64,000 nucleotides of DNA from the NCBI GenBank assembly GCA_918797485.1, contig CAKKNE010000004.1, positions 2,666,001 through 2,730,000 on the forward strand. Reading direction: 5' to 3'. The notes under the pieces are model-generated. The model had not been told where the DNA came from and made no database searches. It saw only the letters and a program-made list of their open reading frames with translations. Made by a program: the position numbers and the translations under genes. Source of the stretch: Pelagomonas calceolata (taxonomy: Eukaryota). The stretch's first letter is position 1. Every line of letters begins with the position of its first letter. Positions 1 to 64,000 of this stretch are shown here, in pieces.

Positions 1-2730
1 CCGGCGCCCGTCCTCCAAGCGAGCGACAGAGCCGTCCGCGAGCAACAGCCGCCGCGGTCGCCCCTCGAGAAGCTCGAGTCGCTCGCGGCCGACGGCGACA
101 GCGACGACGAGTCCGCGTCGATGCCCCGCGACAGCGACGACGCATCGAGCGCGGCGTCGCCGCCGGCGCGGCCGAATGTCCGCGACGACGACGGGCCCGC
201 GTCGCCGACGACGATGGAGGCCGTCGGCCTGCTCGTCGAGCACGCCGCGCGGCTCGAGGACGAGGTCCGGCGCCGCACGGGCGTCCTCGAGGACGAGGTG
301 ATCCGGCTGCGGACCGAGGGCGCGGCCCAGGAGACGGCCGCGCTCCGGGGCGAGCTCGCGGAGCTCCGGGCGGCGATCCTTGGCGCCGTCCGGCGCGACC
401 CCGAGCCGCACGACGAGATTGAGAGACTGCGGGACGAGGTCGCAGAGCTCCGGGCCTCGGCGCGCCTGCCGCCCGAGGACTTAGGTGATGCGCTCGCCGC
501 CGTCACGCGCGCCGCCGTCGACAAGGTCGCCGCCGTGCGGAACCAGGTGGCAGATCGGCACTGGGTACCGGAGGACGCCGTGGCGCCGACCGGCGTCGAA
601 CAAGCTTCGGCAGATCGGCACCGAGCACAGGATGACGACGCCGCAGAGCGGACTGGCGTCGAACAAGCGTCGCCGGTAGGAGACGCGGCCGAGGACCCCT
701 GGGCGCCGCTGACGACGGCCGACGGCCACGTCTACTGGTACCACACGGAGACGCACGAGACGACGTGGGAGCGGCCCGTGCCTCCTACGGCGCCGGCGGG
801 CGCGGCGGAGGAGCTGGCGGCGACGGCCCGCGCGCTCGCCGCGCGGGACGCCCGGATCGCCGAGCTCGAGGCGAGGCTGGAGGCGGCCGCGGCGCCCGTC
901 CCGGAGCCTACGCGGCAACCCGCCGCCGCCCCGGCGCCGCCGGCGGGCGCCTGGGCGCCGCTGACGGCGCCGACGGGCGACGTCTACTGGTACCATACCG
1001 AGACGCACGAGACGACGTGGGAGCGGCCCGTGCCCGTGGCTGCGCCGACGCCTGCTCCGCAACCCGTCGCCGCGCCGGAGGCCGTTCCTACCGCGCCGGC
1101 GCCCGTCTTTGCCCCGGCGCACACGGCTGCGCCGGAGCCCGCGTCTACGGCGGGCGGTCTCGCGGCGCAGCTCGAGCTGTGCTCGGCGCTCCAGGGCCTC
1201 GGCACGCTGCTGGACGGCCCGGACGCAGCCGCCGCGCCGCCGAGGCCCGACGACGCCAAGCTGGAGGGCCTCGTCGGCGACCTCATCGGCGCGCTGAAGA
1301 CCGACGCGGGCAAGCGCGACTTCGAGCGCCTCGCGGCGCAGCAGGCCGCGCGGGACGCCGACGCGCCTGCGGAGCCGGACGACTTCGTCTGGACGCCCGC
1401 CCGGCCGCCGACGCCTCCGGCCGCCCCCGCCGCGCCGACGCCTTCGGCTCAACACGAGTTCCAGTCGCGCCGCGCGTCGCTCAAGCGCGTGGTCCGTGAC
1501 GAGGCGCCGGCGCCCGACGCGCCCGCGCGCGCCGCAGTCGAGGAAACACGAGCCGAGGCCGAGGCCGAGAAAGCTCTGCGCGCCGAGAACGCGCGCCTCC
1601 GCGAGGAAATGGAGCGCGCCGCGGCGGCGCGCGAAGCCGAGAACGCACGCCTCCGCGCGGAGATGGAAGAGCTCCGGCGCGCCGCGGAACGGCCGGCGCC
1701 GCGCGACGACGCGACGACGGCCGCCGCGGCCCCGATCCTCGCCGAGCTCGAGGCGCGCGCCGCTCGCTTGCGCGAGCTCGAGGAGGCAGCCGTCGCGTCG
1801 GCCGCGGCGCGCGCCGCGGCGGATGCCGCGGCGGCGGCGCGCTGCGACCGCGCGTTCACGGCCATGGACGCCGCGGCGCAGGCCGCCTCCGAGGCGGCGG
1901 CGGCGGCCGCGCTGCCCGTGTTGCCTCCGGCCGCTCCCGCCGCGCCCACAGTAGCCGCGCTGCCCGTGGCACCGGCCGCCGCGCCGACGCCTCCGGCCGC
2001 TCCGGCCGCGCCCACGGTACCTGCGGAGCCCGCGTCGGCGCGACACGAGTTCCAGTCGCGCCGGGCGTCGCTCAAGCGCGTGGCACCGACGCGAGAACCG
2101 CCATCACCATCGCCGGAGCCTGCCTCCGAGGGCGGCCTCCGCCCGTCGGCGAGCAGTTCTTCGCTCGAAGATCAGATCGCCGCCGGCCGCCGGAACCTGC
2201 GCAAGTCGCCGCCGCCGTCGCCGTCGCCCGCCCACAACACGCGCAAGAGCGTCGAGTCGTACCTGGCGGCGCGGTGGCGCGCCGCGGCCACGGAGCCAGA
2301 CCCGCCGCTCGCGGACGAAGCCGCGTGCCCGCTCGACGGCGGCGACCTCGGCCCGCGCCTCGAGGCCTTCGAGTCGGAGTCGATCGCGTCGTCGACCGAC
2401 AGCTCGACCGCCGCCTCCTCCTCCGTCGAGCGGCCGCGGTCGTTGCTGTCGAAGGCGCGCGCCGTCAACGGCGGGACGCGACCGGCGGAACCGGAACCGG
2501 CGCCGGCGCCGGCTCCGCAAGCGCCTGAGGAGTCCTCCGACGCGGGATCGGCCGAGCCGGCCGAGGACCCCGCCGTCCTGGCCGCTGCCCAGACGCGCCT
2601 CGCGGCGTCTGAGGCCGAGCTTGCGGGGCTCCTCGAGGCGCTCGCGCAGACGCGCCGGGACGTCGCCGAGACGCGACGCGTTGTCGACGACGAGTCGAAG
2701 GCGTCGGTGGCGTCGTCAATTGGCGAGTAA
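1..2730 (+). CDS. Pro/Ala-rich coiled-coil protein with two WW domains and WH2-like motifs (probably 5'-partial)
   Basis: Frame is open from position 1. Two WW domains (WAPLTTADGHVYWYHTETHETTWERP; WAPLTAPTGDVYWYHTETHETTWERP). Repeated HEFQSRRASLKRV and LEDQIAAGRRNLRKS resemble WH2 (helix + LKKV). Confidence 0.75.
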   Translation, partial: PAPVLQASDRAVREQQPPRSPLEKLESLAADGDSDDESASMPRDSDDASSAASPPARPNVRDDDGPASPTTMEAVGLLVEHAARLEDEVRRRTGVLEDEVIRLRTEGAAQETAALRGELAELRAAILGAVRRDPEPHDEIERLRDEVAELRASARLPPEDLGDALAAVTRAAVDKVAAVRNQVADRHWVPEDAVAPTGVEQASADRHRAQDDDAAERTGVEQASPVGDAAEDPWAPLTTADGHVYWYHTETHETTWERPVPPTAPAGAAEELAATARALAARDARIAELEARLEAAAAPVPEPTRQPAAAPAPPAGAWAPLTAPTGDVYWYHTETHETTWERPVPVAAPTPAPQPVAAPEAVPTAPAPVFAPAHTAAPEPASTAGGLAAQLELCSALQGLGTLLDGPDAAAAPPRPDDAKLEGLVGDLIGALKTDAGKRDFERLAAQQAARDADAPAEPDDFVWTPARPPTPPAAPAAPTPSAQHEFQSRRASLKRVVRDEAPAPDAPARAAVEETRAEAEAEKALRAENARLREEMERAAAAREAENARLRAEMEELRRAAERPAPRDDATTAAAAPILAELEARAARLRELEEAAVASAAARAAADAAAAARCDRAFTAMDAAAQAASEAAAAAALPVLPPAAPAAPTVAALPVAPAAAPTPPAAPAAPTVPAEPASARHEFQSRRASLKRVAPTREPPSPSPEPASEGGLRPSASSSSLEDQIAAGRRNLRKSPPPSPSPAHNTRKSVESYLAARWRAAATEPDPPLADEAACPLDGGDLGPRLEAFESESIASSTDSSTAASSSVERPRSLLSKARAVNGGTRPAEPEPAPAPAPQAPEESSDAGSAEPAEDPAVLAAAQTRLAASEAELAGLLEALAQTRRDVAETRRVVDDESKASVASSIGE

Positions 2731-2835
2731 TTAATTAGTATGAATTCTTAGACTCGGTCTAGCCTCGCGGCGGCACCGCCGACACGGTCTCCTGGTGGTA
2801 TATATCGAAAAGTTGCTTAGGAATTCCCGGCAGAT

Positions 2836-4114
2836 CTAGCGCTGCGCCGGGTTTTGAGGCTGGTCCACGCCTGCCTCGTCGCGAATCTCCTGGCGTCGGA
2901 CGACGCCAACGCCCCCGAGCTCCGGCGGACCAATGTGGGCGTCGCGCGGGGGGTCGGCGGGGTGCGCCAGCTGCGGGATGTTCCCGCCGAGCGTCTCGAG
3001 GGGAATGGCCGCGGCGTTCATCTGGGCGACGGTCCGCGGCATGCCGCCGGGCCGACCGTAGCCGCGCGCGCCGCCGATCCGCGCCTCGCGACGGTAGGGC
3101 ACGGCGTAGGTTAACGTTCGGCGCGCCTCCAGGTCGTCGAACGTCAGCAAGCCGTCATCCAAGCGCGCCCGGTCCACCATCTTGGTGTAGGGGTCGTCCG
3201 GAGCGAGCATCGGCCCGACGATGCAGAAAGCGGCCGTGAGGCCACCGAAGAGGCTTAACCAGATGATAATCCGCCACCAATCATCCTCATCAATCCTATG
3301 GGCGCCGCCGTTCCTCGAAAGCTGTCGCAACATCGCGCGCATACCCAGTTCGTGAGCTTGCCGCGCGCCCGTCGGCCGCCGCGGGCTAAGCGGGTTCGGG
3401 ATGATCCCGCCGTTCAGGGACATGGCCCTCGCGAGCGCGGCTAAAATGTAAGCAGGCTTTCCATAAATAGCGTTAAAGCTAACAAGCGAGAGGCCGAGGA
3501 CAGTGTCTGTGCCCTGCATGTCCCTCACAGTAGCGAGATCGGCGGCGCTGAGACGGAGCCAGCCCGTCGTGAGGCGCTCGATGGAGTTGTCCATGAAGTT
3601 GATGTACAGGTCGTACCGCCCGCGCCACGCCAGCTCCATTAATACGGTGCACGATGTGCAGAAGATGCGTAGTTGGAACTTGTAGCTCTGGAAGATCGGG
3701 CCCGCGATGCGTTCGTACTCGTCCGGGTTGCCGATCATCGCGAGCGTCACGGCGCCGGACATGGCGAGCGCGATATCGAACGCGCCGAACATGCACGACG
3801 CCACGTAGCACGGGCCCCAGCCGCGTCGTGCCGCCCAAGTCGGCGACCGGTAGTCTAGACGCCGCGAGGACGTCCAGCGACAACCGCCCTACCCTCAACC
3901 GCTGCTGGCGCGCGCGGCCGGCGACGGGCGCGATCACTAACCGGGGGAGCCTTCGTTGATACCAGCGCGCGGCCGCCGCGTCGGGCCGGTCGAAGGGGAC
4001 GACATCCTTTGTGTTGTCGGTCGCCTCCTCCTTGCGGGGGGATCTGGTGGAGTGGGGCGAGCCGACGGACGCCTCAGAGCGCGTGCGCTCCATGCGCGCC
4101 GGCGCCGCGGCCAT
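2836..4114 (-). CDS. Hypothetical protein; exon structure unresolved (ORFs 3479-4114 and 2836-3804 are in different frames)
   Basis: 322-aa ORF with a hydrophobic segment near WWRIIIWLSLFGGLTAAFCIVG; no family recognised. Confidence 0.35.
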
Positions 4115-4360
4115 GTGGCAAGCGAGGGCTCTCCGGATATATCACTCGGTTTCACCTCTGAGACGTCCTGTCGAGCCGTCGGCTTCTCGGAAATCGCGCC
4201 ACAAGGCCAGAGCAAATTCTCACTGAGATCCCGCCGACGCCGACGCGCGACGCCGCAGCTGCCACAGACTCTGCAGTTGGCTATCTTGGGAAACCCGTTT
4301 TGATTGCGCCGATGGCGCGATGTTCTCTACGGCTTATACACAAAGACATTATATACGACA

Positions 4361-4978
4361 CTAGTATTGGGCCGCCAGAGGGACAACCTCCTCCTCCCAG
4401 TCCATCGCCCACGCGATCAGGAATACGGACGACAGCACCGGCAGGAAGTGCCAGAGCGTGTGCCACATAAGGTACGCGTCCAGGCAACCCTTCCGCGACG
4501 CGCGGCCCGAGAGGGCCTTGCAGGCCAGGCCGAGGGTCACGGCGAGCGCCCACGCGTTCCTAAGTGTCCGGGGAATCGTGACACTTCCGATCGCGAGCCG
4601 GAGCGCTAGGAGCGGTCCGCAGGCTAGCATCAATGCGCTGGCCAGCATGCGATCTGTGGCGTGCCACGGACTAGAGGCATCACCAAAAGCGCGCACGTCC
4701 GACAGATATGATACGGCGCTCTCGACGACAAGTGCCATTCCCAAGACCTGCCAATTGTAACCCGGGTCCCGGGCCCGCAGCCGCGCCGAGAGCGCGACCA
4801 TCGTGCTTCCCAGCAGCGCGTAGGCCCAGGGCGACGCGCGGTAGCAGCGCGCGAGCATCGTGTCGCCTTTGACCACCGCGTCGCGGTCCTCCGGGCGGTG
4901 GACGTGGCCGTAGAACAGCGTCGCCCAGAGCTTCGCCGCTCGGGTCCTAGCCGACGGCTTCGCGTCCTGCAGCAGCAT
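4361..4978 (-). CDS. Multi-pass membrane protein, CREST/hemolysin-III/ceramidase-like
   Basis: Several TM helices; SYLSD, D-R and HTLWH (HxxxH) motifs. Confidence 0.55.
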   Translation of the reverse strand: MLLQDAKPSARTRAAKLWATLFYGHVHRPEDRDAVVKGDTMLARCYRASPWAYALLGSTMVALSARLRARDPGYNWQVLGMALVVESAVSYLSDVRAFGDASSPWHATDRMLASALMLACGPLLALRLAIGSVTIPRTLRNAWALAVTLGLACKALSGRASRKGCLDAYLMWHTLWHFLPVLSSVFLIAWAMDWEEEVVPLAAQY

Positions 4979-5227
4979 CACGCTCGCTGCTACGCTCTCT
5001 GTGATTTCAAGTCCACGGCAAGCGCCACGGGTGTCGGAGTTGCCTCAGTCGCTCGGGCGTGTGTAAGACTGCAAGCAAATACCAGCGAGCGTTCTTTATG
5101 CAATATGCGCAAGGTGCAGCGTGTGTGGCCTCGGTCATCGATCAAAAACTAGTGTGTCAATACGCTAGCTCGGATTTGCAGCGACACGTAAAACACAGGT
5201 TCTTACTTCTACTCGCCGCTTGTGGTC

Positions 5228-5300
5228 CGCGCCGGACGACAGGGTCGGGTCCGCGCACCCAAGGGAGGGGCGCGCGGCCGTCATGGGTCGTCCGAGCGCG
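5228..5300 (-). promoter_or_regulatory. SECIS element of the selenoprotein MsrA mRNA
   Basis: Minus strand just after the stop: helix I CGCGCTCGGACGAC/GTCGTCCGGCGCG; core ATGAC...CGAC; 12-bp helix II GGCCGCGCGCCC/GGGTGCGCGGACC (one bulged A); apical loop CTCCCTT. Confidence 0.85.
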
Positions 5301-5305
5301 AGAAC

Positions 5306-6028
5306 TCACGGCGGGATCGGTTTCCGCTCCTCGCCGTAGAGCATCGAGTTCATCGAGAGCATCTTCGCCAGGTACTTTTGATGGTACTCTTCCGCTTGCC
5401 AGAAGGGCATCGCGGGTTCAATAGCTGTGTGGCGGCACCACTTCTTGCCGTCCGCAATCAGCTGGGCCTGCATCGTCTCCGCCGCTTCTCGCTGGGCCTC
5501 ATCATGATAAAAGACAGCGGACCGGTACTGGCGCATCGCGATGCCCGGCGTGTGCTCCCTCCAGAACTTCTCGAGGATGTCCTCGTACGTCAGTTCCTCG
5601 TTGAATTCGATCAGGATCGCCTCGGTATGGTCGCCGATGCGCTTATAGGTCGGCTCGAACCTGTGCATAAATCAACTAGTGAGTCGGGTGCGGCCATGTT
5701 GGCTGAAACGAGCGGTAATAGACCACGACGCCACGCCATCGAGCTGGCGTCGCGTCGATGGCGTGCATGGTGGAGACGCGTCGCGACAATTTGATTTGTT
5801 CACTGGCTCGAACAGTTCCCCACCGGTGTACCCCACAAGGGTCTTCTCGACGCCGGGCGTCGTGTCGAAGGACCCCTGCGGGTGCCAGAATCAGCCCATC
5901 GCTAGAGTGGCGACGCGCGGCGGCTGGTTGAGCGTGATCTTCGGCGTGTACAGCGGGCACGGCGTGACCCGTGAGTCCTGTAGAGCGGCCGCGCCGGAGG
6001 CCGCTAGTGCTAAGACTACAGCACGCAT
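5306..6028 (-). CDS. msrA: Selenocysteine-containing peptide methionine sulfoxide reductase A; exons 6028-5814, 5660-5306; Sec TGA at 5893-5891
   Basis: Reads MRAVVLALAASGAAAL...ATLAMG[TGA]FWHPQ...VGYTGG...EPTY...DHTEAI...QYRSAVF...AEEYHQKYL. TGA replaces the Cys of GCFW. Spliced length 570 nt, in frame; signal-peptide-like N-terminus. Confidence 0.92.
5661..5805. mobile_element. Introner element forming the msrA intron (5661-5813, GT-AG)
   Basis: Perfect 8-bp TSD GCTCGAAC at 5653-5660 and 5806-5813; imperfect TIRs CTGTGCATAAATCAA / TTGATTTGTTCACTG; internal ACGCCATCGA...TCGATGGCGT. Confidence 0.92.
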
Positions 6029-6322
6029 CGCTGCGTCTCACTTGCTCAGCCCACGGGTGCTACACGAGAGACTCCGTTGCAGTTATTCACCGATGCCTTC
6101 AGCCCGCGTCGATGGCGTGCAGAGCTCGTGACGCACACCGGAGAGCATAATCCTAGCGTACCGACACACACTAGCATTACAGGCACAACGCACAGCTCCA
6201 AATCGATCGATTAGACACTACACGATGGGCCACAACAACTCATTCGTGCATATCTGACAGCAGGGCACAACGGTAGCAGCGGTTCAGGCTCTGACAGCGC
6301 GCACCAACACTGCCTAGCAGAG

Positions 6323-7201
6323 ATGGCCCAAAGACCAACAAATCGTCCGGCGTGGATGTCCGAGGAAGCCTACGCCGAGGCAATCAAGCGAGTAGAGAGG
6401 CCGCCAGCGCCGGAGCCCGAGACCACGGAGACCGCGCTGCCGCCCGTCAGCACGGCGGCCGCGACGCGCGTCGTTTACATCGAGCGATTTGTGGATCCGC
6501 CGAACCCGTACTTGCCGGCGGAGGAGCGCAATGAATTAGATGTGGCCTATCGGGAACTGGGCGCGCGCTTCGGCTTCGCGCGGCGCGTGGCCGTGTCGCC
6601 GGCGGGCGACGTCGTCTGCGCGTTCGCGGAGCTGGAGGCGGCGGAGCGCTGCGTGCGGGCGCTCCACGGCCGCCGCGTGAAGGGCCGGCAGCTCTGTGCC
6701 GACTTTCTGCGCGAAGATGAGGAAGACGGCCCGCTCCTCGACGATCATGGAGTGCCGACGGCGCCGCCGCGGAAGCCGACGACGGTGCGCGTCGGCAATG
6801 CGTGGGGCGTGGGCGCGGGAGATGAGTTCGTGCGCCGCGCGGCGGACGCGATCGCCGTCGAGTGCTCGCGCTTCGGGCCCCTGCGGCGCGCCGTGGGCGA
6901 GGCCGAGGCCTGCGAGGTCTTGGTGCAATTCTCGTCTTCACTGAGTGCCGGCGAGTGCGCGCGGGAGCTGAGCGGGCTATCCTTCGACGGGCGTCCCTTG
7001 ACCTGCGTCCTCGACGACGACGACGTCGCTGCGGCGCCCGAGCCAACGGAGCTCAAATTCTGGCAACACGATCCCAATCGAAAGCCAAAGTCCCACCGCG
7101 ACCGGCCGCCGACGCCCGTCCCCGAGCGGTCCCGGTCCCGGTCCCGGTCGCGGTCGCCGCCGCAGGGACTCGTCGCTGACTACTCGTCGGACGACGACTG
7201 A
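6323..7201 (+). CDS. Two-RRM (U2AF/UHM-like) RNA-binding protein with RS tail
   Basis: Two degenerate RRMs (ALHGRRVKGRQL; LSGLSFDGRPL); RSRSRSRSRSP tail. Confidence 0.7.
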   Translation: MAQRPTNRPAWMSEEAYAEAIKRVERPPAPEPETTETALPPVSTAAATRVVYIERFVDPPNPYLPAEERNELDVAYRELGARFGFARRVAVSPAGDVVCAFAELEAAERCVRALHGRRVKGRQLCADFLREDEEDGPLLDDHGVPTAPPRKPTTVRVGNAWGVGAGDEFVRRAADAIAVECSRFGPLRRAVGEAEACEVLVQFSSSLSAGECARELSGLSFDGRPLTCVLDDDDVAAAPEPTELKFWQHDPNRKPKSHRDRPPTPVPERSRSRSRSRSPPQGLVADYSSDDD

Positions 7202-7228
7202 CTAAGTGTTTGTTTGTGTTTTTACCAG

Positions 7229-7667
7229 CTAATTGACCACCAGTCGCGCCTCGTTGCGCTTGATGGCGGCCTTGATGTTGTCGTTGCCCTGGATGATGTC
7301 TTCCGCGTCGTAGAGGTCGCTCACCTTCTTGAAGCGGCCCTCGTAGCGCACGTGCTCGACGATGCGGGACGCGATCGTCGGGTACCTGTGTCATGTCGAA
7401 GGTGTCATGTTGATCGAAGGTGTCGGTGCCACGCCGCATATATCACATGCCCGGGCAGTCCATGTACGCCGGCGCCTGGGACGTGTTGATGTTGACCTTC
7501 GACGTCGGCTGCTCGACGGGCTTGGCCTTGAAGCCGCCCGGTGGGCCCTCGGCGGCCGCGGCGGTCGCGATCGTCGCCGTGCCGGCGGCGAGAGACTGGG
7601 TCCAGGCGCGCCGCGTCGTCGGCGTGAGCGCTGCGGCCGAGGCCACGATGAGGAAGATGCTACGCAT
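7229..7667 (-). CDS. psbU: Photosystem II 12-kDa extrinsic protein (PsbU)-like; exons 7667-7447, 7385-7229
   Basis: Bipartite leader with RR motif; the spliced product KVNINTS...PGMYPTIASRIV matches the PsbU PGMYPT motif; 61-nt GT-AG intron at 7386-7446. Confidence 0.65.
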
Positions 7668-7963
7668 CACTGCCTGCCTCACGGCTTGCAAGCTTGGGAG
7701 CTCTGTCTTGTGTGAGGTGGGCACGCTTTCGCCGTCCGCCCGCAAGGTTACGCGCTGTATGCGGTTCACAGCGATGCAGCAACGTCCCAGAACGTGGTTT
7801 GCGCCGCTAGCCGCTGAGAACTGGGGATGCAATCCTGCTTTGGCAGAGCCTGTGCCCGGAGAGCCAGACTCAACTCGTCGGCTGCGCGTAGCAATTGATC
7901 ACTCACAGCTCATCACAGGCCCAGTGGTGACCTATCGAAGGGCTGAGGAGAGCTGGGGCATCA

Positions 7964-8965
7964 ATGCTGCTGCTCACGCGCCGCATCACACGCCACCCAG
8001 CAGTGCTTGCAAATGCTGCTCGCAAAACGTCTTGGGCGGCACCCGAGGCACCCTCGTGGTTGAGGAGAGTAGAACACTGGCTCCGTCCACCAGCGCCAAG
8101 CGGTGACCCATTGCAGCTTCTGCCGTGGGAATTGACGTCGCCCGCGGCGCTCGAGGTCGGCAGCGATTCGGCGCGCGACGCCGACTTGCTCGCGTATGCG
8201 GGCGTCGTCGTGCGACGGAACGCAGTCTGTCGCGACGCCGTCGCTGTCGCTCGGACGAGAGCGGAGGAGCTCGCGGCCGAGGCGACGCGTCGGGCGACTG
8301 CGAGGGGCGCCGACGCCGGCGACGCTTCGGCCGGGTTTCACTTCGCCGACGCGTCGCAGCGCGGGCCGTTCCGGCTCGACCTGAGGCTGGGCGGAGCATT
8401 GGAAGCGCCGCCGTTCGATTTGCCGCTTGACGCGATATGGCCACAGGTCCGAGCAGCGCTCGGCGAGGATGCCGTATTGAGGAGGGGCCTCGTCGTCGGC
8501 CTGCCGGGCGCCAGCGACCAAGCGTACCACGCCGACGCGCCGAGGGTTCCGCCTGAAGTCTGGGCCGAACACGAGAGTGCCACCCGAACGCAGCCGGCCC
8601 ATTCGCTGGTCGTGTTCCTGCCGCTCTGCGACCTGAACGAGGCGAACGGCCCGACGGCCTTCCTGCCCGGCTCGCACCAGCGCTGGACGAGCGATGCGTT
8701 AGAGGCCGAGGCGGACGCGCCCGGCTCCTCTACGGCCGGCGCGCCGGCCATCCTCGACGTGGACGCCGGCGACGCGATCATCTTCGACTCTCGGACGCAG
8801 CACGCGGGCGGCGCGAACCGCTCGAAACACGCGCGGCCGATCCTGTACCTCGTCTTCGCGCGGCCGTGGTTCGACGAGAAACTGCACCGGCGGCTCGTCG
8901 GGGGTGCCGGCGGCGGCGACGGCGTGCAACGGTTGTTTCCGGAGTTTTCTGCGTCTGGTGCGTGA
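7964..8965 (+). CDS. Phytanoyl-CoA dioxygenase (PhyH)-family Fe(II)/2OG dioxygenase
   Basis: QAYHAD (HxD), NGPTAFLPGSH, GDAIIFDSRTQHAGGAN...RPILY. Confidence 0.85.
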   Translation: MLLLTRRITRHPAVLANAARKTSWAAPEAPSWLRRVEHWLRPPAPSGDPLQLLPWELTSPAALEVGSDSARDADLLAYAGVVVRRNAVCRDAVAVARTRAEELAAEATRRATARGADAGDASAGFHFADASQRGPFRLDLRLGGALEAPPFDLPLDAIWPQVRAALGEDAVLRRGLVVGLPGASDQAYHADAPRVPPEVWAEHESATRTQPAHSLVVFLPLCDLNEANGPTAFLPGSHQRWTSDALEAEADAPGSSTAGAPAILDVDAGDAIIFDSRTQHAGGANRSKHARPILYLVFARPWFDEKLHRRLVGGAGGGDGVQRLFPEFSASGA

Positions 8966-9369
8966 GTTGTTGTTTAGATTGGTACAAATGGTGTGTCTGT
9001 CTTTCTGTGACGGTGCTAGGACTCGTGGGCGGAGCTCCAAATAAAACCGGCTAGTGTCTTACAGGTCGCTAGAAAAATCGGAGACGAGATTTGCGGTGCG
9101 CGCGAGGGAGTGGCCGCTACAGCATCTGGTTGCACAAGAGCTACTTGCCAGCCTCTCAGAGCAGCGCAACCAATCGCGAGCAGCTGTGAGACAGCGTAGG
9201 CGACGCACAGCCACCGGGTCACAAGGCCAGGATTTATCCGGCGCCATATATTGCCGCGCAGCCTCGGACACGCCCGGCAGGCGTCGTCTGCGCATAGGGC
9301 CAGCGCTGCCACGACCGCGCGGGTGTCGAAAAACCGTCGCCGCCGAACGAAAAGACAACGCCGGCCGCG

Positions 9370-10671
9370 ATGTCCGAGTTCGACGAGGAGGACCCCGAAA
9401 TCGCCGCCGCGTCGGCGCAGGGCGGCTACACGAATGATGAAAACGACAACGAGGGCTTCGTGAGCTTGGACGCGGTGAAGAAGCACTACCGGGGCGCCGA
9501 CGACGACGACGAGGAGTCGGACGATGGGTTGGACATCACTGAAAAATTAAGGAAGGAGATGACGTGTGCTGTGTGTTTATCTTTATTCCGCGATCCTATT
9601 GCATTAAGGTGCGGCCACGCGTACTGTCGAGCTTGTGCCGCTACGTTGAGACTACGTAGCGAACCGAAGCGCGCCCGGTGCCCCGCGTGCCGAGCGCCTT
9701 TACGTAAGGGTGAAGATGAAGAAACACCGACGTCCATACCTCTGAGAAATGCATGTAGACTCCTAAGAACGGCAGAAGAACGGGAAGCCGACGACTCCAT
9801 CCAGCGCGCGAGAGCCGCGGAGGAAGCGGCGGAAGAAAGACGGCGGGAAATCGACGACGCGTTAGGTGAGTGCCTCGTCGCGGCGTCGGCGAACGACCCG
9901 CCCGTCGGGTGGCGGCGCATCCAATTCGGGAAACGATTAGCTGTTTGTACTAGAAATGTCCGAAGAGAGGGCACGTCGCATCGCATCGCTCTAGCATTAA
10001 GGCTGGATCGGTGGGACATCGACCATGATTCAGCGAACTTTGGGGTCTGCGTCCTGAAGGCCGAGGACGACGAGGACACTCTGTCAGAGCCGTTGCCCGT
10101 GTGTCTCTCGACTACGGGAGACGACGACTGCCTGATCGCGCGGGACCACGCCGATCGGAGCGTGGTGCTCGAAGGCGAAAATGCGCCCTCGTTCGGGGGC
10201 CCCTGGGCGCAGACCGCGGCGTTGGTGCGGGGCGAGGCCTGGTTCGGCGATGTTGATGTGTGGGGCGGCGGCGAGCCCTGGGAGAGCGTCGGCGACTGGT
10301 TAGTGTTGGATTTGGTGGACGCGGAGTGCGGGTTGGAGTTGAGGATAGCCGTGCACCGCTCGCTGGACGCACAGGCGCCAGATGAGAGCGATGTGGAGTC
10401 GGCCGGGTCGCGGAGCTCGCGCTACGAGTCCGACGACGGGTTCATCGTGGCGAGCGACGAGGAGGACGCCGTCGAGGCGTCGGCGGACGCGGAGTTCTCT
10501 GACGAAGAGCCGCCGGCGCGCTTAACGGGCCACATGAGCCGCGAGGCGGCGCGGGCGGCTGTCGACTCGCCTTCCTTCTTAAACGGCCTCGGGGATGCGG
10601 CCGGCGCGTCGGACGACTCGGACGAGGACGAGGAGGAGGAGCCGATCCGGCGGAAGCGGCCTAGGCGATAA
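9370..10671 (+). CDS. C3HC4 RING-finger protein
   Basis: CAVCLSLFRDPIALRCGHAYCRAC...CPACR; acidic tail and C-terminal RRKRPRR NLS. Confidence 0.85.
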   Translation: MSEFDEEDPEIAAASAQGGYTNDENDNEGFVSLDAVKKHYRGADDDDEESDDGLDITEKLRKEMTCAVCLSLFRDPIALRCGHAYCRACAATLRLRSEPKRARCPACRAPLRKGEDEETPTSIPLRNACRLLRTAEEREADDSIQRARAAEEAAEERRREIDDALGECLVAASANDPPVGWRRIQFGKRLAVCTRNVRREGTSHRIALALRLDRWDIDHDSANFGVCVLKAEDDEDTLSEPLPVCLSTTGDDDCLIARDHADRSVVLEGENAPSFGGPWAQTAALVRGEAWFGDVDVWGGGEPWESVGDWLVLDLVDAECGLELRIAVHRSLDAQAPDESDVESAGSRSSRYESDDGFIVASDEEDAVEASADAEFSDEEPPARLTGHMSREAARAAVDSPSFLNGLGDAAGASDDSDEDEEEEPIRRKRPRR

Positions 10672-10680
10672 CCTTACTCA

Positions 10681-11385
10681 CTAGTGGTGGTCGTGGTCGT
10701 GGCCGCACGTCTCCGAGGCCTCGACCGCGTCCAGGTCGCGGACGTACTTCATCCGGCGCCAGTCCGCGGGCTTGCCCTTCAGCGAGCCCTCGGCCGTCGT
10801 CTCCGAGGTGAACTTCATCACATAAGTACCGTACTGGCCCCAGTTAATGGTCAGCTCGTCTCCAGACAGAGACCAGTGCGAGTGCGCCGGGTAGGAGTGG
10901 CACGAGAAGTGGTTGTAGCCGTCTCCTCTGAACTGCACCGCGAAGCGGCCCGACGCGTACTCGAAGCTCCACTCCGTGCCGCCTCCCGTTGGAGAGAGCA
11001 ATTTGAGCTCGACCGGTGAGAGTGGTCTGATAGCCTTCATGCGCCGCCAGTCATTTGGACCCGTGCAGGCCGCATTGTCCGCCCAGCGCGCTCCACTCAA
11101 CTCCCTTAGCACGGCATCTGTTACGTCGAGCTTATAATCCCCGAACCGGCCCCAGCTAATCGCTATCGAGGACCCGTTGGGCAGGACGCACCACCGCGAC
11201 GCGGCCGCGTATTGGGGCGAGTAGAAGACGCCGCCCGGTCGTAAACAGACCTCGAACTCGCCGCCACTATGACTAAATGTGTACCACGCGGCGAATTGGG
11301 CGTTGTCCTGGGGTTTCGGCCTATTCATGTTGACCAGGTCGGCGAACTTGGGTGTTAGGCCGGCGGCGGCTAGTTGCGCGGCCAT
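10681..11385 (-). CDS. Hypothetical protein with two internal ~100-aa repeats and a His-rich C-terminus
   Basis: Repeats ...ISWGRFGDYKL...NDWRRMKAIRPL and ...INWGQYGTYVM...ADWRRMKYVRDL; ends CGHDHDHH. Confidence 0.7.
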   Translation of the reverse strand: MAAQLAAAGLTPKFADLVNMNRPKPQDNAQFAAWYTFSHSGGEFEVCLRPGGVFYSPQYAAASRWCVLPNGSSIAISWGRFGDYKLDVTDAVLRELSGARWADNAACTGPNDWRRMKAIRPLSPVELKLLSPTGGGTEWSFEYASGRFAVQFRGDGYNHFSCHSYPAHSHWSLSGDELTINWGQYGTYVMKFTSETTAEGSLKGKPADWRRMKYVRDLDAVEASETCGHDHDHH

Positions 11386-11650
11386 GGTGCTTGCTTGCGT
11401 GCTTGCGCGCGCGCGGTGATATGAGTGATGGCTGGTATTCCTGCTTGCGTGCTTTCGCGCGCGCGCAGTGAGATGAGTGATGGCTGGCTCTCAAAGGATG
11501 CTGCACAGCTGTGGCCTCCGCTGACTTTTTCGTCGAGCGCAGGTGGAGCGTATGGCTGATAGATGCCTCTGCGCGTGCAGAGCGTACGTATAAGCACTTG
11601 TGGGACGCGCTTCAGGGCTTTTTTGGGTTTATGAAATCAAACTAGCGGCA

Positions 11651-11666
11651 TGTAAGACACTAGCAA
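11651..11666 (+). promoter_or_regulatory. Best copy of the recurrent upstream motif TGTAAGACACTAGCAA
   Basis: Exact reverse-complement copy at 17311-17326; variants at 9050, 14826, 24749, 26166, 35271, 41381, 42853 and 45218, all upstream of genes. Confidence 0.65.
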
Positions 11667-11855
11667 GCTATAAAAACGAGCGCGGCGCAAAAGTCTCATC
11701 TACCGCAGTAATTGCAAGGACAGGACGCAAATCGATCGCCTAGACGGCAGCGCTCCAGCTGGAGCCGCTTCGGGCAGCGAAAAAGCAGCTTCAGGGGCAG
11801 CACTCAAAGAGGCATCTAGGAGCCCTTGGTCGACGCGCGCGCATTGATGCTATAA

Positions 11856-12827
11856 ATGGCGGCGCAGCTACTGAAGACGCCCATCAAGCGCGTCAACATC
11901 ACCGTCACCGACGACGCCACGGCCCTCGAGGCCGTCAAGCGCCTCGTCACCGGCCACGAGACCAAACTACAAATCGTGCCCTCGGACTCGCCGCACCGCT
12001 GCGTCACTTGGGATGGTGGCGACCACGTCCTCGTCAGACTCTACAAGCCCCTGCGATGCGATGCGGCCCTCGAGGTTGATATAACAGAGGCGATCGGCCC
12101 GAAGATTCTCGGAACCTTTGTGAACGGCCACGTCGAGGAGTACTACGTCTACCACACGCCGGCCAAAGTGCACGAGAAACCGGACGCTATTGATGGGCTC
12201 GCGCGGGCGCTGGCGGCGGTGCACTCCCTCAAATGTGATTCAGACAAGCCGCGGTCGTGGATTGGTTTGAGGCGCGCGTGTGAAACTGCGAGGACCCTGA
12301 GCTTCGGCGAGCGCGGCCACCTCGTCAAGACGAGATATAAAGACGTCTCTCCGATCCTCGACTCGGCACTGCTCGTCCGGAACCTCGACCAGCTCGAGGC
12401 GAGGGTGCCGCCCAAGGCACATGTGTGTCTGTGCCACGGCGCCGCCGCGGCGCATTTGATACTGCGGTCCGACGACGCCGACGCGCGACTAGTCGACTGG
12501 GGCGCGGCGGGCGTCGACTACGCCGCGTGGGACTTAGCAAGGGCGCTCCACGACGACTGTGAGGACCTTCCCGAACTATCGGACCGGCGCGCCTTTGTGC
12601 AAGAGTACCTGGCGACGCTTCATGACGAACCGCCGTCTCCTACAAAGGTGAATGCCCTGGTCAACGACATCCAGTATTTTACGATCTGCGACAACTACCT
12701 CCGCGGCTTCTTACTGGTAGAGCGGGCCCACGCCGCGGCGAAGGACGTGGATGCGGCCGACCTGTTGTCCAGGGCGGCCATGAGATTGCGCCAGGCGCGC
12801 GCGCAGCAGTACGTCGTGGTCTGGTAA
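11856..12827 (+). CDS. Choline/ethanolamine kinase-like protein (degenerate catalytic motif)
   Basis: VLVRLY, IGPKILGTFVNGHVEEY, LVDWGAAGVDYAAWDLA; the Brenner motif reads CHGAAAAHLI. Confidence 0.7.
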   Translation: MAAQLLKTPIKRVNITVTDDATALEAVKRLVTGHETKLQIVPSDSPHRCVTWDGGDHVLVRLYKPLRCDAALEVDITEAIGPKILGTFVNGHVEEYYVYHTPAKVHEKPDAIDGLARALAAVHSLKCDSDKPRSWIGLRRACETARTLSFGERGHLVKTRYKDVSPILDSALLVRNLDQLEARVPPKAHVCLCHGAAAAHLILRSDDADARLVDWGAAGVDYAAWDLARALHDDCEDLPELSDRRAFVQEYLATLHDEPPSPTKVNALVNDIQYFTICDNYLRGFLLVERAHAAAKDVDAADLLSRAAMRLRQARAQQYVVVW

Positions 12828-13252
12828 TGTGTTATGTTGACTTTTCGTTGTCGTCACGGCGATTTGGGGCTCGTGGTCGATCGCGCGGTTCTGTCTCGAC
12901 GAGCACAGGTGGCACTCATAAGAGGGCGCGTGCGGGGCAGGGACGAACCGTCTCCACACCTGTCTGGTTTACGTGCGGGGCGTTCCTGGCCTTTGCCGCA
13001 GATTTTTGCTGCCAGTGCACAGCTGGCCTGGGACGACCGCACCGGCTTAAAGGGACACGCATAGGACTGCTCCATACTTCACCATCTCTGGCCCCAAGAC
13101 CGGAGAACTGCGTGCAGCAGGCAGGGCAGCAAGAGAGCAGGCAGGGCAGCAAGCGGTGAGGGCAGCTCCATCTACCACGCCCAGACCTCTTGTCTGTACG
13201 GATTCGGTCGTTTAGGTCTTGGCGGGCTTGTGCGAGGTGAGTGGGCAGCCTG

Positions 13253-14803
13253 ATGGATGCCTACCAGGCCGCCTCCACGCTCATCGTCATAATCGCGGCG
13301 ACGGCCTGGATCCTGCGGCCGCGCAAGCCACCACTACGAGACGCCGCCGATGCAACGCAATGGCGCATTCTCGCGACCACACTGAACTGCGCCGAGCAGG
13401 GCTCGGTGCAGGCGCTGTTAGGGGAAGAACAAAAAAGCTCTCTGGAGAAGTGGCTGCCGCGCGGCGCGGACATGTATGCGGTGGCGGTCCAGGAGTGCGG
13501 CTGCTGGGCGGAGTTGAGGAGGACCGTCGAGGCCCACCTCGGCTCGACGTACGCGCTCGTTTCATATGAAAAGATCGGCGAGAAGCGCGTGCGGGGCCGC
13601 ATCGCCGTGGCCGTCTTCGCTCGCAAGTGTGATGTGGACGACGGTTTAGTGGAAGAAGTCAGCACGAAGAAGATGCTCATGGACGTCGGGTCGACCGGCA
13701 AGGGCGCGTCGACGAAGGGCGGCGTGTCCATCGAGGTGCAGGTTGGAGGGCGCTCATTATGCTTCTTAGGGGCGCACCTCCCGGCGGACGCCGGAGGTCG
13801 CGCCCAGCACACGTTGCGGAACGCCTGCGCTGCAGCTCTCCTAGGTGGCGATGATTTCGTGAAGCTGCAGGAGCGGTGCCACGTCTTCTTCCTGGGGGAC
13901 TTGAACTATCGGGCCGTGCCTCATGATTTGACGCACGCTCGCGACAGTACATTGAAGCGCGTCGCCTACGCGTCGTCGAAGCCGTCGAAGACCGCCTGGG
14001 CCGCCGCGACGCGCGACGACGAGTTGATTAGAGACAGACGAAGCGGCCGCGCGCTCTGCGGCTTTCGAGAAGCTCCGATCTATTTCGCGCCGACTTTTAG
14101 AAGGGTGCCGGGCGTCGCGCTGCCCGGTCGGGAGGCCGACGCGGCGGCGCTGTGTGACGCGTATACGCTGTTCAAGTCGAACGAAGGCGCCGCGACGGTC
14201 GAGGAGGCATTACAACTCGCCCGGCGGAAGCGCTCGCCGCCGGCGCAGGCGGCGTCGGCCGCGGGCCTGCGATATCCGTCCTGGACGGATCGGGTGCTCG
14301 TGGCGTCGCCGCCCGCCGACGACGCGGCGCTCGAGCTCTTAGCGTACGACGCTCCCGAGTTCCCGTTGCAGAGCGACCACCGGCCGGCGCGGCTGCGGTG
14401 CGCGCTTTTGAGGGAGCCGCCCGCGGAGACCTACGCCGGGGCGCTGCGGGTGACGCTCGAAGACTTGTGCTTCGAGCCGTCGAGCGACGACGACGCGGCG
14501 GAGCTCGACCGGCTCGTTTCTGGCCTCGTGCCCGACGCGCCGGCGCCGGCGCTTGATACTGTTTCCGTCTCGCTCGGCGCCGCGACGGCGTCGGCGCCCT
14601 GGGCCGCGCGCGCCGTGTCGGTGGAGGCCGAGCGCGCGCCGCGCCACTGCGTCGTGGCGCTCGAACTTGGAGCCGCGCTCGTCGCGCTGCCGGCGCGGGA
14701 CTGGAGCCGGCGCTTCCGGGAGCCGGTCGTGCGCTTCGGCCGGAGCCGCGGCGTGCTCTCGGGGCGTTTGCGCGTCGAGGCGTCTTTTTCTTCCGGTGTC
14801 TAA
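13253..14803 (+). CDS. Inositol polyphosphate 5-phosphatase family protein with N-terminal TM
   Basis: AVAVQEC, TKGGV, FLGAHL, FFLGDLNYR, FREAPIYFAPTF, PSWTDRVL, SDHRP. Confidence 0.88.
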   Translation: MDAYQAASTLIVIIAATAWILRPRKPPLRDAADATQWRILATTLNCAEQGSVQALLGEEQKSSLEKWLPRGADMYAVAVQECGCWAELRRTVEAHLGSTYALVSYEKIGEKRVRGRIAVAVFARKCDVDDGLVEEVSTKKMLMDVGSTGKGASTKGGVSIEVQVGGRSLCFLGAHLPADAGGRAQHTLRNACAAALLGGDDFVKLQERCHVFFLGDLNYRAVPHDLTHARDSTLKRVAYASSKPSKTAWAAATRDDELIRDRRSGRALCGFREAPIYFAPTFRRVPGVALPGREADAAALCDAYTLFKSNEGAATVEEALQLARRKRSPPAQAASAAGLRYPSWTDRVLVASPPADDAALELLAYDAPEFPLQSDHRPARLRCALLREPPAETYAGALRVTLEDLCFEPSSDDDAAELDRLVSGLVPDAPAPALDTVSVSLGAATASAPWAARAVSVEAERAPRHCVVALELGAALVALPARDWSRRFREPVVRFGRSRGVLSGRLRVEASFSSGV

Positions 14804-15002
14804 CTTTAAGTTTGGTCTAGCGGCATAAGACACTAGAAAACAGGCTTTGGATTTGCCAGAGTGCCACAGGCGGTTGTGTCTGCTCCTGTGGTAGCACGCT
14901 CAGTAAGTTCTGCCCTGGAGCTTTCAAGGAGAAAGCCCCGCCGACCGGATACACCTTTTCGGCTGCCGACATCGATTAAGTGATTGGGCTGCCCCACTGT
15001 CG

Positions 15003-16613
15003 ATGGCAGACGCCGATAAAAATGACGATCCGACCACAAAAGCGAATGCGTGCCAGCGGCGCTGCTGCCCCGCCCCCTCCTTCAAAAACCCTGAGGTCCT
15101 GGGGTTTATGTGGGACCGCATCGGCGCCACCGTGTTATTTATCACCATCCTCACGGTGCTGCCGGGCTTAACGGTGCTGGCGCGACGGGAAGGCGGCTGC
15201 TACAAGTACGACTGCCCCTATGCCAACGAAGATGATGACGATTTGTGTGATTTTATGGGTGGCGACCGCGAGCGCGGGCGCTGGTACTGCAAGGACCCAG
15301 GCGACGTGCGGCACCCGCAGGACAAGCTCTGCGCGAAGGATCCACAGTGCAAGGTCTACGGGCTGTCGCCGGCGTCGACGATCCCATTCGTCGCGACGGT
15401 GTCAGGCTTGTGCTGCGCGGTACTGATGCCGCTCGTCGGCGCCTTTGTCGACCACTCGCCGAAGCGCTGGGAGGCCCTTGTCGCGACGGCGGCACTGCTT
15501 ATTGCGGCGAACGCGTTGCAGATCTCGCTCGGGCCCCGGACCTGGTTCGCCGCGGGCCTGATCCAGGCCACGGTCGGCGCGGGCAGCTACATGGCGCACC
15601 AGGCGTGTCTCTTCGCATATATTCCGGAGATGGTCGCCGACCCGAGTGAGGTGCCGAGCGTGACGGGCGTGCTTAAGGCCTGGGAGTCGCTCGCGATTAT
15701 CCTCTACTTGGTTATAGTTGGAGCCGGCGTCGGGCCCCTCTTCACCCGCGAGGGGCCGTCGGGCGAGGTCGATCTGGCCCGCGTCGGTCAGGTCGTGGCT
15801 GTCGTCGTCGGGGCGCCGTTGATGGTCCTCGGAATGTTCCGCTACCTAGGCCGTAGGCCGGCGCTCCAGGAACTGCCTGAGGGCCGGAGCCTCTGGTCTA
15901 TCGGGTTCTACCGCGTCGCCGCCACCGTAAAGACGCTCCGCACAGAATTCAGAACGCTCGGCTGCTTCTATCTCGGCTACGCCTTCTGGGAGAGCGCGAA
16001 CACCGCCGTCGTATCCTTGACCGGAGCATACGTATTGGAGCAGCTCGGCATGGACGCGGGCGACTTCATTATCATTGCCCTCCTATTTGTGCTGTGCGCG
16101 ATTCCAGGGGCGATAACGTCGATCAAGATCGCCGACAAAGAGTGGCTCTCGCTGAAGGCTTCTGTGGCTGGAGCCCTGGTCTTGTCGAGCGTATGTCTTT
16201 GCTGCGTGTCCGCGTTTGTGTACTCGTCAGGTACGGGCCCGTACGTCTTCGCCATCGTGCCCTTCCTGGGCTTCGCCAACGGCTGGGTCTACCCGGCGCA
16301 ACGGAATTTACTGGTCGCATTGATACCCGGCGGGTGCGAGGCCGAGATGATGGGCTTCTTCCAGTTCAGTGCCATGTCGCTCTCGTGGGCCCCGTCCCTG
16401 GTATTCCTCGCCATGGGTGAGACGACGGGGGAGTATCGCGAAGCGATTCTCGTCTGCCCGATCTTCTGGCTCGGCGGGCTAGCGGTCCTCTACTTCTGCG
16501 TCGACGTCGACAAGGGCCTCGAAGAGGTCGAGGCGACGCTGGACAAGCGCTTCAAGTCCGGCGCCGCGGCCGCGCCCGCCGCCGCCCCCCAGGCGGCGCC
16601 GGAGAAGGCCTGA
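15003..16613 (+). CDS. MFS transporter, UMF1/Atg22-like
   Basis: About 12 hydrophobic helices; MPLVGAFVD; LIPGGCEAEMMGFF. Confidence 0.8.
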   Translation: MADADKNDDPTTKANACQRRCCPAPSFKNPEVLGFMWDRIGATVLFITILTVLPGLTVLARREGGCYKYDCPYANEDDDDLCDFMGGDRERGRWYCKDPGDVRHPQDKLCAKDPQCKVYGLSPASTIPFVATVSGLCCAVLMPLVGAFVDHSPKRWEALVATAALLIAANALQISLGPRTWFAAGLIQATVGAGSYMAHQACLFAYIPEMVADPSEVPSVTGVLKAWESLAIILYLVIVGAGVGPLFTREGPSGEVDLARVGQVVAVVVGAPLMVLGMFRYLGRRPALQELPEGRSLWSIGFYRVAATVKTLRTEFRTLGCFYLGYAFWESANTAVVSLTGAYVLEQLGMDAGDFIIIALLFVLCAIPGAITSIKIADKEWLSLKASVAGALVLSSVCLCCVSAFVYSSGTGPYVFAIVPFLGFANGWVYPAQRNLLVALIPGGCEAEMMGFFQFSAMSLSWAPSLVFLAMGETTGEYREAILVCPIFWLGGLAVLYFCVDVDKGLEEVEATLDKRFKSGAAAAPAAAPQAAPEKA

Positions 16614-16699
16614 CCACCACTTCCAATTCATCGACCCCATCTTTTCGTTCGCACCCCGTAGTTCCGGCAAGTTTCAATCTTAATTGATTTTACTACACA

Positions 16700-17153
16700 C
16701 TAGTCTAAGTCGACCGTCGTCCACTCGCGCACGTGCGAGCCGGCGACGACGTGCGGGCCGTACGGGTCTTTCGCTTTGAACTCGTCCGCGGCCTCGCGGT
16801 CGGTGAAAACAAACATGGCGCCGTCGACGGGATCAGTGAACGCACCCGCGGACAGGACGCGGCCCTCGGCCGCAAACTCCTTGATGAGACCGAGGTGGCC
16901 CGCTCTGTACGGGTCGCGCTTCTCGAGCACGTCCCTGTGCGGATATCAACCAGTGACTCCCACGCCATCGAGCAGACGCAATCACGGGGCCAACATCGCG
17001 TCGATGGCGTGTAGCGCGTTGCAATTTCTACGCAGCGCGAGACGGAGTGTAGTCGTAGAATAACACGAAGCGCGAGACCATCTTCGGCGGCGACGAGAGA
17101 AGACGTCTCGCGGCGACAGCGCGTCGCGCACTTCGCACCAGCACTGGCACCAT
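16700..17153 (-). CDS. YCII-related domain protein with a mitochondrial-type presequence; exons 17153-17044, 16934-16700
   Basis: Spliced FVLFYDYTPDVLEKRDPYRAGHL...AGAFTDPVDGAMFVF...DPY...REWT; 345 nt in frame. Confidence 0.85.
16935..17035. mobile_element. Decayed introner forming intron 16935-17043
   Basis: TIR remnants CTGTGCGGATATCAA / GCAATTTCTACGCAG; donor lies exactly 8 nt outside the TIR; TSD no longer matches. Confidence 0.75.
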
Positions 17154-17386
17154 TGTGAGAGCAGTCTTTGGTTTTGCGCTTCCTAAGACGTAGGCGTCGT
17201 GGAAAGCTCAATGCTTTGCAAGAATGGGTTCTCAAGAGTTGCCGCGAAACAGCCAAGTGATAGCTAAGCCCCTCTGCAGCGATTGCGGCGGGGTTGCTTG
17301 GGCTGCCTGCTTGCTAGTGTCTTACAGGCCCCTAGCAGCTCGTCGACGCACGTTAAATAGGTCATTAGTAAAAGGGAAACGAGCGC

Positions 17387-18731
17387 CTACTCCTCCTCCG
17401 TGTCGGATTCCGCCTCGCGGAGCCACGTGACGAACGGTTCCGAAGCCGCGAGGAACGCCGCCGACGCCTGGGCATCCACGGCAGGAGGCTTGTGCACGTC
17501 CGGGTCGATACCATCGACACCGGCATCGTGCCACTTGAGGATGTCCTCCTCCTCGACGACGTCGTCGTCGTATAAAGCTTTCAGGACGAGCGCGAACTTC
17601 GCAGTGAGAGGAGGCTTTTGTATGAGACAGAACTTCTCCAAGCCATAGATCAAGGAATAAGGTTGGGCGTCCTTGGCGAAGGCCTTCAGCAGAGGAGCTC
17701 TCTCGGGTAACTGCTTCAGTAGAGTAGAACCATCTTCAAAAGCAGCAGCACATAGAATAAAACCTCTTTCATTCCTCGGCAGCGCGCAGAAGGTCTGGAC
17801 CGCTCTGAGTTCCGACACGGTCTCGCCGACGGGTTTGCCGCCGGCGACGAACTCGCGGATGCCCCGGATCGCCGAGCCCAATGGACCGGCCTCCTCGGGA
17901 TTCTCGTCCTCGTCCTCCTCGGACTCCTCAGCAGCTTTCTCGACGGCAGCGGCCCCGTTGCCTTCCTCGGAGGACTTCTTCTTCTTCTTCTCCTTCTTCT
18001 CCTTCTTCTCCTTCTTCTTCTTGTCGTCGTCGCCGTCCTTGTCCTGCGGGGGAGCGACGCCGTCGCGGAGCTGCCTCTGTACGTTCGCGAGGCGCGCGGA
18101 CTCTCTCGTGATCGTGACGACGGCGTCGCGGCGACATGCGGCCGCGTCGACGCCGTCGAGGCGGCGGCGCGTCGGCGGCGTATCCGGTAATGTCTGAAGG
18201 CGCCGCGGACGCCGCTAACAGTACCTTTTTCGACTTTTTCTTGTCGCCCTTGTCCTTCTTATCTTTCGCTTTAGCTTTTTTCTCGATCTTGTGTTGTTTC
18301 AAGATGTAGGTCGTCAACTTATGCTGCATGTCGCACGGCTCGCGCGCGCCGCACGCGAGGCAGTTGTGGTAGATTATTTCATGCTTGATCTTGTACGACG
18401 TTTCGGGCAGTTTGCAGGCCGGACATAAGACGAACTTCTCGATGTATACGGATAGTTTATCTTGGAGTACTCTAGTTTCATGAGCGCCGTTCACGATCGA
18501 CCGCTCCGTATCGTCATTATACGTCGTCTGCGCGCCCAATTCACAGCCGAAGAACTTCGTCACCTCGCCGGGCGGGCGGTGCAACGACGACGCGACGTCG
18601 ACCATGTTGGGGATCGCCGTCTTGATGCCGTTGCCGCGGCCCTCGACCTTGCCGATGATGCGCGGCATCTTGTAGCGGTATTCCGGGTCGTCGATGGCCT
18701 GGGCGCCCGCTATATTTATTATTTGAGCCAT
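17387..18731 (-). CDS. EIF5: Eukaryotic translation initiation factor 5; exons 18731-18225, 18043-17387
   Basis: DPEYRYKMP...EGRGNGIKT, KFFGCELGAQ, FVLCPACKLPET; C-terminal W2 domain (LKALYDDDVVEEEDILKW, PFVTWLREAE). An alternative in-frame acceptor at 18077 is possible. Confidence 0.92.
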
Positions 18732-19328
18732 GGTCTAGATCTCTATCGTGATTATTGCTGCTGGGCTTGCCGTACAGTGTACGGCCTCGCTCTTGCTCTA
18801 CGCTTCTCGCGCTCCGGCATGCACACCAAGTGGTGTCGCATGGACCGTCTACGGTTGAGAATGGCTCCAGCTTTTTGTGCTGCGCTTGTTATGGCAGGTT
18901 AATTGCTGATGCTGAATCGCCGCCGGCAGAGCAATCGCAGTCTCGAAAGAAGCCTATGGGCCGTCGCAAAGCCCTCGCGAGACGTCTATCGTCGACAATC
19001 GGCAACTTTTGGACGTTTGCGTTTAAACAAAAGCTCTCAATCAAATCGGGTTTCAAGCCGCACCGCGGACGCGCAATCGGAGCTGCTGCCGCATTTCTGC
19101 AGCTGTGGACGCATTGACGTCATACAGTGACCGGTTTGAAGCCGCTGCTGCTGCGCGAGCGCAAACGAAGCGCCAGAGCGCAAGTTATCACACCTCCTGT
19201 GATACACAGCCACCCAAAAGCCGCGCGCGAGGCACCGCATCCGTGCCTACAGCTTGTAGTAAACTCACGGGCCGGCACTCGTTCGCGTCGCGCCACAAAA
19301 AATCCGTGCATACCGCCGTGCAGCAACC

Positions 19329-19931
19329 ATGCCCTCGAAAAAGAAGGGCCCCAGCGAACAAAAATCCAAAAAAGCCATCGCCGAGGCGAAGCGCATCCGT
19401 GCCGCCGACCAGACCTTCGGCATCAAAAATAAAGGTAAAAGTGCGAAGGCGAAGCAATATGTGTCGAGGGTCGAGCACTCGCTGACGGGCAACGAAAAGA
19501 AAGCTCAACAGGAACGAAAGGAGAAATTGAAGGCGAAGCGCGAACAACGGGAAGCCGAAGAAAGGGAAGAAAGGGCGTTATTTTCGGAGACCACAGATGT
19601 GATGAAGGTCAAGAAGAAGGGCCAGTCTTCTAGTGTTCAGAAAGCGGACGAGGACTTGTCGGAGGAGATGGAGAAGGCTCTGCTCCGGGCGAAGGAGCTG
19701 TTTGATGCCGGCGCGATGAGCATGCAGGACTACCAGAACTACCGGGAACAGATCCTTGCGCCCGACTCCGATGAGGAGGACGAGGACGGTGGTGACGAGG
19801 CGACGGCGTCGGAGGCGGAGTCGGAGCCGGACCCGCGGCTGGAGTTGAAAAGGGAGGACCTGTACCTCGAGGGCGCGGACGACGATATTGATATTGACGC
19901 GCTGCCGGACGATGATGGGGATGCGGAGTAA
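19329..19931 (+). CDS. Protein with a ZC3H15/Tma46-like N-terminus, no CCCH fingers, acidic tail
   Basis: MPSKKK...DQTFGIKNKGKSAKAKQYV resembles the EDKTFGLKNK motif. Confidence 0.6.
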   Translation: MPSKKKGPSEQKSKKAIAEAKRIRAADQTFGIKNKGKSAKAKQYVSRVEHSLTGNEKKAQQERKEKLKAKREQREAEEREERALFSETTDVMKVKKKGQSSSVQKADEDLSEEMEKALLRAKELFDAGAMSMQDYQNYREQILAPDSDEEDEDGGDEATASEAESEPDPRLELKREDLYLEGADDDIDIDALPDDDGDAE

Positions 19932-19967
19932 CTTATATTGTAGTTGGTTATTGCGCGTCGCGTCGCG

Positions 19968-20281
19968 GCGACGGCGTGGGGGTGGAGAGGCGTGGTGGCG
20001 GCGTCGGCGCGCCAGTCGCCGATGTCCGCGCGGGCCATGGAACGTCGCGACATCGACGCCACCGCAGCGGCTCGTAGAGGGCACTAGACTGTGCGGGGAA
20101 ATTGACGGCGGCGCCGGCGCCGGCGCCTAAGCATAGCGGGCACCAGCGACGGCGTGGGGTGGAAGCGCGTGGTGGCGGCGTCGGCGCGCCAGTCGCCGAT
20201 GTCCGCGCGGGCCATGGAACGTCGCGACATCGACGCCACCGCAGCGGCTCGTAGAGGGCACTAGACTGTGCGGGGAAATTG
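19968..20281. repeat. Intergenic direct repeat, two near-identical ~136-bp copies (19968-20104, 20146-20281)
   Basis: Both read GCGACGGCGTGGGG...GGCACTAGACTGTGCGGGGAAATTG; a third partial GCACCAGACTGTGCGGGG follows. Confidence 0.9.
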
Positions 20282-20539
20282 CGGGCACCAGACTGTGCGG
20301 GGTTTGGGGGCAAAACTGTCTGCTGGTCGACGCGCGCACGCGCCAGCGAGGGAGCGCACGCCGACGCCGGCCCGCGGACGCACGTAACGCGTGCGCAAAG
20401 AGCTGCTACCGACGCGGGGCTGCATAAAAAGCGCACGCGACGGGGCCTAGCACATAGAGGGTGGGCCGGGCTGCCTGAGGCGATTCAGCGCGCGGCCGCC
20501 GCTGCGACCTGAACGGGCGCGCCGCCGCGACCCACAAAA

Positions 20540-21538
20540 ATGGCCGTCGAGGTCTACCACGAGCCGCTGTGTAGGCGGTACTACGCAAGTCGCTGCTCGT
20601 GCGCCTACTTCTTCTTCCTACTCATAGCATTGGTCGGATTGATTCTACCCTTCTTCCTGGCCTACACGAACGTGCCGAGTTTCTGGCTCAAGACACATAC
20701 GTATCGCGAGCAGCCGTCCATAACCTTCCAGCATAAAGTACTCGGTACGCTACAAGGTACGAAACAAATCCGAGGTATTGATAGACAGATGCAGATCGTC
20801 TTCTCGTCCATGACCGACGTCGAAAATCTATACGGCCCCGAGTTACGCGTCTGCAACCTCCAGAACATCGAGCTCGACTTCAACAGGGACGGCGTCACGG
20901 ACGAGTTCCACTTCACGGCCTTGTGTCCCCTGGCGAAGGGCGAAACTATATTGGGGGCTTCCGTTGCGACCTTCTTCCGGACGAAGCTATCGTCTCGTGC
21001 AAGAGTGGATTTTGACAGTCTAGCCATTGCGGAGCACCGCGACGGCATGGGCGGCGGGTCGCTCTTCGTCGATGGGGATTATATCTTAAAGCAGAAGTGG
21101 CCCTTCCGCGCGAAGGGCGGCTACTACTTACCTTATAAAAGGTTCCCTTTACTCGATCCGAGCGACCACAAGATCAAGCTGCAGGAGACGCTGCTGCCCA
21201 ATATCATTTTTGGGTACCGGAACCGGAACAACACGCTGGACTATGTCCAGCAATACAAGGTCTGGACGCCGTCGCCGGGCGTGCCGGACAACCACGGGGC
21301 CTACGCGAATTTCAACTTGACGATGGTCCTGCGCGTGCCGCAGCAGGACGTCCTCTACACGCCGACGGCTTCCGAAGTCTTGAAAGATGCGTGGTTGAAA
21401 TATCTGGCCATCTTCGTCGTCGTCAAGTACCTCCTCGAGTTCTTCGCGAGCTTCGTGGCCTACAACCAGCTCGTCGACACCACCATGAGAGTGGAAACTC
21501 CTCACGAGCGCGAGGGCGTCAAGGCCACCAGCCTCTAG
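20540..21538 (+). CDS. TMEM231: Transmembrane protein 231 (ciliary transition zone)
   Basis: VYHEPLCRRY, FWLKTHTYREQP, DFNRDGVTD, YTPTASEVLKDAWLKYLAIF. Confidence 0.88.
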   Translation: MAVEVYHEPLCRRYYASRCSCAYFFFLLIALVGLILPFFLAYTNVPSFWLKTHTYREQPSITFQHKVLGTLQGTKQIRGIDRQMQIVFSSMTDVENLYGPELRVCNLQNIELDFNRDGVTDEFHFTALCPLAKGETILGASVATFFRTKLSSRARVDFDSLAIAEHRDGMGGGSLFVDGDYILKQKWPFRAKGGYYLPYKRFPLLDPSDHKIKLQETLLPNIIFGYRNRNNTLDYVQQYKVWTPSPGVPDNHGAYANFNLTMVLRVPQQDVLYTPTASEVLKDAWLKYLAIFVVVKYLLEFFASFVAYNQLVDTTMRVETPHEREGVKATSL

Positions 21539-21565
21539 GCCCCGGCGTAAAGTTCATTCCCAAAG

Positions 21566-32470: not shown

Positions 32471-33760
32471 TCAGGCGACCTCCTGCCGCGGCGGCGTGTC
32501 GCGGTCGTCGTCGTCGTCGTCGGACGACGACTCGTTCGACGGCGTGTTGACGGCGTAGTACGCGTCGTAGTCCTCGTCGGCGTCGTCGTAGGCGTCGTCG
32601 TCGTCGTCAAAATCGTCCTCCTCGGCGTCGTCGGCGCACTGGGAGCGGGGTACCAGCACTCTAGACCCGTAGGCGTCGCGCCGCACCTCCCAGGGCTCGT
32701 CCTCCCAGTTCGGGAGCGGTTGCGGCGCTGGTTGAGAGGGCGCCCAGTCGTGGCGGCAAAAAGCCAAGACCTGCGGGTGTCGGGCGCGCTGGGCTCCACC
32801 GCGCACGCCATTTTATGGCGGGAAGTGGGAATATTGGCGCTCTATCTCTCTGCCGCGATGACGTTGCGTCGGGTCGTCGCGACTACCATTTGCGTAGCAC
32901 GAGCGGTCTAGCGATCGCGGTGATTGAGTAAGACACTGGTTCCGTACGTAGTACAGCGCCTCGACGGGCAGGTGGCCCAGACCGATCTCCGTGGCGGGCC
33001 GCAGCATCTTGGCGGCCCGACATTTTGCTAATTCTACAGCCATCGCTCTGAAAGCAGGAGGAAACTGCGCATGCGAGTGGGGCGTCCAGAGGAGTAGCCG
33101 GACATCATACGTCACCTTGCCCACAAATTCTCTTCTAGGTCTCCACGCCACGTCTCCCCAGTAGCCTACTCTCGCGAAGGGGGCCCCGCCGGTATGCGCC
33201 ACGCCGCAGAGCACTTTGAGGTGCGCGTCCTCCCTTGTGACACCTCTGTGTCTTTGGTTGCTGTAGACGACGCCCTCGGCGTCTTCTGAATGTACATATA
33301 TACCGAGCTTCGTGAGCGCGGCATGCTGTTTTGTACTTGTCGGAGCCATGCGTACTGGTTCTGTGAAGGTGAGATCTCTCGGCTCCGACGTGGCGGGAGG
33401 CGCCTCGCCGGAATAGCGGACGCGCCACTCGCGCGGGGGCTTGAGCGGAGAAAAATATTTCCTCATCTCCAACCGGTCTCGCTCCTCCGGCAACGGCGCG
33501 AAGCCCTGGTCGCTCGTGAGAACTTTTGTCGTGCCCAAAGCGCCTCTGACGGAGACGCCTCGTATCGTCAGGGACTCGATCGGTACGGAACCAGTGAGTT
33601 CTACATCAAAAACGATGCCATGAAACGCGTGATCATCATTATCAATTGTGTCGAGGGCAAAATTTCCTGAAGAGACGTAGTCCGAGGTCTGCTGCCGGTT
33701 CTGGGCTCTCAACTCGAAGAACTCGGCGGGGCGCTCTCTTAGGGGCCAGGCGGTGGCCAT
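32471..33760 (-). CDS. Hypothetical protein with a C-terminal WTPxxHxxFP...LPxExxYxxL motif and acidic tail; exons 33760-32948, 32770-32471
   Basis: A 177-nt GT-AG intron (32771-32947) joins LPVEALYY|VLAFCRHDW in frame. Confidence 0.65.
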
Positions 33761-34186
33761 GGCGTGGCCTGAGGTTTGAGCGGGGTCTTCTACACTACAA
33801 GACTTGCGCGTCGCCGCCGCGGCGCGAGGCCTTCGGCGGCTTTTGGCTGCTTTTTGGGCCCAGTAGCAGTGCCTCGGAGCAGGCTGGGTGCGGCGCTGGC
33901 GGCGTCCGCAGGGACTGGAACGCAGGGAGGCCGAGAAAGCGCTTGAAATGCGAGCTCCTGCCGCAGATTTAGCTCTGTTGGGGGGTCTCCGCGCGGCGTA
34001 TGGCCCCAAAAAGCGGGATGGGCTGCACCCCGCACCATTCAACCGCACACGCGCCCGGTTGAACTCGAGCCCTGCAACACCCAAGCGAAGGCCGGGAGCG
34101 CTCCAAACCACAGGCACCGCGGGCACGCCAGTCGACGAGCCCCCAGACACATTTGAAACGAGAGACGCGAGACGACAAAAACCAAG

Positions 34187-35164
34187 TTAGGACACCTCCG
34201 CCACACGGGAGGTAGAGGAAAAGGCCCAGGCGTCGGGCCAGTCCTCGGGCCGCGCCACGAGGAACTCGCAGATCGCGTCGAGCTGCGCGCTCAGCATGTG
34301 CGTCCCCGCGTGTGTATCACAACCGCGTTCCCGCGCCGCTCTTAAAAAGGCCGTCTCCTCGGGCGTGTGGACGACCTCGCAACAAACCAAAGGAGGCCTC
34401 AGCAAGTCGCGCGGCACGGGGTCCGGGTCCGACGCGTTGTGCCCTAGGGACGTGCACTGTATCAGCAAATCCACGTCGTTCAGCGAAGAAGGTAGTGCAT
34501 CGAGCGCCCGGACGCCGGGGATACGAGCCGCCAACGCTTGAGCTCGTGCCTTCGTGCGGTTCACTACACAAACCGACCGCGCCCCGTTCTGCACGAGTCC
34601 GTAAGCAACCGCGCGCGCGGCGCCGCCCGCCCCCACCAACAAGCACCTTTGATTGCGCACGGCGTTGGCGCCGCGCTGTTGGATCAAGCCGCCCACAAAA
34701 CCATCACCGTCCATGTTCGTGCCAATCATCGCACCCTTGTGGAAGCGGACGACGTTGCAGCATCCTACCGCTCGGGCCGCCGCCGTTAGATGCGTGCACG
34801 ATCTTAGTATTGATTCTTTATGAGGCCTTGTGACGATGAGGCCGTCGCAATTGGTGGTCTGCGCGAGGCCATTAACGAGGGCGTCCAGGCCCTTTGGCGG
34901 GACATCTAACGGCAATAACACACTATCGGCATCCTTACAAGAGGCCTTGCGGTCCTTCAGCCTTGTCAAAGCTTGAGGGAAGTCCATTGGTGAGCGCGTG
35001 ACGTCGATCGGCTGGCCGACAATGAACAAAGCTCGCGCCGCCGGCGACACTCTACTCACCGATGATCGATGCGTCAGCGGCTTCAAGGCTTTGTGCATTT
35101 GGCCCATGATGTCGGCTATCGATTGCTCGAAGCGGCTCTCGAGGCCGTCGAGGTGGGAAGCCAT
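34187..35164 (-). CDS. aroE: Stand-alone shikimate dehydrogenase family protein
   Basis: IVTRPHKE, VGCCNVV, GTNMDGDGF, LVGAGGAARAV, VNRT, QCTSLG. Confidence 0.85.
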   Translation of the reverse strand: MASHLDGLESRFEQSIADIMGQMHKALKPLTHRSSVSRVSPAARALFIVGQPIDVTRSPMDFPQALTRLKDRKASCKDADSVLLPLDVPPKGLDALVNGLAQTTNCDGLIVTRPHKESILRSCTHLTAAARAVGCCNVVRFHKGAMIGTNMDGDGFVGGLIQQRGANAVRNQRCLLVGAGGAARAVAYGLVQNGARSVCVVNRTKARAQALAARIPGVRALDALPSSLNDVDLLIQCTSLGHNASDPDPVPRDLLRPPLVCCEVVHTPEETAFLRAARERGCDTHAGTHMLSAQLDAICEFLVARPEDWPDAWAFSSTSRVAEVS

Positions 35165-35455
35165 GCTTGGGCAGCCGCGACGCGTACGGGGCTTCTTCCT
35201 TGCGTGGTTTGCGTTGGAGCGAGGCAGCGGTGCGAGGGATTACGGCGCTTTTCGGCTCAAAATCGATGGCTTGCTAGTACCTTACGGCCGCTAGCTCTTC
35301 GACGCGGCCGTCGCGAGTTCAAGCCAGCGAGCAGCGTGCAGAGGCATTTGCGAGCCTCGATTCATAGCGCATAGATAGCGTGTCAGCTGGCGGAGCTGTT
35401 ACACGCACCGGCGGAGCTCAAGTCGCGAGCCACAGACCTGAAACGCAACCAACCC

Positions 35456-35644
35456 ATGCTCAGCTGGAGCGACCTCCCGCCCTTCGTGCAAAATTTAGCC
35501 ATCGTCGTCGGCTTCGTGGCCCTCGCGACGTACGTCGACGTCCTCCTGCCGCGCGCGGGCCCCGTCAAGCTCGACGACCCGCACGCGCACTACGTCGCCG
35601 ACAAGGACTACAACGGGAGTTGGCGGAGAAAGAAGGACGAATGA
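35456..35644 (+). CDS. 62-aa single-TM protein whose stop overlaps the next ATG (ATGA)
   Basis: Strong GC3 codon bias; TM segment LAIVVGFVALATYVDVLL; A/C-rich leader before the ATG. Confidence 0.6.
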   Translation: MLSWSDLPPFVQNLAIVVGFVALATYVDVLLPRAGPVKLDDPHAHYVADKDYNGSWRRKKDE

Positions 35645-36747
35645 TCTACTTGCTCTTAGTAGCATTGGCGGAGGCGCGCCGGAAGGTTGAACCCATTGTA
35701 GAGGAGCCCACCGCACCTCTATGGATACCGCTCGTCATCGCGGTCTGCATCATTCTCGGTACGCTAGCACTCTTACCGAGGAAGCCGCGCGAGGAAGAGA
35801 AACCGCTCGCGACCGTCATGATTACGCATATCACGGTCTACCCCGTCAAGTCCTGCAAGGGTGTTAAGCTCGCGACATGTTCGTTGGATGCGACGTGCGG
35901 CCTGCAAGATGATAGGAGGTACGCGTTCGTCGATGCGCACGGTGTGTTTCTGTCGCAAAGACGCTTCCCGAAATTATGTTTGGTGACGCCCACCTACCCC
36001 ATCGGTGGCGCATTATCTTTGAAGGCGCCGGGCCAACCATTACTCAAAGTACCGGTCAATGACGAAGGTCCCACAAAGACGTGTCGGATCTGGTCCGATT
36101 CGGTAATAGCCGTGGACCAGGGTGACGAGGCAGCAAAGTGGATCTCGGACTACCTGAAGACGCCGGGTCTACGGCTGATGCGCTTCCCCGACAAGGCTTT
36201 TCGTAGAGTAGACATCAAATACGCGAAAAGGTCATGTGAGACAGCCTTTAGTGACGGTTTTCCCATCCTCCTGGCGAACGACGCCTCGTTAGCTGATTTA
36301 AATGCTCGGCTAGCTAAAAACAACAGTCCACCCATACCGATGGACCGGTTCCGGCCGAATCTTGTCGTGAGCGGCGCTCAGGCGTGGGCTGAGGACGCGT
36401 GGGGTTCCATGACATGTAACGACTTGGAGCTGAAGGTCGTCAAGCCCTGCTCGCGCTGCAAGATCCCGACCATCGACCAGGCTACGGGAAGGACTGGAGC
36501 GCCTTCTGGCACGGGCGACGAGGGCGGCGGCCCCGGCCAGGCGGAGCCGAACAAAACTCTGAAGACGTTTCGATCTGGGGCCGTCTTAGCTGATCGCGAT
36601 CCGTTCTTCGCCGCCCCAAAGCGCAAAAACGACGTCTTCTTCGGCCAGAACCTCGTGCACTTCGCGCCCGGCGCGGAGGTCGCGGTCGGCGACCGGTTCG
36701 CTTGTTCTCCAAAGGTTGTTGAGGAGGGAGGATGCGTCGTGAGCTAG
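35641..36747 (+). CDS. MOSC-domain protein (mARC-like)
   Basis: ITVYPVKSCKG, DRRYAFVD, FSDGFPILL, MDRFRPNLVV, VVKPCSRCKIPTIDQ, FGQN; ends CVVS. Confidence 0.9.
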   Translation: MIYLLLVALAEARRKVEPIVEEPTAPLWIPLVIAVCIILGTLALLPRKPREEEKPLATVMITHITVYPVKSCKGVKLATCSLDATCGLQDDRRYAFVDAHGVFLSQRRFPKLCLVTPTYPIGGALSLKAPGQPLLKVPVNDEGPTKTCRIWSDSVIAVDQGDEAAKWISDYLKTPGLRLMRFPDKAFRRVDIKYAKRSCETAFSDGFPILLANDASLADLNARLAKNNSPPIPMDRFRPNLVVSGAQAWAEDAWGSMTCNDLELKVVKPCSRCKIPTIDQATGRTGAPSGTGDEGGGPGQAEPNKTLKTFRSGAVLADRDPFFAAPKRKNDVFFGQNLVHFAPGAEVAVGDRFACSPKVVEEGGCVVS

Positions 36748-37129
36748 TTTGCCGCTCCCTCTAGAGGTTAACAGAGTCTATTTATCGTACATAGCGCGTC
36801 GATGGCCTAGCATGGGAAGAGCACTAGCAACCAAGCAGCCTCTGCGAAAAAATTACCACGCTCCTCATCTATTCACGTAGTGTCTCTGGCGGTCAGATTT
36901 GTGTTTTACATCTACCAGACATATCAGTTCTCCAGGAGGCGCCGGTACACGCGTAGGAACAAACTCTGCCTTTTGGTTCGCCCGCAGCGGCAAAGCCCTC
37001 GCCACGCGCCGCGCCGTCGACGCGACCTCGGCGAGCGTTCTTAATCAACATCACGACCGTGTAAGGTCAGGTCTCTCGCTCAAGAGCACGTCCCAACGTC
37101 CGACCGTGACTCCGACGCGAAAAAAAAAC

Positions 37130-38008
37130 ATGGGCTGCGACGGCGGCAACTGCGGCGGCACCCCTTCAGTAATTTTCGGCTACGTCGGCACGGCCATCCT
37201 GCTCAAGTTCCTCTTCGGCATCGACGACGTCGTCTGGCTGGCGCCGTTCATGGCGCGCGAGGTGAGCCACGGAAGACTAGTCATCGCGGTCAAGTACGTC
37301 CTCATCAACTTCACGATATGTGGAATAGCGGTCGCGCTCGCGTCGATCGTGCACGTGTCCATCCACCACGGCGCCAGGCACGCCGAGGATCTCGCGGACA
37401 AGATCATCGCGTGCTTCGCGTCGGCCCTACTCCTACTCTACGCCTACTACATCGCGCAGCAGGACGGGGTGTGCGGCGAGCTGGAAGAGAGTGACGACCC
37501 GCCGGACAAGTCTGAATATACACCGTTGCACGAGGTCGAGGAGGACGAGGAGGATCCCTTGACGCGGCGGCGGAGCGGCCTCACGGGACTCGACGCGCCG
37601 ATGGGCGAGGACTTTGAGGACGAGGCCGATGATCTGGGCTGCCACGAGCGGCTCGTCGTCGGCTGCCTCTCGAGCGGCCTCGAGCCGTCGTCGCCCGGGA
37701 AAGATGAAGCTAGAAGGCGCTTCGTCATCGTGGCGGTGCTCGGGAATCTCGACGACTTCCTGATGTACTTTTCGATCGTGGTGTCGCTGCATTTCTGCTG
37801 GTGGGAATTTATTCTGGGGACGACGATCGGGGCCATCTGCATCGCGACGGCGCTGGGCACGTGCCTCTGGTGCTCGCCTAGATTAGCGGACAAGGTCGCT
37901 TCCTTACCGCTCGTCCCAGTTGTCGTGATCATGGCTATATATATTGCCGTGCAGGCCTTCGTGCCGGCGATGAACCCGTCGCCGCGGAACAGTGCCGGTG
38001 CTTGCTAG
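37130..38008 (+). CDS. Membrane protein, CadD/LysE-superfamily-like
   Basis: Two three-TM halves with GIDDVVWL and GNLDDFLMYF motifs, joined by an acidic loop. Confidence 0.55.
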   Translation: MGCDGGNCGGTPSVIFGYVGTAILLKFLFGIDDVVWLAPFMAREVSHGRLVIAVKYVLINFTICGIAVALASIVHVSIHHGARHAEDLADKIIACFASALLLLYAYYIAQQDGVCGELEESDDPPDKSEYTPLHEVEEDEEDPLTRRRSGLTGLDAPMGEDFEDEADDLGCHERLVVGCLSSGLEPSSPGKDEARRRFVIVAVLGNLDDFLMYFSIVVSLHFCWWEFILGTTIGAICIATALGTCLWCSPRLADKVASLPLVPVVVIMAIYIAVQAFVPAMNPSPRNSAGAC

Positions 38009-38035
38009 ACTGTATAAATTCACACAAATGATAGG

Positions 38036-41000
38036 TTATGATGCGCCCCCGAAGTGCACATTTGACGCATCGGAAGTAGAGAGCAGCGGCACGCCGAGGG
38101 CCTGGAGCTTCTTAAGAGCCGTCGCCTCCGCCTTCCGCGCGGCGGACTTGTCCTTTACAGTAACCACTAAGGCGTCGCCGATATCATACGTCCGCCCGTG
38201 CTTCTTCAGGCGGTCGCGCACGGAGTCCGTCTCGCCCACATATAAACCGTCGGACGTAGAAAAGGCGTAGACGCACGACGTACCTATCAATCGGGGCGGC
38301 GGCGCTTTATCTCTAGGTAAGGTTTCCGGTACCAACCCTTGGTCCGAGAGGGCGTCAAAGGCCGAAGCAAGCAGGTCCACCTCATCCTGTTGGACAGAGG
38401 GCACGTCCCTTCCAAGCGTAAGCGCCGCCCGCTCCACGATCCTGGAAGGGACCTCCGCAGCGACAGCAGCATCTAACGCGAGAGAGTCGACACAAACACC
38501 CTCGTCACAACTGTGGTTGCCTCCCATCCTCCACTTCTTCACATCATCTCTAGAATCCTCCTCCAGGATCTCATGTAGATGCGTCGCGAAGACGCCCCGC
38601 ATCTTTCTATCCGTAAGTTCATCTAGAACAGCACCGCCGATGGCGGCACCTTCGGTAGAAGACGTCCCGCGGCCCAATTCATCGACCAACACCAATGAAT
38701 CAGGTGAACATTCCCGGAAGAGCTGCGCCACGGCGTCCATTTCTCGCTCGAAAGAACTTTTCCCGTAGAGGGGCGCGTCGCCCGTGGCGTGTCGCAGTAG
38801 AATGCCGTCCCAGTGCGGCACGGTACCTTCACTGATCGGTGCACATAGACCCGACGCTCCCAATAAAGCTGCGGCGGCCGTACTTCGTAACAGTGTACTT
38901 TTGCCGGACGCGTTCGGTCCTGTTAAAAAGGCCATTTGTCCACTTGCTAGGGAGACGTCGTTCGGGACTGACGAACCACGGTCGAGCCAGAAGGGCGTCA
39001 GGCCCTTTAGCGTCAGAGTCTTTCCCGAAGCAGGTAAAGACCATCCTTTCTCTCGAGAAGCTTCGGCGTGGTCCAGAGCCGCTGCGCCACATTCACACAC
39101 GGATATACAGGCCACGGCCGTGTCCAAATGTTGAGAGTAGACGGTCTCGCTCAATTCACGTAGAGACGCCCTTACCACAAGTGACGCGTCGCTACAAGCA
39201 GCGCAGTACGCGTCATTGGCGTCGAGGGCTCGCTGCGACGTCCTTCGTCGTGGCAGCGGCTGGCGGAACCGATCTCTAGGTGCTACTTCATCACCAGAAG
39301 GCGCCCCGCGCAGGCAGACGACGTTGTTCGCCACCTGTGTGGAAATCAAAATTTTACGGCGCGTTCCTCCACGCCATCGACGCGACGCCTGCTCGATGGC
39401 GTGACGATGCGTTCCTCACCGCTAGGCCGAGACGCACATGTTGATTTCCACACAGTTCGCCACATCATACAAGACGTCGTCGCCGTCCGGGAATTCCGCG
39501 ACGGCATTCTCGAGTTCCGTCAGACAAGCATCGACCCGAGCGTAGGCGTCCCTAACCTCAGGACGGTGGTCCCGCAGTACCACGCCTCTAAAGACCTCGT
39601 TTCTCTCAATGAACGCGGCAGGGAGTCTATCAGAAGATGAAACGGCGTCGTCCTGGTCGATACTTACCACTGATGAAATGACACCTTCCAAACGCGCCGC
39701 AGCATCTACGAGATCGTCTCCCTCCAACGAGAACACCCCGCCCGCCTCGCTCGCGTCAAGTAACTCGAGCAAAGGTCTAGAAATGGACGAAGGCGCCTCA
39801 CTAATCGCCTGGCGGCATGCGACAGATGCCCTGTGGGCGTCGCGAAACAGTAACGCATTCGCCTCCTTCTCCGCTAACAAACGTACTAGTTTCTGCCTCG
39901 GGAGATTCGGCGCATCATCCAAAGGTAAAGGCGGGCACGCCTCATCTAATAATGCTGATAGTAGCGACCGCATCGCTGTTGCTGGTTGCTCGGACGGTGG
40001 CGCTAACAACCATCTCCGTAGAAATCGCTGCGAGGCCGCGCGAGCACCTCTAGATGGTAGTAACCTAGGAACTAATGCAGGCACGAGCTCGTCGTCAGCC
40101 AAGCCGACGTCCCTAGCTGTGGAAGCAAACAAAGGCCGCTGTGTTCTTGGAGTTGATACCCGTACTTCCTCTGCAAATGACAAAGGGTCCTCGACGCACA
40201 AGACGGATCGAGCCACCTCCTCGGCGAATAAACGTACGCGACCTTCCGTAGTACCGGGGTCCTCCAATCGCACGGCCCGGTCGTCATCGAGTCGCTCCCG
40301 GTCATCTACTAAAGCTAGAGCGTTCCGCTTCGCCGCGTTCCTCCTATTAATCTCTTGAGCTTTCGACCCACTAGCTTTACAATCGAAATAGAAGGCCGGC
40401 GCCGCGGCACCTCCACGAGCACTTACGGCGGCTCGACACCCGTCGGGCGTCAATGAATCGTAGACGCAAGCAGTCCTCGCGTCGACATCCAAACATATCA
40501 CCGACGCACCTGATTCACCAACAGCAGAAGCGACGAACTGCGGCCCCTCGCAGCGCCACTCGAGATCATTTCTACTGAGAGCCTGGTTCTGCACATATGT
40601 GGAAGCGCCCGGTGCTACCACTTGTGCTAAGTACCTTTCTTTCTTGCGACGAGGATCAGCACAGAACCGTTCTTCATAGACCGCCACGGTTAAGCCGTTT
40701 CGGGTCAAGCCATCGAGCGTCTGCTGCAAATTCCGCCAGGGACACCCCGCTCTTACTTTGTCGCCCATCGGATTTAAACCGCAGTGCTCCACGAGCAACG
40801 TAGCGTCGACGCCCCACGCTTCGTAGAACTCGCCGACGCGCACGAGTAAAACTTTCGTGGGGTGCTCGAGTTTCCACTCTAAGGTCTCCAGTAGGAGTGT
40901 TTTCCTTCCATTTGCAGGGGGTTTATCTAGACTGTCGTGGGGGAAGCCGAGGGCGTTCGTTGCTAAGCGGTCGCTCAGGGCCTGGGCCGCGGGCCTTCGG

Positions 41001-41113
41001 AGGTTTTCTATTTGTCTCGTCCAGTAGCCGTCGAGCTGCGTCGGCGCGGCGGCGAGCGAGAGTCTTCGTCTTAGGCGCGTCGCGGGTCTCAGGGCGGCGG
41101 CGAGGCGCAGCAT
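38036..41113 (-). CDS. MSH1: Organellar MutS homologue of MSH1 type (MutS + C-terminal GIY-YIG); exons 41113-39464, 39334-38036
   Basis: RVGEFYE (domain I), TGPNASGKS, SSFEREM, DELGRGT, FATHLH; C-terminal SCVYAF...LYVGETDSVRDRLKKH; Arg-rich presequence. Confidence 0.88.
39335..39455. mobile_element. Introner element forming the MSH1 intron (39335-39463, GT-AG)
   Basis: Perfect 15-bp TIRs; perfect TSD TTCGCCAC at 39327-39334 and 39456-39463. Confidence 0.95.
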
Positions 41114-41621
41114 TATTATGAACCAGCGCGGCATGCGCTTTCCTACCCAGCGCTGCAGCTTGTTAGAGCGCTGCGCGGCCCGCGCTCCGCTGCCCTAGGA
41201 GGCTGCCGCTTTTTGAAACCAGTGGTCCAAGGAGAGCTGCCAGCTGCGACAATGCAGCAGTTGTAGCACTGAGACCAAGAGCACTACCGCAGGTCTCTGT
41301 GAACGAGCGCTGAGAGTCTGGCTCGCTCCGTGTGCCCCCTGTTGGTCCAAAAACTCCGCCCGCGCCTGGAGCTAGCGGCGTGAGACACTAGCAATGGTGC
41401 GACGCGTCCTGCTTGCTTTGGGGTAAGCATAGTCCCAGCGTACCAATTGCCTTCGGGGAAACGCGATCCGCGGGACCACCGCGCGCCGACAGGCACCGCG
41501 GGGCAGAGACGCGAGTCACGCGAGTGACGCGACCGTGCCCACGAGTCCTCGCAGGATAGATTCGCAGGACAGAACACACGCCACCGCGACGCCATCGACG
41601 AGACAACGTAATTACAACACT

Positions 41622-42663
41622 CTAGAGCGAGTCGTACCGCCGCAGCGGCTCCACGGGCAGCGGCTTGGACGACTCGGCGACCTGCGCGTCGAGCTTCTCC
41701 ACGAGCTTCACCAGCTGGTCGTGGCCACCCAATGCCGCAATAGCGGACGCGATGTCGCCCTTGATCGCCGCGAGGGCCGCGCGCGTCTTCTCGAAACTGC
41801 CGACGGACTCCATGAACTCCACGGCGTGCTTTTTCACATCAATATTCTCGGTCTTCTGCTTCAGGATGTTTAGTAACCGGGTATCGTCCGGTCTCGCCCT
41901 TATAGCGTGCAGGATCGGATAACTAAACTTTCCTTCAGTCAAATCCTCGCAGTAGCTCTTGCTGAGCGCGTACTCGTCGCTCTTGAGGTTCACGAGGTCG
42001 TCCCTTATTTGGAAGTAGAGCGCTAATTGATCGACTAGTTCGCGGAACTCGCTCTTGTCTCGTGCCGAGAACGCGGCCATGAGGCCGACGGCCAGCCGAA
42101 ACAACCCGCCGGTCTTGTCGAGCACCATGCTGTAGTACTCTTTTTCTGAAGGGACCTTCTGCGTGTCGCGCCACACGATGTCCTGGCCCTGGCCCCTATG
42201 TAAATTGAGCAGCTCTTCCACAAAGACCGACAGCGCCTCCGGCGAGCCTAATCTATGACATTCTTCCAAGGCTACAAAGTACGCGTAGTTCGCCGCGTTC
42301 AGCGTGTAGGGCACGCCGAAGATGGCGTGGGCCACGGGCTTGCCCCGTCTCAGTTGCGACCCGTCCTCGATGTCGTCGACGAGCAAAGAGGCGTTGTGCA
42401 GGCGCGAGATGATGGACTTGATTTGCGTCACTTTCTCGGGCGGGATTTTGAGCCACACGTTGAACGCGTCGATCAGGGCGCCTCGGACGTCCTTGCCGGG
42501 CGTCTCGCCTGCGTGAGTCGGGTGGTCGCGTCGCGTCGGTGGCGTGCCATGATCCAGCGGATGCGCGGCGCGACAATTGATTCATGCACTGCGTCTCGCT
42601 GATGTAGGCGAAGGGCTCCAGGATCGATGCGTCGACGGCGTGGCTGACCGGCGGCGAGGTCAT
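41622..42663 (-). CDS. GGPS1: Geranylgeranyl diphosphate synthase (type III); exons 42663-42600, 42508-41622
   Basis: Spliced EPFAYISETPGKDVR; LHNASLLVDDIEDGSQLRRG; LHRGQG; KTGGLF; FQIRDD; EDLTEGKFS. Confidence 0.92.
42509..42591. mobile_element. Internally deleted introner forming a GC-AG intron (42509-42599)
   Basis: Perfect TSD CGTCTCGC at 42501-42508 and 42592-42599; one TIR retained (TTGATTCATGCACTG), the other shortened. Confidence 0.88.
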
Positions 42664-43097
42664 GCTGCAGGCTGCAGTGCTGGGCTCTCCGCGGCAATTT
42701 GGTTGCACCGCTTGCTTGCTGCGCTTGCGATTTGCTCGGCCACGCTTTGCGCGTCGAATTTGCACCGCTTCGCGTGTTTTTGTGAGCTCTGATGGCAAAC
42801 ACAGCTTACCCCCCCTTTTTCGGTGAAGGCTAGTATGTAAGTGAGGCTAGTGGCTAGAGTGTTACAGCGGCACGTAGGTGATATTTGGGCCGCGCAGACC
42901 CCAATATCGCCCCGCAAACGTACAGAATCGCTCCAGAAGCTCCCCACAGCCCGCAGAGTCCCCGGCCCGATTTTTAGGCCGTAAAACCGCGCGCAAGGAA
43001 CTCTACGGCGAGGAACCGCCAATTTGCTCAAAACCACCCGCGGGCACCTCACCCCGCGCGTCCTAAGCACTCGAAACAAGACCACACAAGCACAGCC

Positions 43098-44563
43098 ATG
43101 GCCAAGGACGACCAGCTCCCCCCGAAGAAGGCCAAGAAGGGCGCCGCCGAGCCCAAGAAGTCGCGCGAGGGCGAGAAGAAGCCCAAGTGGACGCCCGAGG
43201 AGGACGACGCCCTCAAGGGCCTCGTCGACGAGCTCGGCTCCCGCGGCGCCTGGCCCCAGATCGCCCAGCGCCTCGGCACGGGCCGCAGCCCCGCGGCCGT
43301 CGAGCAGCACTGGCGCGGCGGCGGCGGCGAGGCGCCGAAGAAGCCGATCAAGGAGAAGAAGAAGGCCGGCCCCCGCGGGTCGCCGGGGCCCAAGCCCACG
43401 GGCTCCGTCAAGGTCAAGACGGCCGCGGGCCGCGTCTGCTACGTCCTCGAGAAGAAGCAGCGCGGCTACTTCGCCGTCCGTTTGCCAGTGTAGAAATGAC
43501 CTTGAACTTGGCGCGGTCTTCATGAAGACGTCTTCGCGAGGCCGCGACGGCGTCGACGCGGCTGTTTCGTGAGAGAGCCGCGCCGTCGCCTCGACGGCGT
43601 CGACATTGGGTCTACGCGTCTCGCGAGCGAGCCACGGCACGACGCTGTCGTTCGACGCAGGTGGAGATGGACGGCAAGGCCAACAAGGAGGGCGGCGCCT
43701 TCGAGCGCAAGTCGCTCCGCCGCCCGCAGTTCGCGCCGGGCCAAGATGCTCTGCTCGACAGCGCGCCGCCGTCCGACTCGTTGGCCCAGGCCTTCTCGAC
43801 GAACCCGGCGGCCATCCGGGCCCGCAAGGCCCGCGAGGAGTCCAGAGCCCAGCACGGCCCGCCCGTCAAGGGCCCGCAAGCTCCGGCCATTACCGGAAGA
43901 GTGCGAGTCGTCGCCACGACGAACGCGGCGTCGCCGGGCGTCGCCGCCCTGCACAACGGCCGCACGGGCGTCGTCACGAAAAGAGCCGCGGGCTGGATCG
44001 AGGTCCAGCTCGACGCGACGCGCGACAAGCCGTCGGAGACGATCCCGTGCCGCAAGCGCGACCTCGTCAAGGTCGACGAGGCCGGGAGAGCCCTCGAGAC
44101 GCCCCAGGGCCCGGCGCCCGCGCTCAAGCGCAAGCCGAAGAAGGAGTGGGCCGAGCGCGCGCGCCGCGAGGCCGGGATGAGAGGTGACGTCGAGGAAGAA
44201 GAAGAGGAGGCGCCGCGCGTCGTGCAGCGCGTCAAGCCGGCCAAGAAGAAGGACGGCGGGCCGCCGCTGACGACGGCGGAGAAGGCCGCGGTGCTCCACG
44301 CCATCGCCCAGCTCGACGGCAAGGCCACCCAGAAGAAGGTCCGCCGCGCGGCGGAGTCGGCGCTCGGCGCTCCCGAAGGCGCGCTCGACGAGAAGAAGGC
44401 GGCCGTCAAGGAGGTCTGCGAGGACGAGATGTCGAAGCAGGCTTCGGAAAGCGCTCCCAAGAAGCGCAAGGCCTCGGGCATGTCCGCCGAGGAGGCGCTC
44501 CGCGCCGAGCTCAAGGCCCTCAAGGCCGAGAACAAGAAGCTCAAGCGCGAGAAGCAGAAGTAG
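43098..44563 (+). CDS. Chromatin protein with a Myb/SANT domain and DEK-C-like C-terminal region; exons 43098-43475, 43661-44563
   Basis: KWTPEEDDALKGLV...WPQIAQRLGTGRS...EQHW; ATQKKVRRAAESALG...LDEKKAAVKE; 185-nt GT-AG intron. Confidence 0.75.
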
Positions 44564-44680
44564 GCGCGGCGCCCGGCTAAGAGACCCTTGTGCCCCCGAA
44601 TTTGACTCACTTGCCCGGGCCGTGTGGGATTGCTGTGGAGACGGTGTTGTTACGGTGCTAGGATGCTAGGACAATTTGGG

Positions 44681-45054
44681 CTAGGTTGGCATTAACCGGT
44701 TAATAACCGGTAATTTACCCATTATCACTCCTCGGAGGGGATTTGGGGTAAATAACCCGGTAAATTACCCGACGGGTTTTCGACTAAACCCGTTTAGTGC
44801 GATTAGCGAAAGACCCCTCCGGATGGGCGCAAGCAGCCCGTTGAGCTTTTGGATACGTACAGGTGCGCCAAGGCAAGTACCAAGTCATGTGGTCCGGCGC
44901 GGCCCAGGCCCGCGCCAGTGGCCCGCGAGGCCCCCTCCCCCTGCCCCTCTATAAGATCCCGGGGTAAATAACCCGTACTCACCGGTAATTACCCGGGTAA
45001 TTACCCCCGGCCGGCGCCTGGGGTAAATAACCCCTCAGGTAAATGCCAACCTAG
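44681..45054. mobile_element. Intergenic MITE (374 bp) with 17-bp TIRs and 8-bp TSD
   Basis: CTAGGTTGGCATTAACC...GGTAAATGCCAACCTAG (1 mismatch); TSD AATTTGGG at 44673-44680 and 45055-45062; internal GGGGTAAATAACCC at 44745, 44961 and 45020. Confidence 0.92.
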
Positions 45055-45418
45055 AATTTGGGGGGGAGACATCGCGCGTCGCCGATTCATCGGCGGCGGG
45101 CGCGTGGAGCACTGGAGGGAGACTCGTCGTAGAAACCGCGAAAACCCGTCCAAGGCCCTAGGGCTAGGTCCAGTTTGAGGGGGTACCGGCGCGCTTCCAC
45201 GCTTCGAGCTAGCGGCGTGTAGACACTAGCACAAGCCATCGCATTGTGACTCGAGCCTCTACAGCCCGTATTGCCCCAAAATAATCCGTATTCTGAATCT
45301 ACGGATTCGCTGCAGTCTCGGCTCAACGTGGAAGTCGATAGGAGGACGTAAAACCGACGTCTAGAGGACTCATCTCAGGAGGCCACTCACACGGCGACGC
45401 TGCTCCACACGCGCAGCG

Positions 45419-48400
45419 ATGGGCTCAGCGCTCTCCTTCCGCCGGAAGCGGCCCGAGCCCGACGACCCGAGCAGCTCCGAGGAAGAGCCGCGAGACGCGA
45501 AACGCGTCAAGGCGGCGCCGTACGTGTTGACCGTGCTGCAGTCGTCCGAGAGCGTGACGAAGGTGCTCGCCTACACGGGCGCCGGCTGCGTGCTAACGCT
45601 GGAGACGCTCTCCGCGACGACGCATGCGACGATTCGGGGCCTGAGCCTTGAATTCGAGGCCCCGACCACGTCGGACGCGCTGCGCTGGGGGCTGATCCTC
45701 GCGGACCGCGCGGAGCTATTCGCCCTGCGGCGGGCGGGCACGCTCCAGAAAGATCGCTTGGCCTTCAGCACGACGTACTGTAGCGAGCCGGTGACGGGCC
45801 GGAGCAGCGACGTGGAGCACCTGCGCGAGGGCGTCGTGCGATTCGCGAGCCCTCGCTTACCGGTCGCGATCACCACTGAAGATGCCCTCGTCGACATCGC
45901 GCTCTCGGAGGAGAATCTGGACGCGCACGCGCGGCTCCATCGAGGCCTGCTCTGCCAGGGCGTGGTGCGGCTCGACCTGACGGCGCAGAAAGGCGACCTG
46001 CTCGGCCTCCGGAACCAGGCCCGCTACGAGGGCGACAGTCGCTGCGGCGGCAACTGGCAGTCTCCGCGCGCTGGCGTGATCGACGACGAAGTGGCCGCGG
46101 AGCTGATGCAGGCGATGGCGCCGACGGGCGGGCCCGAGTCGCTGCCGCGGTGCCTGCGCGAGGCGGCGACGCGCGACTACGCGCGGCTCGCGAACCAGCC
46201 TATGCCCGACATCGATCGACTCTTCGACCAGGTCGCCGCCGCCTCGGCGCACCTCGACGCGGCGACGCTGGGCCGCATCAGCGCCGCGTTTTGCTGGCGC
46301 TTTATACTGGCGCCGCCCACCGTCGCCACATCAGGCTATGCCGACGAAAACGCATTCTACTCGGTGTGCCAAGAGGCCGGCGTCTCCTCGCGCGTCGCAC
46401 GCTCATTATGGCGCGACGCGCTGCGGGGAGCCCTGCTCCCGTTCATGCCTACATATGTCAAGTCGGACGACCTCAACGACATTCCGGAGCATTGTCTCGT
46501 GCGCACATGTGACACGGCACTGCTCGAGATGCACTTTTACTTCCGCAACCGCTGCTGCGCGCATGCCGTGATCGAGCGCTTCGGCGGCAGCGTCGAGGCC
46601 ATCTTCGCCCGCGAGAATGAGGAAGTTTTGTATCGCGAGCGCTACGCCATGCTGTTCGGGTGCAGCGGCTCGATCGCGCTCGAGGTCCTCCGCCGGCTCA
46701 AGTTGCATGGGGCGCCGGGCGCCTTCGACGCGGCGGTCGCGTGTCTCACGTCCGAGGAGCGGCTGCCGTGCCTCGCCGATGGCGATTCGGTGCACGTCGC
46801 GCCCGAGTGGAGCGATCTATCGATTCGCGTCCTCCCGTGGGAGCCCGCCCGGTTCGCGCGGACGTGGTTAGGGGGGGGCAACGCCATTGTCACGATGGAG
46901 CAGACGGGCCTGGAAGCCGATATTCCCCTGTTCGCGCTTAGACGCGGCTACGCGAGCGACGCCACGCCGGCGGCGGCGCGCGTTCTCTGCGCCGCCGCGG
47001 CCGAGGGCCAGAACGAGATTTTGTTGCGCTTGCTCCAGGCGGCGCCGGCGTTCAAGGAGCACGCGATCGGCTTCACTGCACCGCGGTTCGGCGACATGGG
47101 TTCGGCGCTCGATTACAGCATCGCCGCGGGGAACGTCGTCGGCGCGGCGCTGTTCATGGGCGCGGGGGCGGGGAAGGGCGGCTTGGTCGCGGCGGGAGGC
47201 GTGGTCCGCTTTACCTCGCGAGCTTGCCGTTCCGACAGGGCTTACCTCGCCCCGGAGAGGAGCCCGGAGCTGCGGGCCGACATGTCTGCGGCGATTGGGA
47301 TGGTCGCGGACCTGAACCATGATCGGCGGTGGCGCGCGCCCGACGTGAGCGTCATCGAACGCGCGGCTACCCGCGGCGACGACGCCGCCGTGCAAGTGGA
47401 GACTATGAAGGCGACCTTCGCCTTGCGTCTCGCAAATAGGCTGCCTCAGCGCTGGAGGAGCAGGTTCGAGGCTGCTAGGGCGCGCGTCCGGAAGGAGACG
47501 TTTCTGGCCACGCAAGCCGCGGCATGGGGAGGGCATGCTTCGACGGTCCGCAAGTTATTATCAATCCAAGACATCAGCGTGGTCGATGATACGGTCGACG
47601 TCGAAGCCGTTGACAGTAGAACGGCCACGCTCCAGTATGCGGTATTCCAGGGCCACGCCGAGTGCGTCGCGGCGGTCCTAGACGGCTGGGTCGAGGGGTC
47701 CGGCGCAAGAAGAGCGCTCCGCTGGGCCTTGGCGCGGGCCGTCATCTGTGGCCACGCCCACATCCTGCGCCACTTGCGGGAACGCGGCTACAGCCTCTAC
47801 ACGCCAAACGACACGCCTGAGTTGACGCCATTGGGCTACGCGGCGCGCTTCGGCCAGCCGGAAGCCTGCGCCGCGTTGTGCGAGTGCCCCGACGTCGCGA
47901 GAGCGCTGCAGGAGAACCGGGAGGACAACGCGATATTATCTGCCTGCGACGGCCACCACTCGTCCGTCCTCCGCGTGCTCCTGGAGACGGCGCGCCAGTC
48001 GTCGTCGGCACATTCGTGGGACGCGTTCGAAGTGTGCCCGTTGGTAGCTTGTGCCATGTCGGACGACATCGCGTCGATGGAAATACTCGTAGAGTATGAT
48101 TATCCCGTTAACCGTCACCGTGAAAGCTCCATTAATCCGCTATGCGTCGCCGCGACGAGGGGATTCCGTGGCATGGTCGAGTTGCTGCTCTTCCATGGTG
48201 CCAGCGCCGCCGGCGAGGGTCCGCTCGACACCGCGCTCTCCAGGTGCATGGGCACGAACATGATCGACTGCGCGAGCGTGCGCCACAGGATGGCGCAGCG
48301 AATCCTTCAGGAGCGGCCGGCGGAGGTTTCTGGGTCTCTCGGTATGTCCCTTATCCATGGCGTCGTGAGAAATGCTAAGCTCGAGACATTGATTATGCTT

Positions 48401-48775
48401 TTGGATGCGGGCGCCCACGTCGGCGCAGTGGTGGATAATAGCATGGTTGCGACTGGCGGCTGGACCCCGCTGCACTACGCGGTGTATTTCTGCGTCGAGT
48501 CGCACATGAAGGACGCGGACGCGACATACGGCGGCGCGAAGCGAAGCAACGCGGACGCCGTCGTGCGCCTGCTGATCGAACGAGGGGCGCCGCTCGACAT
48601 GCAGTCGCGGGAGAGCCACTCGCTGAACCCGCAGCGTGTGGTTGTTGGCGGGTCTACGCCCCGCGACATCGCGATCGCGTGCGAGAATGGCGACGTCGCC
48701 GTCGCTGTTGCTGCACTCATCGACCACGCAGTGGCGAAGAGGGATGCCGCGCGCGCGGCCCTCCTCGGCGCGTGA
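45419..48775 (+). CDS. Large ankyrin-repeat protein
   Basis: 1118-aa ORF; TPLGYAARFG, NPLCVAATRG, GWTPLHYAV; N-terminal bipartite NLS-like stretch. Confidence 0.8.
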   Translation: MGSALSFRRKRPEPDDPSSSEEEPRDAKRVKAAPYVLTVLQSSESVTKVLAYTGAGCVLTLETLSATTHATIRGLSLEFEAPTTSDALRWGLILADRAELFALRRAGTLQKDRLAFSTTYCSEPVTGRSSDVEHLREGVVRFASPRLPVAITTEDALVDIALSEENLDAHARLHRGLLCQGVVRLDLTAQKGDLLGLRNQARYEGDSRCGGNWQSPRAGVIDDEVAAELMQAMAPTGGPESLPRCLREAATRDYARLANQPMPDIDRLFDQVAAASAHLDAATLGRISAAFCWRFILAPPTVATSGYADENAFYSVCQEAGVSSRVARSLWRDALRGALLPFMPTYVKSDDLNDIPEHCLVRTCDTALLEMHFYFRNRCCAHAVIERFGGSVEAIFARENEEVLYRERYAMLFGCSGSIALEVLRRLKLHGAPGAFDAAVACLTSEERLPCLADGDSVHVAPEWSDLSIRVLPWEPARFARTWLGGGNAIVTMEQTGLEADIPLFALRRGYASDATPAAARVLCAAAAEGQNEILLRLLQAAPAFKEHAIGFTAPRFGDMGSALDYSIAAGNVVGAALFMGAGAGKGGLVAAGGVVRFTSRACRSDRAYLAPERSPELRADMSAAIGMVADLNHDRRWRAPDVSVIERAATRGDDAAVQVETMKATFALRLANRLPQRWRSRFEAARARVRKETFLATQAAAWGGHASTVRKLLSIQDISVVDDTVDVEAVDSRTATLQYAVFQGHAECVAAVLDGWVEGSGARRALRWALARAVICGHAHILRHLRERGYSLYTPNDTPELTPLGYAARFGQPEACAALCECPDVARALQENREDNAILSACDGHHSSVLRVLLETARQSSSAHSWDAFEVCPLVACAMSDDIASMEILVEYDYPVNRHRESSINPLCVAATRGFRGMVELLLFHGASAAGEGPLDTALSRCMGTNMIDCASVRHRMAQRILQERPAEVSGSLGMSLIHGVVRNAKLETLIMLLDAGAHVGAVVDNSMVATGGWTPLHYAVYFCVESHMKDADATYGGAKRSNADAVVRLLIERGAPLDMQSRESHSLNPQRVVVGGSTPRDIAIACENGDVAVAVAALIDHAVAKRDAARAALLGA

Positions 48776-48823
48776 CGACGTCCCTGGATCCTGTGATAAG
48801 ACCCCTCAAAATAATTAAGACTA

Positions 48824-51800
48824 CTAGGCGAGGATCGCGTCCACGTCGTGCGTCGCCCAGGCCGGCACCTCGCCCGCCTCGCCGTGGTTCTTGCCAGGCG
48901 CGTCGCCGTTCGTCCGCAAACAGACGCGCACGCGTCGGTGATGTAATTCGAGGATGTAGTAGTAGAGCTCCATGTCCCGCTTGTTGATGTCGTACAATAG
49001 CTCCAAATTGTGCGGCGACAGGGGCGCGGACTTCGATTTGCCGCCCTTGACCCTATCTTTTGGTACCGATTGATGCAAAGCGGGGAAATCCGTCTCGTCG
49101 GGATCGCGACCTGTGCGTAAATCAACCAGTGAGTTAGGTTATCGGTCGCGGGGACGACGTCGCGTCGATGGCGTAGGGTTCCCCGAAATGGATTTCCACA
49201 CAGACGGCGACTGGGATCCCCTTCAAAAAAGTCCGGCAGCAACAACCGAAACAACTGCGCCGTGTTTTCTAGGTCAGTCAAAATGCCAACATGAGCGTAG
49301 CGCTCCCGGACATTACGCTTCGCTATCTGCAGGGCCAGCTCCGGCCTGGAAGGGTCCCTACATTCCGGCCCGTGGCCGCAGAACCATCTCACCGTATAGT
49401 CGTGGCACTCGTCCGCGAGGAGCCGCATGGACTCGTTGTAGGATAACCTTTGAAAAATATCCCACTCCGTATCAGTAGCTCCTTCTTTTCGTTTTGGCAC
49501 GGGAAAGTCCTGGTACCTATGCTTCTCCGTCCTCGGATCCCAATTCCTAAAATCGCATCTACCGCCATCTAAACAAGCATCAAAATCCACCGCCGGGATT
49601 CGTTTCTTGTAGAACGCCTCGTAGTTGTACCTTGATATACATCTATCAATAGGATCCCGGATCAAGTTCACCAAGGCAACACCATCCGCATGTGTGGTCT
49701 CCACTCCTTCCGGGTAGTAGACGTGGCGCTGCGTCACGAACCGGGATTGCTTCCCATAATTTGCGAGGCGCGCCAAATATTTTTTCAGATCAGGAGCGTC
49801 GAGCCAGCGATGTTTGGCAACGTGGGGCGTCCACCACGTCACATCTGTAGAAGGTAGGTGGAACTTGTGCTTCGCCTGTGTGGTAATCAAAATTTCACGC
49901 CTGCTCGATGGCGTGGCGGCGTCGGTTCATCACCGCTCGACGGGGCCAGCACGGCCGCGTCATTGCCGAGAAATGGCGTAGTGCACCCGACACACTGGTT
50001 GATTTCCACACAGCGCAGAACCGTCTCGTTCAATTGGCCGCTCATCCACGACATGATCGACGCCGAACCAGATTTCGGGATGCGGTTATACAAGACGCCG
50101 CGGGGATGCTTCGGTTCACACAAAGGGTGCCACTTCGGCGCGTGGGACGACGGGTAGGCCCTCCTCAGCCTCTTCCTCTCGGCACTCGTCAAGACCTTGT
50201 GGACGCGCTTCGGCGGCTTCGGGGGTTTGGTATCGGGCGCCTTTTGTTGGGCGAGGTGGGCTCTTACTTTAGCCTTGTAGCGCTCCAGGACCTGCGACGT
50301 CGACGCGTCGCGGCGACGGCGTGGGGGGGCATCCACGAGACCTGATACGCCATCGACGCGACGCGCCGTCGAAGGCAGTGGACGCCGGACGCGTACCGAT
50401 AGCTCCGTCGAAGACAATGGCGGCGGCGTCGGCGGGTGCTCCTCCTCGACGACGACGGGCTTCACGTCGCACTTTCGCGTTTTCACGCGCGTCCGAGGGA
50501 TGATGCGATTCGAAGGGCACGTCGACCACGCCTCCAGGAAGTTGCAGAGGGCCTCCCACGTCTTTTTTGGAGGCGCCGTGTCCAGATCTTGTAGAACGAG
50601 CAATCGATGCGCCTCGTTTCTAGATGCGAAGAAGGCCACTATATCTGTATTTCGCTGTTCATACGCCTGAATCCACGCCTCCCGATCCAGCGGACCGAGG
50701 CCGTTCGCTCTCTCGTAGGAAGTACGCTGCTTGACTGTAGAACAAGAGAGCTCCCGCTCGACATCGTCCCACCACGCCGATGAATCTCGCACGGTCAGCA
50801 CGAAGCGCGCCCGCGGGTAACGCATAGCCAACTCCTCATACAACGACCCGGCGTTCCAGGGCGCGTCGTAGAACGTCCTGTAGTCATGAGCTATTTCTAG
50901 AGCTTTGGTACTGTCTAAGCTTCTAGCATAATCATCAAACGCAGTCAAGCGGGCTTTGACGTCGCACCTCGGCTCCAGTTTCAACGCATCCAGCATCATC
51001 GCTATGCGCTCACCGCCCGCTTTGGAAGCCGACAGTGCAAAAGTTTTGAAGGACAGGTCGTGTTTTTGGGGTTTGTGGACTAACGCACAGCCCGCGTCAC
51101 AAGACACGACATCGGAAATCTTCGAGCGGCAGAACAAATCCGAAGCGAGGTCCGCATGGTTTAAGGATACACTTTCAACGGCTCTCCTGAGAGCGATGGT
51201 CAACGACGGCTGGTCCCGCGATTCGCCAGTACGCTCGTACAACCTCATGAACGCGTCCACATAGAACCCCAGGAATTGCTGAGTACGAGGCGACGTACTA
51301 TCGAGAACGATCAGCGCGGAGTTGTGTTCTAGTTTGAGATGGTCTCGATGTGATTCCTGGCCGTCGAATTTATTGGTCAGTGCGACATCCACGCCGTTGC
51401 CCACTAAGAGTAATCTCTCTAGGAACGAAGCAGAACAAGGTCTGCTATCAAAGTCCATGAAGATCGTTGTACTGAAAGGACTTGAGGCCATCGCGTGGAC
51501 CTTGACCAACTTGGCTCTTGTTTTCAGCGGTAGCCTTTTGGTTGTAACGAGGGACCAGTCCTCGTACAGTAAAATGCGATCAAAAAAATTCGATAGGGTC
51601 TCCTTTTCTGTACTCGTAAGTTCATTGACCAGGACGCGTTCCGTGAAGAGTGCGAAGCCGTGCTTTCTCACTGACGCGTGGGCGCCTCGCGCGTCGGCGA
51701 TCCCTAATTGTTTGAGGTAGTCCACCGTCGGTAAAACCTCCCTTCTCACAAATTCCGGCGAGCCGGCCGCCGCGTACATGACACCAACGCCCTCTCTATG

Positions 51801-51953
51801 TATGGCGCGCTGCTGGATATGGCTTTTGACAAGTTTCTTGTAGACGTGTTCTCGGTCCGCATCCCAGGTGTCCGCGTCTTTGACGTCGTTGGCACTGATG
51901 CGCTCCGCGGCGACGGCGTACGCTAGCAGCAGCAATTTTTGCATGGCTGCCAT
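48824..51953 (-). CDS. Secretory-pathway fusion of a glycosyltransferase-like domain and two sulfotransferase domains; exons 51953-50397, 50291-50022, 49875-49212, 49110-48824
   Basis: Signal peptide; KVHAMASSPFSTTIFMDFD (DxD)...RDQPSL; YDAPW...YPRARFVLTVRD; YNRIPKSGSAS...NLIRDPIDRCISRYNY...NKRDMELY. Spliced total 2778 nt, in frame. Confidence 0.75.
49111..49203. mobile_element. Introner element forming intron 49111-49211
   Basis: TIRs CTGTGCGTAAATCAA / TGGATTTCCACACAG; TSD ATCGCGAC / ACGGCGAC (6/8). Confidence 0.9.
49876..50013. mobile_element. Introner element forming intron 49876-50021
   Basis: TIRs CTGTGTGGTAATCAA / TTGATTTCCACACAG; internally similar to the 24287 copy; donor 8 nt outside the TIR; flanks match 3/8. 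Confidence 0.88.
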
Positions 51954-52267
51954 ATGCCTGCTTTGCGCAGCCTTGGAGCTGAAAGCAGCGTTACGGGCAA
52001 TGCATTGCGGTCAGGTTCGGCCAACCAAGGCGTTCAGATGGCAGCGGTATGGAGCGATTGGCCCGAGGACGCGCCGCATAAATTTTCAGTCCTAGAGTGT
52101 CTGTCTCGCTAAGCGCGACTGCAGAGCAAAATCGGCGGTGCGAGCCTCAACGGCCCGCAGGCGTGCTGCCGACCCAATCACGATTCGCATCGATCACTGA
52201 TTCGACGCTACAGCCGAACAAGCCACGCGAGAAGGGGTCCTGTGTGCGCTGCACGCGGCACTTCACA

Positions 52268-53812
52268 ATGCCGGTCTTCTGGCGCATAGCACTGCTCTAC
52301 GCCACAACCGCGGCCCTGCGACCCCCACTAACAAGTCGCCGCGCATCAATAAAACGCTACGAATCCCTCTTCGACGTCGCCGTCGACGCGACGCCCGCCG
52401 CGCAGCTCGCCGTGTGGCTTGAAGGCTGGCAATGCGCGAGCGACCCGCAGTTCCCCGTCGAAACAACCATCCAAGACGGCGCATTGCGGCTGCGGTACGC
52501 GGCGATGCCGTCGCACGGCGTCGATGTCATTGCGAGGCCGCCCGGCGCCGACGCGCCTACGACGAGATTGGTGGTCGAGCGCATCGGCGGCCCGGCGCCG
52601 TCGACGATTAACAGTTTACTGCGGAGCGCCGAAGATCGCATACTCGACGGTCTACGCCATGATCTGGAGCGGGACTTTGGTGCGTCATTGTTAAGGCCGC
52701 CCCCGGCACAACCACAACCACGCCAAAACCAGAAGATGCCCGACACGCTATATGATGGTACTTATGGAGACGCCTTCGAGCAGGAGGTCATCGACCTCGT
52801 CGAACCCAGTACTGAAGAGGACGAGAGCATCAGGAGTATGTTTGCTGAGGGCGAAAAGCTGGCCAGGAGGGCCGCCGGGTTGCCAGAAGACGACGCGTTG
52901 GACGTCGTCGAAGCGAATGGCGAGGCCCAGTTCGAGGTGCGGCTCGATCCTGGGATGAAGGGTGGCATCGACCTATTTGCGCCACCACCACAGATAGCCG
53001 GTGTGAGTGCACCGGTGCTAGACTTTGCAGATGTAGACGTATCACCTGAAGTATCAGCGCGTTTTGGCGTGCTGTTGCGGGAACTCCGGTTATCAGAAGA
53101 CCCGCAGTTGATTTTAGACGCCTACCGAGACGTGTTGCTAGACGACGCGTTTCCACTCTTAGCGAGGAAGGCCGTCACGGACGACGTGGAGAACTCCGAA
53201 GCTGTTGAAATATTAAATAAGGAGGCCCTCAAGCTAGCTACACAACTCGCGGAGATCGCGGCGGCCGCCGAAAAACAACATCTTGAAACCATAAGATTAT
53301 TGTGCGAAGCTGCCCGAGATCGGGGCGACGCTGGACTAAGGCAGGCCGCCCAGACGCACCGCGCGCGACTCGATGATGATTTTGTCGCATATATAAAACA
53401 CTCTGTGGCTGTGGAGGCGTCATCGCTAAGACAGCGCGGTGTGAGTGATCCAAGTAGGGAGCCGTCGGAGTGGCTCGCGGTGCTCGATGCCGTGCGCAAG
53501 GCCACGATTGCCGAACGGGGCAAGGACGTCCGGGCCGACGTCGAGATCGTGGAGTCTATATTAGCGTTGAATAATGCGGACGCGCGGAAGGAGTTATTGC
53601 GCTTGCACGTCGAGAGGTTGTCGCGGCAGCCGGGGCGCATGCGGGCCTTTTCGTCGGTGGTGGCGAACATCTGCGACAACTTGCTGGACGAAGACGCGGA
53701 GACGAGGCCGCCTCCAGAATTAGTGGAGAAGCTCGGCGATTTGCGTTCTGGTTTGATGGCTCTTGCTCCCGCCGTGGCGGATAGCGCCGGGGGTTGGATG
53801 GCGGAGGGGTAA
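52268..53812 (+). CDS. Hypothetical, probably plastid-targeted helical protein
   Basis: Leader MPVFWRIALLYATTAALRPP; long uninterrupted ORF. Confidence 0.6.
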   Translation: MPVFWRIALLYATTAALRPPLTSRRASIKRYESLFDVAVDATPAAQLAVWLEGWQCASDPQFPVETTIQDGALRLRYAAMPSHGVDVIARPPGADAPTTRLVVERIGGPAPSTINSLLRSAEDRILDGLRHDLERDFGASLLRPPPAQPQPRQNQKMPDTLYDGTYGDAFEQEVIDLVEPSTEEDESIRSMFAEGEKLARRAAGLPEDDALDVVEANGEAQFEVRLDPGMKGGIDLFAPPPQIAGVSAPVLDFADVDVSPEVSARFGVLLRELRLSEDPQLILDAYRDVLLDDAFPLLARKAVTDDVENSEAVEILNKEALKLATQLAEIAAAAEKQHLETIRLLCEAARDRGDAGLRQAAQTHRARLDDDFVAYIKHSVAVEASSLRQRGVSDPSREPSEWLAVLDAVRKATIAERGKDVRADVEIVESILALNNADARKELLRLHVERLSRQPGRMRAFSSVVANICDNLLDEDAETRPPPELVEKLGDLRSGLMALAPAVADSAGGWMAEG

Positions 53813-54168
53813 TATTGTGTTTATTATTTCGTGTGTTCGTCGGCGCGGCGGCGACGGCGTGGGTGTTCCGCACAGCGAAACCCGCCGCTCGGAGAGCATG
53901 GGTGCGACGCCTCCACGAATGTGTGGAGCACACTTCTGCGAGTCCGCTCGGGCTAGTGTGTTGCTCTCACGCTAGACGAAGGGCACTCTGCTTTTGGAGG
54001 CGACATCTCAACAGCGAGGCATTGGCGTCACCGCAGCGCTCGCGCAGCACATCAAATTGCTCTTGGCAAGACCTCCACCGCGCACGAGGCAAGGAAATCC
54101 ATCACTCGCCGCGTACGCGACGAGACAAGTTGCCTCACAAAAACAGCTAATCACACCACACAACCACG

Positions 54169-56658
54169 ATGGCCGACAAGTGGCGCGTCCCGCAGCGTCG
54201 TTTCATCGATCCAGATCGCCTGCGCAAGAGAACATACGCGCCCACACGCGCGCGCGCCGACAAAACCCCGAGAGTGGACTTCGCGCCGCACCGCAAAACG
54301 CCGTCACCACGACGCAGGTTCCCCCAGCTCAAGAAGACGCGCGCCGCGGCACCGCGCCTCCGCCTCCTCGCCTTCCCGAACTCCGGGAGCAGCGAGAACG
54401 TCTACACCGGCGTGGACAAGCTCAACGGCCGCGAGGACAACGTCCTGATGACGTGGGCGCGCAGGACCGGCGTCGAGGTCTGGGCCGCCCAGCCGCCGGG
54501 CCGCGACGCGCGCCTCAAGGAAACTGCATTAACTTCATGTGCAGAAGTAGCCAAAGGCGCTTACGACGCCGCTTCTACATTAGGCTTTTTTGAGGACGAC
54601 GCGCCCTGGGCCCTGTTCGCCCACTCCATGGGCTGCTGGAGTTCGTACGAGTTCGCGTTACTTGCTCGCTCAAACGGTAAAAGACCGCCGGCCGTGTTCG
54701 TCGCGAGCGGCTTTCCCTCGCCCTCGCTACCTCTCTCTGAAAGACCCTGGACGCCGTCGCGCGACTTGAACGATGCCGACTTCCGAGAGGAATGTAGGAA
54801 GTGGCGCATCAACGACGTCGTCTTCGGGAGCCAGATGTGGGCGACGTACGAGCCGCTGCTGCGGGCCGACTTCCGCTGCTTCGACGAGTACCCTGTTGGG
54901 GGTGATGCGGCTCCTCTATCATTCCCGGTCAAGGGCGTGTACGGTACGCAGGACGACCGCTGCACCTCTAGCAAACTCGAGACTTGGAGTAGTGTTGCTC
55001 CCGATTTTGAGTTACTTGGTAGTGTCGAGGGCCACCACTTGTTTGTGTACGACGAATCCGCAAGGAAGCAGTGGTTCGAGATGGTGGTGCAAGCGCTCGA
55101 CGGCGCCGTGTCTCCCATTGCCAGTGGACCGCCGCGCGCGCGCTACGAATGTACGGCGCCGAAGGGTGCGGCTGTCCGAGAAGGCTGCGACCTCAAAAGC
55201 CCTCTAGCGTCGTGGGATGTGGAAGAGGGTGGGATGATCGACGTCGAGGAGGAGAAGGAAAATAGTAAGGGTACCTTACGCTTACGCGTCGTCGCGTACA
55301 CGTCGCCGGGCTGCTCCCGCGAGGTTTGTGAAGGATGGGTCTCGAAGAAGCTGTTCGAGTTCCGCGGCGCGGCGCCCGGTGCTATTGCGCCTTCTGTACA
55401 GACTTCCAAAGTCCGTAGGGTGTCGCCGCCGCCGCCACCTATTCATACTGGGACGAAGGGCACGAAGAAGACGGTCACGGGCAAGCACGGCGCTTTGTTA
55501 AGGAAGGGCTGCGAGCTTTCGTCGGTGGAGACGGGTATCTCATTAGATCAGGGCGACCTGTGCTACGTCGCTGGAGAGGACGTCAATGAACAAAATATAG
55601 TAAGGGCCCACGTGGTTTTGAGATCGGCCAAAGGAGGTCCCTGGGAGGCGGTGGACGGCTGGTGCACGGCGAAGTTCTTGAGCGGTGCTGATGGAGAAGA
55701 GCCTCTGCCGGAGGTCGGTTCGAAACCTATCATCTCTATAAAATTCCCGCCGTGCACCGATACGGGACGCGTCTTGTTGTTCCCGGGCCAAGGAGCGCAA
55801 AAAGTAGGCATGCTGGCGCCGTATGAAGACGTCGCGGGCGTGCGCGAGATGTTTTCTGATGCGTCTGAAGTTTTTGGAAGAGATCTACTAGAACTGATCC
55901 AGAAGGGCCCGGAGACCGACCTAAACGACACGCGCTTCTCGCAGGTCTGCGTGTTCCTGACGAGCATGGCTGCTGTGGCCAAACTGCACCAGGACGACCC
56001 TACTGCTCTACAGAAAGTAACACATACGGCCGGTTTCTCATTAGGCGAGTACTCGGCGCTCACGTTCGCGGGCGTCATGGACATTGCTACTGCTGTTAGA
56101 TTGTTGAAGGTGCGGTCGGACGCCATGGGCGCCGCCTGTGATTTATCACCGTCCGGGATGATGACGGTGGTAGGGTACGAAGATGCTGATTTGCAGGCGT
56201 TACTACCGGATAAAGTGAGTGTGGCGAACCAGCTCTTCCCGAAGGGTAGAGTTGTTGCGGGTCCTCGGGATGCCCTCAAAGCGTTGGAAGCTGCAGTCAA
56301 GAAGGAGAAGCGGCCGGGCACGAAGACGATCATGCAGCCCGTGTCCGGGGCCTTCCACTCGCCGTTCATGGCATCTGCTGCCGACGCTTTACGTGAAGCG
56401 CTGGATGGTGTTTCATTGAACGCTCCGTCGCGTACCGTCTACTCGAACGTGACCGCGCGACCGCACGCCTCGGATCCACTCCAAATCAAAGACGCCCTCT
56501 GCAAGCAGCTCACGGCCGGCGTCTTGTGGGAGGATACCATAAAAGATATGATCAAGGCGGATATTGACGCGTTGTACGAGCCGGCGCCCGGGAAGCAGCT
56601 CACGTCGATGATGCGGCGCATCTCGGCCGCGCACCACCCGAAGATGAAGAACGTGTGA
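54169..56658 (+). CDS. Fusion of a type II thioesterase, two SH3-like repeats and a malonyl-CoA:ACP transacylase (FabD-like); probable in-frame intron ~54183-54317
   Basis: RLLAFPNSGS, QPPGR, FAHSMG, LRADF, GHHLF; VREGCDLKS...GWVS / LRKGCELSS...GWCT; LFPGQGAQ, AGFSLGEY, VSGAFHS. Confidence 0.85.
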   Translation: MADKWRVPQRRFIDPDRLRKRTYAPTRARADKTPRVDFAPHRKTPSPRRRFPQLKKTRAAAPRLRLLAFPNSGSSENVYTGVDKLNGREDNVLMTWARRTGVEVWAAQPPGRDARLKETALTSCAEVAKGAYDAASTLGFFEDDAPWALFAHSMGCWSSYEFALLARSNGKRPPAVFVASGFPSPSLPLSERPWTPSRDLNDADFREECRKWRINDVVFGSQMWATYEPLLRADFRCFDEYPVGGDAAPLSFPVKGVYGTQDDRCTSSKLETWSSVAPDFELLGSVEGHHLFVYDESARKQWFEMVVQALDGAVSPIASGPPRARYECTAPKGAAVREGCDLKSPLASWDVEEGGMIDVEEEKENSKGTLRLRVVAYTSPGCSREVCEGWVSKKLFEFRGAAPGAIAPSVQTSKVRRVSPPPPPIHTGTKGTKKTVTGKHGALLRKGCELSSVETGISLDQGDLCYVAGEDVNEQNIVRAHVVLRSAKGGPWEAVDGWCTAKFLSGADGEEPLPEVGSKPIISIKFPPCTDTGRVLLFPGQGAQKVGMLAPYEDVAGVREMFSDASEVFGRDLLELIQKGPETDLNDTRFSQVCVFLTSMAAVAKLHQDDPTALQKVTHTAGFSLGEYSALTFAGVMDIATAVRLLKVRSDAMGAACDLSPSGMMTVVGYEDADLQALLPDKVSVANQLFPKGRVVAGPRDALKALEAAVKKEKRPGTKTIMQPVSGAFHSPFMASAADALREALDGVSLNAPSRTVYSNVTARPHASDPLQIKDALCKQLTAGVLWEDTIKDMIKADIDALYEPAPGKQLTSMMRRISAAHHPKMKNV

Positions 56659-56937
56659 TTTTTTGAAGTCCGTCTGCGCCCTGTCCCTCCCCTTGTCCCC
56701 AGTCCCCACGTGTAAGGTTGTCGCGACGGCACTCGTCTTTTTTGCACCTCGTCCTCTTGCGAGGCATCATTGGTGTGGATGATGTATAGATATCCCTCCG
56801 CGTACAGCATGCGCGGGCCGCGGCTAAAAAAGAAATCGGGCAGCCTCTCGATCGGTGCGCTGCAAGCTTTTGTCCTCCTTTAGAAACGGCAGGGCACCCA
56901 CCAGTTGCTGCCCACCGCAGCGAACGCCTCGCACCAA

Positions 56938-57393
56938 ATGGATCCCAACGCCCAGCTGCTTCCACAACCGGGCTTTGCCCAGCCCTACACAGTGCATGTG
57001 GCAGGTCCCAATGATCCCCATGCCCAGCCCCAAATGGGCTTGGCCAACCTCGCCGCCTTGGCCGCGGCCGCGGTCGATCTTGCGCCGGAGCCTGCTGCCG
57101 ATCCTGCGCAGGCCAGGCCCGCCGCCTTCTTCGAGCTCCAGAAACTCCAGAAAGAGATCGCGGCCGTGTATACAACACCCGGCTACGGCAAGAACACCCG
57201 GATTGACGACGTGAGATCCATTATAGAGAAATACGGGTTTACAAATCGTGGTAAATCTTGGAAACGAGACGGGATAAGACTCTATCCACCTGAACATTTC
57301 CCCCCATTGCGGGGAAGTGCCATGCGCTCTTTTAATGGAATCAAGACCTACCTCGATTCCGCGCTCGCCGCAGCCTCGCCGAGCCACCCCTAG
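56938..57393 (+). CDS. Hypothetical protein
   Basis: ATG-started ~151-aa ORF between the FabD fusion and SRP54; no family recognised. Confidence 0.4.
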   Translation: MDPNAQLLPQPGFAQPYTVHVAGPNDPHAQPQMGLANLAALAAAAVDLAPEPAADPAQARPAAFFELQKLQKEIAAVYTTPGYGKNTRIDDVRSIIEKYGFTNRGKSWKRDGIRLYPPEHFPPLRGSAMRSFNGIKTYLDSALAAASPSHP

Positions 57394-57571
57394 TTTCAAC
57401 ACGCACGCAACGCGGAGGGTCGGCCGCGTTGTGAAGTGGCAAGAGCTCCGACGTTCGCCGGAACTGATGTGAACACGGCATGCTCTCGGCACGGCCTCTA
57501 GGCGCGGCCCCTTCCCCGCCCTCGCTAATGTTGTCATGTTAATCACTACCAATAGTATCTATGAGTATTAC

Positions 57572-59189
57572 TCACTTCCCCCCCTTCGCCTCGAGCTCGC
57601 TCATCTGCTTCATCATGTTCATGAGGTTTTGCGCCCCGCCCATCTGCTGCAACATGCGCGGGTCCATGGTCTTGTGGAGCTGCTGGAGCACTTGATTGGG
57701 GTTGCGCTGCATCTGCTTGACCTGTGCGTAAATCAACCAGTGAGTCGGGTGCACGACGCGACCGTGCTGACCGAATCGAGCGGTGAGAGAGCCGGCGTCG
57801 CGTCGATGGCGTGGAGGGCATGGAGACGCGTCGCGACGATTTGATTGATGCACCGTGCTTGACCATCTGTTCATCCCCTCCTTTCATCAGGCCCGACTTG
57901 CCCATTTTGGTTACTACTCCCTCGAACTGCTTGTGGCACCGCAGCAACATCTGCACTTCCATGGGGTGCGTCCCGGAACCGCGCGCGACGCGGTCGACGC
58001 GAGAAGGCGCCCGATTGAGATCAACTCGACCATCCAACTCGTCGTCCGTCATGCTATCCATCATGTACATGAACCGCTTCAACCGATTGCCGCCCTCGTC
58101 GCCTTCCCCGCCCATCTGCGGGATGCCGGGGATCATGGCCATGACTTTTGAGAGGGGGCCGAGCTTCATGACGTTCTCGAACTGCTCGTACATGTCGCGC
58201 AGCGTGAACTCGCCCTTGCTGAACTTCTCCATCATCTCGTCGTTTTTATCGTCGCCGATCGTATCTTTTATTTGTTTGACTAAGGTACTCATGTCGCCCA
58301 TGCCCAACAATCGCGACACGAAACTGCGCGCGACGAAGGGCTCGAAATCATCAAAATGTTCTCCCGAGCCTAGGAACAGTATCGGAGCGCCCGTCGCCGC
58401 GACCGCGGACAGGGCACCGCCGCCCTTCGCGTGCCCATCCAATTTCGTGACCACAACTGAGCCAATATCTATCGCCTCATGAAACGACGTCGCCTGTTCA
58501 TGCACGGCCTGGCCCTGCGTCGCATCCAGCACAAAGACCACGTTATCCGGCTCGATCGCGACTCTAATTTCTTGCATCTCCTCGAACAAGGCCGCCTCCT
58601 GGCGGTGTCGTCCCGACGTGTCGACGATGATGACCTCGTACTTCTCCTTGCGGAACTGCGCCACGCCTTCCGCCGCTATTGCTACAGGGTCGGCTTCGGT
58701 GTAAGACCCGTAGAAGGGACATCTCAACTTAGTAGCGTTCTGCTTCAATTGATCATAAGCTCCAGCACGAAAGGTATCCGCGCAGACCATGCAGCACTTG
58801 AAGCCTTTGCGCTGGTAATAGTTCGCAAATTTCGCGATTGTCGTCGTTTTTCCAGCACCCTGCAGTCCCACGAACATGATGACGTTCGGCTTGCCCTTCT
58901 TGACCTCATGTGGTGTTACTCCTGGATCTACTATGTTAACTAATTCGTCTACTACGGCTCTTTGTATCAGTTTTCTCCTATTTGCCCCAGCAACTTCCTC
59001 CTCGAGCGCAGCGCGCGTCTTGATGGCCTTCCTCAGTTGGCCGACGACTCTCACATTCACGTCGGCCTCCAACAAAGCGGCAGCGATGTCCTTTAACATC
59101 TTATCCAGCACTTCCTCGGAGATGACCGTCACGGACTGCATCTTCTGGAGCGCCGCCGTGAGCTTGCCGCCGAGCTCCTGGAGGACCAT
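57572..59189 (-). CDS. SRP54: Signal recognition particle 54-kDa subunit; exons 59189-57864, 57721-57572
   Basis: MVLQELG, GLQGAGKTT, DTFRAGA, DTSGRH, TKLDGHAKGGGALS; M domain; Met/Gln-rich tail. Confidence 0.96.
57722..57855. mobile_element. Introner element forming the SRP54 intron (57722-57863, GT-AG)
   Basis: Perfect TSD TGCTTGAC at 57714-57721 and 57856-57863; TIRs CTGTGCGTAAATCAA / TTGATTGATGCACCG; close relative of the msrA copy. Confidence 0.93.
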
Positions 59190-59599
59190 GGTTGCGGTAG
59201 CGCGGCGGCGGCGTTATATCGCTGCGGTTTCGTTTCGCCAGGCGCTTTTGGCTTGCTTGGTTGCGGTGCTGCTGTCTGGCCCGCGGGGCAATCAGGGATC
59301 GCTGTCGTGGCCGCAACGTTGACTCGCCAGCACCTGGGGGCTATACAGTGGCCCTTGCTTGCTGTGCGAGACGTGTGCGGCGAGCTACAGCCGAGAGCCG
59401 AGGCGCAAGCAGCGGCTAGCATCCATGTGCGCTAGCTAAGCAGGCAAGCGCGCGGTACTGGCGCGTACGAGTGCCCGTCAGCCGCGCAAATTAGCCCTTA
59501 ATACTATATTCGAGGCCGACGGCCAGCGCTGCAACGCAAGCGCAGCGCAGTCCGCAGCACAGGCTCCACAAGCAAGCCTGCTTCCACAGCAGCCTCACC

Positions 59600-61936
59600 A
59601 TGTCCGACGTGCCGGGTGCCTTCGCCGCGATGGCGCTCCAGCAGCAACAACCACTGGACAACGCCGTCGACGCGTCATCAAGACCGGAAGATTTATCATG
59701 CCCGTGCTGCTTCCGCCCCGGAAAGCTCTGCGACTCCTTCTCGCCGGAAGAAGCGCCCATGAAAATTAGAGGATTACGCGTCCTGATGGCCTCGCACGGC
59801 CTCGACGCTTACATCGTACCGAGCGGCGACGCCCACTCCTCAGAATACGTCGCGCCCTGCGACGAGCGGCGGGCCTGGCTCACGGGCTTTACGGGATCTG
59901 CTGGTACTGCTATTGTATCAATGAAAGAGGCGGCGCTGTGGACCGACGGAAGGTACTTCAACCAAGCGTCCACACAACTAGAAGGCTCGCCCTTCACACT
60001 GATGCGGCAGCACGAGCCGGGTGTACTGGACATGCCTGAATGGTGTCTTCAACAGGGTTCGAAGATCGGCATTTGTGGCGGTCTGTGTACGCTGCAGTTC
60101 TCCCAAAACTTCCGGGAGAAGGGTTTGGAGCTGGTACCGATCGCTACGGATTTCGTGGACGTGATCTGGGGCAGTCGCAGACCGAAGGTGCCCCGTAACC
60201 CGTGTCTGGAGCAGCCTCTCGCATTGACTGGTGAATCTGTGAAGAGCAAGTTGGAGAGAGTCAAGAAGGAGCTCAATGGTTCTGCGTTAGTCTTAAATGC
60301 CCTAGATCAGATCTGCTGGCTCACGAATTTACGAGGGTGCGACGTGGAATGCAACCCGGTCTTCTTCGCGTACGCCGTCGTGACGGACGAGCTCACGTTG
60401 TATTTGAGGTGTTTGGATCGGGAGCTATGTGGTAACGGCCTGGAGCAGCACGAATCAGATGAACGTATTGCGGTCTTGAAAGCGACGCTACTAGAACATT
60501 TCAGGAGCGAAGGTCTAGCTGCCAATCTGTTGCCTTACTCATCTTTCGACGCAGCGGAATGTGCCCAGCGATGTAGCGGTAGGAAAGTAGCCCTCGAGAA
60601 GGCGACATCTACGCTAGCGATGGCCGCGGCCATTCCTGAAGAACGTAGAGTGTTGGTGGACTGCTCGCCCGTCGAAATCTTCAAGGCCGTGAAGAACGAC
60701 GTCGAGATCGCGGGATTACGGAAGGCTGGGAGACGGGACTGCGCCGCGCTCGTCGGGTTCTACGGCTGGCTCGAGACGCGGCTGGGCCGCGTGGGCGGCG
60801 GCGTGCAAATTTCGGGCGCCTTCCCGTGACTGCGTCTGCTCGACGGCGTGAAGGTCGAACCACTGGTTGATTTCCACGCAACGAGAGCGTGTGTCGGGTC
60901 GCGGCGATGGCGTAGGGGTGGCGCCACACGCCATCGACGCGACCGCACCCCCGCACGCCATCGACGCGACGCCTGCTCGATGGCGTCTGACTGGTCGATG
61001 TCCGCGCAGGTCGACGAGTGCCAAGCGTGCGACGAAATTATGAGAAGAAGGCGCATGATGGGCGGCCCCCTCTACAAAGGTGATAGTTTTGACACCATTA
61101 GTAGCGTCGGTGCGAACGCGTCGATCATCCACTACAAACCTACACCTAATGATTGTGCGACCATAACAAACAAGGACGTCTACCTCTGCGACACCGGTGG
61201 TCAGTATGGAGACGGTACCACAGATATCACGAGGACGAATCATTTTGGGAAACCGTCCGAGGATGAAAGGAGGTGCTACACGCGAGTACTCCAGGGCCAC
61301 ATAGGGATGGCTCGAGCTGTTTTCCCCGAGGGCACTCCCGGGGTCATGTTCGACGCTCTCGCTCGAGCACCGTTGTGGCGAGATGGATTAAACTATTTAC
61401 ATGGCACGGGCCACGGCATGGGGAGTTACCTGAACGTCCACGAGGGCCCGTTCGGCGTCGGCGGCGGGGCGGTAACGGCAGATAAGCAGTTCGCCTTTCA
61501 CGCCGCGAAGCTGAGGTATCTGAATGAAATAAGGAGGGGCCACTACGTCAGTGACGAGCCGGGCTTCTACCAAGATGGCTCATTTGGGTTCCGCATCGAG
61601 TCGGACCTGGTCGCCGTGGTGGCGGAGACGAAGTACGCGTACGGTACGAGAGCTTGGCTCAAGTTCGAGTACCTGACGCCCTTGCCCTTTTCTCGGTCGC
61701 TGACGGACCCTTCTCTGTTACTCGAGGACGAAATACAGTGGATCGACGCCTTCCATTCTCAATGTTGGGCGACGGTGGCGCCGCTGTTGACTTCCAGTAA
61801 TTTGGATGATGCGCAGGACGCGGCTCGCGCGCGCCAGTGGCTCTGGCGCGAGACGCGGCCGCTGTCGGAGGAGGCGTGCCCGCCGGTGCCGCCCGCGATC
61901 GATCCCTCGAAGTGCCACAGCATCCTGGACTTCTAG
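59600..61936 (+). CDS. XPNPEP1: Xaa-Pro aminopeptidase (M24B); exons 59600-60790, 61010-61936
   Basis: AYIVPSGDAHSSEY, LWTDGRYF, SFDTIS, DTGGQYGDGTTDITRT, HGTGHG, NVHEGP, DEPGFY, GFRIE. Confidence 0.92.
60799..61009. mobile_element. Compound or decayed introner forming intron 60791-61009
   Basis: Two right-end copies (CACTGGTTGATTTCCACGCAA at 60861; GACTGGTCGATGTCCGCGCAG at the acceptor); TSD relics GTGGGCGG / GTCGACGA (5/8). Confidence 0.7.
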
Positions 61937-62315
61937 GTCTCCGCGTCGTCGCCGTCGCCGTCGTCGTGTTTAGTGTAGTATATATATAGCTATCATCTGG
62001 GTCTCGCGTGCGCGCGCCGCGTTCTCATTTTTTTTTGTAATCTTACCGCGTTTCGTAGAATACGAGTATTAACACCATCAGCCCGCGATTTCTAATTCCC
62101 GGACGACTCGCGTGCAAACCCCGTCCGATTCGCTCTCCGACTCCGAGTCACTCTGTGAAAATGCGCTGAGTGCGCAAGGAGTTGTCGGTTCTACAAGCAA
62201 CTACAGCGCGCGTCTCCATCTATTTTCGAAATTGCGCGGCTGCGGTCCATCGCTTTGCACCGCGTTGCAGATTTCACATAGAGACCAGCCAGGTCAACTG
62301 CACATATTCTCCGCC

Positions 62316-63251
62316 ATGGCCCACCCGGCTGCCCGCGCCGTTGTACATATTCTGTTGCTGTGGGCGCGGCACGCGGCGGGAGGACCTCCCGACCACGCGT
62401 GCGTGGCGACCTGCTTCGGCGCATCATGTGACCATTGGGACGGCGGCGCGTGGGGCACCTGTGCGGACCTCGAGGCGACGTACGGCTGCGACTGCACCGG
62501 CTGCGAGTGTGATGGTGCGTACCCGGCGTCGTAAACCACAACACGCCATCGACGCGACGCATCGACCCACGCAGGCTGTCCCCAAGCGCCGTGCGACAAC
62601 CCGCTCTTCGACGCGGACGAGTGTCCGACGGCCGGCGACGCTACCTGCGACCCCGAGCTCAACGACGCCACCTGCGCCTACGACGGCGGCGACTGCTGCG
62701 CGTCGACGTGTCAAGGCGTGAACTGCGGTCCTTTCGACTGCCGCGACCCGGCCGAGGCCCGGCACCACGACGCACAACATGCCGAGGACGACCGCTGGCG
62801 CCAGCGCGGCCGCCGCGGCGTGAGCGGCGGCCTCGTCATCGTGATCATATTGGCGGTGGGGACCGCAGTGAGCTGTTGGCTGCGGCACAAAAGGTCCGTG
62901 CGGCTCGAGGCGATCCGAATGGCGATAAAGGAACGACCCGTCGGGGACGGCGACATTGCCGCTGCGGCAGCGATGGTCGCGACGCTCTCGCGGGACGTGT
63001 CGGGGGCCGAGTTCAGTGAGGAGGTGTGCCCGATTTGCCTCTACGAGCTCTGCGACGGCGACCACGGCCGCGAGGAGGCGGGCCTCGACGACGACGCGGT
63101 CGTCCTGCCGTGCGCCCACGCGTTCCACGGCCGCTGCCTCCGGCCCTGGTTCGCGTTGGCCTACTCGGACGCGCTGCGGGCGGGCGAGGCGCCGACCCTC
63201 GCGTGCCCGGTCTGCCGGGCCGTCGTGCCGGAAGGCGAGCCGGAAGCTTGA
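62316..63251 (+). CDS. Single-pass membrane RING-H2 E3 ligase with a Cys-rich/LNR-like ectodomain; exons 62316-62514, 62575-63251
   Basis: Signal peptide; GDATCDPELNDATCAYDGGDCC; TM; CPICL...CAHAFHGRCLRPW...CPVCR; 60-nt intron with GTGCGT donor. Confidence 0.82.
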
Positions 63252-63314
63252 TATTCGCTGTGTACATCGTGTCCCCATCCTCCCGTCTTATATTAATCAC
63301 AAGCAACATTAATA

Positions 63315-64000
63315 CTACCGCGCCGCGTCAAGCGCGGCGAGGATACATGCGTCTTCTCCAACGTCCGACGCGGGGCCAGGCGCGCACGCGCGCCCAAGCG
63401 GTTTGTCGGGCGCGAGGCCGCCGCGCGCGGCCGCCGGATCGCGAAGGTCGGCGAGCGTCGCTGGCGCTAAGTGTTTCTGGCGCGGACTCAGGAGCTCGGC
63501 GACGGTCAGGCGGAGCGCGCCGCCGTCCGGGAGCGGAAAGGCGTGCTGCACGAGCGCCTTGCCGAAGGTGCGCTCGCCGACGAATGTCGCGACGCCGTTG
63601 TCGCGCAGGGCGCTGGCGAATGCCTCGGCGGCCGACGCGGTCCCGCGGTTCGCCACCAACACCACCTTCGTCGGCGGCCGCGGCGCGGCGCCGGCCGGAG
63701 CTCGCGGGTAGAGGCGGTCCGTCCGAAATTCCTCGACGTCGTGGTCAGTATATTCCCCGCGCGAATTCGCCGTGAAGCAGAGCGGCGTCATGTCCTCGGC
63801 GCCGCCGCCGCGGGGCGGATGGAACGGCGCGGCGCGATATGCCCGGGTCGGCGGCAGAAAGTACGCGTCGTCGAAGAAGAGCGCGGACGCCCGGAGCGCC
63901 TCCTGCAGCTCGCCGCCGTTGTTGTTCCGGAGGTCCAGCACGAGCACGGGCGGCGCGTCGCGTTCGAGCAGCAGCGCCGCCAGTTTTGCGGCGGTCCCGC
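63315..64000 (-). CDS. C-terminal processing peptidase (S41/CtpA family), 5'-partial
   Basis: VLDLRNNNGG; NRGTASAAE (catalytic Ser); GERTFGK (catalytic Lys). Confidence 0.85.
   Translation of the reverse strand, partial: GTAAKLAALLLERDAPPVLVLDLRNNNGGELQEALRASALFFDDAYFLPPTRAYRAAPFHPPRGGGAEDMTPLCFTANSRGEYTDHDVEEFRTDRLYPRAPAGAAPRPPTKVVLVANRGTASAAEAFASALRDNGVATFVGERTFGKALVQHAFPLPDGGALRLTVAELLSPRQKHLAPATLADLRDPAAARGGLAPDKPLGRACAPGPASDVGEDACILAALDAAR

What the first reader, a model, noticed from the sequence alone, without database searches (positions are those of the whole stretch)
5653..61017. Transposon family that creates scarless spliceosomal introns (introners): AG from the TIR, GY donor from the 8-bp TSD
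Seen: at least 9 introns in unrelated genes (msrA, YCII, SDR, MSH1, GGPPS, two in the sulfotransferase fusion, SRP54, aminopeptidase P) share TIRs of type CTGTGTGGAAATCAA...TTGATTTCCACACAG. Five have perfect 8-bp TSDs: GCTCGAAC, GGCCTTGC, TTCGCCAC, CGTCTCGC, TGCTTGAC. In each case the intron equals one TSD copy plus the element, so splicing restores the reading frame and conserved motifs (e.g. GASSGFGKA, ETPGKDVR). Established: this mechanism matches the introner elements described in the pelagophyte Aureococcus, and 8-bp TSDs are typical of hAT transposons. Inference: roughly half the introns in this window come from this one family, and the range of decay suggests prolonged activity.
Basis: partly seen in the sequence, partly recalled or inferred. 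Interest (0 to 1): 0.88.

Follow-up and report, generated by a model that had tools for sequence, protein, structure and literature searches.

The report
Transposon-made introns in a marine alga
Nine introns here are copies of one short DNA element with inverted ends; five were shown by RNA reads to be spliced out cleanly, and they likely arose by transposon insertion, a route to new introns already described in related pelagophyte algae.

Summary
Nine introns derive from one ~203-nt element with ~15-nt terminal inverted repeats (TIRs). Five have perfect 8-bp target-site duplications (TSDs). RNA reads and contigs place five junctions as predicted; the other four rest on reading frame and Pfam. 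In 94 ocean-metagenome copies, 40 have perfect 8-bp TSDs and 92 have GT/GC exactly 8 nt outside a TIR (background 32%). Both orientations are used (30:31), the GY lies on the coding strand (42 of 45), and frame is kept (34 of 35). GY on both sides equals chance (13 of 74), which favours survival of spliceable insertions over targeting. Unspliced ORFs of wild relatives show filled and empty sites, so these are not ancestral introns. The host is a pelagophyte, likely Pelagomonas. This is the Aureococcus-type introner mechanism (Huff 2016, seen second-hand), and 956 TIR-bearing ~210-nt introners are already reported in P. calceolata. hAT membership is untested: no transposase was found. One oddity remains: two window introns and a few wild copies have the donor in 8-nt register, but the 8-mer is not a copy of the target.

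The parts
5661..5813 (-). Introner intron in msrA (153 nt): element 5661-5805 plus intronic TSD copy 5806-5813 (GT donor); exonic copy 5653-5660; L end is the acceptor
   Evidence: 8/8 TSD; PMSR profile 9-33 before and 37-147 after the junction; no RNA laid
16935..17043 (-). Decayed introner intron in a YCII gene (109 nt, predicted): GT lies 8 nt before the decayed R-end TIR, but the 8-mer matches the next exon at 1/8
   Evidence: sequence; spliced frame; YCII hit on exon 2; no RNA laid
24287..24457 (-). Introner intron in a short-chain dehydrogenase (171 nt): element 24287-24449, GC donor, opposite orientation (R end is the acceptor)
   Evidence: 8/8 TSD; removal restores TGASSGFG; adh_short from profile position 14 on exon 2; no RNA laid
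39335..39463 (-). Introner intron in a MutS/MSH1-type gene (129 nt, in frame but with stops): element 39335-39455, GT donor, R end is the acceptor
   Evidence: 8/8 TSD; 577 + 432 open codons on the two sides; MutS_I, MutS_V, weak GIY-YIG; junction not among the joints shown
42509..42599 (-). Introner intron in a polyprenyl (GGPP-type) synthase (91 nt), GC donor; most of the acceptor-side TIR is deleted, yet it is spliced
   Evidence: 8/8 TSD; junction in 4 of 4 RNA runs, 31 + 5 raw reads
49111..49211 (-). Introner intron ST1 in a sulfotransferase-domain gene (101 nt), GT donor, TSD 6/8
   Evidence: junction in 4 of 4 runs, 83 + 51 reads; wild ORFs read into the same element or lack it
49876..50021 (-). 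Introner intron ST2 in the same gene (146 nt), opposite orientation; GT exactly 8 nt before the TIR but 8-mer matches the next exon at 3/8
   Evidence: junction in 4 of 4 runs, 9 + 7 reads; colinear with Aureococcus-cluster proteins; filled and empty wild alleles
57722..57863 (-). Introner intron in SRP54 (142 nt) after Met442, GT donor
   Evidence: 8/8 TSD; junction in 4 of 4 runs, 87 + 75 reads; no gap at the junction against pelagophyte homologues
60791..61009 (+). Old, composite introner intron in aminopeptidase P (219 nt): GT, 8 nt, decayed R end, an inner L end at 60861-60881, decayed L end as acceptor; TSD 5/8
   Evidence: junction GT..AG in 4 of 4 runs; sequence

Best explanation
These introns are copies of one short TIR-bounded element, five shown by RNA to be spliced out without a scar, and they likely arose when a non-autonomous cut-and-paste DNA transposon (a MITE) inserted into exons. 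A transposase supplied from elsewhere (inferred; not found) makes an 8-nt staggered cut, so 8 nt of exon are duplicated. Because both ends start CTG, either orientation presents CAG at the downstream end, which serves as the 3' splice site (shown). If the duplicated 8-mer starts with GT or GC on the gene strand, its upstream copy is the 5' splice site (shown). Splicing removes one TSD copy plus the element, so the mRNA equals the pre-insertion sequence (shown). Insertions without a sense-strand GY would break the gene and are likely removed by selection, which explains why nearly every surviving copy has one (inferred from the one-sided, strand-coupled pattern). Afterwards the interior shrinks by deletion and the TSD and donor-side TIR decay, while the AG is kept.
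For: Window: five 8/8 TSDs and five RNA junctions in 4 of 4 runs from 3 samples. Wild copies: 40 of 94 perfect at 8 bp against 0.01 by random pairing, none at 9-12 bp, 74 of 94 at 6/8 or better. GY at offset 8 in 92 of 94, against 11-40 at offsets 2-13 otherwise. Orientation 30:31. GY on both sides 13 of 74 (17.6%) against 17.5% background. GY strand is the coding strand in 42 of 45, frame kept in 34 of 35, and 68 of 70 in a wider set where GY was required. Intron phases 32/9/27 fit GY availability in codons (p=0.28). The R end keeps its terminal bases in 30 of 30 when it is the acceptor and 24 of 31 when not (p=0.011). Wild SRP54 ORFs 99-100% identical read into an element near residue 300 that the window lacks (4 proteins). 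P0174 keeps both neighbouring introns but lacks ST2.
Against: No transposase or long element was found, so the mobilising enzyme is inferred. Two of nine window introns and 4 further wild copies (5 of 68 at 4/8 or less, one being ST2) lack a recognisable TSD. TSD match does not track substitution divergence (rho 0.09, p=0.37), only length (rho 0.40). Empty sites were read from translated ORFs, not from DNA, and could partly be intron loss or partly spliced RNA. The wild sample was picked by an exact 21-mer and is biased to well-preserved copies.
Confidence: 0.92

Rival explanations
1. The elements spread mainly as RNA, by reverse splicing of excised introns followed by reverse transcription, as proposed for fungal introner-like elements.
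For: A minority have a donor 8-mer in register that is not a target copy (ST2, YCII, L072). Most copies lie in coding-like sequence (40 of 45 scored above 5).
Against: Locus-specific 8-bp TSDs, TIRs, and use of both orientations at 30:31 are not expected from reverse splicing, which keeps orientation and carries its own donor.
Confidence: 0.03
2. These are old introns into which a MITE later inserted, so the element did not create them.
For: The 60791 intron is composite. Two neighbouring introns carry the same internal motif without TIRs (43476, 50292). Replacement of an older intron could explain the foreign 8-mers.
Against: The element fills the intron from nucleotide 9 to the final AG and one TSD copy lies in the exon. 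Sister-lineage ORFs run through the ST1, ST2 and SRP54-442 sites without a break while breaking elsewhere.
Confidence: 0.03
3. Same transposon origin, but the GY excess comes from the transposase's own target preference (for example a GT-N4-AC type site; recalled for the hAT element Hermes), not from selection.
For: GT is strongly favoured: 49 GT against 12 GC donors although GC is about twice as common.
Against: A palindromic preference predicts excess GY on both sides; observed 13 of 74 equals background. The GY follows the coding strand in 42 of 45, which a DNA target preference cannot see.
Confidence: 0.1

Closest known systems
Aureococcus anophagefferens introner elements (Huff, Zilberman and Roy 2016; not held; seen through 10.1101/2020.10.14.339549 passages, PMC10228655 passage, and PMC9860276 supplement rows)
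   Same: One splice site carried and the other taken from the TSD; introns made in either orientation; a family with TSD and TIR, mean length 200, mostly GT donors (family 4, 1744 copies).
   Different: Sequence homology to the Aureococcus family could not be tested. GC donors are 12 of 61 here against about 3% in that family. No orientation bias here (30:31).
Putative introner elements of Pelagomonas calceolata (10.1101/2021.10.25.465678 passages; PMC9481584 passage and Supplementary Note 3)
   Same: 956 elements, intron length peak near 210 nt, GT and GC donors, AG acceptor, conserved TIR. Here the modal element is 203 nt, plus 8 gives 211. Probably the same family.
   Different: The passages seen do not mention TSDs, orientation, subfamilies or polymorphism. 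The sequence logo (Fig. S3b) is a picture and could not be compared.
Polarella glacialis ILE classes 6, 8, 10 (10.1101/2020.10.14.339549 passages)
   Same: 8-nt TSD supplies the donor; either orientation works.
   Different: Dinoflagellate; donors G-H including GA; orientation bias reported.
hAT-superfamily MITEs (features recalled)
   Same: 8-bp TSD, short TIRs.
   Different: No transposase seen. The ends start CTG rather than the recalled CAG/TAG, although some donor-side ends here start CAG (5661, 42509). 8-bp TSDs also occur in P, Merlin and some Mutator elements (recalled).

Membership tests
Introner, Aureococcus type | Repeated sequence that fills introns of unrelated genes | tested here: met
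   9 loci in 8 genes; 94 wild copies with distinct flanks
Introner, Aureococcus type | Spliced at the predicted ends | tested here: met
   5 of 5 junctions inside the stretch; 4 of the 9 loci have no junction shown
Introner, Aureococcus type | TIRs plus locus-specific 8-bp TSD | tested here: met
   2 of 9 window loci lack a recognisable TSD
Introner, Aureococcus type | 3' site carried, 5' GY taken from the TSD, either orientation, no change in mRNA length | tested here: met
Introner, Aureococcus type | Absent from orthologous sites (recent gain) | tested here: met
   from unspliced wild ORFs only, not DNA
Introner, Aureococcus type | Insertion into nucleosome linkers | not testable with these tools
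   no chromatin data; the shared ~203-nt length of unrelated interiors is only compatible
Same family as the Aureococcus or the published P. calceolata elements | Sequence homology of TIR and interior | not testable with these tools
   no genome held; TIR strings not found in the supplement text searched; logo is a picture
hAT superfamily | 8-bp TSD and short TIRs | tested here: met
   not unique to hAT
hAT superfamily | Autonomous partner encoding a hAT transposase between the same TIRs | tested here: inconclusive
   no transposase family in 53 window stretches or 83 locus ORFs; only about 0.33 Mb seen

The most novel reading that the evidence does not exclude
Besides the TSD route there is a second, TSD-less route: a finished intron (donor 8-mer plus element) is copied or re-inserted whole at a new exon position, even one with no GY (YCII at 16935; pyrophosphatase in L072, 1/8 match though the element is 95% like the reference). 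ST2 is filled in some wild alleles and empty in others, so Pelagomonas populations would be a place to catch intron transposition or intron replacement in progress.
Probability: 0.2. Interest if true: 0.6.

Novelty: already known. Interest (0 to 1): 0.27.

Why it matters
It is a clean example of how a DNA transposon creates spliceosomal introns without harming the protein. The mechanism is published, so the value is in the detail: a defined 203-nt family, counts that separate selection from targeting, and wild filled/empty alleles in an abundant ocean alga. These could serve as population markers and as material for finding the unknown transposase. The TSD-less minority, if real, bears on the open question of whether whole introns can move.

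Tried and rejected
No whole genome is held, so there was no genome-wide count or transposase search. The viral scan for the 15-nt TIR gave 53 single matches; one had a loose second end 2 kb away and none the internal motif, so they were read as chance. The first read lay (90% likeness) was swamped by other copies and showed no family junction; its very high summed depth over element bins suggests many copies but is not a copy number. All-against-all BLAST of the wild loci gave only three long alignments, and no empty site was read from them. Rfam gave no match in the window. The 24287 intron folds into a TIR-closed hairpin (z = -4.2), but the 42509 intron has lost most of one TIR and is still spliced, so the hairpin is not needed. 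The idea that foreign 8-mers come from a nearby exon site: best matches 5, 5, 6, 7, 7 and 8 (YCII) against a null of 11% for 7 or more and 0.7% for 8; noticed after the fact on six cases, not established. A shift of the intron copy to G at +5 (7 against 1) is too small to claim. My first reading of two one-way subfamilies was dropped: it is one family in two orientations. Searches for prior reports; none listed a paper on TSDs or polymorphism of Pelagomonas introners, but subscription papers are not covered.
Full report
Observation. The five named introns are at the stated coordinates with perfect 8-bp direct repeats. An 8-mer repeat at such distances occurs about once in 10,000 positions here. 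BLAST and pattern scans gave nine loci (sequence). Eight are in minus-strand genes and one in a plus-strand gene. On the gene strand each reads GY, six more bases, the element, CAG. The element has two distinguishable ends, called L and R here. L is the acceptor in six loci and R in three (24287, 39335, 49876), so one family works both ways round.

Splicing. One search listed DNA and RNA runs of one organism. The first lay was swamped by other copies. The second, at 99% likeness over 41500-61300, showed junctions in 4 of 4 runs from 3 samples at 42509-42599, 49111-49211, 49876-50021, 57722-57863 and 60791-61009. Each skip length equals element plus 8. Three further introns were shown: 43476-43660, 50292-50396 and 54183-54317 (GC-AG). 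Eight joints were hidden. The loci at 5661, 16935, 24287 and 39335 rest on frame and Pfam matches.

Host. The spliced SRP54 is 86% identical to Aureococcus anophagefferens SRP54; its first exon is 79-80% identical to two other pelagophytes. There is no gap at the junction in the pelagophyte rows. With 62.5% GC and many matches in metagenome contigs, Pelagomonas is the likely genus. This is an inference.

Wild copies. An exact 21-nt L-end probe gave 121 loci, with about 2100 stretches estimated. The script read 120 loci with 122 anchors; 94 had both ends and flanks, and 28 were dropped. I looked at 19 of the 28: most ended at a degenerate TIR within about 200 nt or ran off the stored DNA, a few continued into unrelated sequence. 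Perfect repeats: 40 of 94 at 8 bp, none at 9-12 bp; 74 of 94 match at 6/8 or better. The commonest length is 203 nt. GT or GC lies exactly 8 nt outside one TIR in 92 of 94 (32% expected). It lies on both sides in 13 of 74, equal to chance. Orientation is 30:31 among the 61 with one GY. A codon model trained on window exons put the GY on the coding strand in 42 of the 45 with enough flank, and frame was kept in 34 of 35 with coding-like flanks. Intron phases follow GY availability. The R end is intact in 30 of 30 as acceptor and 24 of 31 otherwise (p=0.011). At least three dissimilar interiors (51-64% to the main type) share the TIRs and a length of 203-207 nt.

Gain, not inheritance. Unspliced ORFs from wild contigs read into introns and so mark them. 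Four SRP54 proteins 99-100% identical to the window's break at residue 302 into element-derived peptide; five break at 326 into another intron; the window has neither. Three read into the window's own insertion after residue 442, with a shorter interior. For the sulfotransferase gene, four proteins carry ST2. P0174 starts in the upstream intron, lacks ST2 and reads into ST1. P0171-P0173 also start in that intron and lack ST2, and two of them lack ST1. A sister lineage (about 80%) breaks near residue 370-390 but runs through all three sites. These are translations, not DNA, and some may come from partly spliced RNA.

Mechanism. Shown: carried AG, donor at the start of the upstream 8-mer, exact removal, both orientations. 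Inferred: a transposase in trans with an 8-nt stagger, and selection as the filter for GY. No transposase family was hit in 53 window stretches or in 83 ORFs from the loci (the 80 longest of 167 coding-like ORFs plus three chosen). hAT remains a resemblance.

Against the simple picture. ST2 (3/8) is RNA-proven and colinear with homologues, yet its 8-mer is not a target copy. YCII (1/8) and the L072 pyrophosphatase intron (1/8) are similar, and their exons have no GY at the site. Five of 68 frame-keeping copies match at 4/8 or less. Five changes in seven bases at 10% divergence has probability 2e-4, so plain decay fits poorly. Whole-intron copying, replacement of an older intron, or conversion from another copy are the candidates. 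None was tested. The three 8-mers all end in GCG, noticed after the fact.

What is known. Huff et al. 2016 was not held. [quoted passage not shown] Supplement rows of PMC9860276 list an Aureococcus family with TSD and TIR, length 200, another with TIR and no TSD, length 199, and small Pelagomonas MAG families with TSD/TIR undetermined. That file was cut when stored, and its table of mobilising elements was not seen. Passages of its preprint were read. The P. calceolata genome paper reports 956 putative introners with GT/GC donors, AG acceptors, TIRs and a peak near 210 nt (passages; Supplementary Note 3; the logo and one scanned file were not readable). Passages searched in PMC12130899 had no whole-word mention of Pelagomonas, Aureococcus or hAT.

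Verdict. Real, well supported, and of a known kind, very probably already counted in this genus. Interest 0.27. The TSD-less minority and the wild polymorphism are the parts worth following.

Noticed in passing
window 44682-45053: A second, unrelated 372-nt intergenic element with its own inverted ends that start and finish with TA; very high summed DNA contig depth, so likely a high-copy MITE of another superfamily.
   Followed up: partly
window 43476-43660 (+) and 50292-50396 (-): RNA-proven introns without TIRs that carry the element's internal inverted-repeat motif; the motif has 18 hits at 2 mismatches or fewer against 0.07 by chance, several outside clear introns (19961, 23072, 28010, 30081, 30759, 31376, 62542). 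Possibly remnants of older waves.
   Followed up: partly
window 54183-54317 (+): GC-AG intron unrelated to the family, close to the start of a thioesterase/acyltransferase gene.
   Followed up: partly
L062, L065, L136; L061, L164; L055: Subfamilies with dissimilar interiors but the same TIRs and a length of 201-207 nt, which suggests a length constraint, perhaps one nucleosome unit.
   Followed up: partly
window 17071-17078 and 17036-17043: The YCII intron's first 8 nt recur exactly 35 nt upstream in exon 1; about 0.7% by chance for one case.
   Followed up: partly
L119: A copy that appears to have a 7-bp rather than 8-bp TSD, still with GT at its start on one strand.
   Followed up: no
window 48824-52010 (-): A 925-residue protein with two sulfotransferase-like regions, conserved in the Aureococcus cluster at about 53%.
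   Followed up: partly
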